Virus record (IMG/VR): IMGVR_UViG_3300047476_001839
Location: 1-56,502 of that record
From: a virus
Lineage: Duplodnaviria > Caudoviricetes
DNA: 56,502 nt
Strand: one strand, 5' to 3'
Part shown: piece by piece, positions 1 to 56,502 of the stretch
Layout of the letters: the number at the start of each line of letters is the position of its first letter
Numbering within the stretch: the stretch's first letter is position 1
The notes under the pieces: model-generated
The model's input: only the letters and a program-made list of their open reading frames with translations
Databases searched by the model: none
What the model was told of the DNA's origin: nothing
Program-made: the position numbers and the translations under genes

Positions 1-1
1 A

Positions 2-679
2 TTTAATATTAGACTCACCAACAATTCCCAATATTTTTTTAATTAACTGATTTCCTTGATTAGCCGCATTTTCAATTTGTGTGAATGTATGATTGTAATT
101 TAATAATATTTGCTGGCTCTTTTGCTCTTCTAAATTTTTTTTGAAAGTTTCAACAGTTTTTTTAGCATTTTCAACTTTAGGCTTTTTTTCTTCAATAGTT
201 TTCAAAAGATTTTCTTTTGTATATATATGCCCGAATATTTCAATTTGGTCTTCATCACCCATTTGTTTAAGAAGAGCTAAATCAAAATCATAATATTGTA
301 AGAAATTTCTTGCTTCCATATATTTGTATTGAGATATTTCAGAATGCTTTATCCCCTGCTCTTCATCAATAATATGTTGTCTAAGTGGATTATGACTACC
401 GGGATTCGAATAAAAACTTCTATCAAATTTTAAAACATCATCAAACTTTAAATTATAATTTGATAAAATATATTTAAATTCAACCAAATCATTAATAATC
501 TGAGGAAATGATAATAAAAAATCTAAACCTGCAACCATAGTAGATGAAGCTTGAATGCGATTGTAAAAATTCAAATAATCTTCCTTGAATTTCTCTTTAT
601 CAAAATTACCACCACGAATCAAATCATAGAAATAATTAGTGCGAGTAGATGATGTCCTGAAAAAATGATTATTAAACAT
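2..679 (-). CDS. hypothetical protein, runs off window start
   Basis: ATG at 679 (MFNNHFFRTSS...); frame appears open to window edge by eye; not in ORF track. Confidence 0.7.
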   Translation of the reverse strand, partial: MFNNHFFRTSSTRTNYFYDLIRGGNFDKEKFKEDYLNFYNRIQASSTMVAGLDFLLSFPQIINDLVEFKYILSNYNLKFDDVLKFDRSFYSNPGSHNPLRQHIIDEEQGIKHSEISQYKYMEARNFLQYYDFDLALLKQMGDEDQIEIFGHIYTKENLLKTIEEKKPKVENAKKTVETFKKNLEEQKSQQILLNYNHTFTQIENAANQGNQLIKKILGIVGESNIK

Positions 680-736
680 ACTTTATATATTCTAAAAGAA
701 AAAGAAATTTCCCCACATAAATGATATAATGACAAA

Positions 737-901
737 ATGAATATCCTACTTGCCTTGTATGCATTCTCAGCAACACCATTATTCATATTCCTAATTTCGA
801 GGGCATTTAAAGTGAAAGGAAAAACTAAAAAAATATTCTTCTCTTTCTGTGCAATCTATATCTTAATAGGACAAATCATTCTCTTATTCCTTAACCACTA
901 A
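737..901 (+). CDS. small membrane protein
   Basis: 54 aa, two hydrophobic stretches; ATG 6 nt after TGATATAAT; terminator follows. Confidence 0.55.
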   Translation: MNILLALYAFSATPLFIFLISRAFKVKGKTKKIFFSFCAIYILIGQIILLFLNH

Positions 902-1008
902 AACAAATAAACCCCTCAAAGAAATCGAGGGGTTTATTCTGTTATAATCTCAAATACAATCAACCACCATAAAACATTAAAATCCTCATTATTTCGAGCA
1001 TAAAAAGA

Positions 1009-1164
1009 ATGAAGAAATACTTACCACACATAATCCTAATATTTATAGCAGTTCTCTTAACACTAATAATAACAAAGAAAATAGATATAGAGAAACTTAC
1101 TAATAACTTTCTTTACTCTGATGACGCAACATTACCACCAGACCCAAGAATAAAGAAAAACTAA
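1009..1164 (+). CDS. small membrane-anchored protein
   Basis: MKKYLPHIILIFIAVLLTLII..., 51 aa. Confidence 0.5.
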   Translation: MKKYLPHIILIFIAVLLTLIITKKIDIEKLTNNFLYSDDATLPPDPRIKKN

Positions 1165-2267
1165 AATCTAATCCTTCTTATTGCCTTGGATGATTTTAAC
1201 ATAGATGGTTTATTCATTTCTTCTCTGGCTTTTAATTTTAATCTATCTATATCTGGATCGTTTTCCAAATTTTCATCTTTAGCATGCATTTCTACATTTT
1301 GAATTGGAGTAGGTTTTCCCCAACTTCTATACAATTCTATATAATCCGAAAAATCATTATCCAAAATATATTCAAATACATCAGACCTCAATGTTCTGTT
1401 TTTAATATAATCTTTGAAATAATCTTTAGCCAAACTATAATCAACAAATACATAAGGTTGTGAAATCCTGTAATTCTTAAATAATCTAGAAATATAATCC
1501 ATAAATTCTGATGATGGATTTTTAATTCTACATTTACCCTCTCGCCACAAATAAATATCTACTTCATCTATATCTTGAGAAAATATTAAATTCTTTATTT
1601 GATTTCGAGTGGGGCTAAAATGACCAGTGGTTTTATTTAACCTATCTAAACCATCATTTATTCTTTGTCGTGCACTATCAGAATTAAATTCTTTAGCATC
1701 TTGATTCACAAAATCTCTACTCAAAAAATCTAAAGCCTTGGTTTCATTACTTGGAGTAACATTTAAAAACCCAGGAAGAGAATTTATATTTTCTGCAAAA
1801 GGTGTAATGAAATTAATATTTGTGTCCAACCAATTCTTTACACTTTTCAAAGCCGAATTATAATATGATTTGTTTATTTGATTTTCATCTAACTTTACAA
1901 AATAATCATCTATATGGCCAAAATAAGGATACCATTTTCCAATAGGTACATTTTTTTTACCGCCACCCCCAGTAGATACATAAAACGGAATACTTACCCC
2001 ATTTATATTTGCTGAAATTGTTATTCTACTATTGATTACAATTACTGGAGAACCATCTTTTACATTTTGATTGAATATTTTACTACTCGAAGGAATATTA
2101 GAAAAACTAACTTTTAATCCATCAATGTTTTTAATACCAGATAACTTACTTATCATTCGATTAAAATTTTCTAACCTAATCTTGTCTCTCAAAGCATAAA
2201 CTTGTTGCCGTTGTTCATTAGGTAATTTAAACAATTCTTCATCAGACATATATGCATTTAAAGCCAT
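1161..2267 (-). CDS. hypothetical protein
   Basis: Long ORF; start moved to MALNAY after AGGTGG SD; motif PFYVSTGGGGKKNVPIGKWYPYFG. Confidence 0.75.
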   Translation of the reverse strand: MALNAYMSDEELFKLPNEQRQQVYALRDKIRLENFNRMISKLSGIKNIDGLKVSFSNIPSSSKIFNQNVKDGSPVIVINSRITISANINGVSIPFYVSTGGGGKKNVPIGKWYPYFGHIDDYFVKLDENQINKSYYNSALKSVKNWLDTNINFITPFAENINSLPGFLNVTPSNETKALDFLSRDFVNQDAKEFNSDSARQRINDGLDRLNKTTGHFSPTRNQIKNLIFSQDIDEVDIYLWREGKCRIKNPSSEFMDYISRLFKNYRISQPYVFVDYSLAKDYFKDYIKNRTLRSDVFEYILDNDFSDYIELYRSWGKPTPIQNVEMHAKDENLENDPDIDRLKLKAREEMNKPSMLKSSKAIRRIRF

Positions 2268-3367
2268 ATCATTTCCACCTATTTTTATTACTATATATAT
2301 TCTAAAACAAAAACAAAAAATCCCCCGACCTTTTTCGAGGGATTTATTTTTTTCCACATAGAGAAAAACTAAAGACAATATTTCGAGCAATACTTTTCCC
2401 CCCACTAAACAAAAACAAAACACATCAACTCTAAAACAATAACACCATATATAAATAAAATATAATAAATCCTCAAACACTTTCTATCATTTAAACACAA
2501 TCTCTATTATTTGCCCCCAGCTCAAAATATATAAATAAATCTTTTTACACTGAAATTCGAGGGTGTTTAATGGATAAATTTCTAATGCCACCACAAGAAA
2601 GAGTAAGTGTAAAAAAATAATCCCACCAAAACAAACAATACATATCAATAGCTAACAACAAAACTATTTAATTACATATAAGAATAAAAGATAAGTTTTC
2701 GAGTAATACAATTTCTCCTATGTAATAAATTAAATAATTCCACATTAGAGAAAACAAAAACCTGATGGAGACTTAGTGGATTAATTAGACGAATACAGTG
2801 GAGAATTAAAACATACCCAATGGAGAGATAATGGAGACTAATACCCAATCCTATCCTAAAATAAAAAAACATCCCATTAGAAGGATGTTTTTTTAATTAA
2901 AAGAGACACACTATATATATTCAATTACTTCTATACATATAACAAGAAAACAATAATATATTACATAGAGAAAAATAAATAATACAATAAGAAGAAATAA
3001 ATTAATTACTATAGAGAAGAGAGGAAAAAATGAATATATATACAATAGAGACATTATTTTCCCTATACTAAAAAAAGAAAAATCGAGGCGAAATTCATAG
3101 AGAGAAATTCGAGTTTAAGGTGCAGTGGAGATTGGGTTTTATCGGTGACCTTAAACATTTTCTCCACAATTCAAATCTCTACTATAAAAATTCACTCGTA
3201 ATATATATTATTCTACATAGGTTCAAAACTTTCCTGCATCTTTTGTTTAATTTTTCGAGCCTAATTTTAAAAACAATTCTCCAAGGATTTCGAGCAAAAG
3301 GTATAAGAGATTTAGGTTCAAAATTTCTTCACCACTAGAGAACAATTTTTCGAGGCTAAGATTTCAC

Positions 3368-3958
3368 ATGGTAATTAATATTCATTCTTTAATAAAAAAT
3401 TCAGGGGTTAATGGTCCTGGAGATAGATTTGTAATTTGGACTCAGGGTTGTAGGAAAGGTTGTAAGAATTGTTATAATCCTGAAACTTGGTCACATTACA
3501 AAAACAATTTAATTACCATAGAGGAAATAATAGAAGAGATTAAAATTTCGAGTGCAACGGGAGTGACTATTTCTGGTGGTGATCCTTTAGAGCAACCAAT
3601 GGAGATTTTTTCTTTACTTGAAAAAATCTCCCTATTGGATTTAAAGGATGGAGTGATTGTTTTTACTGGATATACAATAGAGGAAATTAAAAAAGATCCC
3701 CAGTTAGAGAGATGTTTAAAATATATAGATGTTTTGATTGATGGTAGGTATGTTGATGAGTTAAGAATTTCGAGTGGTTTGTTTGGCAGCAGTAATCAAA
3801 ATGTCCATATATACAGTGATAAGATTTCGAGGGATGAGATTTTAATTGATCAGGAAGTTGAGATACATTTTTCGAGTGGTTTAATTCAGATCACCGGTTT
3901 TCCAATTTTAGATAGGAAAGAATTAGAGTTAAAGGGTATCAAAATTCTAAATGAGTAA
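3368..3958 (+). CDS. nrdG: NrdG-like radical SAM (anaerobic RNR activase-like) protein
   Basis: NGPGDR..WTQGCRKGCKNCYNPETW (CxxxCxxC), TISGGDPLEQ, FTGY, DVLIDGRY, GSSNQ. Confidence 0.8.
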   Translation: MVINIHSLIKNSGVNGPGDRFVIWTQGCRKGCKNCYNPETWSHYKNNLITIEEIIEEIKISSATGVTISGGDPLEQPMEIFSLLEKISLLDLKDGVIVFTGYTIEEIKKDPQLERCLKYIDVLIDGRYVDELRISSGLFGSSNQNVHIYSDKISRDEILIDQEVEIHFSSGLIQITGFPILDRKELELKGIKILNE

Positions 3959-4298
3959 ACTTGATGATGAAATTTACAGGCCCAGAAGGAGTGCAGCTAT
4001 TGTTCCTTCTTATTGGGAGATTTGTAAAATTTGTCGAGTACCATTTAAGACTTGTGTATTTGCTAAGACTTGTGAGCGATGTAGTGTTTTATTGGATGAG
4101 AGGATTCGTTTATTTCATTCATTACTTTTGAGGGGTTTTTTATTTATTATTGTATATATAGGAATTTCTCTCTATTGGATTTTGTATATAATTAGATATT
4201 CGAGTAACTATTGGCTTGTAGTTAGTTTTCCTTTTTTATTATTAGTGTTTGGAGGGAGAATATTTTACAAGTTAATATATAAGTTAAATATAGAGTAG
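3951..4298 (+). CDS. Zn-ribbon membrane protein
   Basis: CxxC..CxxC followed by two hydrophobic segments. Confidence 0.6.
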   Translation: MSKLDDEIYRPRRSAAIVPSYWEICKICRVPFKTCVFAKTCERCSVLLDERIRLFHSLLLRGFLFIIVYIGISLYWILYIIRYSSNYWLVVSFPFLLLVFGGRIFYKLIYKLNIE

Positions 4299-4308
4299 AG
4301 GACTTATA

Positions 4309-4827
4309 ATGGGAAGAAGAAAGACAACACAGGAAGTAACAATTGAAGAGGGTATTGATGCTTCTGTAAAAATCGAGGAAATTGTTGCAGAGCCAGTTGT
4401 TGAAATTTCGAGTGATGTAGAAATTTCGAGTGATGAGCCTGATACATTTGTTGAGGAAATTTTAGAGAAGGGTCAACTCTATGCTGTTTATGACAATGGA
4501 GAGGTTATTGCTTCTGTGTATGAAAATTCTACTGCACTTGATAAACTTTTAGAATATAATAAATCTCAGCTACAGGAAAGAATTAATTTTCTTTTAGAGA
4601 GTGTTTCAGATGAGGCGGAAATTGTGGCTATGAATATTAAAGGCCCAACTAAATATTCTTCCTGGAGACAATATCAAATTCAGAATGGTTTAACTCCGAC
4701 AGAACCACCAATCACAACCAGGTATCAATATTTCTTACAACAATATTATAATTTATCAGTGGAAGAAATGGCAGTTAAGGTGTATGGCAATTTACGTTAT
4801 AGCTTTACACCAATTGAAATGTTATAA
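4309..4827 (+). CDS. hypothetical protein
   Basis: GAGGA SD, acidic 172 aa ORF. Confidence 0.75.
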   Translation: MGRRKTTQEVTIEEGIDASVKIEEIVAEPVVEISSDVEISSDEPDTFVEEILEKGQLYAVYDNGEVIASVYENSTALDKLLEYNKSQLQERINFLLESVSDEAEIVAMNIKGPTKYSSWRQYQIQNGLTPTEPPITTRYQYFLQQYYNLSVEEMAVKVYGNLRYSFTPIEML

Positions 4828-5518
4828 TGCAGTTATGTATCGAGTGTATTTAAATAAGTGTCATTGTAAGTTAATTATAAAAACACTCGATCTCCACAAA
4901 GCAGTCATTAAAGGAGAGATAAATAAAATCTCTCCTTTAATGTTAGAAAATAAAAAACCACAAATTAAATACAACTATGATTTCGAGGAGTCTTTTCTTT
5001 TTCGAGCTCATAGTTTTTCTAATTTACTTTGTGATTTAGAGAAGGAACATGTTAAGAGATATTTTAATGTGTTGCAGCTTTACCCACGATCTGATACAAT
5101 AATTCGAGTAAAGAAGAAATTATATTCTCTAATGGAATTTCTTTCTGGTGATTTAGATGATGTTTTGCCAGTAAGTTTTTCGAGTGATGAAGTTTCTGTT
5201 ATTAAATTATCTCTAGAGTTATATTTTAATTTACTCTGTGGTAAGTTTGAAATATTATCTGAGCTTTTCGAGGGGTTAAATATTCTTTTAAATTTCGAGT
5301 TAATTATTCTGAGGCTTTGTGAGAATAGAGATTTATTTACAAACTTATTAGATAAAAATTCCCCCTTAAATATTTCGAGTAATTTAATTTATTACAAAGC
5401 TAAATGGGCCTGGGATATGTTCAATGTGTTAGAGGGATTGGAATATGGTAAAATAGGTTCAATTCCCTTAATAAAAATCGAGGAAGTTAATGATAGTAGA
5501 CGTTTCAGGCATCAATAA
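4784..5518 (+). CDS. hypothetical protein (start uncertain)
   Basis: Long ORF within operon. Confidence 0.65.
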   Translation: MAIYVIALHQLKCYNAVMYRVYLNKCHCKLIIKTLDLHKAVIKGEINKISPLMLENKKPQIKYNYDFEESFLFRAHSFSNLLCDLEKEHVKRYFNVLQLYPRSDTIIRVKKKLYSLMEFLSGDLDDVLPVSFSSDEVSVIKLSLELYFNLLCGKFEILSELFEGLNILLNFELIILRLCENRDLFTNLLDKNSPLNISSNLIYYKAKWAWDMFNVLEGLEYGKIGSIPLIKIEEVNDSRRFRHQ

Positions 5519-5753
5519 GCTCATGGATATTTGGGGAGAAGATTGTTTCTGTTTTTTTAATGAAACAGAAACAACTCTCTCTAAGCTGCGTGAGTTTTTC
5601 GAGGATAATAATTTAAATTTCCCTATAGAAGAAATTAAATATCCATACAGTGAAATAGAGATCAACAATAATATTCTTCTTATAGTAAACAATAAGAAGA
5701 ATAAGGATGATTTAAAAATATCTTCAAGGGACAATATTGATTTAGATGTATGA
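5490..5753 (+). CDS. hypothetical protein
   Basis: GAGGA SD, overlapping operon gene. Confidence 0.65.
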   Translation: MIVDVSGINKLMDIWGEDCFCFFNETETTLSKLREFFEDNNLNFPIEEIKYPYSEIEINNNILLIVNNKKNKDDLKISSRDNIDLDV

Positions 5754-6174
5754 CCTGGCTGTAAAGAATAATAAATTTATCCACATACCACCGAGAGAAT
5801 TAAAGAAGAAACACATTGATTGGAAGATGCGGCCTATTTGTGATAGAATAAATGCATCTGATTATTGCTGGACTGTATTTTGTTGCCAGGGTCATTTAAG
5901 TGGTAATCAAAAAGGTGGTCTTCCTTATTTAGTTTTATTGTGTGTAAATGAAAAAAGACCTGATGTATTAAATAAATTATATAGTGCATTCGAGGTAGAT
6001 GAAAAGTATGATGATCGCTTTCCTCTAATGGGCCCGAGAAGTAATATGATGTTAATTTCTATGGGTTTAAAGGATGAACATTTTACTTACGTAACAATAC
6101 ATTTCAATGCACAAGGTAAAAATGATCAAGATTATTGTGTTGAGATAATGGATAGATTTTCGAGGATGATTTAA
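5746..6174 (+). CDS. hypothetical protein with TYW3-like N-terminal motif
   Basis: DWKMRPICDRIN..WTVFCCQGH resembles D..I.P....IN....T.SSC.G(R/H). Confidence 0.5.
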   Translation: MYDLAVKNNKFIHIPPRELKKKHIDWKMRPICDRINASDYCWTVFCCQGHLSGNQKGGLPYLVLLCVNEKRPDVLNKLYSAFEVDEKYDDRFPLMGPRSNMMLISMGLKDEHFTYVTIHFNAQGKNDQDYCVEIMDRFSRMI

Positions 6175-6216
6175 TATAATTATTTTTAATTATATTTGGA
6201 TTGAAAAGAGGATGAT

Positions 6217-6459
6217 ATGAACGAAGACTTGCATGCAGATTTTGTTTCGCACTTTACAGAGTTCTTGGTTAAATATGGACAGCTTTTAGAGTCTTGCGAA
6301 AAATGTCATATGGATATCGCAGGCCAATATTTAATTAATCCAACAGAAGATAATAAAAAACAAAAAGATAATATTAATACTTTAGCTGAACATTTAAAAA
6401 ACTTCATTCCTTTATTTCTCGAGGTACAAAAAGCTGAAGAGAAAATGGAGACAAAATAA
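6217..6459 (+). CDS. hypothetical protein
   Basis: GAGGA SD; terminator follows. Confidence 0.7.
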   Translation: MNEDLHADFVSHFTEFLVKYGQLLESCEKCHMDIAGQYLINPTEDNKKQKDNINTLAEHLKNFIPLFLEVQKAEEKMETK

Positions 6460-6483
6460 AAAATCCCCTTTCGGGGATTTTTT
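6458..6483. terminator. bidirectional intrinsic terminator
   Basis: AAAAAATCCCC-TTTC-GGGGATTTTTT between convergent genes. Confidence 0.8.
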
Positions 6484-6484
6484 A

Positions 6485-7228
6485 TTATCTGATTACAATC
6501 GACTTTTCATGGCCTACAACAACTTCAGGATCTACAAAAATCCTCACACCCTTTTCATGCCATTTCCAACATAAAGAAACGTCCTCAGAAGAAAAGTCTC
6601 GAGACATTTCAATCTCATGCATTACAGGCTCAAACCATGGATATGTAACCTTTTCGAATGCACCCTTACGAACCATCATAATACCCATACCAGCATAAAA
6701 AACTTCAACCAGCTTTTTCGAGGTCTTAGCTGCTTCTTCTTTAAGTTGGTTAATAGTTAAGAATGGGAACATACCGGTTTTAAGGAAGTAGTTTGTATCC
6801 CAGTCCTTAACGATGGTAGAATGTACTCCGTCAGTTGTTAAATAAATTCCAGAAAGAACATCGATTTCCTTATCCTTCTGCATTCTATTAAATAAATGTA
6901 CGATCTGCTCCACTGTAAAATTAATATCAGTATCAAGCCACATCATATAATCGTATGGTAACTTTCCTTGAAATGGGATCTGATGTTCTCCAGCTCTATT
7001 GTCAGCTCCGAGTAAATTAGCTCGACAGTGATAGATAACTGGGCTATAATGACGAGTACAAACCATATCGAAAGGTAAACTTGCAGCGGCCATACACAAG
7101 CGGGTCCAGGAATCGAAGAAACCAGGAGTAAAAGATCCACCAGGAATACAGAAAAGCATCAATGGCTTCTTAACTGGCCTTGGAGCAGCAACACCTAATG
7201 GATTTGAGGGAAGAGTGCTAAATTTCAT
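6485..7228 (-). CDS. GT-A fold glycosyltransferase
   Basis: MWLDTD (DxD), GMGIMMVR, SEDVSLC, VDPEVVVGH. Confidence 0.8.
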   Translation of the reverse strand: MKFSTLPSNPLGVAAPRPVKKPLMLFCIPGGSFTPGFFDSWTRLCMAAASLPFDMVCTRHYSPVIYHCRANLLGADNRAGEHQIPFQGKLPYDYMMWLDTDINFTVEQIVHLFNRMQKDKEIDVLSGIYLTTDGVHSTIVKDWDTNYFLKTGMFPFLTINQLKEEAAKTSKKLVEVFYAGMGIMMVRKGAFEKVTYPWFEPVMHEIEMSRDFSSEDVSLCWKWHEKGVRIFVDPEVVVGHEKSIVIR

Positions 7229-7235
7229 AAATATA

Positions 7236-7820
7236 TTATACCTTTTTCTTTGAATTTATTACAGAATCGATTAACCCATAGGCCTTTGCTTCTTCTGCAG
7301 ACATGTAACAATCTCGATCACAATCTTTCTCTAACTTTTTAATTGTTTGACTTGTATGTGTAGATAAGATTTCGAGGAGCTGTTTATATAATTTATTTGT
7401 TTCCGCCACTTGAATGTTAATATCTGCAGCGGTACCAGAAAATCCACTACTTACCTGGTGGATCATAATTCGAGAATGAGGAAGCGCTGATCTTTCTCCA
7501 GTTCCACCAGCTAAAAGAACTGCACCCATAGAAGCGGCCAATCCAATGCACGTAGTATTAACAGGTGCACTAATGGTATGCATGACGTCGTAAATAGCTA
7601 AGCCTGCAGAAACAGATCCCCCAGGAGAGTTAATATAAAACTCAATTGGCATGTTACGATCTTCCTTATCCAAAAACATCATTTGAGCAATAAGGGAATT
7701 CGCAACAAAATCATCAACACCAGTACCGAGGAAAACAATTCTATCTTTTAAAAGTCTTGACCAAATATCATAGGATCTTTCACCGGTAGCAGATTTTTCA
7801 ATAACAAAAGGTGTGTACAT
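7236..7820 (-). CDS. clpP: ATP-dependent Clp protease proteolytic subunit
   Basis: ERSYDIWSRLLKDRIVFL, YINSPGGSV, AASMGA (Ser), IMIHQ (His), DRDCYM (Asp). Confidence 0.97.
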   Translation of the reverse strand: MYTPFVIEKSATGERSYDIWSRLLKDRIVFLGTGVDDFVANSLIAQMMFLDKEDRNMPIEFYINSPGGSVSAGLAIYDVMHTISAPVNTTCIGLAASMGAVLLAGGTGERSALPHSRIMIHQVSSGFSGTAADINIQVAETNKLYKQLLEILSTHTSQTIKKLEKDCDRDCYMSAEEAKAYGLIDSVINSKKKV

Positions 7821-7864
7821 ATATCTCTTATAAAATAAAAAAACTCCCCGAGAAGGGAGTTTTT

Positions 7865-7886
7865 TATTAACAAGAAATAAATCCTA
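7865..7886. repeat. isolated half-site of the 64-bp dyad element
   Basis: TATTAA-CAAGAAA-TA-AATCC-TA next to a terminator. Confidence 0.5.
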
Positions 7887-8279
7887 GTCTAATTCTTCTT
7901 CCAGGATATCAATGATCTTTAAGGCCAATTCGTTATGCTGCAGTTCTCTTCTTAAACTATTAATTAAATCCATAGCATTAGAGGAGGAATCTTTTTTAAA
8001 TTCATTAACATCGTGATCGTACATATCAGAGGCCAAAGAATCATCAACAACATCTTCATCTGGATTGTCTTGATATTCGCCATAATATTCTTCATTTAAC
8101 ACTGGCATTAAATCTTGTTCTTCCCTATAATCATCTGCAAATGCTTCAGGGTCCATATCTCTAATGCTTGCTACTTTTAAAAAATAATTGTGAAGTTCCT
8201 GGGCTCTTCTTGTATTGCCTCTTTCTTCATGCATTTCAATTTCGAGGGCTAATCTGTTTAAATATAATTCTTTTGACAT
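7884..8279 (-). CDS. acidic hypothetical protein
   Basis: AAGGA SD; N-terminus loosely similar to 51531/52014/54347 ORFs. Confidence 0.75.
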   Translation of the reverse strand: MSKELYLNRLALEIEMHEERGNTRRAQELHNYFLKVASIRDMDPEAFADDYREEQDLMPVLNEEYYGEYQDNPDEDVVDDSLASDMYDHDVNEFKKDSSSNAMDLINSLRRELQHNELALKIIDILEEELD

Positions 8280-8450
8280 ATATATTTCCTTAATATAAAA
8301 CCGGTAGATTAAATTTTCTCTGTAGGTTTTTCGAGCACCTTTATCTGATAAATTATATTAACACATTCTAGAACATATGTCAAGAAATTTCCATTTGACA
8401 CACCACAGGAAATCGAGTATACTAAACCATTCCACCCTAAGGAACAGAAA

Positions 8451-9125
8451 ATGAAAGAAGTGTTTACCCTACAAAACGCTGATAAGTTCGCCCAATATGC
8501 AGAGTATTGGGAATCTATCGCCCCACAATCAGATGCAGAGATTTTTCAAAGATGGTTGTTTGCATTTACCAGCATCCATACCACTTGGGAGAATAACGTT
8601 AACCTATATAACAGCATCAAAAATTTCGAGGAATGGATTAACGATTCCGAAGTTTTAATGCAGAGATTGATTGAAGGTCGTGCAGGTCTCCATAATCAAA
8701 GATTCATCAATATCCTTAGTTTTTCGAAGAAGTTTTGGGCAAATCCAGATGCTTTTAAGAAAACAGATAATGAGTCTTGGGCAGAATTAAGAAATAGACT
8801 TGCCAAAGATTTAAATGGTATTGGTCTGGCGAAAACATCCTTTGCTTTAGAGTTGTGCTATCCAAATACAGTAGAGGTTGTTTGTTTGGATGTTCATATG
8901 CTTAGAGTATTAAATTTAAATACTGAAGGATATCGAGCAAACAATCCTAAAGAAGTTGAAAAGTACCAAGAAGGCGAGAAGGTGTGGTTAAATAAATCAC
9001 AAAGCCTACTAGTATCTCCCTACATTACTAGATGCCTTTGGTGGGATTTAAATCAAGGACAACAAAATTCGAGGTATTGGTCTTATTGTTTAGAGAACCA
9101 ACTATCTTTCGATTTCTGTGGATAA
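8451..9125 (+). CDS. HhH-superfamily DNA glycosylase (Ogg/EndoIII-like)
   Basis: LNGIGLAKTSFAL HhH motif and VCLDVHMLR Asp motif; TTGACA-N17-TATACT promoter, AAGGA SD. Confidence 0.7.
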   Translation: MKEVFTLQNADKFAQYAEYWESIAPQSDAEIFQRWLFAFTSIHTTWENNVNLYNSIKNFEEWINDSEVLMQRLIEGRAGLHNQRFINILSFSKKFWANPDAFKKTDNESWAELRNRLAKDLNGIGLAKTSFALELCYPNTVEVVCLDVHMLRVLNLNTEGYRANNPKEVEKYQEGEKVWLNKSQSLLVSPYITRCLWWDLNQGQQNSRYWSYCLENQLSFDFCG

Positions 9126-9256
9126 TTTAGTAGGGAATCTTATCCACAGAGCTAGGGGAAATCAATGGCGATTTCCCCTATTTTAAAACATTCATCCATA
9201 TAAATAAATTTGGATGTGGATTGAAACTATGATATATTGCAATAGAGGTCAAAACT

Positions 9257-9505
9257 ATGAAGATTAAATTTCGAGTAGCAGGCACAATGGAAGTCCCTGA
9301 TAGTGCAATTCCCCACGAGGATATCTTAAATCAATTATATGCATTAGAGTTTAACAATAAAATGTATATGCTCCAAATGTGTCTTGTTGCTGAAAGTCCT
9401 GATGGTGAATATGAAATGATACACCAATATGACGAAATGGAACAGCATGATATTAAAAATGTTAGATATGATGCTGCAGAATTCGAAGAAATAATTGAAG
9501 ACTAA
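9257..9505 (+). CDS. hypothetical protein
   Basis: GAGG SD. Confidence 0.7.
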   Translation: MKIKFRVAGTMEVPDSAIPHEDILNQLYALEFNNKMYMLQMCLVAESPDGEYEMIHQYDEMEQHDIKNVRYDAAEFEEIIED

Positions 9506-9692
9506 GGTGATGAGAGAGTTTGTCAAAGAAACCAAACTCTCTAATTGGGAAAATGTTGTCCAGGATCTTTATTATTTAAATTTTCGAGGTTACAACATTT
9601 ACAAAAGACATATTTCAAAAAACTACTGGCAATTTACTGTAGCAAATGATATAACATCTTGTACGTTTAAGATGTACGAGAAAGAAAGGTAA
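9495..9692 (+). CDS. hypothetical protein
   Basis: Operon context. Confidence 0.55.
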   Translation: MKTKVMREFVKETKLSNWENVVQDLYYLNFRGYNIYKRHISKNYWQFTVANDITSCTFKMYEKER

Positions 9693-9700
9693 TCCCTAAA

Positions 9701-10339
9701 ATGCCTAACTGGGTCATGAACGAACTGATTTGCTCTTTTCAAACACAAGAGCAATTCGAGTCTTTTAAAAACAAAATCAATCTTGAAGGTCTTTTCAACT
9801 CCTTCATTCCTATGCCTGAGATATTGGACGGCACACAATCCCCCAATATTGATGTAGAAAAGTTGATTCTTAAATACAATAAAGAAACTCAATCTACAGC
9901 AATGGGTCTTACAGAAATCATTAATAGCAATAACCCTTTGTTTTCTGATTTAGCCAAGAATGCATTAAAGAACCAACAAGCATTTATCGAAACAGGTTAT
10001 TCTGATTGGTATTCATGGAGTCTTGACAACTGGGGTGTTAAATGGGATGCCGTAAGACCAACAGTTAATTTCGACCTCTTGACAATCACCTTCTATTTTG
10101 ATTCTCCTTGGGGTTGTCCTGAGCAATTCGTAAAAACCCTATCCACACTCTATCCTGAAGCCACTTTTGAAATGATAACTGGCTCCATTGAAAACGATAG
10201 CCATTATGAGTTTGTTGCTGATAATGGAAAAATCGAAGAGACCTGTTCCTACGAGACTTTTAAGGAAGCAGTAGAGGATGGCAAATGGGGTGGAATGGCA
10301 GAATGGGAATCGCTCTTTGAGGAGAGTGAAGTAGTATGA
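9701..10339 (+). CDS. YubB/DUF1281-like ferredoxin-fold protein
   Basis: MPNW start, WYSWSLDNWGVKWD, FDSPWGCP. Confidence 0.7.
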   Translation: MPNWVMNELICSFQTQEQFESFKNKINLEGLFNSFIPMPEILDGTQSPNIDVEKLILKYNKETQSTAMGLTEIINSNNPLFSDLAKNALKNQQAFIETGYSDWYSWSLDNWGVKWDAVRPTVNFDLLTITFYFDSPWGCPEQFVKTLSTLYPEATFEMITGSIENDSHYEFVADNGKIEETCSYETFKEAVEDGKWGGMAEWESLFEESEVV

Positions 10340-10423
10340 CCCTTAATGAATTGATTCCACAAGACTGATATAATTTAGGGGAGAACTAATCATTCTCCCC
10401 TAAACAAAAAGAAAGTAATCAAA

Positions 10424-10798
10424 ATGTTTACTATTGATGATGTTGCTATTGCTATATCTTCGGAACCTGAGCATTTACCTGTAACAGGAAACTATATTGT
10501 TTCTGATGATGCTGATTTTGACAAGAAGTGTGAAGATGAAATTATCGCCCGTTTAGATTCTGGTGATGAATGGGCTTGGTGTATTGTTAAATGTACAGTA
10601 ACACCGAAATCATTAAACTACGTAGATATTATTGTTGGTCGGTCTTATTTGGGTGGATGTTCATATGAGAATAAAGATGAATTTCTACGATCAGACTCCT
10701 ACAATGATATGATTGATTGGGCACTTGAGGATTTAAATCTTACATCGCAAAGAATGTTTAACGGTTTGAAAGATAAATTCGTATCAACCGAAGCCTAA
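10424..10798 (+). CDS. hypothetical protein
   Basis: WAWC..YLGGCSY; terminator follows. Confidence 0.75.
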   Translation: MFTIDDVAIAISSEPEHLPVTGNYIVSDDADFDKKCEDEIIARLDSGDEWAWCIVKCTVTPKSLNYVDIIVGRSYLGGCSYENKDEFLRSDSYNDMIDWALEDLNLTSQRMFNGLKDKFVSTEA

Positions 10799-10859
10799 AT
10801 AATTCGAGGGGAGATTTTCGAGTCTCCCCTTTTTCTTTCGAGAGATGATACAATAAGCC

Positions 10860-11345
10860 ATGGAAAATAATGCTGAAGTAAAAATTAATGGTGATAAAAA
10901 TATTGTTTACATTTTACAAAACAATGAGATACAGGGAAATGGTTGTTTAGAACATTTTCTTGCTATATTGGGGTTGATATTTTTAGCAGTGTTTTTAGCA
11001 TTTTTTTTCTTAATAGTATCTATCTTAACTTCTTTAGGAAAATCTCCAGAAACTTACAAGCCATGGCTTAAGGTTGAAAATCAAATTGTAAAGTTTCATA
11101 ATACACATAATCAGATCAAAGAAGTCAATTGGTGTCAAGGTTGCAAAAATGAGATTTCTTTGTATTTCAAAGATCACTTAAAAAATAAAAACAGAAATGA
11201 CATTCACAAATATTCTTTATGTCCAATATGCAAGTTCAATTTAAAATTGCAACATGAAGAAGTAATCAGATTAAATAAAATTTCTCATAAAAAAACAAAT
11301 TACATTACTATACTATTTGACAAGTATCCTTTGATAAGTGAATAA
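10860..11345 (+). CDS. membrane protein with CxxC pairs
   Basis: TM segment, CQGC..CPIC; leaderless after TGATACAAT. Confidence 0.7.
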   Translation: MENNAEVKINGDKNIVYILQNNEIQGNGCLEHFLAILGLIFLAVFLAFFFLIVSILTSLGKSPETYKPWLKVENQIVKFHNTHNQIKEVNWCQGCKNEISLYFKDHLKNKNRNDIHKYSLCPICKFNLKLQHEEVIRLNKISHKKTNYITILFDKYPLISE

Positions 11346-11359
11346 TGATACAATAAGCC

Positions 11360-11557
11360 ATGGAAAACCTGAAGTGGATATCTGCAATGTCTGAGCGTTT
11401 GAGAGATGAACTTTCGAGCGAGTATGATGATGAAACAAAAGATTTAATTATTCGAGCATTCAGAAACGGTTTATTTCAAAATCCTAATATACTCGAAGAA
11501 TTAAAATCGAGCTCTTTAATTGAAAGTGATTATTTCGAGGATGAGGATGAAGATTAA
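11360..11557 (+). CDS. hypothetical protein
   Basis: Leaderless after TGATACAAT. Confidence 0.65.
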   Translation: MENLKWISAMSERLRDELSSEYDDETKDLIIRAFRNGLFQNPNILEELKSSSLIESDYFEDEDED

Positions 11558-11723
11558 ACTTATCTATATGGCTGATGGTTTATTTGTTTACAAGACTGAA
11601 GATGGATATTCAGTGACAAATCATCAAGGCTATATTTTAAAGTCTGCAAAAACAATTCAAACTTGTGATAGATTCGTTCAAAAAGAATTAAATCAGAGAA
11701 GAGCAGATGAAAATATTAATTAA
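11547..11723 (+). CDS. hypothetical protein (paralog trio 1)
   Basis: GAGGA SD; weak similarity to next two ORFs. Confidence 0.6.
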   Translation: MKIKLIYMADGLFVYKTEDGYSVTNHQGYILKSAKTIQTCDRFVQKELNQRRADENIN

Positions 11724-11949
11724 GCCACGAAGATCAATTGAGCCTTTTAAGAAATATCAAGAGGACGATTATTTCATTGTTGAGAGAAACGGCATTCAAG
11801 AATTTCGAAGTCAATATTTAGAACGATGCAATCTTTATATTCAAATGAAATTAGCACAGATGAGAAAAGAAAATGAAAAGATTAATCAAGACAAGGAAAA
11901 AAATCGAGCCCTTCAAAGTGTATCAACTAGAAGATTGTTTCGTGGCTGA
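11707..11949 (+). CDS. hypothetical protein (paralog trio 2)
   Basis: IEPFKKYQEDDYFIVERN. Confidence 0.65.
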   Translation: MKILIKPRRSIEPFKKYQEDDYFIVERNGIQEFRSQYLERCNLYIQMKLAQMRKENEKINQDKEKNRALQSVSTRRLFRG

Positions 11950-12094
11950 GCTGAATGATGTTGAAGTTTTTCGAACAAAACATCAACACCTCTGTACAAG
12001 TTATTGCGAGATTAAATTGGCTGAACAGAGAAATCTTAAAAACCAACTAATCATTCAAAATATTCAAGAACTTAAAGCACAAGGAACACTCTAA
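11873..12094 (+). CDS. hypothetical protein (paralog trio 3)
   Basis: IEPFKVYQLEDCFVAELN. Confidence 0.65.
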   Translation: MKRLIKTRKKIEPFKVYQLEDCFVAELNDVEVFRTKHQHLCTSYCEIKLAEQRNLKNQLIIQNIQELKAQGTL

Positions 12095-12342
12095 TGCTTC
12101 CCCTGATTAGTATTTTTATTTTATCTTCTTTAGACCCCATTAAGAACTTTGTATCTTTAAAAACTTACATCTCTCAAAACGCACAGAAACATTGCCAGGT
12201 ATATTTTATTGATGAAAACATTCCTGACTTTCCACGAGTTAATATCATCGAGAAAAATCGAGAGGCATTTTTCGAGTACCTTGATACTATAGGAATTGAA
12301 CATACTCAAGTGGGCGGTTACTTTTTTATTAAGAAGAAATAA
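12094..12342 (+). CDS. hypothetical protein
   Basis: TAATG coupling. Confidence 0.6.
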   Translation: MLPLISIFILSSLDPIKNFVSLKTYISQNAQKHCQVYFIDENIPDFPRVNIIEKNREAFFEYLDTIGIEHTQVGGYFFIKKK

Positions 12343-12403
12343 AACCTATGACATACAAATTGGTATTCATTTTTCTTTTGTAGAGACAGACAACTACGAA
12401 TGA
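12341..12403 (+). pseudogene. 3' relic of a paralog of 12416..12772
   Basis: Translates KTYDIQIGIHFSFVETDNYE* vs EKFNIRIHFSFTQTDNYE*. Confidence 0.65.
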
Positions 12404-12415
12404 TATAATGTTCCC

Positions 12416-12772
12416 ATGAACGAACAGATATCACCACTTCAAATCCAGTATCTCTTTGAAAACTACAAAGAACATCAGATAATGGATGAACAACTTCAGT
12501 ACCTAGAAAAGTACCACGCAGACTTAATCAAAGCCATGCGTGAAATGACAGGCCACAATCCTCATTTCACCTTTGCTGATGAGACCAAAACCATCGAATA
12601 CCTTTACGCCGAACTCCTACAATACAGGAAGACACATAAGGGCACACATATCTCTATTGGAACCTCTGGCTGGACTGTTCTATACCATAGGAAGAACGTG
12701 AAATACAAGGATGGCGAGAAGTTTAACATCCGTATCCACTTTTCCTTCACCCAAACGGATAACTACGAATGA
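12416..12772 (+). CDS. hypothetical protein
   Basis: Leaderless after TGATATAAT. Confidence 0.75.
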   Translation: MNEQISPLQIQYLFENYKEHQIMDEQLQYLEKYHADLIKAMREMTGHNPHFTFADETKTIEYLYAELLQYRKTHKGTHISIGTSGWTVLYHRKNVKYKDGEKFNIRIHFSFTQTDNYE

Positions 12773-12873
12773 TATACCTAATCTCCTTCATTGCAGATCT
12801 CGTCCTAGCTGCAATAATTATCTGGACAATTATCAGGTTAAAGGCACGAATGCGATGATATAATAGGGATACG

Positions 12874-13770
12874 ATGAAGTTATCCCTATGTTGCATCTCT
12901 AATATCCTAGCGGAACAAGGCACTAAATTCCGCACCATGACCTACAAGTCCTATTCTTCAAAATCCAAAGAAGAATCACAACAAAAACTATCCGAGATTA
13001 TTCAAAATAATTTCAATACATCTAGACACATAATCTATCACTGCAAAAAATCAGGCATCCAAGGTTATCGTCTTTCCTCTGATTTAACCCCTGTAATAAA
13101 TCACCCAGACGTAAACTTAACCCTAGAAGATTTACCAGACTTTAAATTAATTCAATATCAAATCAATGAATTAAAAAAAGCAATCAAAGAGACAGGGATT
13201 AAAGTTTCCGCCCATCCTTCAGAATATATTACTTTAACATCTGAAGACCCAAAGGCAATCAAAAACTCCATTAGAGACTTAGAATCCCATGCAGATATTT
13301 TTGATAGATTAGAACTACCAGAATCATACGAAGCCCCATTAAATATTCACGTAAGGAAAGACGGTAATCCAGATGAAATTTCCAGCAGATTCTTTAATAT
13401 TTTCAACGGATTACCTGATAACGTACGTAAACGACTTGTCCTTGAAAATAATGATAATTCAAATGGTACTTGGTCTATTAAAAACCTTCACCATTACTAT
13501 TACCGTAAAGAAAACATCCCCATAACATTCGATACCCTTCATCATTCAATTCTCTCAGATAACCTAACAGAAGAAGAAGCATTTAACCTTGCATACGATA
13601 CATGGAACACAACACCCATATTCCATTATTCTGAAGGTAAAAACAACACCAGGGCACACAAGGATATGCCAGATAATATCCCACCAACATACAAAGACGT
13701 TTATTGGGATGTAGAACTTAAAGGAAAAGATTACGCCATACTTGATATTTTAAATAAATGTAAAATGTAA
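12874..13770 (+). CDS. uvsE: UV DNA damage endonuclease
   Basis: YRLSSDL.P, SAHPSEY, NIHV, RLVLENND, ITFDTLHH, FHYSE, RAHKD, VELKGKDYA. Confidence 0.93.
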   Translation: MKLSLCCISNILAEQGTKFRTMTYKSYSSKSKEESQQKLSEIIQNNFNTSRHIIYHCKKSGIQGYRLSSDLTPVINHPDVNLTLEDLPDFKLIQYQINELKKAIKETGIKVSAHPSEYITLTSEDPKAIKNSIRDLESHADIFDRLELPESYEAPLNIHVRKDGNPDEISSRFFNIFNGLPDNVRKRLVLENNDNSNGTWSIKNLHHYYYRKENIPITFDTLHHSILSDNLTEEEAFNLAYDTWNTTPIFHYSEGKNNTRAHKDMPDNIPPTYKDVYWDVELKGKDYAILDILNKCKM

Positions 13771-13772
13771 GT

Positions 13773-14264
13773 ATGTTAAAAAAATATATCAATGAAGAAT
13801 GGAACTGGGCAATCCTAATCTTTATGCTATCGAAAAGTTTAATAGAAGCTGATGGGTTCCTTGAGACTACCGGATATATTTTCCACAATAAAGGAACAGA
13901 TATAATCACTGGCCAAAAAAGAACTATTCCAATCTATACACAAGTAGATGATATAGACGTAACAAAACCAGAAGCATATTTAGAAATACAAAAGAAATGT
14001 TTTGAATCTTCTGCAGATGGATTTTTAATAATAGGACAAGCACTAGAATCATTTGACGATGATGATGGTGATGAAGATGAATTTAATGAAACGATCTTCT
14101 GCAGAATAGAACATGAAAATAAACATTTCATTTCATCAACTCCAGTAATACATGAAGAAGATTATTCCACATTTGATTTGGATAGTTTAGTTAAATTTAA
14201 AACATACAACAATCAAACACTACCAAAAATGTATGCAAAGATTCTTCCCTGTAATCAAGATTAA
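13773..14264 (+). CDS. hypothetical protein
   Basis: Operon with uvsE. Confidence 0.7.
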   Translation: MLKKYINEEWNWAILIFMLSKSLIEADGFLETTGYIFHNKGTDIITGQKRTIPIYTQVDDIDVTKPEAYLEIQKKCFESSADGFLIIGQALESFDDDDGDEDEFNETIFCRIEHENKHFISSTPVIHEEDYSTFDLDSLVKFKTYNNQTLPKMYAKILPCNQD

Positions 14265-14280
14265 GTGATATAATCGACAT

Positions 14281-14529
14281 ATGGCAAACGAAACCCTACA
14301 AATCACAGACCTAGTAAAGAAGATTAAAAACCCTCTTGCTAAATATAATGATGGTGAAAAGACAACATCCATCTACCTTAAAGATAATGACGATACTTAC
14401 TACGTTATATGCAGTAAGGAAAACTTTAAGGAATGCACGTTCTTTGCTACCGTTAAAAATGTTCCCTATAACGAAACAATCAGTAGAGACGAGTTTTACA
14501 AGATTAAGGAGTTCATCAAAAAGAAATGA
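14281..14529 (+). CDS. hypothetical protein
   Basis: Leaderless after TGATATAAT. Confidence 0.7.
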   Translation: MANETLQITDLVKKIKNPLAKYNDGEKTTSIYLKDNDDTYYVICSKENFKECTFFATVKNVPYNETISRDEFYKIKEFIKKK

Positions 14530-14708
14530 CAGAGTTTAACAGCGAAGAACAACTAATCATTCTTGAAATACTTTACTCCATTAAAGTAAATGAACTTGCA
14601 AGAATATTAGTTGCAGAACAAATGGATTTATCTGATGAAGAGTTGTTTAAGGTCTTAGATAAAGCAGAAGAAATTTTAGCAAAAGAAACAAAACAAAATC
14701 CAAACTAA
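14526..14708 (+). CDS. hypothetical protein (similar to 51298..51459)
   Basis: ATGA overlap. Confidence 0.65.
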   Translation: MTEFNSEEQLIILEILYSIKVNELARILVAEQMDLSDEELFKVLDKAEEILAKETKQNPN

Positions 14709-14768
14709 TACCTAAAAAGTTATCAAAAATTTTTCCAGCTCCCCTTTCACTTGATGGGGGAGTTTTTT

Positions 14769-14833
14769 TATTAAGCAGAAATATTTCCTAAAAAAATTCT
14801 TTGAATTTTTTTATAATTTATTCGTCGTTAATA
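14769..14833. repeat. 64-bp dyad element, copy 1
   Basis: TATTAA-N7-TA-N5-TAAAAAA...TTTTTTA-N5-TA-N7-TTAATA between terminator and promoter. Confidence 0.9.
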
Positions 14834-14917
14834 TTTTTTTAATTTGTGTCTGGGGATTGAATTTATCTTGACTTTCTATGGCATATGCGATAACATTCAT
14901 ATGTTAAGGAGTTTGAT

Positions 14918-16240
14918 ATGAGCGATAACCGTTTCGATATGTTGGAGTTCGGCGATGCCACCCCTAAGGCAGAGCCAAACAAGGATGTCTTTAAGAACGC
15001 CGGTGGGCTTCAGGTTCGTGAAGGCTCTACCGCAAAGCAGGATGACAATGGCAACTGGTTCAACGCCATTGGTCTTCAGTCTACAGAGACCCATCGCCAC
15101 GTTGCCAAGATATGGCAAGACAAGTGCGTGTCTCTTGAATCATTCTACAGCACCTTGAAAGCCCAAGATGCCAACAAGGTTGACGTTGTCAAGGCAGAGT
15201 CTGCCATTCGCCTGCAAGATTCATCCACCTTGCTTGATGGTACGCCATTAACCAAGTCTGGTATGAATTCGCTTCGCCTGTTCACCGACATCCCTTCATC
15301 CATGATTTCATTCATGGAAGAGCGTGGTTACAATGACGAACTGGTCAAGTTCGTTAACGACGAACTTAATCGTCGTGAGCGAGAGTGGGCAAACAAGGGC
15401 AAGGATGCAAGAGAATTCCGTGTCCGCACCCGTCATGATGATGATGGTAACACCGTTGCTCGTGCTATCGTCTCTGAGCGATATGGTGTTATCGACAACC
15501 TTGAAGCAATGGAGATGATAATTGATGCTCTCCCCTCCAAGGATGCCATCAAGGATGCTCTTGCATCACACCTTCACAACGATGGTGATGATATGTTCGG
15601 CAACCTGCTCTTGCCTGACAACATCAAGTCAGAGCCAGACTCCGACTATGGGGTTGGCATTGCGTTCCGCAACAGTGAGGTACGCAACAGCACCTTCAAG
15701 GTATCGCCGTTCCTCTTCCGTGCCATTTGTCTTAATGGCATGATATGGGGTCGGCAAGATTCCAGCATCAAAGTCAACCAACGCCATATGGGCAACATTG
15801 ACAAGCAGGAATTGCGTGAAGAGGTTCGCCGTGCCATTGTTGTGGCATTGTCTCAAGGTAACGACCTATTGACATTGCTTGGACATTCCAAGCACGTTGA
15901 GGTCAAGAACCCAGAGCAGGTTATTGCACAGTTGTCCCGTGACAACAAGATGACCATAGCGCAGGGTAAACTCTGGCACAAGGGTTACCTTGAATCTTTG
16001 CAAGAGGCAAGTGGTCATTCCCATGACCGCACCGCCTTCGGTATCGTTAACGGCTTGACCCGTTCTGCTCAACAGTACACTGGTAGCACTCGTGAGCAGA
16101 TGGAGACAATCGCTAGTGCAATCCTTGCACCTGCCATTGATGCAGACCTCCAAGCGATTTCCAAGCGATGGGGTTTGATATCTGAGAGAGCCAAGTCTCT
16201 TGATGATGACACTGTTCTCCAGTATGCCTACATCAGGTAG
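14918..16240 (+). CDS. DUF932-family protein
   Basis: RAIVSERYGVIDN, GIAFRNSEVRNSTFKVSPFLFRAICLNGMI, TAFGIVNGLT. Confidence 0.7.
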   Translation: MSDNRFDMLEFGDATPKAEPNKDVFKNAGGLQVREGSTAKQDDNGNWFNAIGLQSTETHRHVAKIWQDKCVSLESFYSTLKAQDANKVDVVKAESAIRLQDSSTLLDGTPLTKSGMNSLRLFTDIPSSMISFMEERGYNDELVKFVNDELNRREREWANKGKDAREFRVRTRHDDDGNTVARAIVSERYGVIDNLEAMEMIIDALPSKDAIKDALASHLHNDGDDMFGNLLLPDNIKSEPDSDYGVGIAFRNSEVRNSTFKVSPFLFRAICLNGMIWGRQDSSIKVNQRHMGNIDKQELREEVRRAIVVALSQGNDLLTLLGHSKHVEVKNPEQVIAQLSRDNKMTIAQGKLWHKGYLESLQEASGHSHDRTAFGIVNGLTRSAQQYTGSTREQMETIASAILAPAIDADLQAISKRWGLISERAKSLDDDTVLQYAYIR

Positions 16241-16283
16241 GCATACCCTCAATGGGGAGTGGAAAATTCCACTCCCCATTTTT

Positions 16284-16347
16284 TATTAACTAAAAATATT
16301 TTCTAAAAAATTCTTTTGAATTTTTTAAGATTTATTCGTTGTTAATA
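16284..16347. repeat. 64-bp dyad element, copy 2
   Basis: Consensus match. Confidence 0.92.
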
Positions 16348-16415
16348 AATTTTTGTTTTAAATTACCCTTGCAATGTCTGGCATATGTGATAATATTATC
16401 AGTGAGGAACCTATT

Positions 16416-18440
16416 ATGATTATCGACAAGTCAGACAAGACAATCGTCACCACAGGCATCCAGTCGGAAGCCTTCTTCTCCGTCAAGCAGGAAAACCTGT
16501 CCCACCTGTTGGGCATTCTTCGCAACCAGTTGTATTCCGATAAGATTCAAGCGGTCATTCGTGAATACTGCACCAACGCAATGGATGCTAACATCGACGC
16601 TGGTGTACCTGATTGCCCAATTCAAGTCTCTCTCCCAAACTCGTTCTCACCTATCTTTAAGGTACGTGATTTCGGCAAGGGACTCTCCGAGGAGCAGATT
16701 TACAGCATCTACATCTCATTCGGTGATTCTTCTAAGCGTAACACCAATGACCAGACAGGTTGTCTTGGACTTGGTTCCAAGTCTGCATTCGCTTACGTGG
16801 ACAATTTCACCCTGACATCGTACCACGGTGGGCTTAAGAGTGTTTACTCTGCATTCATCGACGAGTCGGAAATTGGTAAAATCACCCGCTTGACTTGCGA
16901 GCCAACAGATGAGCCAACAGGCATTGAGGTATCAATTGCAGTCAAGTCAGGAGACTATCGCCAGTTCTCCGACAAGTGCTTCGACGTGCTTAAGTATTTC
17001 AGTCCTAAGCCAATAGTTCACAACGACCATGCTCTGCAAGCAAACATTGATGCATTCGACTCGAACCCTATCCTTGCTACCGACAATTGGACAATTTACA
17101 AGGATGGTCGCTGGGGATATAACAGGCATAGCCTCAAGGTTGTGATGGGCAATGTCGCATACCCTGTAAACTTGGATGCCCTTGGAGTTGGCTCGCAGTT
17201 TGCATCCTACATCCATTCATTCCGATACATGGAAATTGCCATCAAAGCACCTATCGGAGCAGTTAAAAACAACGCCTCCCGTGAGGCTTTGGACTATAAC
17301 CCTAAGACACAATCTTGGCTGTTCAATGCCTTGGCAGATTTCAAGGAACAGGTTGGTGCGGAACTCTCCAAGCAGATGGAATCGGCAGAGACAATGTGGG
17401 ACGCTCTGATGATGTACCGAAATTTGTCTGATAAGGTAGGCAATGCTAACGTCCTTTCCTACCGTGGTGTACAGATTAACTCTAACTACATCAAATTGCC
17501 TAACGATGTGAAGGCACGTAAGGTTGAGAAGAACCGCAACAATAAGTTAAAGTGGGATGAAGCCATTGCGATAATGCCTCACCCTGAAGCACGTATCTTT
17601 GTTGACAATGGAAGCGTTAAGCGTCACGAACTCTTCGGTCGCATCGAGTCCTACGGTGACCTAACAGAGCAAACGTACCTGCTTCAGTTTGAATCTCAAG
17701 CCAAGGTTGACGAATTCTTCGCAAAAGAAATCCTTCAGGGTTGTCCTTGGACAGACCTTAACGATGCACCATACGTCAAGCCGACCCGTAAAGCCACGAA
17801 CATCAAGTCTGTGTATTCTGAGGGCTATCTGTTTGAACCAACCAGCCGATGGCGTAACGCAGACTATTGGAAGCCTTGCCAGATTGACGTTGCCAACGGT
17901 GAAGGAATCTATGTGGTCATATCCCATTACACTCCTGTCGCTTCAAGCATCAGTATCAGTGGTATTGAAGCGTTGAAGAAGCAACTCCTCAAGTGTGGTA
18001 TTGATGTTCCAGTTTATGGCGTTCGTGCAAAGACCGCCTTAACTCTTGGCTCCGGGTGGAAATCTTACGAGACCTTCACCAAGGAAATGTTCAATGACCT
18101 GACCGCCAAGCACGGGATGGATAAGAATTGGGACTACCTTACTGCATCTATCGATAGCGTTGTCAGAGAACTTGCTACTGAAAAGTTTGATGGGTTTGTA
18201 TTCCCTGCTTGCATTCAGGACGTTGTTGATACAATCACGTATGTTCACAACCTCAGATGGAATGATGAGATGTATCTTGCTCAACACCTGTTCGATAGCC
18301 GTAGTGGTTCTTACGAGTCTAAACTCCAGCCAAAAATTCAACAGGTCTTTGAGGCTTACCCTATGCTCCGGTTTGTTGGTTGGTTGTTCAACAGACCTGA
18401 TATTGATAAGGTGAAGGACTACATCAATTTGGTTGGGTAG
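16416..18440 (+). CDS. rIIA: RIIA-like protein (GHKL/HATPase N-terminus)
   Basis: LYSDKIQAVIREYCTNAMDA, VRDFGKGL, SSKRNTNDQTGCLGLGSKSAFAY, SREALDY; adjacent to rIIB-like gene. Confidence 0.88.
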   Translation: MIIDKSDKTIVTTGIQSEAFFSVKQENLSHLLGILRNQLYSDKIQAVIREYCTNAMDANIDAGVPDCPIQVSLPNSFSPIFKVRDFGKGLSEEQIYSIYISFGDSSKRNTNDQTGCLGLGSKSAFAYVDNFTLTSYHGGLKSVYSAFIDESEIGKITRLTCEPTDEPTGIEVSIAVKSGDYRQFSDKCFDVLKYFSPKPIVHNDHALQANIDAFDSNPILATDNWTIYKDGRWGYNRHSLKVVMGNVAYPVNLDALGVGSQFASYIHSFRYMEIAIKAPIGAVKNNASREALDYNPKTQSWLFNALADFKEQVGAELSKQMESAETMWDALMMYRNLSDKVGNANVLSYRGVQINSNYIKLPNDVKARKVEKNRNNKLKWDEAIAIMPHPEARIFVDNGSVKRHELFGRIESYGDLTEQTYLLQFESQAKVDEFFAKEILQGCPWTDLNDAPYVKPTRKATNIKSVYSEGYLFEPTSRWRNADYWKPCQIDVANGEGIYVVISHYTPVASSISISGIEALKKQLLKCGIDVPVYGVRAKTALTLGSGWKSYETFTKEMFNDLTAKHGMDKNWDYLTASIDSVVRELATEKFDGFVFPACIQDVVDTITYVHNLRWNDEMYLAQHLFDSRSGSYESKLQPKIQQVFEAYPMLRFVGWLFNRPDIDKVKDYINLVG

Positions 18441-18490
18441 GTTCCTCAAACAAACCCCACCAGAACCCCCGCAGAAATGTGGGGGTTTTT

Positions 18491-18555
18491 TATTAACTAC
18501 CGCTAAATTCTAAAAAATTTCTTTGAAATTTTTTAGAATTTATTTCTCGTTAATA
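18491..18555. repeat. 64-bp dyad element, copy 3
   Basis: Consensus match. Confidence 0.9.
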
Positions 18556-18645
18556 AATTTAGCTCTATTTAAAAAGTAAGGATAATTGTGCTTGCACACG
18601 TATGAGATATGCGATAATATACATCTGTTAGTGAAGGAGAATGTT

Positions 18646-19797
18646 ATGGAAATAACCGCATCGTTGTTGAACCCGAACCCTGCTGATGGGTTCCTCACTG
18701 TCGTAGTTGATGGTAAGCAACATACCATCCTTGCAAGCAACCCTATGTTTGCATCTGCCGTCTCCGCATACCAGACCAAGGATTTCGATGCCTTGATGCT
18801 GGCTCTTGACCCGTCCCGCAAGTTCCTCAACCTCTACGCCAAGTATGAGCAAATCGAGGTCAAGGATGGCTCGGTCTTTGTCGATGGTGATACCATCCAG
18901 TCTGTGGTCGCAGACCGCATCATCAATTTCCTTGCAGATGGCGTGGACTGCTTGCCCATCTTCAAGTTTATCACCCGCTTGCAGTTAAATCCAAGCAAAC
19001 GTGCTGTTGATGAACTCTACACGTTCCTTGAGCATAAGCACCTGCCTCTCACCGAGACTGGTACGTTCCTTGCTTACAAGGCTGTCCGTAATGACTACAC
19101 CGATAAGCATACTGGCAGGTTCTTCAACGGTGTTGGAGAGGTCTTGTCGATGCCACGCAACAAGGTAGATGACGATAAGAATGTCGGGTGTTCCTACGGG
19201 TTCCACGCTGGCACTCTCCGGTACGCTTCAGAGTTTGCCTCCGGAAGCGACAAGATGGTTCTGGTTGAAATCGACCCTGCGGATGTTGTAAGCATCCCAA
19301 CCGATTGCGAGTTCCAGAAACTCCGCACCTGCCGATACAAGGTAGTTGCAGAGTATGAGCGACCGCTGGACGAACACGTCTATGAGTCACGCTTCTCCAC
19401 AGAGCATGATGATGATGTGGACGAAGAGTGGGATGATGAGTCATCTTGCATTGAATGCGAAAGTTATTCAATCGATTGTGATGATTGCAATTGCTGTAAT
19501 GACTGTTGCGATTGCGATGATGATGACGAGGAATGCTGTATGGCAGACCCTGACCCTGAGCCAGAACAGTTAAGCCTTCCGCTTGACAACAAGATGCAGA
19601 GCATTGATTGGTCTCAAGTCAAAGTCAACATCGATACCCTCTTGAACCACTTGTTCAAATCTCGTCGTCCTGCTCTGGCAATGGCAATTCGACGTGATAA
19701 CAAGGAATTCGATTTCGATGAGATTCCTTTTGGTAGTCTCCGCAACTACACCACGAACGATGATGCTAAAACCATCTACAATGAACTGAACCCCTAA
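18646..19797 (+). CDS. rIIB: RIIB-like protein with Cys/Asp-rich insert
   Basis: NPSKRAVDELYTFL, GTFLAYKAV, MPRNKVDDD..CSYGFHAG, DPADVVSIP.D...KLRTCRYKV. Confidence 0.88.
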   Translation: MEITASLLNPNPADGFLTVVVDGKQHTILASNPMFASAVSAYQTKDFDALMLALDPSRKFLNLYAKYEQIEVKDGSVFVDGDTIQSVVADRIINFLADGVDCLPIFKFITRLQLNPSKRAVDELYTFLEHKHLPLTETGTFLAYKAVRNDYTDKHTGRFFNGVGEVLSMPRNKVDDDKNVGCSYGFHAGTLRYASEFASGSDKMVLVEIDPADVVSIPTDCEFQKLRTCRYKVVAEYERPLDEHVYESRFSTEHDDDVDEEWDDESSCIECESYSIDCDDCNCCNDCCDCDDDDEECCMADPDPEPEQLSLPLDNKMQSIDWSQVKVNIDTLLNHLFKSRRPALAMAIRRDNKEFDFDEIPFGSLRNYTTNDDAKTIYNELNP

Positions 19798-19846
19798 CGG
19801 GGTTCAGCCTCCCACTAGGGAGAGGGCGAAAGCCCTCTCCCTTTTT

Positions 19847-19910
19847 TATTAACTACCGATAAATTCTAAAAAATTCTTTCGAATTTTTTAGGATATATTT
19901 CTAGTTAATA
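19847..19910. repeat. 64-bp dyad element, copy 4
   Basis: Consensus match. Confidence 0.9.
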
Positions 19911-19949
19911 TTTTTGCATTATTTTGAGAGTGTATGATATACTGTCATT

Positions 19950-20318
19950 ATGGGACTTAAGGTAAAGTATTTCCAATGTCAAGATTGGGAATCGTATGAT
20001 GCAGAGTTTAAAATTCGAAAGTATCACGAGTACCCTATAAACCGAGACAACTACATTCACGTTGCAGATTTCGAGTTTGAGACTGCCATTGGTGCAGAGC
20101 AATGTTTGTGGGAGCTTGTTTATTTATTTGGCACTGAAGACTGGTACACAAACCCTAAAGTCAAAGTCCATTCTATGCCGCCTTTAAGACACATCCAAAA
20201 AACCGATGTATTTACTCTGGTAAGTTTTGGTCAGTATTCTTTTGGAATCAAGCGGAATGAAGATATGATGGGGATGGCGTTTCCTTTTGACTATTTCCAA
20301 AATTCGAGTTTTGATTAA
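19950..20318 (+). CDS. hypothetical protein
   Basis: Leaderless after TGATATACT. Confidence 0.7.
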   Translation: MGLKVKYFQCQDWESYDAEFKIRKYHEYPINRDNYIHVADFEFETAIGAEQCLWELVYLFGTEDWYTNPKVKVHSMPPLRHIQKTDVFTLVSFGQYSFGIKRNEDMMGMAFPFDYFQNSSFD

Positions 20319-20378
20319 TAAGGTAAAGTTAGCTCCCAGGAAGAAATTTAAATATATTCATCTTGGGAGAATAACTTT

Positions 20379-21095
20379 ATGGCATTTGTATATTCTAAGG
20401 CTACTTTTGCAGGCATAGTTACAAGTTTAGGTAACTCTGATGCATATTTACAAGCAGCGCAAACCGGAACAGCAACTTCAGGTCTTTCACAACTTCAAAC
20501 AGCACGAGGAGATGTAGCGGATAGTTTGGGTGATAACTCAATTACCACTGCAGATTTCGATGCAACCAATACTTTAGCCGCAGCATTAAGAACTGCAGAA
20601 GGAAACGCACCAAGCACAGTATCTTCTGCATATAATGGTGCTCTTACTGCTTTAGATACTTACATTACAACTGTTACTGGTTCTACTATTAAAGAATATT
20701 GGAATAGTAAAACTGATGCAAGAACAATGACCTTTACTGATAACTTTAGATCCTTTTTTCGAAGAGTAAAAGCAGATGAAGTTATTGTTAAACTTTATTC
20801 TGTTACAATGCCTGCAGCTGGTTCTACAACAGTTATCTCTTCTGTAGGAACAACAGCAAACATGATTCCTGCTTTGTATGAAGTTAGAACAGACACAGCG
20901 ATTGGAAGTTCTTTTGTTGCTAACTTTACTTGTGTTAAATCTGGCGGAAGCACAGATTTAGTTTCCTTAACTGTTAATGCAGGAACAGCTATTTCAACAT
21001 ATTACTCTATTGGTGGAACAACTAAATATCTTTATATTTCATCATTCTCTGGTACAGGTTCAGATACAAACGCTATTTCTGTTTGGACTAGATAA
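20379..21095 (+). CDS. Thr/Ser/Ala-rich protein, possibly virion-associated
   Basis: Composition; GGGAG SD; no clear sigma70 promoter. Confidence 0.6.
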   Translation: MAFVYSKATFAGIVTSLGNSDAYLQAAQTGTATSGLSQLQTARGDVADSLGDNSITTADFDATNTLAAALRTAEGNAPSTVSSAYNGALTALDTYITTVTGSTIKEYWNSKTDARTMTFTDNFRSFFRRVKADEVIVKLYSVTMPAAGSTTVISSVGTTANMIPALYEVRTDTAIGSSFVANFTCVKSGGSTDLVSLTVNAGTAISTYYSIGGTTKYLYISSFSGTGSDTNAISVWTR

Positions 21096-21100
21096 AAATT

Positions 21101-21164
21101 TATTAACTCTTTCTATAACCTAAGAAATTCTTTCGAATTTCTTAGGTTTTATTTTTGCTTAATA
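21101..21164. repeat. 64-bp dyad element, copy 5
   Basis: Core variant TAAGAAAT/ATTTCTTA (compensatory). Confidence 0.88.
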
Positions 21165-21244
21165 GAAAATAGTTCTTGCTATGTCTGACATCTGTGATAA
21201 TATGAATACAAGTAAAGAGATTTACTAAGCAGATGGAGAATTTC

Positions 21245-21841
21245 ATGAAGAACGAAATCTTACAACCAGTCATTCAAACTTTACAATACAAAGTTAACAC
21301 TACACTTGGCGAATTTGCTAAGGCTTTTATTGAAAGAAATGATTATGAAACTCTTGGTTTCATTGCAAATATTGGTATTGATTTAAATACATACATTGAT
21401 GGTATTTTTCGAACTTATTCAGGCAATGCAGATGTGATTGAAGCGCAGGTGATTGAAGAACCAACTGAGCCAAAACAACCAACTGAACCAAAAGAATATA
21501 GTGTAAATGAAAAAGACTTGATGAATTGGATTTACAACTATGTCGGTAGCCGTGGTGGTAAGACATTGAAAGATGACCTTGCTAACGCATTCTATAATGA
21601 GTTTTCGAGTGGATTCAATGCTTATGACTTAACGTTGAGCAAAGACAACAAATTCAAGTGGAAGCAGAACATTGCTCATCGTGTAAGCGAACTTCGTTAT
21701 GATGGGATTCTTGAGCCGTCTATTCCAGGAGAGACTTATCACTACTATATTTTAACCCCAAAGTATCTTGCTTTGTACAAGACGCAGGTGGCTAAGATTG
21801 AAGAGCAACTGACCCTCCCAGATATCGAAATAACTGGCTAA
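21245..21841 (+). CDS. protein with Mrr_N-like winged-helix C-terminal domain
   Basis: KWKQNIAHRVSELRYDGILE..YILT. Confidence 0.5.
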   Translation: MKNEILQPVIQTLQYKVNTTLGEFAKAFIERNDYETLGFIANIGIDLNTYIDGIFRTYSGNADVIEAQVIEEPTEPKQPTEPKEYSVNEKDLMNWIYNYVGSRGGKTLKDDLANAFYNEFSSGFNAYDLTLSKDNKFKWKQNIAHRVSELRYDGILEPSIPGETYHYYILTPKYLALYKTQVAKIEEQLTLPDIEITG

Positions 21842-21892
21842 AATATATTCGGGAGGGTTGCAAAGCCCTCTCGAATAGGATAATATATATCT

Positions 21893-21937
21893 GTTGCTGG
21901 CAATCATAAACATTCTAGATAAAAGGTTGCCAGTAAC
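21893..21937 (+). ncRNA. putative small hairpin RNA
   Basis: 13-bp stem GTTGCTGGCAATC/GGTTGCCAGTAAC downstream of TTGCAA-N17-TAATAT. Confidence 0.35.
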
Positions 21938-21965
21938 GTCCAAAGATGGTATAATTGGTATGTAA

Positions 21966-22252
21966 TCTCGGGTGGTGGAACGGTATACACGATGGACTTA
22001 GTCTAAAATTTGAGTGCTTAAAGAGAAATCTTTAATGTAGAATCCTGTAAATTCGGTGAACCCTTTTGAATGGGAATACCGAGCGAAGCCTGAAAAGGAA
22101 CGTGTAGAGACTTGACACAGGACATCTAAAGTAGAAATACTATGATGAAGGTAAAGTCCAGACCACAAACAGGTTTAATCTGGTAATGAAAATTATAGTG
22201 GTAAGAAAATCCATTGGCGCAAGCCTTACGAGTTCGAATCTCGTCCCGAGAA
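21966..22252 (+). tRNA. trnL: tRNA-Leu(UAA), intron-containing (exons 21966-21999 and 22206-22252)
   Basis: Acceptor TCTCGGG/CCCGAGA; spliced anticodon arm ATGGA-CTT^AAAA-TCCAT; long variable arm; TTCGAAT T-loop. Confidence 0.93.
22000..22205 (+). mobile_element. group I intron (trnL-type) in tRNA-Leu anticodon
   Basis: P AAATTCGGTGAA, Q AATACCGAGC, R GTGTAGAGACT, S GAAGGTAAAGTCC; U-G pair in P1 (ACTT/GAGT); terminal G; 206 nt. Confidence 0.92.
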
Positions 22253-22309
22253 TTGAACAGGTAGACGCATCTTCTATGTATAATATATATATATGTAGGA
22301 GGTGCGTTT

Positions 22310-23002
22310 ATGTTTAACTGCCCAGAAATAAATCAAATTATAAAAGAGTCTACTTCTATTTCTCAAGTACTTAACAAACTTGGGCTTAAAGCCGCTGGAG
22401 GTAATTATCGTACATTTGATAGATTCGTTAAAAAGAACAATATAGATACTTCGCATTTTACTGGTCAGCTTTGGAGCAAAGGTAAACAACTTCCACCTAA
22501 AAAAGATTTGAAAGAATATCTATGTGAAGGAATTAAAATAACAAGCCACAGATTAAAACAAAGATTGATTAGAGAAAATATCTTTGAACACAAATGTTAT
22601 ATATGTAACATGGATGAATGGATGGGTAAACCAATTCCATTAGAACTAGATCATATAAATGGCGAACACGATGATAATCGCTTAGAAAACTTGAGAATAA
22701 TTTGCCCTAACTGTCATGCTCAAACAGATACATACAGAGCTAAAAATCGGCGTGACAAAAAACCTGTTAAAGACAAGATTGTTAAAGAGATAATTAAATA
22801 TCATTGTCCTGACTGCAGTAAAGAAATACATAAAGAATCTAAATTCTGTGAAGAATGTAGTCACAAAAAATCAAGAAAAGTGGAACGTCCTGATTTGCAA
22901 ACACTTGTGAATGATATTAAGAATTTAGGTTATAGTGCTACCGGAAGAAAATATGGCGTATCGGATAATGCAATTAGGAAATGGGTGAAAAATAGTTCTT
23001 GA
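22310..23002 (+). CDS. free-standing HNH endonuclease with C-terminal Zn finger and HTH
   Basis: LELDHINGEHDDNRLENLRIICPNCHAQT; CPDC..CEEC; GYSATGRKYGVSDNAIRKW. Confidence 0.9.
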   Translation: MFNCPEINQIIKESTSISQVLNKLGLKAAGGNYRTFDRFVKKNNIDTSHFTGQLWSKGKQLPPKKDLKEYLCEGIKITSHRLKQRLIRENIFEHKCYICNMDEWMGKPIPLELDHINGEHDDNRLENLRIICPNCHAQTDTYRAKNRRDKKPVKDKIVKEIIKYHCPDCSKEIHKESKFCEECSHKKSRKVERPDLQTLVNDIKNLGYSATGRKYGVSDNAIRKWVKNSS

Positions 23003-23034
23003 CACATCTTGTTTAGATGGTATACTTAATGAGT

Positions 23035-23154
23035 AAGAGAGAGGTTTCGGTTAGGGTAAACCTAACACGGTCGTACAAGAAATTTTTAAGCAGGTGGGAA
23101 ATTTGGCTCTGGCTTACTAGTCGCCACCCTAGACTCCACACAGACCTCTCTCTT
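23035..23154 (+). ncRNA. putative 120-nt structured RNA
   Basis: TTGACA/TATACT promoter; closing stem AAGAGAGAGGT/ACCTCTCTCTT; inner hairpin GTTAGG-GTAAA-CCTAAC. Confidence 0.55.
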
Positions 23155-23161
23155 TAAATTT

Positions 23162-23233
23162 GGTTCCATAGCTTAACGGTAAAGCAGTATCCTTTTAAGA
23201 TATTGAGTATGAGTTCAAATCTCATTGGAGCCA
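23162..23233 (+). tRNA. tRNA-Lys(UUU)
   Basis: GGTTCCA/TGGAGCC; GTATC-CTTTTAA-GATAT; TTCAAAT. Confidence 0.92.
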
Positions 23234-23352
23234 CTTTCACTTGGTTTTTTTTACCTTTTCCAAGTGAATCAATCCCCTTCTCCGACAAGAAGGGGATTAC
23301 CTATTTGACATATAGTATTTTAAGTGATATCATTCTTTCAAGGAAGTTGAAT

Positions 23353-23700
23353 ATGTCCAAGTCATTCGATATTATTTATTTAAGCACACCTCGTCATGGT
23401 TATTTTAAAGTTAATGGCGATGATGTAAGAGAAGTAAAAATCTCTCAATCCTTTTCTGAGTTTTCTTTCTATGATGAAGATAATGATATTTTTTATTTAG
23501 AAGAAGATTGCGACGTTCCATTGTTCGCCAAAAGATGTGAATTAGATGGCGTAGAACTTAACATAACTGAAGCAGATATTGATTCAGAAGAAGAAGAAAG
23601 TTTAATCCGTTGCCATAATGATGCTCTTGGGGGTGATTATGGATACTTTGGTGAATTACAACAAAATCACACTGGAATTGAACATTTTTTTGAAGACTAA
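23353..23700 (+). CDS. hypothetical phage protein
   Basis: AAGGA SD; TPRHGYFKV..YLEEDCD. Confidence 0.75.
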   Translation: MSKSFDIIYLSTPRHGYFKVNGDDVREVKISQSFSEFSFYDEDNDIFYLEEDCDVPLFAKRCELDGVELNITEADIDSEEEESLIRCHNDALGGDYGYFGELQQNHTGIEHFFED

Positions 23701-23731
23701 ACTACACCCCTCTTTCATTGGAGGGGTTTTT

Positions 23732-23794
23732 TATTAACTATTACTATATTCTAAAAAAATCTATAGATTTTTTAAGATATATTTTTAGTTAATG
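23732..23794. repeat. 64-bp dyad element, copy 6
   Basis: Consensus match. Confidence 0.88.
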
Positions 23795-23856
23795 TTTTTT
23801 TATTTATTGACATATGGCTTGAGTTGCTATATACTTTTAATAACAAGGATGGGACG

Positions 23857-24009
23857 ATGAAGACTCTGATGAATACTCTTGAAAAGGTTTACATTTGCAT
23901 TTATTTTGCAATGGGTGCGGTAGTTGCTTTGGTTCTTGGTTTGATTTTATTTCCATTTGCATTCTTTTCAAACAAGAATCATTACGAAGAAAGTGGTTAT
24001 GACCTGTGA
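23857..24009 (+). CDS. small membrane protein
   Basis: AAGGA SD, one TM segment. Confidence 0.6.
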   Translation: MKTLMNTLEKVYICIYFAMGAVVALVLGLILFPFAFFSNKNHYEESGYDL

Positions 24010-24215
24010 AATATATTCTTTACCAAGTAGATGATGATTTTAATGTAATCAATAAGTTTAAATTCCAAGAAGCAACAATGACTTACGAATATATTAATAA
24101 GCATATATCAGAAGAGCCAAATGTTAATTTCCTTCTCTTAAAAATGGATGACAAGAACGATATTGAATCTGTTGCCACGTACAGAAATGGTAAAGGCGAA
24201 AAAGTTCTTTATTGA
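24006..24215 (+). CDS. hypothetical protein
   Basis: GTGA overlap. Confidence 0.65.
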   Translation: MKYILYQVDDDFNVINKFKFQEATMTYEYINKHISEEPNVNFLLLKMDDKNDIESVATYRNGKGEKVLY

Positions 24216-24247
24216 TGTTGCATAGATTAATTTAGATGATATACTTA

Positions 24248-24361
24248 TTTTGTTCAAGACGACTTCAGCGTTAAGAACAAAATCCAGAATGTGGTGATTC
24301 TGGAACAATGTGAGAAGAGTGTTATTAAAGTGGTTCGTATGCCCGTTACACTCTTCTCACA
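24248..24361 (+). ncRNA. structured leader or small RNA (three hairpins)
   Basis: After TTGCAT..TATACT; stems TTTTGTTC/GAACAAAA, TCCAGAAT/ATTCTGGA, 14-bp TGTGAGAAGAGTGT/ACACTCTTCTCACA. Confidence 0.45.
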
Positions 24362-24374
24362 ACCCAAAGAAATT

Positions 24375-24638
24375 ATGAACGATATTTTAACTAAAGTTGA
24401 TTTTCCTACAAAAAAAGGTGCATTGTATCTTTACAAAGGCAAATATAAAGTTATTGGTGATGAGATTCATGATGGTATTACTGTAATTCGTACTTCCAAA
24501 TGTTCAGAAGGATATTTCAGTTACACATCCATCAGATTCGGTGGATTTGAATATCACTCTGAAAAAGATACCAAAAGTAAAATGGTTGAAAAAAAGTTCT
24601 TTGGTGGAGAATGGTTTGAAATAAATGAGGGTGGGTAG
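24375..24638 (+). CDS. hypothetical protein
   Basis: Start moved to MNDIL, after the hairpins. Confidence 0.6.
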   Translation: MNDILTKVDFPTKKGALYLYKGKYKVIGDEIHDGITVIRTSKCSEGYFSYTSIRFGGFEYHSEKDTKSKMVEKKFFGGEWFEINEGG

Positions 24639-24697
24639 CTTAATAGTAAAGCAGAGGATATAAACCTTTGAAATGGGTGTAATTCCCATCCCACTTA
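24629..24697 (+). tRNA. degenerate tRNA-like element (apparent anticodon ATA)
   Basis: Cloverleaf with D arm GCTT-AATAGTA-AAGC but loop ATATAAA and T-loop TGTAATT. Confidence 0.5.
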
Positions 24698-24761
24698 TTT
24701 CCTGATTGATGGTTTGAAAATTTACTTGTAGGGGTATGAGTAATGTCAATCAGGAATTCTA

Positions 24762-24832
24762 GGGCTTGTAGTTTAATGGCAAAACATGGGACTCATAATC
24801 CCTCGAAGAAAGTTCAATTCTTTCCTGGCCCA
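24762..24832 (+). tRNA. tRNA-CAU (Ile2-lysidine or elongator Met)
   Basis: GGGCTTG/CTGGCCC; GGGA-CTCATAA-TCCC; C4-G69 pair favours Ile2. Confidence 0.88.
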
Positions 24833-24974
24833 TTGTTTCTGTTTGGTTAGTTGTTTGTGTCCGTTTTCCATATCTCCCAACTTATCCCCTCATTAAAATT
24901 TCCTGTGAGAAATTATGAGGGGATTTTTTTTGACATGACATATATTCAATGATATATTATTAGTGAGGAACCTA

Positions 24975-25268
24975 ATGACACAAGCACAAGCAGAAAAACT
25001 CAAAAGTAAAGTAGAAGCGTTCAATGAATTGTATGCTCCAATAACTTTGCGTTTCCAGATGATTAACACTAGTGGAAACAATTGGGGTGTAACTATTACT
25101 TACAATTACACTCCAGATGATTGGATGCCACTTTCAAATTTAAGTTCTAGCTTTAATGAAATGAATGATAAACTTTTTGGCTTTCAATTTGGTTTGGAAG
25201 CGGTAGAAGCATATCAACAAGAAAACGGCAATTTAAAGTTTTCTCATTCTGACTTGCCTTTGGGGTAG
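24975..25268 (+). CDS. hypothetical protein
   Basis: Promoter plus GAGGA SD. Confidence 0.7.
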   Translation: MTQAQAEKLKSKVEAFNELYAPITLRFQMINTSGNNWGVTITYNYTPDDWMPLSNLSSSFNEMNDKLFGFQFGLEAVEAYQQENGNLKFSHSDLPLG

Positions 25269-25335
25269 GATAAATAATTAAAACAGAATGAGTCTCACCC
25301 TCCAAGTTTAGTAGTGTTTTCTTGGAGGGTTTTTT

Positions 25336-25397
25336 TATTAACAACGAATATATCTTAAAAAATCTTTAGATTTTTTATATTCTAGAAACTGTTAATA
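25336..25397. repeat. 64-bp dyad element, copy 7
   Basis: Consensus match, 6-nt centre. Confidence 0.88.
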
Positions 25398-25521
25398 TTT
25401 TTTGAAATACTTTATATACTTGTGGCATATATCTTGCAATGTTGATATACTATTTACAAGCCGATGGACAGAAGCAAAGTTCAGAAGCGAAATACTGGTT
25501 CGATTGACAGGAATTCAAACT

Positions 25522-27738
25522 ATGCTTATCAGTAAGTATACCACTGACCTCACAAAGATTCCATTCTTTGAAAATGAGTTTTACCTTGAATACAAGGCAT
25601 TTTCAAATGCCATATCCAATGCTGATGTATCTGCTTTGCAGGTTCTCAACCTTGAAGAAATGCTTGAGGATGGCAAGTTCACTCACAATGTTTACGGGAT
25701 GCAGTATCTCTGGAAACATATTTTAGGTAACCCAACACAGAAGCGAAACTTGATACCTATTGCTGTTGAAGAGGCTGGTTTGATTGTATCAAAAGAAGAC
25801 CTTATAAGAGGAGCCTTGATTGCAGAAGCGTTTTTAATTCATCATTGGAAAAATATCCATGTTGTTCGCCCTCCGCAATCTGGCAAAACATCGCTGGTTT
25901 GGGCTGTTGATTTCTGGATGAGAAAATTGTCCTCAATGATTTCAGAGAAATCTGTGTACACAATCTTTGGAATTCAAAAAGCATTAAATGCTCTTGAAGG
26001 TGACTTGAGAAGCGATTTGGATATTATCAATCTCTCCAAGAACTTTGCTCATGTTACCCATTTGCTTGGTTACAAGGAAATTCTCAACTTTATGGAAGTT
26101 GGGTTGAAAGAATGCGGTGGCAAGAAATCTAATACCAACTTTATGATTGCACTTGATGAAATTCAAATTGCCATCAATCTTGATGGGAACCTCAACAAAA
26201 TGCAAAAAGAAGTCAATTTTGAAATCAATGATTTTGAAAAATTGGCACAGCAAGAAGGTGTATTTGTTCTTTCAATTTCAGCAACCTCAACAACACAGAA
26301 CAGAAATGTACTCTCTAAACTTGAATCAGGTCGAAAGCCTACGATTTTACAAGTATCCTGCCCACCAAATGAAAGCCATTATGGTCAGAGAGAAATGCTT
26401 CATGAGAACCGTATTGAGCATTTGCCTACATCATCAATCTTCTACAATAAGAAGCAACGTAAATATGAAATCTCTCCAAGAGTATTGGATATTTACAAGG
26501 AATGGTTTACAAGTGATGAGCCTTCAATCTTTGTTCAACGTGTTCTGAACAGTACTAAGGTTGTGCCATTTGTTTCAGAGTTACTCAATCAAATGACATC
26601 TTTTGAAAGTGACCATTACGTTGATGTTAAGAATGTTGCGACAACACGTATTGTCCTTCTTTCATCACACGCTCCAAAGTTCCCAGACTTTGATGCTACA
26701 AAAGATGAGCATTGGATGCTTGCGGAAAAGACTGAATACGGCAATGGTATTAAATTCAAGTATTACCACTTGCCACTTTCGGCAAGAGACCAAATTTTCA
26801 ACAATCAACCATCATTTAAGACTATTGTCTTAGCCTTTATGGGATTCAGTGTTGGGGAGAGAATCAAGGTCAAAAAATACGTCAAAAACTGGATTGAAAT
26901 TACTGAAAATCCAGAAATGTTGATGCAGTACACTGGACGAATGTCTGGTTATCCAGTTGGTGACAATTATTTTGATGGCAAGATTTACTGCAACCTGATG
27001 CCAACTGATAAGTACAAGTTGCCTATGACAGAGTTCTTCACATTCTACGATAACATCCAAGTTGATGGAGTGTCTGCTGTATATCCACACAGCGGATATG
27101 TACCAGAGTCCTGTGAACAAGAACGCCGTGCATGGAAACTGAAAGTGACCACAGACCCTTTAACCTTGAATGTCTGCGATGTGGCAACAGGCGTTATCAG
27201 AAATGACATTGGTGCTTATCGCCGTAAGAACAAGTTAAACACTAAAGGTCAACACATTCCTACTCCTCAATCTGTTATTGATACAATTACTGAGAGAGTT
27301 ATGGACAATGTTGAAGCCATAAGTCCAACTGAATATCGTTTCAAACAACGTATCATCAAAGATGGCAAGGATGAAACCTTGGAAGGAAAGCGAAGATATG
27401 CAAGTAATATCGACGTAGAAGGTTACAATATCTACCAACAATCTGGTCTGATGGCTTACATTGGGAGAGATGATTTGCAAGGTGATGTCAATCCTTCAGT
27501 TGGTCAATATATCAATAAGATGGTAGGTATCATTACTGGATGCAGTACTGTCGAAGGCAAAGAGGGATGGGACAAGGTATATGTCGAAGCCATCAATGAC
27601 TGGCTGGTAGAACAAGGATTGCCGAAAGTATCTGAGGCTACCCCTTTGTACTTTGATTTTGAGCGATGCTCATACACGTTCATTGGTTCAATTCGTAAAG
27701 AGAAACCAAACATCTACCAAGATTCCTTCACAGAGTAG
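25522..27738 (+). CDS. divergent SF2 helicase-like ATPase (Z1-associated type)
   Basis: PPQSGKT (I), IALDEIQ (II), SISATS (III), MQYTGRMSGY (VI). Confidence 0.7.
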   Translation: MLISKYTTDLTKIPFFENEFYLEYKAFSNAISNADVSALQVLNLEEMLEDGKFTHNVYGMQYLWKHILGNPTQKRNLIPIAVEEAGLIVSKEDLIRGALIAEAFLIHHWKNIHVVRPPQSGKTSLVWAVDFWMRKLSSMISEKSVYTIFGIQKALNALEGDLRSDLDIINLSKNFAHVTHLLGYKEILNFMEVGLKECGGKKSNTNFMIALDEIQIAINLDGNLNKMQKEVNFEINDFEKLAQQEGVFVLSISATSTTQNRNVLSKLESGRKPTILQVSCPPNESHYGQREMLHENRIEHLPTSSIFYNKKQRKYEISPRVLDIYKEWFTSDEPSIFVQRVLNSTKVVPFVSELLNQMTSFESDHYVDVKNVATTRIVLLSSHAPKFPDFDATKDEHWMLAEKTEYGNGIKFKYYHLPLSARDQIFNNQPSFKTIVLAFMGFSVGERIKVKKYVKNWIEITENPEMLMQYTGRMSGYPVGDNYFDGKIYCNLMPTDKYKLPMTEFFTFYDNIQVDGVSAVYPHSGYVPESCEQERRAWKLKVTTDPLTLNVCDVATGVIRNDIGAYRRKNKLNTKGQHIPTPQSVIDTITERVMDNVEAISPTEYRFKQRIIKDGKDETLEGKRRYASNIDVEGYNIYQQSGLMAYIGRDDLQGDVNPSVGQYINKMVGIITGCSTVEGKEGWDKVYVEAINDWLVEQGLPKVSEATPLYFDFERCSYTFIGSIRKEKPNIYQDSFTE

Positions 27739-27774
27739 TCACCACCGCCCCTCCCCTAAAAAGGAGGGGTTTTT

Positions 27775-27838
27775 TATTAACCTTTTCTAGATTCTAAAAA
27801 ATTCTAAAGAATTTTTTAAGATTTATTCGTTCTTAATA
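27775..27838. repeat. 64-bp dyad element, copy 8
   Basis: Consensus match. Confidence 0.9.
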
Positions 27839-27933
27839 AATTTTAAATATAGTCAAATTATTTGACATAGTGTCAATAGTGTTGTAATATATTAATGAAG
27901 TTCAGTAATGAACACTAAGAAAGAAACACTATA

Positions 27934-28458
27934 ATGCAAGTTTTAACTCAGCCAGAAAAGCAACAAACCAGAGTTAGTTTTTATATCCGAAGACCTACCT
28001 ATGCAGAGGCAAAGTCACTTATCGCTGGTCATGTTCACACTCAGAAGCAATACGTTGAGTTTCGTACAAACAATCCAGATTACAATCTTCCAGCGGCACC
28101 AGGTCAGTACTATAAGAATACTGGTTGGGTAAGTTCCTGTGAATTCTACGGAGTTCCTGAGAAGCCTTCTTCATTACATATGAAACAAGTATGGCAAGAA
28201 ATTCGTTCAGGAGAGAGGAAGCGTAACTGCCCTAAGAAGTACAAGACGAAGCAAAAGTCTACAGAGACAGTTCAACAACCCGTCCTCCCTGCTTCACCTG
28301 TAGTTGCTGTCATTCCTGTAACGACCCCTACAACATCCTTGGATGACAAGCGAACCTTCATTGCCCTAGCTAAGAAGTTGGGTGTTTATGACCAAGTCAA
28401 GCCAGCCTTCAAAACCCTCTTCACATATGACGAGTTGCTTGACCTCGTTAATCTTTAA
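27934..28458 (+). CDS. protein with a phage-integrase-repeat (INT_rpt)-like unit
   Basis: TYAEAKSLI..TQKQYVEF..NLPAAPGQYYKNTGWVSSCEFYG. Confidence 0.55.
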   Translation: MQVLTQPEKQQTRVSFYIRRPTYAEAKSLIAGHVHTQKQYVEFRTNNPDYNLPAAPGQYYKNTGWVSSCEFYGVPEKPSSLHMKQVWQEIRSGERKRNCPKKYKTKQKSTETVQQPVLPASPVVAVIPVTTPTTSLDDKRTFIALAKKLGVYDQVKPAFKTLFTYDELLDLVNL

Positions 28459-28513
28459 TCGGATAGTAGCCCCCGCAAGGGGGCTATGATATACTGTTGA
28501 CAGGAGTTGAGAT

Positions 28514-28984
28514 ATGTCAAGATATGATGTTTACATTCCGTTCATTGCTTCTTACAAGGGTGAACCATACGAAGAAGAGTTTAGCACGATAGTCAAAGCT
28601 GAGAATGAAAAAGATGCTCTTGAAGAAGCATTGAAAGAATTGCATAGCGAATATGTTGTCAAAACAATCGAGAGTGATGACATTACTATTGAAGAGATTC
28701 CAACCTTTCCTTCTTTCGATGAGTGGGAGGAAAAGTTCACTGCTCTTAAAAACCCACACGCACAAGAAGGTGAGCAGGGCTTGGGAGAGATTATGTTTGA
28801 TACTGATGGTGACCAGTATCAAACAGTCAGAGGTTTCGACTCAAGCAAAATCTGGACTATTCGTAGCACTGAATATGGCTTGATGCTTACGGCAGGTTTG
28901 GGATTTGTAGATAGGTTTGGATACATCTTGTCGGAACAGTCTTTTACTGAAGAAGATAAAGAGAAAGCATTCATCATTGACTAG
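28514..28984 (+). CDS. hypothetical protein
   Basis: AGGAG SD, own -10 element. Confidence 0.75.
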   Translation: MSRYDVYIPFIASYKGEPYEEEFSTIVKAENEKDALEEALKELHSEYVVKTIESDDITIEEIPTFPSFDEWEEKFTALKNPHAQEGEQGLGEIMFDTDGDQYQTVRGFDSSKIWTIRSTEYGLMLTAGLGFVDRFGYILSEQSFTEEDKEKAFIID

Positions 28985-29031
28985 TCAACAGCCCCAGCCA
29001 CGCAGTGGCTGGGGCTTCTTTTTGCAGAATA

Positions 29032-29095
29032 TATTAACAGTTTCTAAAACCTAAAAAATTCTATAGAATTTTTTAGAATATATTAAAGGTTAATA
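29032..29095. repeat. 64-bp dyad element, copy 9
   Basis: Consensus match. Confidence 0.9.
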
Positions 29096-29099
29096 AATT

Positions 29100-29732
29100 A
29101 TGTTCTTACAAATGGATCACCCTAAAAATGTTGTTTTCGATGTTGACCCTTGGTTGCATATTAAACCAGAAGAAGCAATGGAAGCACCGGTTTCTGTTTA
29201 TGTAAATGAGTTCTCTGAGGAAGCTGTTAGAATTTTCCTTGAAGACATTACTAAAGCAAACAATACATCACAACCAATCATTCCTATTTATATTGATTCA
29301 TATGGTGGGGATGTGTATGCTTTAATGGCCATGATTGATATTATTGAAAGTTCAGAAAAACCATGTGCTACTATTTGTGTTGGAAAAGCAATGTCCTGTG
29401 GTGCTGTTCTTCTTGCTTGTGGTGAAAAAGGCCACAGATATGTAAGTAATAACTCAACAATAATGATTCACGATGTATCTTCATTTTCAGAGGGCAAATC
29501 CGAGGAAATTAAATCAGATGCAGCAGAGACAGATAGATTGCAAAAACAGTTCTATAAGTTGCTCGACAGAAAATGCGACAGGAAGGATGGATACTTTGAT
29601 AAATTGGTTTTTAACAAAGGTAGATCGAATTTGTATTTGGATGCTGAACAATGCATAAAGCACGGTTTAGCTGATGAAATTAAAATACCAAAGTTTACTG
29701 TCGAGATTGTGCATAACATTATATTTGAGTAG
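29100..29732 (+). CDS. second, divergent ClpP-family protease
   Basis: IYIDSYGGDV, KAMSCGA, IMIHDVS, NLYLDAEQC..GLADEI. Confidence 0.85.
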   Translation: MFLQMDHPKNVVFDVDPWLHIKPEEAMEAPVSVYVNEFSEEAVRIFLEDITKANNTSQPIIPIYIDSYGGDVYALMAMIDIIESSEKPCATICVGKAMSCGAVLLACGEKGHRYVSNNSTIMIHDVSSFSEGKSEEIKSDAAETDRLQKQFYKLLDRKCDRKDGYFDKLVFNKGRSNLYLDAEQCIKHGLADEIKIPKFTVEIVHNIIFE

Positions 29733-29802
29733 TTGACAAAACAGGCTGAAATATCTAAAATAATAATGTAGATATCTACAAAATAACACACAGGATATTC
29801 CA

Positions 29803-30021
29803 ATGAAAAGTATTCAATTATCATCAATCAAAAAGAAGATTGGTGCAGAGAATTTTTCAGTGCTACGAGACACTATTTTTAAGTCTTCATATGACAGGCC
29901 AAGCAAGGGAATGACTTTGCAACGAGACAGAATCGTTAATGCAATCAAAGACCCACAAGTGAAAAAGAGTTTGGAAAATATCACATCTAAGGTTGACTGG
30001 CTGGTTGTAGACGTGGTATAG
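29803..30021 (+). CDS. hypothetical protein
   Basis: TTGACA promoter, AGGA SD. Confidence 0.65.
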   Translation: MKSIQLSSIKKKIGAENFSVLRDTIFKSSYDRPSKGMTLQRDRIVNAIKDPQVKKSLENITSKVDWLVVDVV

Positions 30022-30027
30022 TTAGTC

Positions 30028-30087
30028 TGTTAACGTACATGTGTAACTCCTTTAGGGATTAGATTTATTTCTAATCCCCTTTTTTTT
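30028..30087 (+). ncRNA. putative anti-RBS small RNA
   Basis: TTGACT..TATAGT promoter, then reverse complement of AAGGAG-N6-ATG, then terminator. Confidence 0.45.
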
Positions 30088-30131
30088 GACATATGCCTTA
30101 AGTGTGATATACTAATGCAACGGAGGAAGTT

Positions 30132-30332
30132 ATGACTGTAAGAGAAGTGATTAGTTGGCTTGAATCAATTGCGGAGAAAACAGGTGACCAAACCGAATGT
30201 ATTGTTGAAATCGAAGAGCAAAACTACAATACTGAGGCTGGTATCCATACGGTCTGCATCAATGGATATGAAGACGGCTCCAAGAAAGTCGCTCTCATTG
30301 GCACAAAAGATGATGAAGCAAGTGAAGAGTAA
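30132..30332 (+). CDS. hypothetical protein
   Basis: Promoter plus GGAGG SD. Confidence 0.75.
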   Translation: MTVREVISWLESIAEKTGDQTECIVEIEEQNYNTEAGIHTVCINGYEDGSKKVALIGTKDDEASEE

Positions 30333-30447
30333 AATCCAAGTCATCATCCTAGCAATTGTAATCATTCTTCTCTTTGGTCTCATTGGGAAGAATGACTTTA
30401 ATGACAAACTTGAAGAGGCAGGGCAAACCATTGAGTACGTTAAGTGA
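30322..30447 (+). CDS. small membrane protein
   Basis: GTG start; VIILAIVIILLFGLI. Confidence 0.5.
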   Translation: MKSKIQVIILAIVIILLFGLIGKNDFNDKLEEAGQTIEYVK

Positions 30448-30760
30448 TTTTAAATACAGCGAAGAAGCACACGAAAAGAAGAAGCAACAAATTCTTGATT
30501 TTATCAGTTATTTAGATGAGCCGATTCTTTTGGCTGAGGGATTTGAACTTGCTTTCTTGGGTTTGGGTTATTCCTTCAATGGTATTTATGCAATCTATGA
30601 TTTGGTCATCTCTCTTGAAATCCTGATGCAAAGAGATGGAATGACATATGATGAAGCAGAGGAATTTTTTGAATATAATGTGTTTGGTGCATACGTTGGT
30701 GATAAAATGCCTGTGTTCCTAGACCATTTAAGAAAGTTAGAAGATGAACATATCTCTTAA
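30374..30760 (+). CDS. hypothetical phage protein (start uncertain)
   Basis: LAEGFELAFLG..RDGMTYDEAEEFFEYNVFGAYVG. Confidence 0.7.
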   Translation: MVSLGRMTLMTNLKRQGKPLSTLSDFKYSEEAHEKKKQQILDFISYLDEPILLAEGFELAFLGLGYSFNGIYAIYDLVISLEILMQRDGMTYDEAEEFFEYNVFGAYVGDKMPVFLDHLRKLEDEHIS

Positions 30761-31076
30761 AAACATTACTATCAACCATCAGATGACAGAAGAGACATTG
30801 GCTTTTGATGCTCTTCTCTGTAATGACAAGATTCCATTTGCAGAGGTTTCAAATGATGGTAGAGGTGGAGAAAATAGATACCGCCCTCTTGGTGATTCTA
30901 TGGACTGGATTTTTAACCACGCTCTTGTCACTGCATTTAGAGAGTGGTGTTCTAATCAACCTCCAGTATATGACAAAGAATCTGGTAACACATACAATTT
31001 CAGTGCAGACCTATTTGTTAATGATTGCTTAACACAACACATAGGTAATCAACGTGAACTTGTTGTATCATTATAG
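30744..31076 (+). CDS. hypothetical phage protein
   Basis: EETLAFDA..VSNDGRGG. Confidence 0.75.
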   Translation: MNISLKNITINHQMTEETLAFDALLCNDKIPFAEVSNDGRGGENRYRPLGDSMDWIFNHALVTAFREWCSNQPPVYDKESGNTYNFSADLFVNDCLTQHIGNQRELVVSL

Positions 31077-31118
31077 TAGAGCATTGAAGCCCTAACCAAA
31101 TCAGGTTAGGGCTTTTTT

Positions 31119-31182
31119 TATTAAGAGGAAATAAATCATAAAAAAATCTATAGATTTTTTTAGAATATAGTAGAGGTTAATA
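31119..31182. repeat. 64-bp dyad element, copy 10
   Basis: Consensus match. Confidence 0.9.
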
Positions 31183-31185
31183 AAA

Positions 31186-31431
31186 ATGACAATAGATAAA
31201 AAGTTTGGAGTCGGATTTTTATTTGTATGTGGCATGGTTGTAAGTGGATGCCTTGGCTATTCTATTAAAGACACACAACATAAAGATAGAATGGAAATAG
31301 TTGCCCAATATAATGCACAACAATCCTCCTGTAGTAGAATGATGCAGCAGTTATCTAATTATTCAACAAAAGAAATCAAAAGAAAACCATCACCAAAAGA
31401 ACTTGCAATCATCAGAATGCAAAGGGATTAG
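31186..31431 (+). CDS. membrane-anchored or exported protein
   Basis: Hydrophobic N-terminus; its SD (AGAGG) lies inside the dyad element. Confidence 0.6.
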   Translation: MTIDKKFGVGFLFVCGMVVSGCLGYSIKDTQHKDRMEIVAQYNAQQSSCSRMMQQLSNYSTKEIKRKPSPKELAIIRMQRD

Positions 31432-31493
31432 TTTAAATAAAATAGAATAATAAGCTTGGTCGTTTGGTTTGGTGATGCGACAGGAGAACAGTT

Positions 31494-31589
31494 ATGAAGA
31501 TTAAAGGTTTCTCCACTATAGTAAATGCTATAGTTTATCTCACATTCATCGGTGTGTTTCTAGTTATTGTAAAAGCATTGTTCGATTAG
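31494..31589 (+). CDS. 31-aa membrane peptide
   Basis: AGGAG SD; MKIKGFSTIVNAIVYLTFIGVFLVIVKALFD. Confidence 0.55.
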   Translation: MKIKGFSTIVNAIVYLTFIGVFLVIVKALFD

Positions 31590-31678
31590 GTTTTGTTTTC
31601 ACATTTAACCCAGATAATGAAAATTGTCTGGGTTTTTTGTTTGACATTTTCGATTGATGATGTATAATATTAGTGTAT

Positions 31679-31750
31679 TCCTTGATAGCTCAGCGGTAGA
31701 GCAAACGGCTGTTAACCGTTAGGTCACTGGTTCGAATCCAGTTCAAGGAG
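31679..31750 (+). tRNA. tRNA-Asn(GUU)
   Basis: TCCTTGA/TCAAGGA; AACGG-CTGTTAA-CCGTT. Confidence 0.96.
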
Positions 31751-31759
31751 TTTTTTCAT

Positions 31760-31832
31760 GGCCTGTTAGTCGAGTGGTTAAGATGCGTCCCTTTCACGGA
31801 TGAGACCAGGGGTTCGATCCCCCTACAGGCTA
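31760..31832 (+). tRNA. tRNA-Glu(UUC)
   Basis: GGCCTGT/ACAGGCT; CGTCC-CTTTCAC-GGATG. Confidence 0.95.
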
Positions 31833-31856
31833 TTAAGTGGTATAATATGTTTGTAA

Positions 31857-31927
31857 TTTCCGGTCGTTCAATGGTAGGACAGAGGTTTTTGGTGCCTTTA
31901 ATTGGAGTTCGAATCTCTACCGGAAAA
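31857..31927 (+). tRNA. tRNA-Gln(UUG)
   Basis: TTTCCGG/CCGGAAA; GAGGT-TTTTGGT-GCCTT. Confidence 0.92.
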
Positions 31928-31932
31928 TCTTT

Positions 31933-32004
31933 GCTTAGGTAATTCAATGGTAGAATGTCTCACTTGTAATGAGGTCGTTGGGGGTTCGATTCCTCTCCTA
32001 AGCT
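31933..32004 (+). tRNA. tRNA-Thr(UGU)
   Basis: GCTTAGG/CCTAAGC; TCTCA-CTTGTAA-TGAGG. Confidence 0.95.
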
Positions 32005-32063
32005 TTTTTTTAAAAACTCTATCTTAACTCAATGATAGAGTTTTTTTATTGTATAAGTGAGTT

Positions 32064-32561
32064 ATGGAAGAAATCACTTTACAAAAATATGTAAACCTAA
32101 ATTATTCAACAAGAAAAATTGCTGAGTTAATGCAATCAAGCCAAACCAATGTAAGACATTATTTAAAGAAATACAACTTAAAAACAAATTTAAACCAGTT
32201 CAATCAATCAGAGTACTTATGTAAATGTGGTGAAGCAAATCCTGAAAAGTTTTATGGCCATTCAAAGAAGACTTGCTCAAAATGCCACAATTTAAGGACA
32301 ACAAAAGTAGGTAAAAACAATCGATTATTTGCTGTTGAGTATTTAGGTGGTAAATGTATCGAATGTGGTTACAACAAACATACTTGTGCTCTTGATATAC
32401 ACCATTTAGACCCATCAATTAAAGATAAAAATTTTAATCATATGAGAGGATGGTGTAAGGAACGAATTTTGAATGAAATTAAAAACTGTGTTTTACTTTG
32501 CAGAAATTGTCATGCAGAAGTTCATTCAGGTCATATTGTTTTAAAAGATGTGATACAATAA
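32064..32561 (+). CDS. HNH endonuclease with N-terminal HTH
   Basis: GGKCIECGY..ALDIHHLDP..EIKNCVLLCRNCHAEVH; within tRNA cluster. Confidence 0.88.
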   Translation: MEEITLQKYVNLNYSTRKIAELMQSSQTNVRHYLKKYNLKTNLNQFNQSEYLCKCGEANPEKFYGHSKKTCSKCHNLRTTKVGKNNRLFAVEYLGGKCIECGYNKHTCALDIHHLDPSIKDKNFNHMRGWCKERILNEIKNCVLLCRNCHAEVHSGHIVLKDVIQ

Positions 32562-32566
32562 AGAAT

Positions 32567-32698
32567 ATGAACAACCTATACCTTTACATTTTTGCTGGTG
32601 TTGTTGTAATGATGTACGTTCCAGTTTTTTATGAGATTTATATGTTGAGAAAATTACTTCGCTCTATTGCAAAAAAGACTGAAAAACTTGTAGAGTAG
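32567..32698 (+). CDS. small membrane protein
   Basis: Leaderless after TGATACAAT. Confidence 0.55.
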   Translation: MNNLYLYIFAGVVVMMYVPVFYEIYMLRKLLRSIAKKTEKLVE

Positions 32699-32721
32699 TG
32701 GTATAATAGATATGTAAGTTT

Positions 32722-32795
32722 GCACCAGTAACTCAGTTGGATAGAGTAACAAGCTTCTACCTTGTATGTCGGGGGTTCGAGCCCCTCCTGGTGTA
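32722..32795 (+). tRNA. tRNA-Arg(UCU)
   Basis: GCACCAG/CTGGTGT; ACAAG-CTTCTAC-CTTGT. Confidence 0.95.
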
Positions 32796-32827
32796 TTAAA
32801 TCCCATCTTTTAAAAGATGGGATTTTT

Positions 32828-32891
32828 TATTAAGCATTTCTATATCTTAAAAAAATCTATAGATTTTTTTATAATCTATTTGTTGTTAATA
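32828..32891. repeat. 64-bp dyad element, copy 11
   Basis: Consensus match. Confidence 0.88.
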
Positions 32892-32936
32892 TTTTTTCTT
32901 TCTTGACATATAGCAGAAGATGTTGTAAGATAAGAC

Positions 32937-33209
32937 ATGACTCGAAAACTTGACTACACGGTGTCTGAAACCGTCTACATCCGCTCAAAGAACCGCATTC
33001 ATATTCCGAAGAAGTATGCATCTTATATTGGTCTTCATAAGGGATTTGTTGCTCATGTTACAAATCTTAACGGCTCTTACATTGTTACCGCTTGTCCTAC
33101 ACCTGAATCAAAGAAATATATGGTTGACAAAGATGGTGCAGTCCGTTTTAATGTAGACAAAAACTATTACAAGATTATGATTGCTGATAATGTGGTGGTT
33201 ATTGTATGA
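32937..33209 (+). CDS. AbrB/SpoVT-like DNA-binding protein
   Basis: RSKNRIHIPKKYASYIGLHKG and second VDKDGAVRF unit. Confidence 0.5.
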   Translation: MTRKLDYTVSETVYIRSKNRIHIPKKYASYIGLHKGFVAHVTNLNGSYIVTACPTPESKKYMVDKDGAVRFNVDKNYYKIMIADNVVVIV

Positions 33210-33463
33210 GTATGTTTTTGAATGCTTTTGAGTTTACATCTGAAGATATTGTGACTATTTTAAGGGCGCACGATACAGACATTACAATTCAACAGTTAGC
33301 AGAAATACACGACATACTTGACCACGATTCAATTATTCGCTCTGCTCTTCAATACAATGACCCTGATATGCAATTAAAATCTGCTCTTTCACAAGCAGAA
33401 GATTTAATGATTATGGATGGTCTTTTTATTACAGAGCCAAAAAGATTCCACGTTGACGATTAA
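33206..33463 (+). CDS. hypothetical protein
   Basis: ATGA overlap. Confidence 0.7.
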   Translation: MSMFLNAFEFTSEDIVTILRAHDTDITIQQLAEIHDILDHDSIIRSALQYNDPDMQLKSALSQAEDLMIMDGLFITEPKRFHVDD

Positions 33464-33710
33464 CTTAAGAAAAACATTTGCCAGAGTTGTTTATTTTATC
33501 GAACAAACAAACAAAGGCAAGAGTAAAGAAACCATACTAAAAGAACTGGAATTATCTGAAGAAGAGTTCCAGTTTCTTTTAAATACTATGCTTTCTATTT
33601 CCAAGCTTAAGGACAATGAAGCAACAATCTCCTCCATTCAAATAAAAGAAGAAATATTCATTGGTGGAACTTACGTGACTATTAATAACAAAGACGTAAT
33701 ATCCTTATGA
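33417..33710 (+). CDS. hypothetical protein (start uncertain)
   Basis: Operon context. Confidence 0.55.
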   Translation: MVFLLQSQKDSTLTINLRKTFARVVYFIEQTNKGKSKETILKELELSEEEFQFLLNTMLSISKLKDNEATISSIQIKEEIFIGGTYVTINNKDVISL

Positions 33711-33739
33711 CAAATGCGTTGAAGTTGGTATAATAATGT

Positions 33740-33824
33740 TAACTTGTTTTTAACCCTCCTCCAATTAAAACAAGTACAACAAGGAGCAGTTAAGATTCCC
33801 CTTTCTTGACTGCTCTTTCTTTTT
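33740..33824 (+). ncRNA. putative small RNA with anti-SD loop
   Basis: TGGTATAAT -10; hairpin ACTTGTTTT..AAAACAAGT with loop CCCTCCTCC; terminator. Confidence 0.45.
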
Positions 33825-33840
33825 CTGATATGATAGTGTC

Positions 33841-34272
33841 ATGTATATAGCAGTAGATGCCTTAGCGAATGTAGATGATTCAAAACTCTCTTACATGATT
33901 TTTCCATTTGATGAAGATTTGTTAGAAGCGATTGAAGAGAACTTAAAAGAAATCCGCATTGATGATGAACTTACTTTTCCTATTAAAGATGTATTACTTA
34001 GCCGAGGCGAGTTTCATTATGTTCGCAAAAAAGTGACAATGACAGAGATTTCGGAACATCGTTTTTGTATTGCCAGGAACACCGATTCTATCCCAAAGTT
34101 ACAAAACCCAAAACTCCACGTTACAAATGATTACTTTTATTTTTCAGGATTCGGTAAACAGGGTGCAAAGAAAGACAGCCCAGCAATCAAGTTTGTCTCT
34201 GAAAACTTTAATATTGTAACGATTGAAAAGTTGAGGAAATATGTCAAGAGTAAAAGAGATATGGTAAACTAA
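33841..34272 (+). CDS. hypothetical protein
   Basis: Leaderless after TATGAT. Confidence 0.7.
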   Translation: MYIAVDALANVDDSKLSYMIFPFDEDLLEAIEENLKEIRIDDELTFPIKDVLLSRGEFHYVRKKVTMTEISEHRFCIARNTDSIPKLQNPKLHVTNDYFYFSGFGKQGAKKDSPAIKFVSENFNIVTIEKLRKYVKSKRDMVN

Positions 34273-34276
34273 AACC

Positions 34277-34618
34277 ATGGAAGAAAAAGTTTGGATTTAT
34301 TTATCGAAAACTGGCACTGGCTTTCAATTAGCCGGTGCAGATATCATTTCAGGTTTCGATGCTTTTGTTAATGCTGATGGCTCTTATTTAATCGAGCATT
34401 CCTATTCTGATATTAAAGGCGATGAGCATTTCTTTATTTATGAATGGGACAAATCACAAAAGAAGCGCAGAACTATTTACGAAGGATATCAAAGACAAAT
34501 TGTATTGATTGGGTTTGTTAAAAATGTTGATATTCCAGAAAGCACCAAAGAAGCAATTTTAAAAAACTATTTATTTGATGAAGAAGAATTAGAATTAGAA
34601 AAAAATGCAAACTCCTGA
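34277..34618 (+). CDS. hypothetical protein (paralog of next)
   Basis: WIYLSKT..FFIYEW..FVKNVDIP. Confidence 0.75.
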   Translation: MEEKVWIYLSKTGTGFQLAGADIISGFDAFVNADGSYLIEHSYSDIKGDEHFFIYEWDKSQKKRRTIYEGYQRQIVLIGFVKNVDIPESTKEAILKNYLFDEEELELEKNANS

Positions 34619-34638
34619 ATACTAGGATAAAATACACT

Positions 34639-34953
34639 ATGCAAAAACCAAAGTATTGGATTTATAATTCAAAAACAAATTCAGGTAGAGAAGTTTTTTA
34701 TAACACAGATTTCTTCAAGCCTATGGATACGGAGATTTTTGTTGATGGTATTTTTCCTTCTATTGATGGAGAGACATATTTCATTAAACGTGAACGTGGC
34801 TTGGATGGTGATTGGGTGTTTTTTGTTTATGAATGGAAATTAAACCAAGAAAAACGAAACTCCCTTTTGCAACCAAAAAAAATCTTGATGGATTTCGCTA
34901 AAAATGTTGAACTACCATCTAAAATAAAAAATGGAATCCTGTCGGGGAGTTAG
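34639..34953 (+). CDS. hypothetical protein (paralog of previous)
   Basis: WIYNSKT..FFVYEW..FAKNVELP. Confidence 0.75.
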   Translation: MQKPKYWIYNSKTNSGREVFYNTDFFKPMDTEIFVDGIFPSIDGETYFIKRERGLDGDWVFFVYEWKLNQEKRNSLLQPKKILMDFAKNVELPSKIKNGILSGS

Positions 34954-34956
34954 AAA

Positions 34957-35466
34957 ATGCAAACTCGTGAGCAAAAACTTAAACTTTTAAATAAGACAAT
35001 CGAAACACTTTGGCATGGTGTTTCTGATACTAAAGAAGGCGATTATCCAAAAATAATCAATCTCTACAAAGAAGTGCTAAAGCTAAAACCAAATGACAGA
35101 GATGCATGGGAAAATATGGTTTGGCTTATGTGGAGTATGGCGATTAACAAGAAAGATACAGTATGGCTTTTTGAGGCTGAAAAGTTTGCAAAAATGTACT
35201 TATCTATCAATCCTAATGGTTATAGAGCATACGAATATTTAGGTCAGTTTTATCGCATTATGATGGTTGATGAAAAACTTGCCATCCGATATTACGAGAG
35301 TGCATTAAGATGGAAAGATGCGCCTGAAACCACATTCCATTCTCTCACATCTTTGTATATTAAAAACGGAGATAAAATAAGAGCCATTGGTAACTGTCGA
35401 TTTAATTTACGACGATTCCCCAATGACCCTTATGCAAAATCTAAATTAAAAGAACTTACAAAATAA
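34957..35466 (+). CDS. tetratricopeptide repeat protein
   Basis: YKEVLKLKPNDRDAW, INPNGYRAYEYLG, AIRYYESAL, RFPNDPYA. Confidence 0.8.
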   Translation: MQTREQKLKLLNKTIETLWHGVSDTKEGDYPKIINLYKEVLKLKPNDRDAWENMVWLMWSMAINKKDTVWLFEAEKFAKMYLSINPNGYRAYEYLGQFYRIMMVDEKLAIRYYESALRWKDAPETTFHSLTSLYIKNGDKIRAIGNCRFNLRRFPNDPYAKSKLKELTK

Positions 35467-35588
35467 ATATTATCTCACTGGTCTTTTCCGGTGAGATTTT
35501 TTTCTTTTGAGAGTAGATATAACAAAGTAACAGCGAAACCAATAAAAGTAAATAAAATACCCATTATTTGCATATGTTCCTCCAAAAA

Positions 35589-35649
35589 TATTAACAAGAA
35601 ATATATTGTAAAAAATCAGAGATTTTTTAAGATTTATTTTCACTTAATA
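35589..35649. repeat. 64-bp dyad element, copy 12
   Basis: Consensus match, short centre. Confidence 0.82.
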
Positions 35650-35668
35650 GAATTTGATATAATGAGAT

Positions 35669-35938
35669 ATGACTGAATTCGAAAACGCAATCTATCGTAA
35701 CTTAACTTTCACATCCAACAAAATATTAAGACCACGAGCTACAGGAATGCGAGGTTTTAGAGTTGGATATCCTGATGGCACTAGAGGAATACTTTGGCTA
35801 TCAGGAAAGAAATACTACATAAGAGTTGAGATGCTAGGCACAATCTTTAATGTGAATGTACCTAAGCATCTCGGCAAAGAACTGTTGGAAGAATTTTTCC
35901 TTAAATATGGAACGGAAAAAGTTTATGAAGATATTTGA
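35669..35938 (+). CDS. hypothetical protein
   Basis: Leaderless after TGATATAAT. Confidence 0.7.
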   Translation: MTEFENAIYRNLTFTSNKILRPRATGMRGFRVGYPDGTRGILWLSGKKYYIRVEMLGTIFNVNVPKHLGKELLEEFFLKYGTEKVYEDI

Positions 35939-36159
35939 ATCTTCTTCTTCCTTTCTGGTTTCTGACAAATGGAAATCAAAACCTCTCCACTTACAGGCAA
36001 TTCCGCTTCCAAATCAACAGTAACAGTCTTCTTGCAAATTTTACATTTGGAAGTAAACTTAACTTGACTATCTACAGTAAAGTTTTCTAAAGAATGGTTT
36101 TTATCATGTGCAGATAATTTAACCTGTGCCATCAACGGTAGTGCTTCAAAGATTCCCAT
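35923..36159 (-). CDS. hypothetical Zn-ribbon-like protein
   Basis: Leaderless MGIFEALP after TATACT; H..H..CKIC..C. Confidence 0.6.
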   Translation of the reverse strand: MGIFEALPLMAQVKLSAHDKNHSLENFTVDSQVKFTSKCKICKKTVTVDLEAELPVSGEVLISICQKPERKKKIQISS

Positions 36160-36235
36160 ACCACTAGTATATCGTTTTAAAATATATTTGACAACTATTG
36201 ACATATACGATATTATTCTCTTGTAAGGGAATGAA

Positions 36236-36502
36236 ATGAAAAAAGTCATCTGGGTTGCAAACGAATCAGAACATTGGAGTCATAGTCACCATTACGAACC
36301 ACTCATTGAAGATTTGACTGGTTTTAATTTGACTGAAAACTTGTGTTCCGAAACTGTTAAATACATGGCAAAGCGTCTTACTGATACACCTTACCAAAGA
36401 CGATTTCGCTCCAAGTATTCTATCTTTGAAAATGAATACAAAGCCCTAGTGGAAAAGTTTAAAACACAAGCAGATAACAATGGAAAGATTGAGGTGAAGT
36501 GA
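36236..36502 (+). CDS. hypothetical protein
   Basis: TTGACA promoter, AAGGG SD. Confidence 0.7.
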   Translation: MKKVIWVANESEHWSHSHHYEPLIEDLTGFNLTENLCSETVKYMAKRLTDTPYQRRFRSKYSIFENEYKALVEKFKTQADNNGKIEVK

Positions 36503-36503
36503 A

Positions 36504-36686
36504 GTGATGAGAGAACAAATGTCTCCTACACGTAAGGAAAAAATGAGACCCGGAAGTTTAACAATTAAAAAACAAAATGATAATTTTTACAAGCAATATG
36601 AAAAAAGTTGTTATTTATTCAACCAAATGATTGAAACAGAACGCAAGAATAGAAAGGGTCAAGATGAAGAAGTACAAGCGATATAA
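36504..36686 (+). CDS. hypothetical protein
   Basis: GAGGTG SD. Confidence 0.55.
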   Translation: MMREQMSPTRKEKMRPGSLTIKKQNDNFYKQYEKSCYLFNQMIETERKNRKGQDEEVQAI

Positions 36687-36813
36687 TGAAGAGTTGAACA
36701 TCGCATCTGGCACTGAAATGATGAAAGCAAGCCAGATGAGAACTGTTGTATATCAGGACAAAACCAAGTACAATAGGAAAGTTAAACACAAGAAAGGCTC
36801 AGACAATGAGTGA
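36664..36813 (+). CDS. small basic protein
   Basis: AAGGG SD; QDKTKYNRKVKHK. Confidence 0.55.
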   Translation: MKKYKRYNEELNIASGTEMMKASQMRTVVYQDKTKYNRKVKHKKGSDNE

Positions 36814-37084
36814 TTTTAACCTTGAAGTTGATACAGAAAAGTTTAATGTAGTTAGACGCAAACTTTCTTTTGACTGTAATCAAGATTTATCTAACGAAGA
36901 AGTAATTAATATCCTAATCGATAATGCTTACAAAAACTCTAAACCAAAACAAAGAGTTAGAGTAAGCAGAGATATCATTGTTCAAGAAGCAGAAAATGGT
37001 CTCTCCGTAAGACAAATCGCAGAAAAATATGATGTTTCTTGGTCTACTATATTCCGTGCTAAAAAATTAGGCAAGCAATCTTAA
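36806..37084 (+). CDS. HTH DNA-binding protein
   Basis: GLSVRQIAEKYDVSWSTIFRA. Confidence 0.75.
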   Translation: MSDFNLEVDTEKFNVVRRKLSFDCNQDLSNEEVINILIDNAYKNSKPKQRVRVSRDIIVQEAENGLSVRQIAEKYDVSWSTIFRAKKLGKQS

Positions 37085-37114
37085 AAACAAAAACCCTCTT
37101 CATTGAGGGTTTTT

Positions 37115-37178
37115 TATTAACTACGAATAAAACTTAAAAAAATCTATAGATTTTTTTAGAATATAGTTTTGGTTAATA
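37115..37178. repeat. 64-bp dyad element, copy 13
   Basis: Consensus match. Confidence 0.92.
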
Positions 37179-37240
37179 AATAAATTTAATTTGACATATA
37201 TCATTAACTACCATATACTGTTGTTGTAAGGAGTTAGGAA

Positions 37241-37552
37241 ATGGTAATCGATTTAGACGAGAGAACAGTGGACAATGCTCTTTTTACCCTTAAAGAGCGA
37301 ACGAATTTCATGATTTGTGTCCAAGTAATAACCTTAATAGCAGTTTTGACTATAGTGGGTTTTCATTCAAGAGTAACCTTCTATAATGGTTTAAGAATGG
37401 CTATCGATATGCCCTTATTACCATGCATCACCACCGCTATACTAACAGGCATTGGGGTATTCTGCCAAGTACACCGCTCAATTCTTAACTATATGAGATT
37501 CAGACTGATTTGCTCTTATCTCAAAGATGGTTCGATTACACTGGAGATTTAG
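37241..37552 (+). CDS. membrane protein
   Basis: Two TM segments; promoter plus AAGGAG. Confidence 0.7.
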   Translation: MVIDLDERTVDNALFTLKERTNFMICVQVITLIAVLTIVGFHSRVTFYNGLRMAIDMPLLPCITTAILTGIGVFCQVHRSILNYMRFRLICSYLKDGSITLEI

Positions 37553-37555
37553 TTT

Positions 37556-38005
37556 ATGTCAACACACGCACGAATTGGCTTGATGCTTCATGATGGGACA
37601 ATCAAGCACTCTTATGTTCATTTCGATGGTTACCCTGAAGGTGTAGGTGAAACACTGGTAATGCATTATAATGATATTGAGAAAATTGAAGAGCTGTTAA
37701 GTTTTGGTGATATGTCTACACTTCAACCAAACATTCATCCTCAAGGTACACATACTTTTGAAAAAAGAGAAGATGGTGTTTGCTTATTCTATAACAGAGA
37801 CCGTGGCGAAACCAATGTCGATGCAGTAGTTTCTTCTATGGATGAATTACACAGCATATACTATAACAGTGTAGATTATTATTACCTGTATAGTGGTGGT
37901 AATTGGTTTGTTAAGAATGTCATCGAAAATGAAGGATGGGACAGAGTAGAGAAGTTTCTGCCTGCATATACCTTGACAGAAGAAGATTACGCCTGTACTA
38001 TATAG
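37556..38005 (+). CDS. hypothetical phage protein
   Basis: MSTHARIG..YVHFDGYPEGVG..GDMSTL..YNRDRGE. Confidence 0.8.
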   Translation: MSTHARIGLMLHDGTIKHSYVHFDGYPEGVGETLVMHYNDIEKIEELLSFGDMSTLQPNIHPQGTHTFEKREDGVCLFYNRDRGETNVDAVVSSMDELHSIYYNSVDYYYLYSGGNWFVKNVIENEGWDRVEKFLPAYTLTEEDYACTI

Positions 38006-38057
38006 ACGTTCATACTGTTTCCTTATCATCCCTCTAATGAAAATTAGGGGGATTTTT
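38005..38057 (+). ncRNA. putative anti-RBS small RNA
   Basis: TTGACA-N17-TACTAT promoter, then reverse complement of AAGGAAACAGTATG, then terminator. Confidence 0.45.
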
Positions 38058-38120
38058 ATTAAGAACGAATAAATCTTAAAAAAATCTATAGATTTTTTTA
38101 GAATATAGTTTTAGTTAATA
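38057..38120. repeat. 64-bp dyad element, copy 14
   Basis: Consensus match. Confidence 0.92.
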
Positions 38121-38131
38121 AAAAATAGTTC

Positions 38132-38160
38132 TTGACATATGTCATTATATGGCTTATACT
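38132..38160 (+). promoter_or_regulatory. sigma70-type early promoter with palindromic TGACATATGTCA
   Basis: TTGACA-N17-TATACT; representative of many in 8.4-50 kb. Confidence 0.8.
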
Positions 38161-38166
38161 TACTCT

Positions 38167-38442
38167 ATGAACGAATACCAAGGCTACAAAAACAAAGCCA
38201 CAATGTTAGTAAGTAAGAATTTTGTTCCACGTATTGAACGAATGTTAAATCAACGTGTTAGTGGACAGCCTCTTCCTGAAGGTGCAATTCGACGACATCT
38301 TTTGCTTGCATCATATGAACTTGATAAACTCCCTGTAATTTTTCAAGAACTGTTGCTGGCTACTTGGGCGGAAATTGATTGGGATACATTGTTCGCAGAA
38401 GCAAGAAAAAATAATGAAGAAAAGGCTTGCACTGCTGAGTAA
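38167..38442 (+). CDS. hypothetical protein (paralog of 49609)
   Basis: Leaderless; MNEYQGYKNKAT..IDWDTL. Confidence 0.75.
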   Translation: MNEYQGYKNKATMLVSKNFVPRIERMLNQRVSGQPLPEGAIRRHLLLASYELDKLPVIFQELLLATWAEIDWDTLFAEARKNNEEKACTAE

Positions 38443-38459
38443 TATGGCGTAATATATTG

Positions 38460-38805
38460 ATGTGAGGTTGGAGTCGAGAACCAGCCTCATACAGTGAGAG
38501 TCCTAAACGGCTAGAATCTATTGCGAGATTCAAATAAGGGTAGCAACCTTGGAGTAGTTAAATCTACAATCTCTTACTGATTCCTTGGCAGGGACTGACG
38601 CAAACAGTTATGTCAAGGCAAATGATTTGTGGTTAGATACTATGCTCTCATTTGAGACACGGGTATCATCGAAGGCAGAGACCATCGAAAGAACTGCTAA
38701 TTTCATCTAGTGAAAACTAGGTGTGGATTGAAATCGTACTGGTTGAACTCCAGCTAACCACGAGTCCATTAAAAACCCCCTAAGACTTTTCTTGGGGGTT
38801 TTTTT
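38460..38805 (+). ncRNA. large (~310 nt plus terminator) structured non-coding RNA of unknown family
   Basis: TTGCAC-N17-TAATAT promoter; no ORF in track; at least 10 stems including long-range CAGTGAGAG/CTCTTACTG and GTGGTTAG/CTAACCAC; own terminator. Confidence 0.7.
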
Positions 38806-38868
38806 ATTAACAACGAATAAATCATAAAAAATTCTATAGAATTTTTTAGAATATATTTTTCGTTAATA
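38805..38868. repeat. 64-bp dyad element, copy 15
   Basis: Consensus match. Confidence 0.92.
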
Positions 38869-38914
38869 AATAAATTTATTTGACATATATCAGAATATGC
38901 CCTATACTTACTCT

Positions 38915-39133
38915 ATGAAACTTGAACAGGTCTTACCAATGCTTCGTGATGGTAAATGCATCTCAAGAGAAAAGCCACAACAAAACGGTGGGGCTTTGAT
39001 TTTATTTGTAAGAATGTTGAATGAAAAATTGCATTTCATGTTCATTGCATCAACTGGAGAACAAATTTCATGGTCATATTACACACTTAAAACTGATGAT
39101 GTAATGGCAGAAAATTGGGAGGTAGTAGAATGA
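38915..39133 (+). CDS. Tad2/DUF2829-like protein
   Basis: MKLEQVLPMLRDGKCISR...DDVMAENWEVVE. Confidence 0.6.
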   Translation: MKLEQVLPMLRDGKCISREKPQQNGGALILFVRMLNEKLHFMFIASTGEQISWSYYTLKTDDVMAENWEVVE

Positions 39134-39450
39134 CAGAAGAGATTATTAATAGAACAATGCAGGTTTTTCTTTACACTGGTGGCTTTGTTGCTTTTTGGCA
39201 GATTACAAAGCATATGCCAAAAGTGTTTCATAATTTGCTTGAATACATTACGCTATTATCATTTGCTGTTGCTTGTGTAATGCCAATTGCTTGTTTAATT
39301 GAATATGTTTTGATTGGCAACATTCACAATACAATGGCGTTTGTTGGTTGTGTCTGTGGTGTTAGTTTCTTGTCTGTAGTTTGGATGACATTGGTAGGAC
39401 TTTCACGGTCAATGCAAGGAAAGGAACAGTTTAAGTATGTTGTTCTCTAA
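39130..39450 (+). CDS. membrane protein
   Basis: Three TM segments; GGAGG SD. Confidence 0.7.
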   Translation: MTEEIINRTMQVFLYTGGFVAFWQITKHMPKVFHNLLEYITLLSFAVACVMPIACLIEYVLIGNIHNTMAFVGCVCGVSFLSVVWMTLVGLSRSMQGKEQFKYVVL

Positions 39451-39781
39451 GAATGGTTTCAAGAGCGTAGACACAGCCGAATCGTTCATCAAAGAAGCGA
39501 TGGAACTCGGAAACAAAGACGTTGTTTTAAGCGTAGTGCATGATGATGGCGTTATTGATTTAGTCTTTAGCCCAACAATGGATGCAATCGAGGCTGAGGT
39601 GTTCCACTTTCTTAATGATGGCACAGAACTCAAATTCACTATGCCACTTAAATCCCTCGCCAATGACACTATATCATCATTGCACTTGACTAGTGCAATA
39701 TATGCATATCTGTCCGAAGCCTTCAAGGTTGCTGATATGTTCCGAAGAACTACCAGACAAAGCACGGACTATGCATCCTAG
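39437..39781 (+). CDS. hypothetical protein
   Basis: AAGGA SD. Confidence 0.7.
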   Translation: MLFSKNGFKSVDTAESFIKEAMELGNKDVVLSVVHDDGVIDLVFSPTMDAIEAEVFHFLNDGTELKFTMPLKSLANDTISSLHLTSAIYAYLSEAFKVADMFRRTTRQSTDYAS

Positions 39782-39808
39782 CTGAATCCCTCAGAAATGA
39801 GGGATTTT

Positions 39809-39872
39809 TATTAACAACGAATAAATCATAAAAAATTCTATAGAATTTTTTAGAATATATTTTTACTTAATA
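39809..39872. repeat. 64-bp dyad element, copy 16
   Basis: Consensus match. Confidence 0.92.
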
Positions 39873-39932
39873 AATTTATTTTCTTGACATACCATGAAAT
39901 ATGTCATATACTTGATGAGTAAGGAGTTTAGC

Positions 39933-40223
39933 ATGAAGATTCAAACCACTAAGTACGGTCTCTGCACTGTCAAGAAGCAGAAATATCAGAACAACGGTAA
40001 CCTCGCTCTTATTCTTGTTGATGAGGATGGATGCCCTGTCACCAGCATTTCTACAAATGTTTTCGCTATGGGTGAGAACGAGTTTTGCGCCAACATATTC
40101 AATATCGGTGCTACACTCTGGAACGATATTGCAACCTCTGGTCTTTTTGAGCAGACTGGTGAAAAAGTTCCATCTGGATTTTGTGAATATCCAGTCTGCA
40201 AGCTTCTTGTAGAAATCGACTAA
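39933..40223 (+). CDS. DUF4313-like protein
   Basis: KYQNNGNLALIL..ISTNV..TGEKVPSGFCEYPV. Confidence 0.6.
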   Translation: MKIQTTKYGLCTVKKQKYQNNGNLALILVDEDGCPVTSISTNVFAMGENEFCANIFNIGATLWNDIATSGLFEQTGEKVPSGFCEYPVCKLLVEID

Positions 40224-40252
40224 AAGGGGAGGGCGAAAGCCCTCCCCTTTTT

Positions 40253-40315
40253 TATTAACCAAAAATATAATCTAAAAAATTCAAAGAATTTTTTAAGCTT
40301 TAGAAACTGTTAATA
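40253..40315. repeat. 64-bp dyad element, copy 17
   Basis: Consensus match; between convergent terminators. Confidence 0.88.
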
Positions 40316-40371
40316 AATTTTGTTACTTTTAAAAGACACCCAAGGCATTCGCCTTGGGTGTCTTGCATCTT

Positions 40372-40788
40372 CTAGGCATATGAGTAGGAGTTGTAGCCGA
40401 CCTCAAACTCCATGTGTGGGTACTTGCCTTCCTTCAACATATAGTAATCATCCGACTTGTGTGACCTCTTTGCCTTTTGGTTCTGTTTCATCATCTCTCT
40501 CTCCATGATTATGGCTTGAACTTGCTCTACAACAGTGGGGGCGGTGAGTCCATACACAGTAAGAACAACCATGCTTTCACTAACAACCATGCAGTACTTT
40601 GAACCTTGATATTTGTAAACCAACTTGTAATGTATTTCATCGCCCTCTATCGCTTTGCCATCACACACAGCATCGAAAGGAATGTAAGATGGCATGGGTA
40701 CTTTCCTTTGCCTCGCTCTTTCAATAGCATGGTTACTGTAGATTAACTTTTCGTCACATTGTTTTTGGATATTAAAAACATTCATCAC
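40372..40788 (-). CDS. DUF4258/RelE-fold-like protein
   Basis: YSNHAIERARQR..VVLTVY. Confidence 0.5.
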   Translation of the reverse strand: MMNVFNIQKQCDEKLIYSNHAIERARQRKVPMPSYIPFDAVCDGKAIEGDEIHYKLVYKYQGSKYCMVVSESMVVLTVYGLTAPTVVEQVQAIIMEREMMKQNQKAKRSHKSDDYYMLKEGKYPHMEFEVGYNSYSYA

Positions 40789-40902
40789 CTTTCCTCCTCT
40801 TGGGATACATCAGTTTATCACATATGTCATTAAAAAACAAATTTAATATTTACTTGCGACTGTCTGCCATATGTGTTATATTAGTGGTGTAAGGAGTTCG
40901 AT

Positions 40903-41175
40903 ATGAAAGCAACTAGAAATTCGGATAGGCTTCGTGAGATTTTGTTTGCAACTCGTAATCAGATTGTATCGCTTAAGGATATTCAAATGGATATGATGCG
41001 ACATGATACAAAGGTAGCAAACAACATTGCAACACAAATTTCTGCATTGGAAGAGGTTTACAAGCATCAACTTACTCTTGTCAATCAGGCAGACATCGCA
41101 GAGCCAAAACGCAATGGTTGGTTCTCAGGTCACATCAAGACCAAAGAAGACCGCCTAGCCAACATCATGGACTAA
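40903..41175 (+). CDS. hypothetical protein
   Basis: AAGGAG SD. Confidence 0.75.
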   Translation: MKATRNSDRLREILFATRNQIVSLKDIQMDMMRHDTKVANNIATQISALEEVYKHQLTLVNQADIAEPKRNGWFSGHIKTKEDRLANIMD

Positions 41176-41254
41176 ACCAAAGCTCCTAGTAAATATAGGG
41201 GCTTTTTCATTGACACTATATCTGACATATGTTATATTGTTAGTGGAGGATGGT

Positions 41255-41410
41255 ATGAAGAATAAATTTGCTGGTAGATGTTGCTATTGTGCTTGCTCTG
41301 TTGATGCAGGCGAAGGTCGATGCTGGAGATGGGACGAGACCAAGCGATGGTATGTAGCCTGCGAAGATTGCTTCCAAGACAAGAAAGAAGAGCGTAAAAA
41401 TAGCAAGTGA
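41255..41410 (+). CDS. small Zn-finger protein
   Basis: GGAGG SD; NKFAGRCCYC..CEDC. Confidence 0.65.
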   Translation: MKNKFAGRCCYCACSVDAGEGRCWRWDETKRWYVACEDCFQDKKEERKNSK

Positions 41411-41440
41411 TATATGAGGGAGCCAATAGCTCCCTTTTTT

Positions 41441-41504
41441 TATTAACAACGAATAAATCTTAAAAAATTCTATGGAATTTTTTAGAATATACTTTTACTT
41501 AATA
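41441..41504. repeat. 64-bp dyad element, copy 18 (reference)
   Basis: TATTAA CAACGAA TA AATCT TAAAAAAT TCTATGGA ATTTTTTA GAATA TA CTTTTAC TTAATA. Confidence 0.93.
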
Positions 41505-41562
41505 AATTTATTTACTTGACATCTGATGACATATGCCCTATACTTATATCAAGGAGAACGAT

Positions 41563-41910
41563 ATGGGGCTTGATAACATCTGGAAAAAGAACAAAGACGA
41601 AAACGGTGTCATTGAAGGCGAGTTTAAACTCTGTGGTGGAGTTTTCTCTGGTCATGGTAACGATTCATTCCGTGGAAAAGTTTACGACCGCTTTGTAGAG
41701 GATGTCACTGGCGTTTCCTTGTATGGCGACCCAGAAACCTTTGAGATTCCAAACGAAACTGTCAAGCAGATGGCAGATGATTTGGAAGCAACAGAATGGC
41801 GTGATTCTTACATCCAAAACTATGACATTGAAGAGCAAGAATTCAAAGACTTGGTCAGAATGTTCAGGCTTCACGCTGATGCTGGTCACTACCTGTTGGC
41901 TTGGTTTTAA
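41563..41910 (+). CDS. hypothetical protein
   Basis: AAGGAG SD; MGLD..SFRGKVY..AWF. Confidence 0.8.
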   Translation: MGLDNIWKKNKDENGVIEGEFKLCGGVFSGHGNDSFRGKVYDRFVEDVTGVSLYGDPETFEIPNETVKQMADDLEATEWRDSYIQNYDIEEQEFKDLVRMFRLHADAGHYLLAWF

Positions 41911-41922
41911 GGAGATAAAGCA

Positions 41923-42246
41923 ATGAGAGATTACATGACACTTGGTTCAGTTCCATATGAAGAAGACTGCATTCAGATGGGTAAAGATGGACAAAGAGAA
42001 GAATGTCGCAAGTTTGTCAATATGCTCAGAGAGAAGTTTATCAACATTCCTGAGTGGGCTTCTTTTTCAGTAAAGTCCAATCCTTACGAGTATGATTATT
42101 ACTACGAAGCCGCTGTAAACTGGAACGATGATGATGAAGAATCAACACAGTTTGCATTCTTTGTTGAAAGCAATATTCCAGCTCGATGGGATGACACAGA
42201 GCAGATTGACTGGAAAGCACCAAAAAAAGTGCTGACCGAGGCTTAA
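41923..42246 (+). CDS. hypothetical phage protein
   Basis: LGSVPYEEDCIQMG..YYEA..PARWD. Confidence 0.8.
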   Translation: MRDYMTLGSVPYEEDCIQMGKDGQREECRKFVNMLREKFINIPEWASFSVKSNPYEYDYYYEAAVNWNDDDEESTQFAFFVESNIPARWDDTEQIDWKAPKKVLTEA

Positions 42247-42277
42247 CAAAGAGGGCGGAAGCCCTCTTTGTTTTTTT

Positions 42278-42341
42278 TATTAACAACGAATAAATCATAA
42301 AAAATTCTATAGAATTTTTTAGAATATATTTTTAGTTAATA
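42278..42341. repeat. 64-bp dyad element, copy 19
   Basis: Consensus match. Confidence 0.93.
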
Positions 42342-42405
42342 AATTTATTTACTTGCATACATCTGACATATGTCCTATAATGAGTCATCACTGAAGGAGA
42401 TAGCA

Positions 42406-42765
42406 ATGGCTACAAAGACTAGTTTGACAACAATGGATGCGGTTAAAAAGTTGATGGAATTCAACAAACTCTACAACAATATCGTCACTGTTACTGTTAA
42501 TGAGAAGAATACTCTTACTCAAGCAGAATGGGCATTGGAAGATGCAAAGTTTGAGATTCTCCGTTCCGCAGATGTCAAGGAACTTGGTTCCAATGCAGAA
42601 CAGCGTGAAGCAAAACTCTCCGGTTTGCTTGCAGAGCAAGTAAAGGCTGTACGCTCTGCAACCTTGCGGTATGAATTGGCTAAGGCAGAAGAGCAAAAGT
42701 GCCGTGCCAATCTGGAGTTTGCAAAGCACTTGGTTCGTGCTTCCGAAATCCTAGCGGAAGCCTAA
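42406..42765 (+). CDS. coiled-coil protein
   Basis: AAGGAG SD; LGSNAEQREAK. Confidence 0.75.
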   Translation: MATKTSLTTMDAVKKLMEFNKLYNNIVTVTVNEKNTLTQAEWALEDAKFEILRSADVKELGSNAEQREAKLSGLLAEQVKAVRSATLRYELAKAEEQKCRANLEFAKHLVRASEILAEA

Positions 42766-42796
42766 GACCAAAAGGAGGGCGAAAGCCCTCCTTTTT

Positions 42797-42860
42797 TATT
42801 AACCAAAAATATTTTCTAAAAAATATTTATATATTTTTTAAGCTTTATTCGTTGTTAATA
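42797..42860. repeat. 64-bp dyad element, copy 20
   Basis: Consensus match; between convergent terminators. Confidence 0.9.
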
Positions 42861-42895
42861 TATTTTGGGAGGGGATTGCTCCCCTTCCTTTCACT

Positions 42896-43453
42896 TTAGC
42901 CGGTTGCTCCGTAAGCATCCTCTGCAAAGTTCTGCTCACCAAGGATTGCATCTACCGTTTTAATGCCGTCCTCGATTGCTTTGACAAGACTGGTCACAAC
43001 CATCTTCTCATCAAACTCGCTATCAGACAACCAGATTGAATTTCCAAACTTGTTGTACTTATTGAATCCGCCCGTGCGACATACCTTGTAAGTGAACAGT
43101 TTAGACAACTCATCGGTATCGCCAGACATAAAGGAGAGAATGGTGATATCGTTATTGTAAAGGGTCTTGAAGATGTCCCAAACACGCACTTGCTTCTTTG
43201 TGCTATCGCCGGAAGCACCATCTTTAGGAGCAATGTACTGGCGGTCAACAAGGACGATGAAACGGTCACGGTAATGGAAAGCGGCTCCACCACCACGCTC
43301 AAGGCGAAGGGTTGTGTTTCCTGGGATTCCAACACTAGTAACCATTGTAAGGCTAGGGTGTTTTTCTGCCATCTTTTCAAAAACAGCATTGCGGATGTTG
43401 CGAAGGCTCTGAATTGATGCTTCAGATTCTGGGGAGTTCTTTAAACGTGCCAT
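42896..43453 (-). CDS. hypothetical protein
   Basis: AAGGA SD, promoter upstream. Confidence 0.75.
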   Translation of the reverse strand: MARLKNSPESEASIQSLRNIRNAVFEKMAEKHPSLTMVTSVGIPGNTTLRLERGGGAAFHYRDRFIVLVDRQYIAPKDGASGDSTKKQVRVWDIFKTLYNNDITILSFMSGDTDELSKLFTYKVCRTGGFNKYNKFGNSIWLSDSEFDEKMVVTSLVKAIEDGIKTVDAILGEQNFAEDAYGATG

Positions 43454-43522
43454 TTGACTTTCCTTTACCAAACTGATGCTTCATCATATCGGATATTTAG
43501 ACATATGTCAAGAAGAATTTTC

Positions 43523-43586
43523 TATTAACATTTACTATATTCTAAAAAATTCATTTGAATTTTTTAAGCTTTATTTTCAGTTAATA
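43523..43586. repeat. 64-bp dyad element, copy 21
   Basis: Consensus match. Confidence 0.9.
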
Positions 43587-43616
43587 AAAAAAAAGGAAAG
43601 GCTTTCGCCCTTCCTT

Positions 43617-43877
43617 TTATGCTTCGATGTTTATGTACTTAGCTTCAGGATACCAACACGAAACCGCCAATACTGCTTCTTTTGGTTCCTCGTCTTCAAG
43701 ATCCTTTACAAAGTCTGTCAACATCTTAAAGAACGTATATCTGGACACCAACGTGAATGCAGTGTTTTCATCACCTTTAGTAAACTTTTCAATAAACTGC
43801 TCCTGGTCTTCATCGTTCAATTCAATGCTCTCAAAGACATAAGAAGCGTTCCAATAACCAATTGTATTTACTGCCAT
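43617..43877 (-). CDS. hypothetical protein
   Basis: Start moved to MAVNTIG (TAATG coupling). Confidence 0.7.
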   Translation of the reverse strand: MAVNTIGYWNASYVFESIELNDEDQEQFIEKFTKGDENTAFTLVSRYTFFKMLTDFVKDLEDEEPKEAVLAVSCWYPEAKYINIEA

Positions 43878-43963
43878 TATTTTACCTTTCCTACAGACAA
43901 GATGCCGAAAACGATTGACAACAAGCCCAAAGTCACTAGGGTTGACATTACAATGCTGTCCAT
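43877..43963 (-). CDS. 28-aa membrane peptide
   Basis: MDSIVMSTLVTLGLLSIVFGILSVGKVK; TAATG-coupled on both sides. Confidence 0.6.
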   Translation of the reverse strand: MDSIVMSTLVTLGLLSIVFGILSVGKVK

Positions 43964-44397
43964 TACTTCTCATCCTCTGCAAACGGCTTTACGGTCTCGA
44001 TGACGTTCATTAGTTCGCTGGTCATTTTCTGGCGAATGCCTACGACAACTTGCCATTGCTTTGCTTTGAGCACATCCATATCAAGGTTTTGGAACTGCTC
44101 GCTGGTCATACGCCCAACCATGCCATCAAGCAAGATTGTCAACTTAGCCTTGTCGTTGCCGTAGTAGGTTTTGGTGTAAGTGATGAAACGGAACGGTTGG
44201 CCATCATTGTCTCTAACCTCGGTGCTTTCAAAAATCCATTTGAAGGTCGGTACAAGAACGTTAGGGTCATCAAAGGATTTAACCTGTACCGCTTCGCAAT
44301 CAATGAGGGCACAAATGTAAGTGCCCTGAAGCTCGGCTACACTGTGCTTCTTTCCATTACCTGCCGAGAACTTCCCGTGCTGTGCAAAAAATCCCAT
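43963..44397 (-). CDS. putative OB-fold ssDNA-binding-like phage protein
   Basis: GTYICALID..FKWIFE..DGQPF..KAKLTILLDGMVGR. Confidence 0.5.
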   Translation of the reverse strand: MGFFAQHGKFSAGNGKKHSVAELQGTYICALIDCEAVQVKSFDDPNVLVPTFKWIFESTEVRDNDGQPFRFITYTKTYYGNDKAKLTILLDGMVGRMTSEQFQNLDMDVLKAKQWQVVVGIRQKMTSELMNVIETVKPFAEDEK

Positions 44398-44627
44398 TAC
44401 TTTACATCCTCTGCAAACGGGTCACCAAGCAAAACACTCATCTCTGCTTCGATGGCTTCAAGTTTTTGTTTTGCTACCGTGATTTCATCTTCTATCCAGT
44501 CAAAACGGATAGTAGAAACCTGGTCTGGGTCATTGCTGTAAACTCTTGCTTCCATTGCAGAACGTACACCACAATAGAATGCATTGAGAACATTGGCTCT
44601 CTGTTTGTCGTAATCTTTGATTTCCAT
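44397..44627 (-). CDS. hypothetical protein
   Basis: AAGGA SD. Confidence 0.7.
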   Translation of the reverse strand: MEIKDYDKQRANVLNAFYCGVRSAMEARVYSNDPDQVSTIRFDWIEDEITVAKQKLEAIEAEMSVLLGDPFAEDVK

Positions 44628-44688
44628 ATCTTTGTTCCTTACACCAATAGTATAAGCCATATGTCAAAAGATGTCAAGTAAATAAATT

Positions 44689-44752
44689 TATTAAGTAAAA
44701 ATATATTCTAAAAAATTTATTTAAATTTTTTATGATTTATTCGTTGTTAATA
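44689..44752. repeat. 64-bp dyad element, copy 22
   Basis: Consensus match. Confidence 0.92.
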
Positions 44753-44795
44753 AAAAACCCTCCCAGAAACACTACTAAGCTGGGAGGGTTTTATC

Positions 44796-45041
44796 TTAAG
44801 GGATAATTTGTATATCCCTTAAGACATCATCAATTGGTTTCGCAACAATAACCAATTCCATATCTTCAATATCACCTTTAGGAACGAATGTGCAATGATT
44901 CTCAAAACACTCGCAATAAGGTGCCCAACCATTCCACCCTTTACATGATGGTTTACAGTTGGTGCTTTCAAACTTGTGCCATCTCTCTTCAGCCAGCAAA
45001 GCCGACCAAAGAGAGAGAGCCTTATGCCTGTAACTGTTCAT
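44796..45041 (-). CDS. Cys-rich hypothetical protein
   Basis: CKPSCKGWNG..CEC. Confidence 0.65.
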   Translation of the reverse strand: MNSYRHKALSLWSALLAEERWHKFESTNCKPSCKGWNGWAPYCECFENHCTFVPKGDIEDMELVIVAKPIDDVLRDIQIIP

Positions 45042-45249
45042 TAATTTTCTTTCGTATCTTGTCCGAATCATGAGACACCAAGATTGCAGGAATATAAACC
45101 AAGGAACAAACAGATGACATTACCATGCCAAACAAGTCAACACCAGAGATATAGAATGCATCTCCTGCCTTGCAACCAAACAAGATTACAAACAGGAAAA
45201 CTTGTGATGCGATTGCTACACCGATAAAACCTTTAGTCCAGTTCGACAT
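45022..45249 (-). CDS. membrane protein
   Basis: Two TM segments; TAATG coupling. Confidence 0.65.
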   Translation of the reverse strand: MSNWTKGFIGVAIASQVFLFVILFGCKAGDAFYISGVDLFGMVMSSVCSLVYIPAILVSHDSDKIRKKINEQLQA

Positions 45250-45488
45250 TAATTTACCACCTTACACTTTCCTAGATTCAACTGTATCACGCCGTTGTTG
45301 TCTTCGGTAAAACCACAGAAAACAGTGCGTCCGACACGTACATAGCAGAGAGCAAAGTTCCCGAGTGCTTCCCAGAACATTGGCTGGCGCATCTTGTCAT
45401 ATGCCTTGCCTTTGTACTCTCCTGTGACCTGAATTTTGTTGTCGCAAACCCAACGAGTACCACCCTGATTCAAGTAGTAATGTGCCAT
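45249..45488 (-). CDS. hypothetical protein
   Basis: GGAGG SD; TAATG coupling. Confidence 0.7.
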   Translation of the reverse strand: MAHYYLNQGGTRWVCDNKIQVTGEYKGKAYDKMRQPMFWEALGNFALCYVRVGRTVFCGFTEDNNGVIQLNLGKCKVVN

Positions 45489-45685
45489 TACTTTACGCCT
45501 CCTTGCGTGTAGAATTTGTTACCGTCTTGAAGCACCCATTCAGTGCCATACTTGCGAGCGTAATCTTCACCCAATTGTTGTGCATCGCTACCAGATGCAA
45601 GCAATGCTCCATTATAATAAGCGGAATAGAGCATACGGGGAGACCGGCTCCGAAACTTTACGATTACGATGTCTGTAGTGTTCAT
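45488..45685 (-). CDS. hypothetical protein
   Basis: Leaderless MNTT. Confidence 0.7.
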   Translation of the reverse strand: MNTTDIVIVKFRSRSPRMLYSAYYNGALLASGSDAQQLGEDYARKYGTEWVLQDGNKFYTQGGVK

Positions 45686-45792
45686 GGCTATATATTACGA
45701 CATATGTCATACGATTGCAAGTTTATTTACGTAATAAGTATTAACTATTATTTTCTTGACAAACAGATCTTTATGTGGTAGCTATGAAAATT

Positions 45793-45856
45793 TATTAACA
45801 ACGAATAAATTGTAACAAATTTTATAAAATTTGTTAGGAAATACTTTTAGTTAATA
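45793..45856. repeat. 64-bp dyad element, copy 23
   Basis: Core variant TAACAAAT/ATTTGTTA. Confidence 0.92.
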
Positions 45857-45899
45857 AAAAACATCCCTTGACTTTCGTCAAGGGATGTGGTAGGGACTA

Positions 45900-46094
45900 C
45901 TAGTCTTGGTTTTGATCCCTGTCCCATTCTTCAAGAGCGACTTCTGTTGCATCTTGAAGCAACTCGCTCATTGACATTGTTGGGTTTTGAAACATCAGTA
46001 TTCCCAACTCAACAACAACGTAACCCTTGAAGAGTGGATCGCCTTCGACGTTGTCGTTTACGAACTGTTTGATGGTGATTGTAGTGTTTTCCAT
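45900..46094 (-). CDS. hypothetical protein (MENTT start)
   Basis: Leaderless; single-gene cassette. Confidence 0.7.
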   Translation of the reverse strand: MENTTITIKQFVNDNVEGDPLFKGYVVVELGILMFQNPTMSMSELLQDATEVALEEWDRDQNQD

Positions 46095-46150
46095 GACTAT
46101 ATTATAGGGCATATTATGACATATGTCAAAACAATTTTATGACCAAAATT

Positions 46151-46172
46151 TATTAATAACAGATATATCCTA
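46151..46172. repeat. half-site of the dyad element
   Basis: TATTAA-N7-TA-N5-TA. Confidence 0.6.
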
Positions 46173-46221
46173 AAGAAAGATTATTTAAAAATTAACCCTT
46201 GACTTTCGTCAAGGGTTGTTA

Positions 46222-46422
46222 CTAGCCTGCTTGTGTTTTGACTAGCAGTAGGTTATGTGAAGCATGATAGGTATGCTTAAACCTGTCAGTGTAGATGCTC
46301 TTTCCTAAGAGAGCAATGATGTCTGCTTCGGACATCGATTCATTGACACCAATCTGTGCCAACGTGAAGAAGTGCATATGACCGGTTGGCTCTTCTACTT
46401 CAACCTTAGTGTTTTTGTTCAT
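46222..46422 (-). CDS. hypothetical protein (MNKNTKVE)
   Basis: Leaderless; paralog of next. Confidence 0.7.
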   Translation of the reverse strand: MNKNTKVEVEEPTGHMHFFTLAQIGVNESMSEADIIALLGKSIYTDRFKHTYHASHNLLLVKTQAG

Positions 46423-46478
46423 ACCAATAGTTTACAGCATATTATGACATATGTCAAAACAATTTTATAACCAAATTT

Positions 46479-46517
46479 TATTAACTACGAATATATCCTA
46501 ACAAACCTAATTTGTTA
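46479..46517. repeat. truncated dyad element (left arm plus core)
   Basis: TATTAA CTACGAA TA TATCC TAACAAAC CTA ATTTGTTA. Confidence 0.7.
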
Positions 46518-46552
46518 AAAACAGCCCTTGACTTTCGTCAAGGGCTGAAAGT

Positions 46553-46747
46553 CTACTCTGCGTAGACTTTTAGTTCATTGGTTTCAGGAATGTACCTGGT
46601 TTCAAATTCATCAGAGTTGATGAAGTCTGCAATTTTTGCATTGAATTCTTCTTCTGTCATACCTTCGGTATAACCAAGGTCAGACATTGAGAGGTTCCAG
46701 AAACGGTTGGTGGAGAACTCTAGTTCTACTTTTGTATCTTTGTTCAT
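46553..46747 (-). CDS. hypothetical protein (MNKDTKVE)
   Basis: Leaderless; paralog of previous. Confidence 0.7.
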   Translation of the reverse strand: MNKDTKVELEFSTNRFWNLSMSDLGYTEGMTEEEFNAKIADFINSDEFETRYIPETNELKVYAE

Positions 46748-46854
46748 GCCTTTATTATAAGGCACAATATGACATATGTCAAATCATTCAGTGTGAAAAA
46801 ATACATAAACTTTTTTCTTGACAAACGGATCTTTATATGATAGCGGTCATAATT

Positions 46855-46919
46855 TATTAACAAGGAATAAATTTTAACAAATTTCAATGAAATTTGTTAG
46901 GAAATATTTTTAGTTAATA
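46855..46919. repeat. 64-bp dyad element, copy 24
   Basis: Core variant TAACAAAT/ATTTGTTA. Confidence 0.92.
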
Positions 46920-46959
46920 AAAAACATCCCTTGACTTTCGCCAAGGGATGTGGTATCGG

Positions 46960-47424
46960 TTAGACTACCCGTCTTGTCATACAGGTTACAAAGTGGCTTC
47001 GCTCTGCTTCAATATCACCGCTTGAGATGAGGTTCTTGACTGCATTCTCAGGAGTGTCAAAGCACACGTTTTGATGTACCACGATGTTTGACATATGACG
47101 CATCATGTCATATCGGCTAAAGCGATAGAGTTGGTTATGAACTTTGCTAGGCATAGTACTCCAGTAAGGCGTGTAGTACGTTTGGTCTTCCATGCCATCC
47201 TTCAACTTGGTGAATGCCATAGCCTTTCCAACCGAACCAAAGCGTTCCATGTAATACATGAAAGTGTCAATGATACCATCGTATGCATAGACGTAGGTTG
47301 TGTATGCGTCCCAAGCGCATCCAATACAATCTTGACCGTTGGCTGTCTTGCCGATGAACAGAGTCTTGACAGCAGAGGACTCAAAGCCCTTGACTTCCCA
47401 GAGTTGCATAGTAGTGTTTTCCAT
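46960..47424 (-). CDS. hypothetical protein (MENTT start)
   Basis: Leaderless; single-gene cassette. Confidence 0.75.
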   Translation of the reverse strand: MENTTMQLWEVKGFESSAVKTLFIGKTANGQDCIGCAWDAYTTYVYAYDGIIDTFMYYMERFGSVGKAMAFTKLKDGMEDQTYYTPYWSTMPSKVHNQLYRFSRYDMMRHMSNIVVHQNVCFDTPENAVKNLISSGDIEAERSHFVTCMTRRVV

Positions 47425-47532
47425 GACTATATATTACGCCATATATTGACATATAGCAAGAACTATTTACGTAATAACTATTAACTATTATTTTCTTGAC
47501 AAATCTTCAAAAGTATGATAGAGCTTAAAATT

Positions 47533-47596
47533 TATTAACAGGGAATAAATTGTAACAAATTCTTTAGAATTTGTTAGGAAATATTTTTAGTTAATA
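47533..47596. repeat. 64-bp dyad element, copy 25
   Basis: Core variant TAACAAAT/ATTTGTTA. Confidence 0.92.
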
Positions 47597-47635
47597 AAAA
47601 CATCCCTTGACTTTCGTCAAGGGATGTGATAGGGG

Positions 47636-47821
47636 CTACCAGTCGATGTCTGAGCAACCATAGTCTTCGCCCATACCTGCTGATTCTAGAGCGTTAGCAT
47701 CCATCCAAGCTTCGTCCCAGTTGTCTTCGCAATCAGGCTCTACATCATACTGTTCGTCCAACTGTTCGTCCGTCAACATATGTGGGAACAAAACGTCTTC
47801 CATCTCTGCGTCACTGTACAT
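47636..47821 (-). CDS. highly acidic small protein (possible DNA mimic)
   Basis: GGAGG SD; D/E-rich; DANALESAGMGEDYG. Confidence 0.65.
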   Translation of the reverse strand: MYSDAEMEDVLFPHMLTDEQLDEQYDVEPDCEDNWDEAWMDANALESAGMGEDYGCSDIDW

Positions 47822-47929
47822 AACTATCCTCCATTGCATATATGTTACGACATATGTCATATAAAGTCAAGCAAAATTAGAAATTTAATTTGACTTGCAA
47901 TATAGCAGAATATGCCTTATTATATAGGT

Positions 47930-48256
47930 ATGGAAAACACTACTGAAAAGCCAAAAGCTGTTACAAAGAAAACCAAAGTCGAACTCTCCTACCGTCAATG
48001 GATGCGTATCATTAACTATTACGCTATATCTGTGTGCGGTATTACAGTACCTCATATATCGGACTGGTGCTGGAGAGATGAATTCTGTGAAGACCTGACA
48101 ACTCTGGAAAACCACATCAATAATGCACGAGAGTCTTTTGAGACTTTCCTAGCGGATGTAGAGCCAGGTCATTACAATCAGATGGTTGATGAATTTTCAA
48201 AGCTGACTGAAGACTTGCTGAAAAACAAAGACCTCTTGGGCAAGGTTGTAGCATAG
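47930..48256 (+). CDS. hypothetical protein (MENTT..KTKVELS)
   Basis: Leaderless. Confidence 0.75.
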   Translation: MENTTEKPKAVTKKTKVELSYRQWMRIINYYAISVCGITVPHISDWCWRDEFCEDLTTLENHINNARESFETFLADVEPGHYNQMVDEFSKLTEDLLKNKDLLGKVVA

Positions 48257-48313
48257 GCTACAACCTTGTTTCTTTTTCTTGACATATGTCTTAATATGGA
48301 GTATTATATAGGT

Positions 48314-48520
48314 ATGGAAAACACTACCACACTTGAAGGCTTTGACATTCTGGTTGACTATGGCAATTTTTATTGGGATTCTTTTCCAATAACCAAATTT
48401 TCTTCAACTGCTAACCTGCACGAAGCACTGAAAGCGATAGCAGATATAACAGGTAAAGACACTAGGGCATATGAAGTTAACACTGAACATAAAACAGTAA
48501 GAGTCGTTCTAGGCTATTGA
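48314..48520 (+). CDS. hypothetical protein (MENTT start)
   Basis: Leaderless. Confidence 0.7.
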   Translation: MENTTTLEGFDILVDYGNFYWDSFPITKFSSTANLHEALKAIADITGKDTRAYEVNTEHKTVRVVLGY

Positions 48521-48558
48521 CCTATCACATCTCTTGACGAAAGTCAAGAGATGTTTTT

Positions 48559-48622
48559 TATTAACTAAAACTATTTCTTAAAAAATCTGTAAAGATTTTT
48601 TAAGATTTATTCGTTGTTAATA
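48559..48622. repeat. 64-bp dyad element, copy 26
   Basis: Nearly identical to copy 27. Confidence 0.92.
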
Positions 48623-48654
48623 AAATATCCCCAAGCCTTTGGTTTGGGGATATT

Positions 48655-48885
48655 TTAATCCACTACCTCCCAGTCATCTTTGAGAAAATCATCCAATATG
48701 TTCGTTGTTAATCTTAGAGCATCATTTGGATAATAGCATTTGTCGCCACGTTTTCGGTCATACTCTGTGGAAGGATATACATCTTCACCATCAAAAGTCT
48801 CCAAGTATTCATCCATTTTCCATTCAGAACGCTTAACTTTGACATTGCCTTTTCTCAATAAATCCAGTGCTTCAAGTCCTGTCAT
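48655..48885 (-). CDS. Tad2/DUF2829-like protein
   Basis: MTGLEALDLLRKGNVKVKRSEW...DDFLKDDWEVVD. Confidence 0.65.
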   Translation of the reverse strand: MTGLEALDLLRKGNVKVKRSEWKMDEYLETFDGEDVYPSTEYDRKRGDKCYYPNDALRLTTNILDDFLKDDWEVVD

Positions 48886-49109
48886 CCCGCTACCTCCCAA
48901 TTATCTGCCTCAAGCTCCTCTGGTGATAGATTGAGGTTTTCACACCAATATATCAGCACAACATCCTCATCTTCTAGAGCATAACCATGGTACTCAAATA
49001 TATTTTCCTTTGCGTTAAAACACAAGTAATATGATTGTGACCACCATGACCGCCTAATACGTTCACCATTCATCAAGCGGTTTTCAACATCTTCAAACTT
49101 CATCTTCAT
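48882..49109 (-). CDS. Tad2/DUF2829-like protein
   Basis: MKFEDVENRLMNGERIRRSWW...LSPEELEADNWEV. Confidence 0.65.
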   Translation of the reverse strand: MKMKFEDVENRLMNGERIRRSWWSQSYYLCFNAKENIFEYHGYALEDEDVVLIYWCENLNLSPEELEADNWEVAG

Positions 49110-49169
49110 ATCTCCTTACTTACAAGGAAAGTATAAGGCATATATTGACATATGTCAAATAAGTTTATT

Positions 49170-49233
49170 TATTAACTAAAACTATTTCCTAAAAAATCTG
49201 TAAAGATTTTTTAAGATTTATTCGTTGTTAATA
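49170..49233. repeat. 64-bp dyad element, copy 27
   Basis: Consensus match. Confidence 0.92.
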
Positions 49234-49273
49234 AAATATCCCCAAACCTTTGGTTTGGGGATTAGAATCTGTC

Positions 49274-49498
49274 TTAGTCTTGAAAGTGTTCTATTGCACG
49301 TTCTTCACTTTTTTGGTAAGCCTGTGCAAGTTCTTTTAAAACTTTCATTGTAAATTCATCTGTTTGAATTTTACCAGAGTTCAATATGCTCTCAAGTTTG
49401 CCCAATGAACCTTTAAGATAACCTAGGCGATAATTTTGTATCAGATTCTGCTTATGTCGCTCTTCTGATTGTTGACGATAATAACTCTCTAAATCCAT
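49274..49498 (-). CDS. hypothetical protein
   Basis: AAGGAG SD. Confidence 0.7.
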   Translation of the reverse strand: MDLESYYRQQSEERHKQNLIQNYRLGYLKGSLGKLESILNSGKIQTDEFTMKVLKELAQAYQKSEERAIEHFQD

Positions 49499-49608
49499 CA
49501 CTGTTCTCCTTACACTTATGATTATAGGACATATATCAATAGATTGCAATGAATATTATATAATTAATTCTTCTTGACATATGTCATATTGTGTCGTATT
49601 ATATAGGC

Positions 49609-49857
49609 ATGAACGAACACAACGGTTGGAAGAACGAAACGACTTGGACTATCAACGTTTTCTTTATGGAAACAATTGAAGAGATGTTGAAGGCAGGTAG
49701 TTCACATGAAAACATTGAGTTTCAGATTAAGCGTAAACTCAACCAAGACCTATACTTGGAACAGCGTAACGTCCTTGGCTGTGCATTGAAACTGGTTGAC
49801 TGGGACACGTTGATTGCCAGAGCCACAGAGAATGTTGAAAAGGAGAAGGTTGCATAA
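49609..49857 (+). CDS. hypothetical protein (paralog of 38167)
   Basis: Leaderless; MNEHNGWKNETTW..VDWDTL. Confidence 0.75.
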   Translation: MNEHNGWKNETTWTINVFFMETIEEMLKAGSSHENIEFQIKRKLNQDLYLEQRNVLGCALKLVDWDTLIARATENVEKEKVA

Positions 49858-49885
49858 TGAAAGGAGGGCTTTCGCCCTCCTTTTT

Positions 49886-49948
49886 TATTAACTAAAACTA
49901 TTTCCTAAAAAATCCTAATAGATTTTTTAAGTTTTATTCGTTGTTAAT
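49886..49948. repeat. 64-bp dyad element, copy 28
   Basis: Consensus match. Confidence 0.9.
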
Positions 49949-49969
49949 AAAAAACGTATAACTTTGTGT

Positions 49970-50233
49970 ATGGAAGTAAAACATTCCCCTACTGAATTAC
50001 TAAATAAAAATACTGACCCTGGTAGTGTATGGGTGTATGTTAATCCATTGACAGGTAAGCATTGCAAGACTACTGGTACTAATAAGTTAGCTGCATTTAA
50101 AACTAGGGAATCAGCTATGAGTTGGGAGCCTGATTCTAAAACTCTACAAAAGAATATCTGCTATGAAGTATCTTGGGATGAAATGATATCTATAGCAAAC
50201 AAGGAAGCTGGTGGTGTATATGTCATTCTATAG
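49970..50233 (+). CDS. hypothetical protein
   Basis: Leaderless. Confidence 0.65.
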   Translation: MEVKHSPTELLNKNTDPGSVWVYVNPLTGKHCKTTGTNKLAAFKTRESAMSWEPDSKTLQKNICYEVSWDEMISIANKEAGGVYVIL

Positions 50234-50339
50234 TTTGTTGCTAAATACATTGCTTTGGTGTGCAGCTCTATGGTTGTTTGTGTTCCTGCGTATGATATAT
50301 AAGAACTACAGAGATAAGCTATAAATACTAGAGATTGAC

Positions 50340-51210
50340 ACCCGGGGTACTTTGATTTTTAGGTACCATAAGGAAGAGTGTTGCGTGGGCCAAAATTTTT
50401 CGACCCCACCCAAACTTATCGACATGTACTTCTCCCAAAATTTCCCCCACATTTAAAAAACAATCCCCCACTCTATTTTCCCCCACACATCTTTTAAACC
50501 ATTCCCCACACGTTCCCCCACATCATCCCCCACACGTTCTTCTTAAATTCCAGAGATCGCATGGGGGGTACTAAGTTTTTTTCGAATTCCCAGAAATTAG
50601 GTATCTTTTTTATCTGGTACTGGGTTATATAATTTTCCCCCTTTTATGTTCTCCCAAAATTCTCACAAAATTATATAGATTTATTTTTTATCTATCGTAA
50701 AAGGATTAGAGATGTTTGTGAGAATGTTTTGGGAGATATTCTGAGACTTTTGTAGCTGAATTTATTTATTGTAATATATCTTTGAATATTAATTTATTTA
50801 TTTCAGCTACAGTAGTCTCAGAAAGTGTAGGGGGGTGGTTAGATTTTTTTGAATTCTGGAAAATTAGGTATCTTTTTTTTCTTGGTATATGTGAGAGTAA
50901 TTTTAATGAGTGATGTTATAGAATTATTTAAGAGAGAGTTTATGTCTTATGTTTTGTCACTTGATTTGTTAGAAGGTAGTAGTGTATTTTTCGGCAACAT
51001 GGATTATGATTTTGATTTATTTGTTAAAGATGGTGAATATATTTTAGATGTGTTTAGTGTTGCGTTGGATCATTACGGAATGCCTTATAGAAACTCGTTG
51101 GACAGTGAGCGGTTCAATGTAAGTAATTTATTTGAAGTTTAGTAGGGGGGTGGTAAAAAATTATCGTTTTCTGTGAGAATAGGTATCTTTTTTTCTTGGT
51201 ATATGTTAAG
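50340..51210. repeat. origin/terminus-like repeat region
   Basis: About 7 CCCC(C)AC(A) units, two long inverted repeats, three copies of GGGGGGT..TAGGTATCTTTTTT. Confidence 0.6.
50906..51142 (+). CDS. hypothetical protein
   Basis: MSDVIELFK; between direct repeats. Confidence 0.55.
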   Translation: MSDVIELFKREFMSYVLSLDLLEGSSVFFGNMDYDFDLFVKDGEYILDVFSVALDHYGMPYRNSLDSERFNVSNLFEV

Positions 51211-51297
51211 AGAATTTGGCAGGGATATATTTTTGATTATAGTAGAGAACAGTAGTCAATAAAAAATAAAAGATAAATTTCATTAGGGGATATTAGA

Positions 51298-51459
51298 ATG
51301 GAAAATTTATCTAAGGACTATCAGAATATAATTTTAAAGATTGCGATTGTTGTATTGAAGAATGATGTGTTGAGGGTATTGGTGGCGGATATGATAAATA
51401 TTCCTAATTATGTAATTGGGAACTTATTATATGAATTGAAAAAGATTGACAAGATATAA
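51298..51459 (+). CDS. hypothetical protein (similar to 14526..14708)
   Basis: AGGGGA SD; YQNIILKI..NDVLRVLVADM. Confidence 0.6.
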   Translation: MENLSKDYQNIILKIAIVVLKNDVLRVLVADMINIPNYVIGNLLYELKKIDKI

Positions 51460-51530
51460 AAAAGAGGGAGATTTTGTTCTCCCTCTTTTTTATATTGTGA
51501 TTGTATTAATTAATAAGTGAATTAATTTTA

Positions 51531-51944
51531 TCAAATAAGATTATATTTTTTCAAGCTTTCATTCATTATTTCCATAGCACGATTACCAAACTCGGGTCTG
51601 TCTTTTGGTGAAGAATAATCGATAATATGAATCAAACCTCTATAATATTCATTTGACATTAAATTCATTGCATCTTTTCCATCTTTAGAATTTGAGCAAA
51701 TGTCATCTACTTTTTGTTCAAATTTGTTTAATTCTTTTTCGAGATAAGTAGATTTTTTTGATTCAGGTTTAGGATTCATTAAAGGTTTAATTCTTGGTTC
51801 AATTGGAGAATTATCACTCATATCAAATTCATCAGCTATTCTCACCATTACTTTGGTAATCGTGTTAGCTTCTTTATGCAAACCTGAATTATCTAATGTG
51901 TTAGCTATATTATTTAAGGATGCTATAATTTGTCTTTTATTCAT
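51531..51944 (-). CDS. hypothetical protein with conserved N-terminal tag
   Basis: MNKRQIIASLNNIANTLDNSGLHKEANTITKVM. Confidence 0.8.
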   Translation of the reverse strand: MNKRQIIASLNNIANTLDNSGLHKEANTITKVMVRIADEFDMSDNSPIEPRIKPLMNPKPESKKSTYLEKELNKFEQKVDDICSNSKDGKDAMNLMSNEYYRGLIHIIDYSSPKDRPEFGNRAMEIMNESLKKYNLI

Positions 51945-52013
51945 TTATTTTTTCCTGATAAAAAAATAAGTGGCAAAATTAGTTTATTGCCACTTATTTT
52001 ATTTTGATTTTAT

Positions 52014-52352
52014 TTAGAAATCGGTATCTTTATCCATGTATCCTGTCATATCATCACCATACATATCACCTTCATCTTCTGGTGAGCTATAATCGAATGG
52101 TTCTGATTCGAATCCCATATCATCATCTTCCTCCATGTCCATATCATCGTCTTCATCACCATATGGCATGTAGTCTTCTTTCATCAAATCCATATCATCC
52201 ATTTTGTCATTATAATAATCTCTTTCATCGAAATCATCATAAGCTAATCTGGACATAACTTTAGTTACTGTATCGGCTTCATTGTGTAAGCCATTGTTGT
52301 CGAGTTCATTAGCAATCTTATTCAAGGATGCCATTACAGTTCTTTTATTCAT
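52014..52352 (-). CDS. acidic D/M-rich protein with conserved N-terminal tag
   Basis: MNKRTVMASLNKIANELDNNGLHNEADTVTKVM. Confidence 0.8.
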   Translation of the reverse strand: MNKRTVMASLNKIANELDNNGLHNEADTVTKVMSRLAYDDFDERDYYNDKMDDMDLMKEDYMPYGDEDDDMDMEEDDDMGFESEPFDYSSPEDEGDMYGDDMTGYMDKDTDF

Positions 52353-52424
52353 ATTTTTTTCCTTTTTAGGGTTTATAGTATTATTTTACTGATTTAATTC
52401 AATCTGCCCTTTTATAAAACAGAT

Positions 52425-52649
52425 ATGAATGCTTTTTTATTATTTTTGTTATTAATAGATCCGAAGGTTGAATATAAAGATAATTGCAAAAAATGTCATG
52501 AAAAACCTGCAATTTTATTTGGTGGTAAATTGAAGACAAAAGATTTACGCAAGACTATTTATGATATGTATAGAGTAGATCGTAGTGAAGCGCCAACAAA
52601 AGCTCAAGTGGATGCAATGTTGAAGTATGCCAAGAGTTTTAAGAAATAG
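52425..52649 (+). CDS. c-type cytochrome-like protein
   Basis: Hydrophobic leader, YKDNCKKCH (CxxCH), distal Met, TKAQVDAMLKYAKSF helix. Confidence 0.6.
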   Translation: MNAFLLFLLLIDPKVEYKDNCKKCHEKPAILFGGKLKTKDLRKTIYDMYRVDRSEAPTKAQVDAMLKYAKSFKK

Positions 52650-52658
52650 GAGTAAAAA

Positions 52659-53072
52659 ATGGTTTATGCGTGTCTTTCTTTATTTTTGTTAGTATGTTAT
52701 TTACTTTATATTATTAAGTATGTTAAAGACAATAATTTTACTTTAATGAAATTGAATAATTTTTTGAACGATGAGTTGAATAGTTATAAGTCTTCTCAAT
52801 CAAATCTATATTACAAGTTGAAAGAACTGGAATCTTTATCTGAGGAAAGCAAAAAGCAAATTGAAGATTTGATGAGCCAGAAAGAAATTCATTATTTTCC
52901 AGTAGATAGCAAGGTTAAATGGCTTGATAAAACTGGAGAAGAAGAGTTTGGAATGGTTTGTGATGATTTCTTTTCAGATGGTAAGCATTTTGTAGTTGTA
53001 AGGGCAATTAAGAAGGATAAGGTGACAAACAGATATCACTCTATTGCTGCAGAAAGAATTGTAAAGATGTAA
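52659..53072 (+). CDS. membrane-anchored coiled-coil protein
   Basis: AGGAG SD; N-terminal TM. Confidence 0.7.
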   Translation: MVYACLSLFLLVCYLLYIIKYVKDNNFTLMKLNNFLNDELNSYKSSQSNLYYKLKELESLSEESKKQIEDLMSQKEIHYFPVDSKVKWLDKTGEEEFGMVCDDFFSDGKHFVVVRAIKKDKVTNRYHSIAAERIVKM

Positions 53073-53102
53073 CAAAAAACCCTCCTTTCGGAGGGTTTTT
53101 TG

Positions 53103-53588
53103 TTAATAATGTTCTTTGATATATTTTCCACAATATAGATTAATTAAATAAGCAATATTGTCGTATGGTTTATCCAATCCTCTAATCTGCTTTAGTATTT
53201 CTTCTGTAATAACATCGTCAACTGTGTAATCAGGAGTGTCATATTCTTCTGGTACATTTCTGACAAAATAAGTTGATACTAATAATCCTATAGCATCTTT
53301 CACATCATCAGCATCTTCCATATAGTCTTTAACTTCTTCAGATGTAGTGCGTTGTTCACCAGTTTGTATAGGTTTATATACTGGAATAGGTTGGTCTTTT
53401 ACTTCTTCGTAAACTCTAGTAAGGTTTTTAAAGTTTTCTGTGGAGTCTGGATCTTGATTTACGTCTGGATGATATTTTCTAGCAAGTGTTCTATAATTGC
53501 TTTTAATATCATCAGAAGTTGTGGCGTTATTGGTAAGTTCTGACATTAATTGTTCGTCATTGACAATAGTTGCTAATCTATACCACAT
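53103..53588 (-). CDS. J-domain (DnaJ-like) protein
   Basis: DIKSNYRTLARKYHPDVN..ENFKNLTRVYEEVKD. Confidence 0.88.
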   Translation of the reverse strand: MWYRLATIVNDEQLMSELTNNATTSDDIKSNYRTLARKYHPDVNQDPDSTENFKNLTRVYEEVKDQPIPVYKPIQTGEQRTTSEEVKDYMEDADDVKDAIGLLVSTYFVRNVPEEYDTPDYTVDDVITEEILKQIRGLDKPYDNIAYLINLYCGKYIKEHY

Positions 53589-53589
53589 A

Positions 53590-54345
53590 TTAATATCCGC
53601 CGTATCTAGCCTTCATAATTTTTAAATATTGAGACCTTAAATTATTTGGTAAGAAGTTTGCTCCTATGCCGTGTTTTGCCATTAAGTTAAGCCATTCAGT
53701 TTTGCCATCTCTACTCATGATTTTAGGGGCCATTTCATTAATAAGTTTTGTCATTCTTGCAAACTTATCATTAACTACATGGCTAATTTGTTCATCTAAA
53801 ACTGGTGAATCATAAGTGTTGAAAAAGCTAATTACTTCTGAATTATGTCTTCTAATTTCGTCTTGTTCTTCTGGAGTTTGAGTGGCAATATACTGTTTCA
53901 TTTTAGGCAATTTTGCTTGTTCTTTTTGTATGATATCTCCAAGGTACTTATCAAGACTTTCAAAATATGATTTTATGCTTTCTAATTCAGGAATAAATCT
54001 TGAGTCAACTGGCATATACCTTTCTAACGTTTTAGATAAATCAATGAAACTTTGAATAGAATTTGCTGTTCCCGATATATTTGAGTGCATCTCTTCACAA
54101 TCAACTATAATTCCTTTAAACGTACCATCAATATCTTCATTTCTGATTGGTGGGATTTCAATTTTAGGATTTACTCTTATAGCACCAGAGGGAGAAGTAT
54201 ATTCTTCACCTGATCGTACTTTTTGGAATAAGTTTTCAACATCTTCCAAACCTTTTTCTTCTTCCATAAAATCTATGACTTGTTCTCTCTCTGCAGGAAA
54301 TTGTCTATTGAGATCATTCAAATCCATTGCTTTTCGATACCACAT
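53590..54345 (-). CDS. hypothetical protein (MWYRKA start)
   Basis: 251 aa ORF in operon. Confidence 0.8.
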   Translation of the reverse strand: MWYRKAMDLNDLNRQFPAEREQVIDFMEEEKGLEDVENLFQKVRSGEEYTSPSGAIRVNPKIEIPPIRNEDIDGTFKGIIVDCEEMHSNISGTANSIQSFIDLSKTLERYMPVDSRFIPELESIKSYFESLDKYLGDIIQKEQAKLPKMKQYIATQTPEEQDEIRRHNSEVISFFNTYDSPVLDEQISHVVNDKFARMTKLINEMAPKIMSRDGKTEWLNLMAKHGIGANFLPNNLRSQYLKIMKARYGGY

Positions 54346-54346
54346 T

Positions 54347-55333
54347 TTATTTACCTTTCTCCGATTCTGATAGTTGTTGTAAGTCGTTAATAATATTTCC
54401 CAATTGTTTATAGAATTGTTTATTATATTTTGGATTTGTATTCATTTCTTTTAAAAATGATGGGTCAAAAGATTCACTAAATTCTGGATATGTTCTTACC
54501 AATAATGCTTCTAAAGTTTTGAATTTATCTGAAGATGGATTTTTGAGAATATTAATAATTGTTTCAATATGTTTCTGATTAGTATATTGGGGACTTCTTG
54601 AAACTGATTTTTTAATTCCCATAAGGTTTGAAGCAGAAAACATTCTAATGAAATCTTTTAAGTTGGCTGGTTTTTCTAGTTCTGAATTAAAATAAGGATG
54701 ATCACCAGCTTTTAGTCTTCTTATTACATTTTCATATTTTTGTGGTGTAAATTGTTCTCTTAAATCTAACAAATCCTCTTCGTCTTGTGGACCAGATCTT
54801 CTTCCAGAAAAGTGTCTGAACAATTTTTCCACAAGTTCTTCATATGATGGAAGTATTGAGTCTTTTTGTATTTTTTGTATACCTAGAGCAAGTGCAATAT
54901 TAGATTCATCCATTATATTCGATACTTTTTCTGGAATTTTTTGCATTCTAGGATCTTGTAAATGTTGGAGTTCGTGGTGAATTGTTCCTTTTAATAATTC
55001 AAGTTGATTTTTAGCAACTTCTTCTGGTAATGAAATTGCTGATAATTCTACGAGAAATTTGCCCAAATTATTAGGGTCATCTTCAAAAAACACATCTTTT
55101 AAATTAGGGAAAATACTCATCAAACCATTCTTAAGCTTCATTTGGTTTATGAGATATGTTTCACCTATATCCATTACACTCTGGTCTACAAGTGAATCTA
55201 TTTCTTGATCTGTCGCTTCGTGTGTGATTATTCCTTGAGCGGCAGTGATAATTCTGGTGACATTATCAGCTTCTTTGTAATAACCTTTTCTGTCTAATAA
55301 ATAAGCATGTTCTAATAAATCTTTAATATACAT
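54347..55333 (-). CDS. putative zincin-like (HExxH) protein with N-terminal tag
   Basis: TIHHELQHLQD, downstream E; LDRKGYYKEADNV. Confidence 0.6.
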   Translation of the reverse strand: MYIKDLLEHAYLLDRKGYYKEADNVTRIITAAQGIITHEATDQEIDSLVDQSVMDIGETYLINQMKLKNGLMSIFPNLKDVFFEDDPNNLGKFLVELSAISLPEEVAKNQLELLKGTIHHELQHLQDPRMQKIPEKVSNIMDESNIALALGIQKIQKDSILPSYEELVEKLFRHFSGRRSGPQDEEDLLDLREQFTPQKYENVIRRLKAGDHPYFNSELEKPANLKDFIRMFSASNLMGIKKSVSRSPQYTNQKHIETIINILKNPSSDKFKTLEALLVRTYPEFSESFDPSFLKEMNTNPKYNKQFYKQLGNIINDLQQLSESEKGK

Positions 55334-55393
55334 TTGAATCTCTTGCTGATAATGTCACTAATATATATTTTGTTATAAAATTTCTTTCTATCC

Positions 55394-55759
55394 TTGTATA
55401 TATTTAGTGTGGAAATCTTAAATTATACCGGTAGAGTAATTGCTTTGTATGTTAATAAGTCATGGGTTACTTATTTTCCTAATGGTAATGCAAAGTTAAA
55501 AGAAGAAATTAAAACTGACGTTGATGACGTTATTGATATTAAAACATATTCATTGATAGGTATTGATAATCTTCCACATAGAGAAAGTAATGTTTTGATT
55601 GTTGTTGATAAAGAAGTGGCGATTCAAGCTTGGCGAGATTTAAGAGATGATGTTGTTTATATGCATTGTCCATTAGTAAAAGATGACAAACATAATTCTT
55701 TAGCCTCATTTAGCCTTGTTAAATGGAAGAATAGTTATGTGAGAATGAATTGCACTTAA
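55394..55759 (+). CDS. hypothetical protein
   Basis: ILNYTGR..LIVVDKEVA..RDDVVY. Confidence 0.6.
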   Translation: MYIFSVEILNYTGRVIALYVNKSWVTYFPNGNAKLKEEIKTDVDDVIDIKTYSLIGIDNLPHRESNVLIVVDKEVAIQAWRDLRDDVVYMHCPLVKDDKHNSLASFSLVKWKNSYVRMNCT

Positions 55760-55937
55760 TCTTATTTCTACAGCTATTATTTGGTATTATTAATGTACTT
55801 TTAGTAGCAATAACTATCAAGAATAAACCAAAAAACTGGGATTTTGCTTATTGGGTTTTTCTATATTGGGTGGTTTTTATAGAGTTTGAATGGTTTGTGC
55901 TTTTTGAATAAAAAAGAGGACTTTTCAGTCCTCTTTT

Positions 55938-56456
55938 TTATTTATCAGAATATGGATCTAGCTCATCCACATTAAATTCGGTTTGTGGGTATTTATTTCT
56001 TTTATCTAAAATATATGTGTTTTCATTACCTGTTATATTAAAATTTTCACATTCAGGATTTTCACATATGCCTTCAGGGTTGCTCAAATCACCACAGGAT
56101 TCACAAGTAGGAGCATTTTCATCATAAAGATCTCCAAGACCACCAGCAAAATCTTCATATGCGCCGGACATTTTTATGAATTTTGATTTAGTTTCTTTTG
56201 GAGGAAAATGTTTAGACACTTCAATGGTGCCAGAATTAAATGCCAATTTTTGATTAGTTTTATTTAATATATCAAGACTAATTCTGTAAATATTATCTTC
56301 AGACTTGGCTTGGTCTAATTCTTTTAAACTATCTAACTTTTCTTGTTGTTCAGTCAAAGCTGTTTCTTTTTCTTCTAAAGATTCTTCTAAGTTTGTGATA
56401 AGTTTTTGTCTATCAGCTGAATCTTCTTTTTGATTAATTTTAATATATTTGGACAT
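55938..56456 (-). CDS. coiled-coil protein with Zn ribbon
   Basis: GAGGA SD; CESCG..CENPEC. Confidence 0.75.
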   Translation of the reverse strand: MSKYIKINQKEDSADRQKLITNLEESLEEKETALTEQQEKLDSLKELDQAKSEDNIYRISLDILNKTNQKLAFNSGTIEVSKHFPPKETKSKFIKMSGAYEDFAGGLGDLYDENAPTCESCGDLSNPEGICENPECENFNITGNENTYILDKRNKYPQTEFNVDELDPYSDK

Positions 56457-56502
56457 ATTGTTTCCTCAATTGTACTATTGATAATTTTACAAATAATGTG
56501 CG

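Follow-up and report, generated by a model that had tools for sequence, protein, structure and literature searches.

The 64-bp dyad repeated along this phage sequence is best read, tentatively and at a little short of an even chance, as the conserved middle of a PeSL-like junction module, a cis-acting transcription-control site which would also provide portable homology. As judged from sequence comparisons, transcription control is the most likely role of the dyad. Small promoter-gene-terminator units meet at these sites, as in the cassette array described by the initial annotation, and the part of that interpretation which made the dyad a binding site is borne out in so far as it is a selected, sequence-specific DNA site. 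The window (the whole stretch analysed, 56,502 nucleotides) is a genome fragment with a completeness of ~16%, from a large, lytic, uncultured phage.

Copies and architecture of the dyad

A pattern scan of the window recovered a dyad at all 28 starts listed in the initial annotation, as 27 strict copies and one variant (23732), together with its three partials. The claimed fixed arm geometry, TATTAA-N7-TA-N5-TA, is present on both arms of 27 copies, and the strict copies are 64 bp (n = 21), 65 bp (n = 3) or 63, 62 and 61 bp (one each) in length; in copy 23732 one T is missing, which shifts the right arm and gives the terminal sequence GTTAATGT. A stricter arm pattern, TATTAANNNNNNNTANNNNNTAANAAA, gave 29 forward and 27 reverse matches in the window, and the same pattern read backwards gave 0 in either direction. 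Each of the partials (7865, 46151 and 46479) consists of a single arm, to which 46479 adds the central hairpin; a relaxed scan of the window returned additional lone arms at 8356, 12327 and 53595. The elements, which carry no strand assignment, and one protein gene are listed below.

14769..14833: dyad, 65 bp; + terminator T-run abuts left arm; -35 34 nt past right arm
16284..16347: dyad, 64 bp; upstream of rIIA; left terminator; -35 at +21
18491..18555: dyad, 65 bp; rIIA/rIIB interval; left terminator; promoter +36
19847..19910: dyad, 64 bp; left terminator; promoter-like TTGCAT +3
21101..21164: dyad, 64 bp; stem variant AAGAAA/TTTCTT; no terminator; 5 nt past ORF ending 21095
23732..23795: variant dyad; right T-run one T short; terminator left, promoter right
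25336..25397: dyad, 62 bp; left terminator
27775..27838: dyad, 64 bp; left terminator; promoter +23
29032..29095: dyad, 64 bp; terminator 12 nt left; ClpP-like gene starts 4 nt past right arm; AAGG ribosome site in arm
31119..31182: dyad, 64 bp; left terminator; 81-aa ORF starts 3 nt past right arm; GAGG ribosome site in arm
32828..32891: dyad, 64 bp; preceded by tRNA-Arg and terminator; promoter +11
35589..35649: dyad, 61 bp; kept in 5 relatives; between - strand 32-aa hydrophobic ORF and + gene, the latter with TGnTATAAT 10 nt past the arm
37115..37178: dyad, 64 bp; left terminator; TTGACA-17-TATACT +12
38057..38120: dyad, 64 bp; left terminator; promoter +11
38805..38868: dyad, 64 bp; left terminator; promoter +11; Tad2-like gene downstream
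39809..39872: dyad, 64 bp; left terminator; promoter +11
40253..40315: dyad, 63 bp; left terminator
41441..41504: dyad, 64 bp; left terminator; promoter +11; relative R1 has the extra 776-bp cassette between two dyads here
42278..42341: dyad, 64 bp; left terminator; promoter +11; R1 lacks terminator and dyad, keeps promoter
42797..42860: dyad, 64 bp; between convergent units; no promoter
43523..43586: dyad, 64 bp; - strand units: right terminator, promoter 11 nt left
44689..44752: dyad, 64 bp; - strand units: right terminator, promoter 11 nt left
45793..45856: dyad, 64 bp; stem variant AACAAA/TTTGTT; - strand terminator right
46855..46919: dyad, 65 bp; AACAAA/TTTGTT variant; - strand terminator right
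47533..47596: dyad, 64 bp; AACAAA/TTTGTT variant; - strand terminator right
48559..48622: dyad, 64 bp; between convergent terminators
49170..49233: dyad, 64 bp; - strand units: right terminator, promoter 11 nt left (Tad2-like gene)
49886..49949: dyad, 64 bp; final array copy; + terminator left
7865..7891: lone arm; adjoins terminator; outside array
46151..46177: half element (one arm); - strand: TTGACA-17-TATAAT ~21 nt on
46479..46520: half element (arm and central hairpin); - strand: TTGACA-17-TAAACT ~21 nt on
36806..37084: + strand; 92-aa helix-turn-helix (HTH) protein; the window's only HTH_23-type match over cut-off

Each arm has three conserved patches ~10.5-11 bp apart, TATTAA(C), TA and TAAAAAA, which fits putative protein recognition from one helix face, and the conserved TA steps and A/T tracts are repeated roughly once per helical turn. 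The variable arm bases had been described as unpaired across the arms, and they indeed pair below the shuffle level (at position 16, 0.12 compared with 0.44 in shuffles) because each element has two different arm flavours, A and B (AB 176, AA 2 and BB 3 among 310 classified elements). Copies occur in both orientations, mixed along the array, and all are non-coding.

Selection, stem covariation and distribution

The comparison of orthologous copies shows position-specific purifying selection on the dyad. Among 64-bp copies compared as 35 orthologous pairs, core positions were 0.7% different as opposed to 24%, and up to 51%, for variable arm positions, and flanking positions differed by 0-57% each, mostly 10-45%; TATTAA, TA and TAAAAAA are nearly constant and the N6 spacers diverge at the rate of the flanking DNA. 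The central 10-bp stem (21-30/35-44) is 99.8% paired. Four of its ten pairs are changed on both sides, and the 107 double-change cells counted exceed the shuffle value of 20.5 +/- 3.6, with 107 being reached by 0 of 500 shuffles. Covariation and freedom of loop length are likewise seen in a 248-copy set, so the previously claimed central hairpin of variable length is retained here as a covarying centre which is hairpin-capable by base pairing. A hairpin or cruciform accommodates these two properties more readily than a rigid duplex dimer site does, and as single-stranded DNA the dyad folds better than shuffles (z -2.2 to -4.7). Pair 7/58 is unpaired in 34 of 150 copies, and the outer TATTAAC core thus behaves as a sequence motif rather than a stem.

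The element is also found in 6 related viral contigs and in at least 120 metagenome contigs, the copies in the latter not being independent of one another. No match was found in 185,579 prokaryote genomes, and the dyad is therefore neither a host site nor a host mobile element.

Junction placement and arm polarity

The composite junction runs from a GC hairpin and T-run terminator, through the 64-bp dyad, to a sigma-70-type promoter. The placements reported earlier hold well: the terminator T-run lies directly against one arm in 25 of the 28 copies (the exceptions being 21101, 29032 and 35589), promoters begin 11 to ~36 nt beyond the dyad, with the -35 box exactly 11 nt from the B-type arm in 65 of 80 cases and 11-34 nt from A-type arms, and copies 42797 and 48559 sit between convergent units. 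Strong promoters and terminator-promoter junctions without a dyad also exist (e.g., 30055/30086, 31607/31641, 33781/33806 and 48238/48279); the dyad is thus required for neither signal and is optional at junctions. Genes, promoters and terminators were called with simple scripts, and it is under such simple ORF-based calls that all copies are intergenic, as had been stated. At two conserved loci (29032 and 31119), however, an arm carries the Shine-Dalgarno sequence of the next gene, with the start codon 3-7 nt beyond and a terminator just upstream, and the arm must therefore be transcribed there; a transcription start within the dyad would explain this arrangement.

The arms have a polarity, absent from the initial annotation: the arm facing the downstream promoter or gene keeps an outward -10-like hexamer, TAnnAT. 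Counting one vote per flank-homology group, outward TAnnnT (arm position 17 = A) is present in 61 of 65 promoter-facing groups compared with 34 of 56 terminator-facing groups (Fisher p = 1.2e-5), and in the window alone position 17 is A in 17/19 and 12/20 arms, respectively. The terminator-facing arm often lacks the last T of the outward hexamer, whereas at the locus of the 81-aa gene it is the gene-facing arm that reads TAGGAA or TAAGAA in two relatives. This counts against a transcription-control role, as does the -35-like NTAAAA, which lacks such a polarity (position 20 of the arm is T in 0.32 of terminator-facing and 0.45 of promoter-facing arms). The earlier view that internal orientation is independent of gene direction thus stands for arm flavour A/B but not for arm position 17.

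We propose that the dyad would be recognised as duplex DNA by RNA polymerase, a dimeric regulator or both, and that its effect would fall on the downstream unit, for which it would serve either as an auxiliary promoter of the middle, activator-dependent type, independent of a -35 box, or as an upstream operator/activator site. A promoter consensus scan found TTAAAA-17-TAGAAT or TATAAT matches inside several dyads; against a promoter, the 61-bp copies would leave a 14-bp spacer, and the invariant TATTAA and TA(14-15) are unexplained by a sigma-70 promoter. The conserved HTH protein at 36806-37084, all helical and without a catalytic domain, is a candidate regulator which might bind the dyad or the promoter palindrome, and weakly resembles resolvase/invertase DNA-binding domains (E 0.007 to 0.1).

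Differences between relatives and competing explanations

There is the possibility, although an unlikely one, that the dyad is a structural DNA element, an AT-rich palindrome which extrudes a cruciform or binds topoisomerase/gyrase or a nucleoid protein, and which buffers or insulates supercoiling and read-through between dense, strongly transcribed units. REP/BIME elements in bacteria are proposed buffers of this kind, and the covarying stem with its free loop length, the favourable single-stranded fold, the one-turn spacing and the location both between terminator and promoter and between promoter-less convergent units would all be accommodated. However, polarity at position 17 toward the downstream unit is unexpected for a symmetric buffer, the strictly invariant TATTAA indicates base-specific reading, some otherwise similar junctions lack the dyad, and no topoisomerase gene was found in the window with a list of 25 families. 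A role as insulator or organiser is possible.

Dyads also mark sites at which related phages differ in gene content. Where one flank is at least 93% identical between close relatives, homology on the other side is lost in 306 of 1368 dyad comparisons, as against 79/1275, 89/1351 and 114/1223 at randomly chosen points no closer than 350 nt to any dyad; breaks are thus 3-4 times commoner at dyad junctions. As the control points are mostly coding, this enrichment may belong to junctions in general and not to the dyad, and a looser form of the test gave only 36% versus 29%. Dyad-bounded differences include extra 776-bp and 553-bp cassettes in R1, the absence of window positions 37179-38056 from R1, R2 and R3, and, in R2, a 4.4-kb methylase-like and helicase insert flanked on both sides by dyads. 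These indels, the enrichment and the equal linkage of the dyad to either flank type could be explained by a module that serves recombination only and regulates nothing, a repeat kept as homology usable in either orientation for cassette swapping by the PeSL mechanism through the phage's general recombination system. We consider this improbable, as homology needs neither three fixed patches with free N6, nor a covarying stem, nor polarity. When breakpoints are placed by N6 identity, only ~14% of them map between the two N6 blocks, roughly the density in adjacent terminator/promoter DNA, no crossover hotspot was found inside the dyad among the breakpoints, which are spread over the whole junction, and several indels (window 34619-34946, 43986-44394 and 47944-48278, and an insert at 40905) have no dyad nearby. 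The cassette shuffling previously suggested is supported by some dyad-bounded indels but not by any focus of breakpoints in the dyad.

It is quite improbable that the dyad is a selfish miniature mobile element (MITE-/REP-like), bounded by the inverted repeats TATTAAC/GTTAATA and mobilised by a transposase from another part of the genome, despite its short inverted ends, its terminal TA (or TTAA) as TA-/TTAA-targeting elements would have, its many non-coding copies in both orientations and its optional presence, R2 having two dyads where five other genomes have none. Orthologous copies decay unevenly (core 0.7% mismatch, spacers up to 50%), and arm distances to terminator T-runs and promoters are fixed. 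Three inspected presence/absence loci yielded no precise empty site or target duplication and are imprecise, terminator and dyad being lost together or the inner 48 nt alone missing; no precise excision was seen among relatives. No DDE, Y1 or tyrosine/serine recombinase catalytic domain was found in the window or three related contigs.

In folded attC sites an inner stem is paired, the spacers are unpaired and the outer cores read AAC/GTT, and serine-recombinase crossover sites have a format like that of the dyad's 26-bp centre. The dyad recalls both, and its two arms are kept different, some cassettes are dyad-bounded and the only HTH protein is weakly resolvase/invertase-like; nevertheless, a structure-specific, site-specific recombination site (attC-/invertase-site-like), which would turn this region of the lytic phage into an integron-like array of cassettes, is very unlikely. 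That protein has no catalytic domain, the bases of pair 7/58 frequently fail to pair, dyads point in both directions along the array and the cassettes come with promoters and terminators of their own. Integrase, resolvase and Y1 transposase family matches were absent from 114,963 bases (the window, ~16% of the phage genome, and three related contigs), in agreement with the initial annotation, which had reported no recombinase in the window, although one may be encoded in the remainder of the genome; its suggestion of site-specific recombination is not supported in view of this, of the unfocused breakpoints and of imprecise indels without target duplication. The integron-like reading of the array is, with no single crossover point, not supported.

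Least probable of all is a signal acting in read-through RNA, such as a site of RNase processing or a back-up bidirectional terminator, for although this RNA would contain a dyad placed directly after terminators, with a hairpin bearing an A-tract and U-tract on both strands and an arm in the 5' leader at two loci, the stem is AU-only with its U-tract itself paired and so unlike a terminator, the strand that pairs better (G-U at 19/46) does not consistently follow transcription direction, the invariant unpaired motifs are unexplained and an Rfam search with the dyad gave no match.

In the transcription-control reading, junction plasticity is a side effect, one which the dyad-bounded indels partly show: as the dyad is repeated at many junctions, these act as portable homology, and homologous recombination at the repeats would add, remove or replace cassettes. 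PMC4122927 and PMC2839356 define PeSLs and propose the same mechanism for them. The initial annotation had named both integron attC sites and PeSL cassettes as inexact analogues; the former parallel is not upheld, whilst the whole junction of terminator, dyad and promoter, a likeness which had been missed, resembles the PeSL modules.

The phage fragment and its dyad array

A copy of the dyad, a 64-bp palindromic element, is present at each of the 28 starts listed in the initial annotation (array 14769-49948), and the partial copies reported at 7865, 46151 and 46479 proved to be single arms, i.e., halves of the element. A relaxed scan joined left and right arms into 27 pairs spanning 61-65 bp (21 of 64 bp, three of 65 bp, and one each of 63, 62 and 61 bp), with the right arm shifted in copy 23732, whilst a stricter arm pattern gave 29 forward and 27 reverse matches and none when the pattern was read backwards. 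Full dyads are confined to 14.8-50 kb, and only lone arms occur in 1-14.7 kb and 50-56.5 kb. Lone arms of the relaxed pattern outside the array, at 8356, 12327 (+) and 53595 (-), may be chance matches or relics.

Genes, promoters and terminators were called using simple scripts and consensus scans. By our own assessment of the flanks, a terminator T-run lies flush against one arm in 25 of the 28 copies; approximately 17 of the 28 stand between a GC hairpin with its T-run and a promoter of the form TTGACA-17-TAnnnT, two lie between convergent units, two are followed by a start codon within 3-4 nt, and copy 35589 is flanked by a - strand ORF of 32 aa and a + strand gene with an extended -10. Canonical cassettes, e.g., those at 37115, 39809 and 41441, carry the Shine-Dalgarno and start codon of the downstream ORF at their 3' end. 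The dyad is an optional part of these junctions (terminator, dyad and promoter between small gene units): terminator-promoter junctions without it occur at 30055/30086, 31607/31641, 33781/33806 and 48238/48279, and it is also found without a promoter or without a terminator. Two features of the flanks are:

35475-35573, - strand: 32-aa hydrophobic ORF (MQIMGILFTFIGFAV...), with GGAGG 5 nt from the dyad arm
45884, 46215, 46544, 46947, 47623 (-) and 48531 (+): six repeats of the terminator hairpin CCCTTGACGAAAGTCAAGGG and its near variants

The sixfold repetition of the hairpin implies that whole terminator-dyad units have been copied, once in the opposite orientation. The hydrophobic ORF has no space for a promoter of its own outside the dyad and is kept in four of five relatives, the related viral contig R2 having a different hydrophobic sequence.

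The window, at 56,502 bases, is an entire IMG/VR record, which is classed as linear, with a CheckV completeness of 16 and a G+C content of 35%. Its gene content includes the following:

16374-18440: rIIA
18586-19797: rIIB
7236-7820, - strand: ClpP-like protease 1
29100-29732, + strand: ClpP-like protease 2, starting 4 nt past a dyad arm with its ribosome site within the arm
22310-23002 and 32064-32561, + strand: HNH endonuclease genes, both beside tRNA genes
24629-24697, + strand: tRNA-Tyr with the unusual anticodon ATA (ARAGORN)

Other products are an NrdG-like radical-SAM protein, UvdE, a DUF932 protein and a DnaJ-domain protein. There are thus two ClpP-like protease genes on one phage fragment. 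Eight tRNAs are encoded, the tRNA-Tyr having the weakest Rfam score (44.6 bits), and the tRNA neighbourhood varies among relatives, with breakpoints that occur there without dyads. Both rIIA and rIIB are present and the core T4 genes are absent from this fragment, which represents about 16% of a genome. A megablast search for a close cultured relative gave only a 55-bp tRNA match, and even the best phage records in the collection reach only 25-36% identity in rIIA; for these reasons a T4-type label was not adopted and the source is termed, on its sequence, an uncultured large lytic phage.

Six viral contigs align with the window over 18.9-50.4 kb at 71-94% identity, in largely collinear order, and contain 51 further full dyads. 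Scanning with the 64-bp pattern returned 11 stretches in six viral contigs and at least 120 stretches in metagenome contigs, the metagenome loci amounting to 478,691 bases with 302 dyads. No match was found in 185,579 prokaryote genomes, by which a host site or host mobile element was ruled out. The copies total 381, or 334 distinct when flanks of +/-40 nt are counted, many of which are mutually orthologous and thus not independent. The dyad is specific to one widespread uncultured phage lineage, which, judged by the contigs matched (at least 120), is common in metagenomes.

Anatomy of the dyad and selection on it

The dyad is real and strongly selected. Each arm reads, from the outside inward, TATTAA(C), N6, TA, N5 and TAAAAAA, where N6 and N5 are variable spacers, and is followed by 3-4 stem bases and the loop; the terminal inverted repeats TATTAA(C)/(G)TTAATA are invariant and differences in length are located in the loop only. 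Across 35 orthologous pairs of 64-bp copies, core positions differ in 0.7% of comparisons, variable arm positions show a mean mismatch of 24% (maximum 51%, at positions 8, 11 and 13) and flanking positions one of 0-57% each, mostly 10-45%. Positions 23 and 25-27 never differ in these pairs, though they lie outside the detection pattern. Judging from the logo, the centres of the conserved patches appear to fall around positions 4, 14.5 and 25, a spacing of about one helical turn.

The central stem (21-30/35-44) is 99.8% paired in 150 distinct copies, and in four of the ten pairs both partners change; pair 24/41, for example, is AU in 133 copies, CG in nine and GC in eight. Double-change cells number 107, compared to 20.5 +/- 3.6 in shuffles, none of the 500 shuffles reaching 107, and a set of 248 copies agrees with this covariation. 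Pair 7/58, however, is unpaired in 34 of the 150 copies, and the outer TATTAAC is thus conserved as sequence and not as stem. Folding of six copies as ssDNA gave z values of -2.2 to -4.7.

Arm polarity and a possible role in transcription control

The arms occur in two flavours, A and B, which differ mainly at arm positions 16-20. Typing of 310 classified elements gave 176 AB, two AA and three BB, with 129 ambiguous; as each element has two different arms, its variable positions pair less often than in shuffles. Inversion via the palindromic centre, which would yield AA or BB elements, was rejected given that only five of the 181 clearly typed elements are of these kinds. The initial annotation had proposed that the internal orientation of the dyad ignores gene direction, and this is borne out for flavour order, both A-to-B and B-to-A being seen independently of the direction of the genes. 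Orthologous copies retain their flavour order in 16 of the 17 groups compared. The sole possible flip among these 17 groups is the copy at 8138 of the related contig R1, in which the flavour order of the inner dyad (~14-51) is opposite to that of window 40253-40315 whilst the outer N6 is the same.

The same proposal fails for the polarity of the arm ends. Read outward, arm positions 22 to 17 spell T-A-n-n-A-T, the final T of which is present in 91% of 205 promoter-facing arms compared to 53% of 195 terminator-facing arms. When each flank-homology group is given one vote, TAnnnT is found in 61/65 promoter-facing and 34/56 terminator-facing groups (Fisher p = 1.2e-5), and in the window alone the figures are 17/19 and 12/20, respectively. 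A comparable difference between the promoter and terminator sides is absent at every other arm position, and the arms without the T adjoin at least five different terminators and are thus not one copied unit. In addition, the distance from a B-type arm to the -35 is exactly 11 nt in 65 of 80 cases, and for A-type arms it ranges over 11-34 nt. At two conserved loci, each with a terminator just upstream, the Shine-Dalgarno falls within the N6 of the arm that faces the gene, and the start codon follows 3-7 nt past this arm:

29100: ClpP-like gene
31186: 81-aa ORF

Collectively, the polarity, the promoter spacing and the Shine-Dalgarno within the arm point to a cis element acting on the downstream unit, and we tentatively read the dyad as a cis transcription-control site, a serious possibility if still short of a probable one. 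One model is that of a -35-independent promoter, in which the -10 would occupy element positions 43-48, transcription would start near position 55 and TAAAAAA would lie at approximately -34 to -28; a dimeric regulator using the dyad as its operator or activator site would fit equally well. Several features argue against a promoter within the dyad: the candidate -35, an NTAAAA located 17 bp from the -10 in 64-bp copies, matches at only 3-4 of six positions and has no polarity, the model gives no account of TATTAA and the TA at 14-15, the sequence at the 81-aa gene is TAGGAA or TAAGAA in two relatives, and the 61-bp copies would have a 14-bp spacer. The dyad might instead be a structural or insulating DNA element, for which the covarying stem speaks and against which the polarity of the arms counts; we regard this as unlikely.

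Two features are relevant to a regulator acting at a transcription-control site:

36806-37084: 92-aa HTH protein, the sole HTH_23 match over the cut-off in the window
38134, 42365, 43500, 45699, 46118, 46446, 46771, 47849, 48281, 49147 and 49576: 11 copies of the 10-bp palindrome GACATATGTC

The 92-aa protein is 60-97% identical in every relative covering the locus, with a paralogue in two contigs, and its predicted structure (pLDDT 82) starts with two N-terminal helices, from which a basic linker leads to an HTH of three helices. Its C-terminal part is weakly similar to resolvase/invertase DNA-binding domains (E 0.007-0.1); a Foldseek search against the PDB gave no match at E <=0.001, the top rows being generic HTH domains (Tc3, Tn3 resolvase, Mu Mor, LuxR-type) that are not significant. 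The protein is a candidate regulator acting at the dyad, a lead and not a result, and it could equally bind GACATATGTC, the copies of which mostly overlap the -35 and spacer of TTGACA promoters. This palindrome may be the operator for a regulator of the early promoters. Weaker CATATG versions of it are present in other promoters. When compared by eye, none of the consensus sites of IHF, Fis, CRP and H-NS fitted the dyad.

Junction plasticity and comparison with known systems

Differences in gene content between the window and its relatives (R1, R2 and R3 being related viral contigs, and L018 and L010 loci in relatives) include the following:

window 41441: extra 776-bp cassette in R1, dyad-bounded
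window 48559: extra 553-bp cassette in R1, dyad-bounded
window 37179-38056: segment missing in R1, R2 and R3, dyad-bounded
R2 11277-15595 (L018:4289-7593, L010:247-918): R2-specific 4.4-kb insert, with a dyad at each end
window 34619-34946, 43986-44394, 47944-48278 and an insert at 40905: indels without a nearby dyad

The R2 insert encodes an NPPY methylase-like ORF and a ResIII/DEAD helicase-like protein, and the same 14 nt beside the dyad are repeated at both of its ends. It is situated between the orthologues of 33841-34272 and 34277-34618, where it alters the last codons of the upstream gene, and the five other genomes have no dyad at this site.

Plasticity was scored where one flank was >=93% identical over >=150 nt and homology was lost on the other. 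Such loss was found in 306 of 1368 comparisons at dyad junctions (22%), and in 79/1275, 89/1351 and 114/1223 comparisons at random points with no dyad closer than 350 nt (6-9%); at >=97% identity the values were 113/565 for dyads and 22/442, 29/472 and 22/467 for random points. However, the control points are mostly coding, and this result therefore shows that mosaics break at junctions and not that the dyad causes the breaks. The separation also needs close relatives, as a looser junction test gave only 36% for dyads against 29% for controls. Naive mismatch-density mapping, which placed 78 of 115 breakpoints in the dyad or <=15 nt beyond it, was rejected as evidence of a hotspot, since any two dyads are ~75-80% alike and the loss of homology is hidden until the dyad ends. 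Using identity of the N6 as a marker, ~19% of breakpoints fall before the near N6, ~14% between the N6 blocks and ~67% beyond the far N6, a distribution which is roughly even across the junction, and breakpoints arise with either flank type. This is the pattern left by homologous exchange anywhere along the junction, the mechanism proposed for the promoter-early stem-loop modules (PeSLs) of T4-type phages, and not that of a fixed crossover. That the dyad is purely homology for such recombination is, given the polarity of its arms as well as the breakpoints, likewise improbable.

Presence and absence of the dyad itself were also compared. At 42228-42338, R1 is without the terminator and dyad and has kept the promoter, at a second locus the dyad and half a terminator are absent, and at the 81-aa gene three contigs are without the inner 48 nt only. 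A junction-spanning search for empty sites returned 203 hits, and the three presence/absence loci inspected are imprecise. The terminal inverted repeats are in keeping with a selfish miniature element; however, neither a target duplication nor a precise empty site was seen among the loci inspected, and we consider this origin quite unlikely. The N6 was rejected as a target duplication because both arms carry GAGG only at the 81-aa locus and not generally. In the following pairs of loci in relatives, the centres are identical and the flanks 94-98% identical, and the near-arm N6 region has two alleles, ACATCAGTTAT and ATAACTGATAT:

L024:1117-1180 and L053:8314-8377
L065:4366-4429 and L087:7007-7070

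The two alleles share a 9-nt stretch as reverse complements, which may reflect a small inversion or conversion in the arm, or chance.

The suggestion in the initial annotation that cassettes may be shuffled by site-specific recombination was not supported. Searches of the window and three related contigs (114,963 bases) gave no match to Phage_integrase (PF00589), Resolvase (PF00239) or Y1_Tnp (PF01797), the 25 Pfam families listed across 101 ORFs of the window, from a genome ~16% complete, include no catalytic domain of a recombinase or transposase (DDE among them), there is no single crossover and the indels are imprecise; a site-specific recombination site is thus very unlikely. Just as slim is the chance that the dyads act, as hairpins or cruciforms, as recombination sites for an enzyme (a recombinase or structure-specific nuclease) whose gene lies in the 84% of the genome outside this fragment. 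The 35-kb region would in that case serve a lytic jumbo phage as an integron-like platform, free of any set orientation, for cassettes of anti-defence and other accessory genes, and the asymmetric arms would set strand or partner choice. An RNA signal is the least plausible reading: Rfam 15 gave no dyad match at the gathering score, its matches in the window being the eight tRNAs only, and a known RNA family was rejected on this basis.

Three ORFs bear on the function of the cassettes:

38915-39127 (+), 48891-49103 (-) and 48661-48885 (-): Tad2-like (Thoeris anti-defence 2) ORFs, one over the Pfam cut-off and two below it

Each of these lies in its own dyad-bounded cassette, and the array thus probably carries anti-defence genes. 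The accessory early region is comprised of small self-contained units joined by one regular, strongly selected signal, and the units include the three Tad2-like domains and, in R2, the insert with the methylase and helicase. Should the dyad prove to be a promoter or operator that depends on a regulator, it would be a new phage regulon signal, which could be used to find early and anti-defence cassettes in uncultured phages, together with its binding protein.

Known elements share some of these features. Integron attC sites are imperfect palindromes which bound cassettes and in which the outer AAC/GTT is conserved, the spacers are unpaired and the inner stem is paired; the dyad is similar in length and in all three of the latter features. 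However, attC sites go with an IntI tyrosine recombinase beside attI and Pc, and PF00589 gave no match in the window and three related contigs; attC sites also have a uniform orientation with mostly promoterless cassettes, paired outer R boxes and a fixed exchange point, whereas the dyads are of mixed orientation around cassettes on both strands with their own promoters, are conserved in sequence beyond structure and have no single crossover. REP/BIME and Correia-type elements are short palindromes found in large numbers between genes, after genes and in both orientations, some of which bind gyrase or IHF or carry promoters or terminators. The dyad resembles REP/BIME in number, intergenic position after genes and orientation, but differs in being restricted to a phage lineage, with no RAYT/transposase found, patterned purifying selection and no target duplication seen. 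Together with hix/res sites and MITEs, attC and REP/BIME were set apart from the dyad by their familiar features, a defining and testable feature of each being lacking here. T4 middle promoters, which often lie upstream of early promoters, consist of a MotA box at -30, a conserved box ~30 bp upstream of the start, and a -10 hexamer TAnnnT without a -35. By analogy, the TAAAAAA of the dyad would lie at ~-34 to -28 from a start near 55, with a TAnnnT -10; the sequence and spacing of the box differ, though, the dyad is symmetric and no MotA/AsiA homologue was identified.

The dyad appears to be undescribed: no description was found in the open-access papers searched, and the available text of a pelagimyophage paper (PMC7029224) has nothing on such repeats. 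A functional analogue in an archaeal virus is provided by the 58- and 29-bp AT-rich intergenic repeats of halovirus HF2, for which, in the text available, promoter activity is shown and conservation of sequence and position among relatives is described (Russ et al., 2021, PMC8707807). The likeness is in short AT-rich intergenic repeats of conserved position; the HF2 promoters, however, are of the archaeal TATA/BRE type and no dyad symmetry or hairpin covariation is reported in that text, and the canonical promoters here lie outside the repeat.

The closest parallel is with the PeSLs, which, in the available text of the two papers, combine a terminator stem-loop with an AT-rich stretch, to which a sigma-70-like early promoter and a Shine-Dalgarno are added, and which recur between small accessory ORFs in plastic regions, adjoining places where close relatives differ by indels and replacements (Arbiol et al., 2010, PMC2839356; Comeau et al., 2014, PMC4122927). 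A further mark of PeSLs is the mini-circles that arise when adjacent modules recombine. By the definition available in the latter, the dyad junction has a stem-loop upstream of a promoter with an AT stretch, a Shine-Dalgarno with start codon, and plasticity, and shares both the parts and the plastic setting of a PeSL, whose recombination is proposed to take place in the AT-rich part (PMC2839356, PMC4122927). The difference is that this part is here a 64-bp element in which the patches are invariant and the stem covaries, and which has a polarity of its own; such a fixed-geometry dyad is absent from the available text of the PeSL papers, the string 'palindrom' occurring 0 times in that of PMC2839356. 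We group the dyad junction with the PeSL modules, as a new variant among them, and to the idea that regulatory junctions double as exchange points, as put forward in the available text of PMC2839356 and PMC4122927, the dyad brings a sharply defined sequence with which to test for recombination and cruciform formation.

Follow-up and report, generated by a model that had tools for sequence, protein, structure and literature searches.

Evidence for a modular, structured non-coding RNA gene in uncultured, apparently T4-related giant phages and its absence from Rfam 15

T4-type phages encode the small stable non-coding RNAs RNAC and RNAD, whose roles are given as still unknown in two papers (PMC3014915 and PMC9697503), the second of which classes them as late RNAs. 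Homo-oligomer formation has been described for ROOL and GOLLD, two RNAs associated with phages (PMC12286853). The survey of Fremin, Bhatt and Kyrpides (2023) yielded 8,495 structured RNA candidates of 29-151 nt from IMG/VR (PMC10690425).

The RNA gene described here was located in a window of 56.5 kb (the whole stretch of DNA analysed), which corresponded to one IMG/VR virus record with a CheckV completeness of 16%. The RNA measured about 300-345 nt on the + strand, and it very probably represents a real, conserved, modular and stand-alone structured non-coding RNA gene of an uncatalogued family. It resembled RNAC and RNAD in being a non-coding RNA of a T4-type phage without an assigned role, but the two T4 RNAs are transcribed from a tRNA region, whereas the tRNA nearest to the present gene lay 5.7 kb away (window, ARAGORN) and no tRNA was found within 700 nt of the RNA in 15 related loci. 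Compared with RNAC/RNAD by sequence and position, the RNA did not group with them: blastn against the phage collection gave no match, and the gene was placed outside both tRNA clusters of the window (23.1-24.8 kb and 31.7-32.8 kb). RNAC and RNAD are much shorter than the giant-phage RNA, and the latter has roughly half the size of ROOL and GOLLD or less. The likeness to ROOL and GOLLD was that of a large, intricately folded, phage-associated RNA without known function; the difference was that neither the ROOL (RF03087) nor the GOLLD (RF01998) model gave a match at gathering threshold or at E<=10. With tmRNA and the YrlA Y-RNA-like RNAs it shared the joining of a structured RNA to a tRNA-like module, which was literal in one variant, L105 (see below). 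It differed from tmRNA in that none was found by ARAGORN or Rfam, that no conserved ORF was available as a tag, and that the tRNA model did not recognise domain 2, either in the window region (E<=10) or in 12 loci (E<=1); it differed from YrlA in that no Ro/TROVE gene (PF05731) was found in any of four phage records, while the control search detected it in two of the 14 reference genomes, a search that a host-encoded Ro could escape. With the survey of Fremin et al. it had in common the IMG/VR source and covariation in phage intergenic DNA; the candidates of that survey span 29-151 nt (PMC10690425) and therefore would include at most fragments of the present RNA, and such fragments may be among them. 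Text searches of the literature for such an RNA, for T4 RNAC/RNAD and for PeSLs returned no description of the family, a word search being unable to find a sequence family that has no name.

The window encoded rIIA and rIIB as well as eight tRNAs (Rfam 15 search plus ARAGORN), and rIIA was at most 36% identical to its best cultured relatives; from these sequences we take the window to be part of the genome of an uncultured giant phage related to T4. Nothing relevant matched in a blastn search with 7.9 kb around the RNA gene. Many small genes were present, each with its own promoter and terminator, and about 20 copies of a long dyad separated them.

Rfam 15 (4227 models, gathering thresholds) gave eight matches across the whole window, all of them tRNAs elsewhere; at E<=10, the region 38300-38950 gave 16 weak matches, all leaning on the terminator/dyad, the best with 22.3 bits vs. 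a cut-off of 40. No Rfam match was obtained inside the RNA at 12 homologous loci at E<=1, nor at four further homologous loci except for the tRNA-derived tail of L105. ARAGORN detected no tRNA inside the RNA in the window and the related loci and no tmRNA, and the RNA matched none of 50,697 phage records by blastn. The family was absent from Rfam 15, and the earlier statement that no tmRNA, RNase P or group I/II core is recognisable agreed with these searches. The original prediction had proposed a possibly undescribed large phage non-coding RNA, to be checked against Rfam and by covariation among collected homologues: (i) no match was found in the window or inside the RNA at 16 loci, bar the L105 tail; (ii) the homologues showed abundant compensatory changes; and (iii) no conserved ORF was present, so that the central proposal was supported.

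A total of 27 related loci were collected, i.e., 23 IMG/VR contigs (up to 358 kb), three metagenome contigs and one small MAG contig, giving 28 loci with the window counted and 22 distinct cores. With the 91-aa upstream ORF as query, one IMG/VR relative (L003) and three metagenome contigs (L012-L014) were recovered, the ORF identity in the latter three being 98%, 54% and 54%. The covariance model R1, built from the window and L003, scored 320, 260 and 117 bits on the three metagenome contigs, the third copy being cut by the contig end; the upstream ORF had dropped to 54% amino-acid identity where the RNA still scored 260 bits, and therefore the RNA was kept far better than the adjacent ORF. 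Likewise, core identity to the window was 76-94% vs. 66-72% nucleotide identity for the phrog_1987 gene. An invariant 17-mer of domain 2 hit 16 loci in IMG/VR, all true homologues (208-336 bits), and 49 loci in the genome collection, none of them true. An invariant core 17-mer hit 30 loci in IMG/VR (16 known contigs, seven new homologues and seven chance matches in coding DNA) and 18 loci in the genome collection, of which one was true, namely L140, whose 4.3-kb contig had been assigned to a Crocinitomicaceae MAG. A looser core pattern returned 21 loci, all already known, and no new contig. In the first pattern scan, made with a 16-mer from J1, three of the four loci were chance matches. The RNA copy of the record behind L009 was covered through L034. 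Each of five large records, 129-358 kb in length and with a completeness of up to 89%, contained exactly one RNA copy by both the full-length and the core models. Within the scope of these searches, the family occurred only in a single clade of uncultured giant phages that are related to T4 and carry rIIA/rIIB, with contigs reaching 358 kb.

Table 1. Positions of the RNA gene, its helices and loops, and its flanking signals in the window
Feature	Position	Strand	Evidence or remark
Structured non-coding RNA gene	38461-38806	+	Fold, covariation, no conserved ORF, no Rfam 15 match
Promoter: -35 TTGCAC 38427-38432, 17-nt spacer, -10 TAATAT 38450-38455 (predicted)	38427..38455	+	Sequence; equivalent box in 18/19 copies
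P1, variable 5' hairpin TGTGAGGTTGG/CCAGCCTCATA	38461..38491	+	Both-side changes in 6/11 pairs; 78% of cells paired
Core domain 1, four-way junction with three hairpins	38492..38579	+	MAFFT alignment, 22 distinct cores
P2	38492-38500/38571-38579	+	Compensatory changes in 4/9 pairs
J1	38501-38513	+	Conserved
P2a, loop ATTGCG 38520-38525	38514-38519/38526-38531	+	Compensatory changes in 5/6 pairs
P2b, loop GTAGCAA 38540-38546	38535-38539/38547-38551	+	Loop invariant
P2c	38554-38557/38564-38567	+	Compensatory changes in 2/4 pairs
Core hairpin P3, CCTTGGCA/TGTCAAGG plus GACTG/CAGTT, loop ACGCAAA 38598-38604	38583..38618	+	Both-side changes in 5/13 pairs
Probable kissing loop, TTGCG with CGCAA	38521-38525 with 38599-38603	+	All 5 pairs standard in 22/22 cores
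Domain 2, second four-way junction	38624..38766	+	Covariation on 17 distinct rows
P4, 12-bp closing stem	38624-38635/38755-38766	+	Both-side changes in 4/12 pairs
P5	38636-38649/38654-38667	+	Both-side changes in 5/12 pairs
P6	38670-38672/38734-38736 plus 38674-38678/38694-38698	+	Pair 38672/38734 is G-C, U-A or A-U across copies
P6 15-nt loop AGACCATCGAAAGAA	38679-38693	+	Invariant
Window-specific hairpin in 3' side of P6, CATCTAG 38704-38710/CTAGGTG 38717-38723	38699..38733	+	Window only among 25 aligned copies
P7, T-loop-like loop TTGAACT	38739-38742/38750-38753	+	7-nt loop directly beside 3' strand of closing stem
Intrinsic terminator, stem 38777-38798, 9 pairs, then T run	38775..38806	+	Terminator scan
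Long dyad	38805-38880	n/a	3' of terminator

The structure was evaluated on a model-guided alignment of 19 copies (17 distinct rows) with a refined set of 89 pairs (Table 1). Standard pairs filled 95.1% of the cells vs. 35-43% with partners slid by 1-3 columns, a cell count that overstates the independent events because the sequences are closely related; both-side changes occurred in 31 of the 89 pairs vs. 3-8 when slid, and the covariation score was 0.261 vs. 0.05-0.06, few events lying behind the many both-side changes in a small family (28 loci, 22 distinct cores) of close relatives, for which the shuffle control overstates significance. A model-guided alignment leans towards its model, and thus two further MAFFT-based checks were carried out: (i) MAFFT plus RNAalifold on 17 sequences returned the same helices except P1 and one 3-bp helix, with 24 of 70 pairs compensatory, and (ii) the MAFFT alignment of 22 distinct cores had 96.6% of cells paired and both-side changes in 17 of 42 pairs vs. 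1-4 when slid. P2, P2a and P2b were paired in 99.5-100% of cells in the 22 distinct cores. The four-way junction and hairpin P3 made up an almost invariant core of 127 nt, and P1 varied among copies in length and register and was absent from L102.

Thirteen stems and two multi-way junction domains had been read by eye in the original prediction. Both domains were confirmed by the covariation-tested helices, and nine of the 13 stems, judged on 17-22 distinct sequences, were kept across the family. Compensatory changes were present in seven (TGTGAGGTTGG/CCAGCCTCATA, CAGTGAGAG/CTCTTACTG, GAATCT/AGATTC, GTAG/CTAC, GTGGTTAG/CTAACCAC, GATAC/GTATC and TCTC/GAGA), GCAG/CTGC covaried once, and AAGG/CCTT and CTGG/CCAG were invariant. 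Two small stems, TCCT/AGGG and TGAC/GTCA, proved wrong, and the covarying P3 pairing CCTTGGCA/TGTCAAGG plus GACTG/CAGTT was found in their place. The hairpin CATCTAG/CTAGGTG was real in the window, but as an insertion confined to it; the other 24 aligned copies had about 8 nt at this place.

A kissing loop was probable between the loops of P2a and P3. One of its five pairs was C-G in 20 cores, U-A in one (L102, whose P3 had a different sequence with the same loop motif) and U-G in one (L037), and because these amount to one compensatory change and one wobble, the pairing is to be taken as probable rather than proven. The P6 loop AGACCAUCGAAAGAA was invariant in all 19 aligned copies. The P2b loop was invariant in L102 and L105 as well, both of which contained no domain 2, and therefore the partner of this loop would lie outside domain 2. 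Several further pairings were considered and set aside: (i) a pseudoknot AGUCCU (J1)/GGGACU (P3), whose register, by eye, was shifted in the diverged clade and which competes with the covarying P3; (ii) four tertiary pairings, which would join the P2b loop to J1 or to the P5 internal loop, the P7 loop to the P2a 3' strand, and CUUGUGUU to the P5 3' strand, and which involved invariant or non-universal segments throughout; and (iii) an RNase P-like reading of J1 by eye, which no model supports. A search of the window for antisense targets of the invariant loops gave, as its best match, one 11-mer at position 28711, with about 0.35 expected by chance and hence not significant.

Natural variants differed in what was attached to the core. 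L102 consisted of domain 1 and P3 alone, lying without a terminator between a promoter and a Shine-Dalgarno/ATG. L105 had P1, and its core was identical to that of L028, but its domain 2 was replaced by a tRNA-derived domain with a D arm, a T arm and a 12-bp stem closing it, to which the tRNA model gave 28.5 bits (E 0.0075, against a cut-off of 29). L110 and L123 each harbored a 137-nt insert between P3 and domain 2, which L118 probably carries as well; the insert of L123, taken alone, folded no better than shuffles (z -0.89), and the same applied to the 255 nt located 5' of the L037 copy (z -1.75). Thus, the 127-nt core was the constant unit and the 3' domain was exchangeable, and the RNA as a whole was modular: a variable 5' hairpin, the 127-nt core and an exchangeable 3' domain. 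To call domain 2 tRNA-shaped would be an analogy drawn from the L105 swap, and its invariant 15-nt loop argues that domain 2 is more than a generic handle.

The L105 swap bears directly on a doubtful alternative, in which the 3' domain would imitate a tRNA, be it for cleavage by RNase P/RNase Z, for CCA addition or for titrating tRNA-directed defence nucleases, and the core would act as a regulator or be carried as cargo. The D and T arms and the tRNA score of the L105 tail, the 7-nt T-loop-like loop TTGAANT adjoining the closing stem on its 3' strand, and an ACCA just after the closing stem in some copies are consistent with such mimicry. However, neither the tRNA model nor ARAGORN found anything in domain 2, the closing stem had 12-13 bp instead of 7, ACCA was present in a minority of copies with the window not among them, and it was the core, not the tail, that all variants kept.

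The claimed promoter TTGCAC-N17-TAATAT was present as described, overlapping the last codons of the upstream ORF, with a predicted transcription start at about 38461-38463. It reached 7/12 on a consensus count and was absent from the consensus scan (threshold 9/12), but an equivalent box, TTG(A/C/T)NN-N17-TAWTAT/TATCAT, stood at a constant distance 5' of the RNA in 18 of 19 copies, often with an alike spacer (AGAGATG..GTAATAT). The 5' neighbours of the RNA varied (the 91-aa ORF, the phrog_1987 gene or non-coding DNA), and the conserved box stood behind these different genes or non-coding DNA alike, its -35 element lying inside the last codons of the phrog_1987 gene in phages with that neighbour. 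The exception was L037, which was without the promoter box and had about 250 nt of other non-coding sequence preceding the RNA. A reading of the RNA as the 3' end of an upstream transcript was dropped, since the promoter was conserved whatever lay 5'. At the 3' end, the predicted terminator (38777-38798) and trailing dyad (38805-38880) were both found, and most copies had a nearly identical terminator hairpin (CCCCTAAGAaTTTTCTTGGGGG) 3' of the RNA, from which it was separated by 2-70 nt; the terminator was absent from L036/L038 and L037, in which the RNA ran into the next gene. The gene 3' of the RNA had its own promoter, and the genes on both sides differed between phages. Judged by these signals, the RNA appears as a stand-alone gene, with a dedicated, conserved promoter of host type and, in the majority of copies, a dedicated terminator as well. 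From this promoter type and the position among small accessory cassettes, one of them Tad2-like, we infer that the RNA may be expressed early.

These flanking signals also weigh on an unlikely reading as a cis-acting element, that is, a riboswitch-like leader sensing a ligand or protein, or an element in the 3' UTR through which the neighbouring gene is controlled. It would fit the L102 arrangement, with the core alone between promoter and Shine-Dalgarno/ATG and no terminator, and the missing terminator after the RNA in L036/L038 and L037; moreover, a four-way junction with a kissing loop and a size of about 127 nt are typical of aptamer domains. It is opposed by the terminator of most copies, the separate promoter of the next gene, the flanking genes that differ between phages, and the lack of a match to any riboswitch family in Rfam.

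The degree of conservation was considered with respect to catalysis and self-assembly. Among the 335 alignment columns, 142 were invariant, loops and junctions among them, and the RNA was better conserved than its neighbouring genes, as might be expected of a ribozyme or of a self-assembling RNA-only particle; the pairing of the two loops could, moreover, take place between separate molecules. Nevertheless, such a role is improbable: no ribozyme, ROOL or GOLLD model matched, no sequence feature of a cleavage site was found, and the RNA is much shorter than ROOL and GOLLD. The homo-oligomers of these two phage-associated RNAs (PMC12286853) count in favour of a particle.

The strand and the non-coding nature of the RNA were assessed from its fold and reading frames. 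The minimum free energy of the + strand was -120.6 kcal/mol vs. -87.0 +/- 5.1 in 100 shuffles (z -6.59, 0/100 as good), and the z-score of the - strand fold was -2.75. G-U pairs accounted for 91 of 1503 paired cells in the alignment; such cells are A-C mismatches on the opposite strand, and therefore they fix the strand and RNA-level selection, which argues for selection acting on the RNA, read from the + strand, and not on the DNA. The region had been described as ORF-free, in keeping with a longest + strand ORF of 41 aa (TTG start, 38585..38710) within 38460-38775. A conserved short ORF, which the original prediction had named as evidence against a non-coding RNA, was not seen across the 19 homologues: their longest ORFs differed in frame, place and length, and the window and L003 differed by 1-nt indels, i.e., indels that are not multiples of three. 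The notion that the locus is no such RNA gene at all, being instead the remnant of a protein-coding gene, a signal acting at the DNA level (a recombination joint, for instance) or a divergent member of a known family (RNase P, tmRNA, group I intron or Y RNA), is very remote and already largely refuted, for although the region lies between repeated DNA dyads marking cassette joints and a short J1 string, by eye, resembles conserved regions of RNase P, it is contradicted by the missing conserved ORF and the indel lengths, the G-U pairs kept on one strand only, the compensatory changes, the lack of Rfam or ARAGORN matches, and the absence of a TROVE/Ro gene from all four phage records with a positive control.

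The gene neighbourhood was compared among the phages. The cassettes neighbouring the RNA gene were small and their order was shuffled among phages. The gene 3' of the RNA in the window (38915-39133) was Tad2-like (PF11195, E 1.2e-5, 26.2 bits, cut-off 25), and a Tad2-like homologue was located within a few kb of the RNA, on either side, in all four large contexts; because the cassettes are shuffled, this neighbourhood is weak evidence on the role of the RNA. A phrog_1987 gene lay one cassette away from the RNA in the window (37556-38005), with a promoter-like TTGACA-N17-TACTAT kept at its 3' end, and a phrog_1987 homologue was immediately 5' of the RNA in about 9 of 22 contigs. Its protein had no Pfam or PDB match and, in the Atlas, matched only a hypothetical protein labelled 'T4-like'. 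A functional coupling between the RNA and this protein was rejected in view of the shuffled cassettes and the lack of a Pfam/PDB match, and we read the adjacency as old (ancestral) synteny and not as a sign of a complex.

In the reading that we prefer, the core would be the working part, a folded RNA that might bind a conserved partner via its invariant loops and junction, and the 3' domain would be a tRNA-shaped handle serving stability, processing or the recruitment of tRNA-handling factors. Since the gene is surrounded by small accessory cassettes of shuffled order and adjoins a Tad2-like gene, a role in host take-over or counter-defence is our best guess, albeit a tentative one. A more speculative and rather doubtful extension is that the 127-nt core is an autonomous module (an aptamer, a catalytic or a protein-capturing fold) plugged onto interchangeable tRNA-shaped handles, through which the host tRNA machinery would process, stabilise or deliver it, making the RNA a new class of modular RNA effector in early host take-over or counter-defence.

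To our knowledge, it is rare for a large, structured and well-conserved RNA to lack a known function, and RNAs of this kind have time and again opened the way to new biochemistry. The present family offers a clean case, with a stand-alone gene, strong covariation and a core better conserved than the surrounding protein genes; its natural domain-swap variants (the core alone, the core with a tRNA-derived tail and the core with an insert) already mark the functional unit, and a size of 127 nt for the core and about 290 nt for the entire RNA brings it within reach of chemical probing, cryo-EM and pull-downs. The accessory region that carries its gene is one in which giant phages keep genes for counter-defence, and should the tail truly serve as a handle for delivery or processing, the family would illustrate the way in which phages package RNA effectors.

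The RNA gene and all the small genes were each organized as a bounded cassette, since every copy of a long intergenic dyad in the window lay after a terminator and before the next TTGACA promoter. The dyad family D2 comprised 21 copies in the window; the long intergenic dyad TATTAAC..AAAAAATTCTATAGAATTTTTT..GTTAATA recurred in about 20 copies over window positions 14758-49949.

The cassettes on either side of the RNA gene shared one promoter arrangement (TTGACA-N17-TATACT, then TACTCT, then ATG), for which the pattern count over the window gave two matches versus 0 expected. The start codon was placed about 7 nt past the -10 box in both, a spacing that points to leaderless mRNAs, and the true ORF starts were probably 38167 and 38915, rather than the ATGs chosen further upstream by gene callers. 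The promoters at 37191 and 39884 were followed by normal leaders with a Shine-Dalgarno sequence. The promoter pattern of the RNA gene itself, TTGCA-N15-19-GTAWTATAT, was scanned across the window and gave two matches (0.04 expected); the only other site fitting it was 45690-45720 on the minus strand.

Variant RNA copies in related contigs displayed two kinds of additional DNA: (i) a non-coding stretch preceding the RNA in L037, the contig with the most diverged copy, where the RNA had no promoter of its own and the stretch itself lay behind a TTGACA promoter; and (ii) a 137-nt insertion between hairpin P3 and domain 2, common to two or three contigs. The L037 stretch included a T-arm-like GGTTCGATTCC, gave no ARAGORN or Rfam match, and had a fold z of only -1.75; it may be another RNA module. 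The 137-nt insertion alone folded no better than shuffles (z -0.89).

The sole RNA copy in the genome collection, L140 (contig DORI01000184.1, 4326 nt), was binned with a Crocinitomicaceae MAG, a weak hint of Crocinitomicaceae as host of these phages. This contig was likely mis-binned, because such a host agrees poorly with the phages' promoters, which are of the sigma-70 type (TTGACA/TATAAT).

Tad2-like (Thoeris anti-defence 2) homologues were found near the RNA in all four large related contexts. In relatives, the RNA promoter occupied the same place as the promoter-like site at the end of the phrog_1987 gene in the window, a match suggesting that the 91-aa cassette (38132-38442) would be an insertion separating the phrog_1987 gene from the RNA.

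Features around the RNA gene in the window and in related contigs
Feature	Location	Context	Support
Promoter-like TTGACA-N17-TACTAT	window 37973-38001	3' end of phrog_1987 gene	10/12 consensus score
TTGACA-N17-TATACT, then TACTCT, then ATG	window 38132-38169 and 38880-38917	both cassettes flanking RNA gene	
Tad2-like gene	window 38915-39133	adjoins RNA gene downstream	PF11195, E 1.2e-5
Dyad copies (examples)	window 38044-38130, 38792-38880, 39796-39885		
Non-coding DNA, about 250 nt	L037:931-1190, minus strand	precedes RNA, behind TTGACA promoter	
137-nt insertion	L123:784-915	same place in L110; start also in L118
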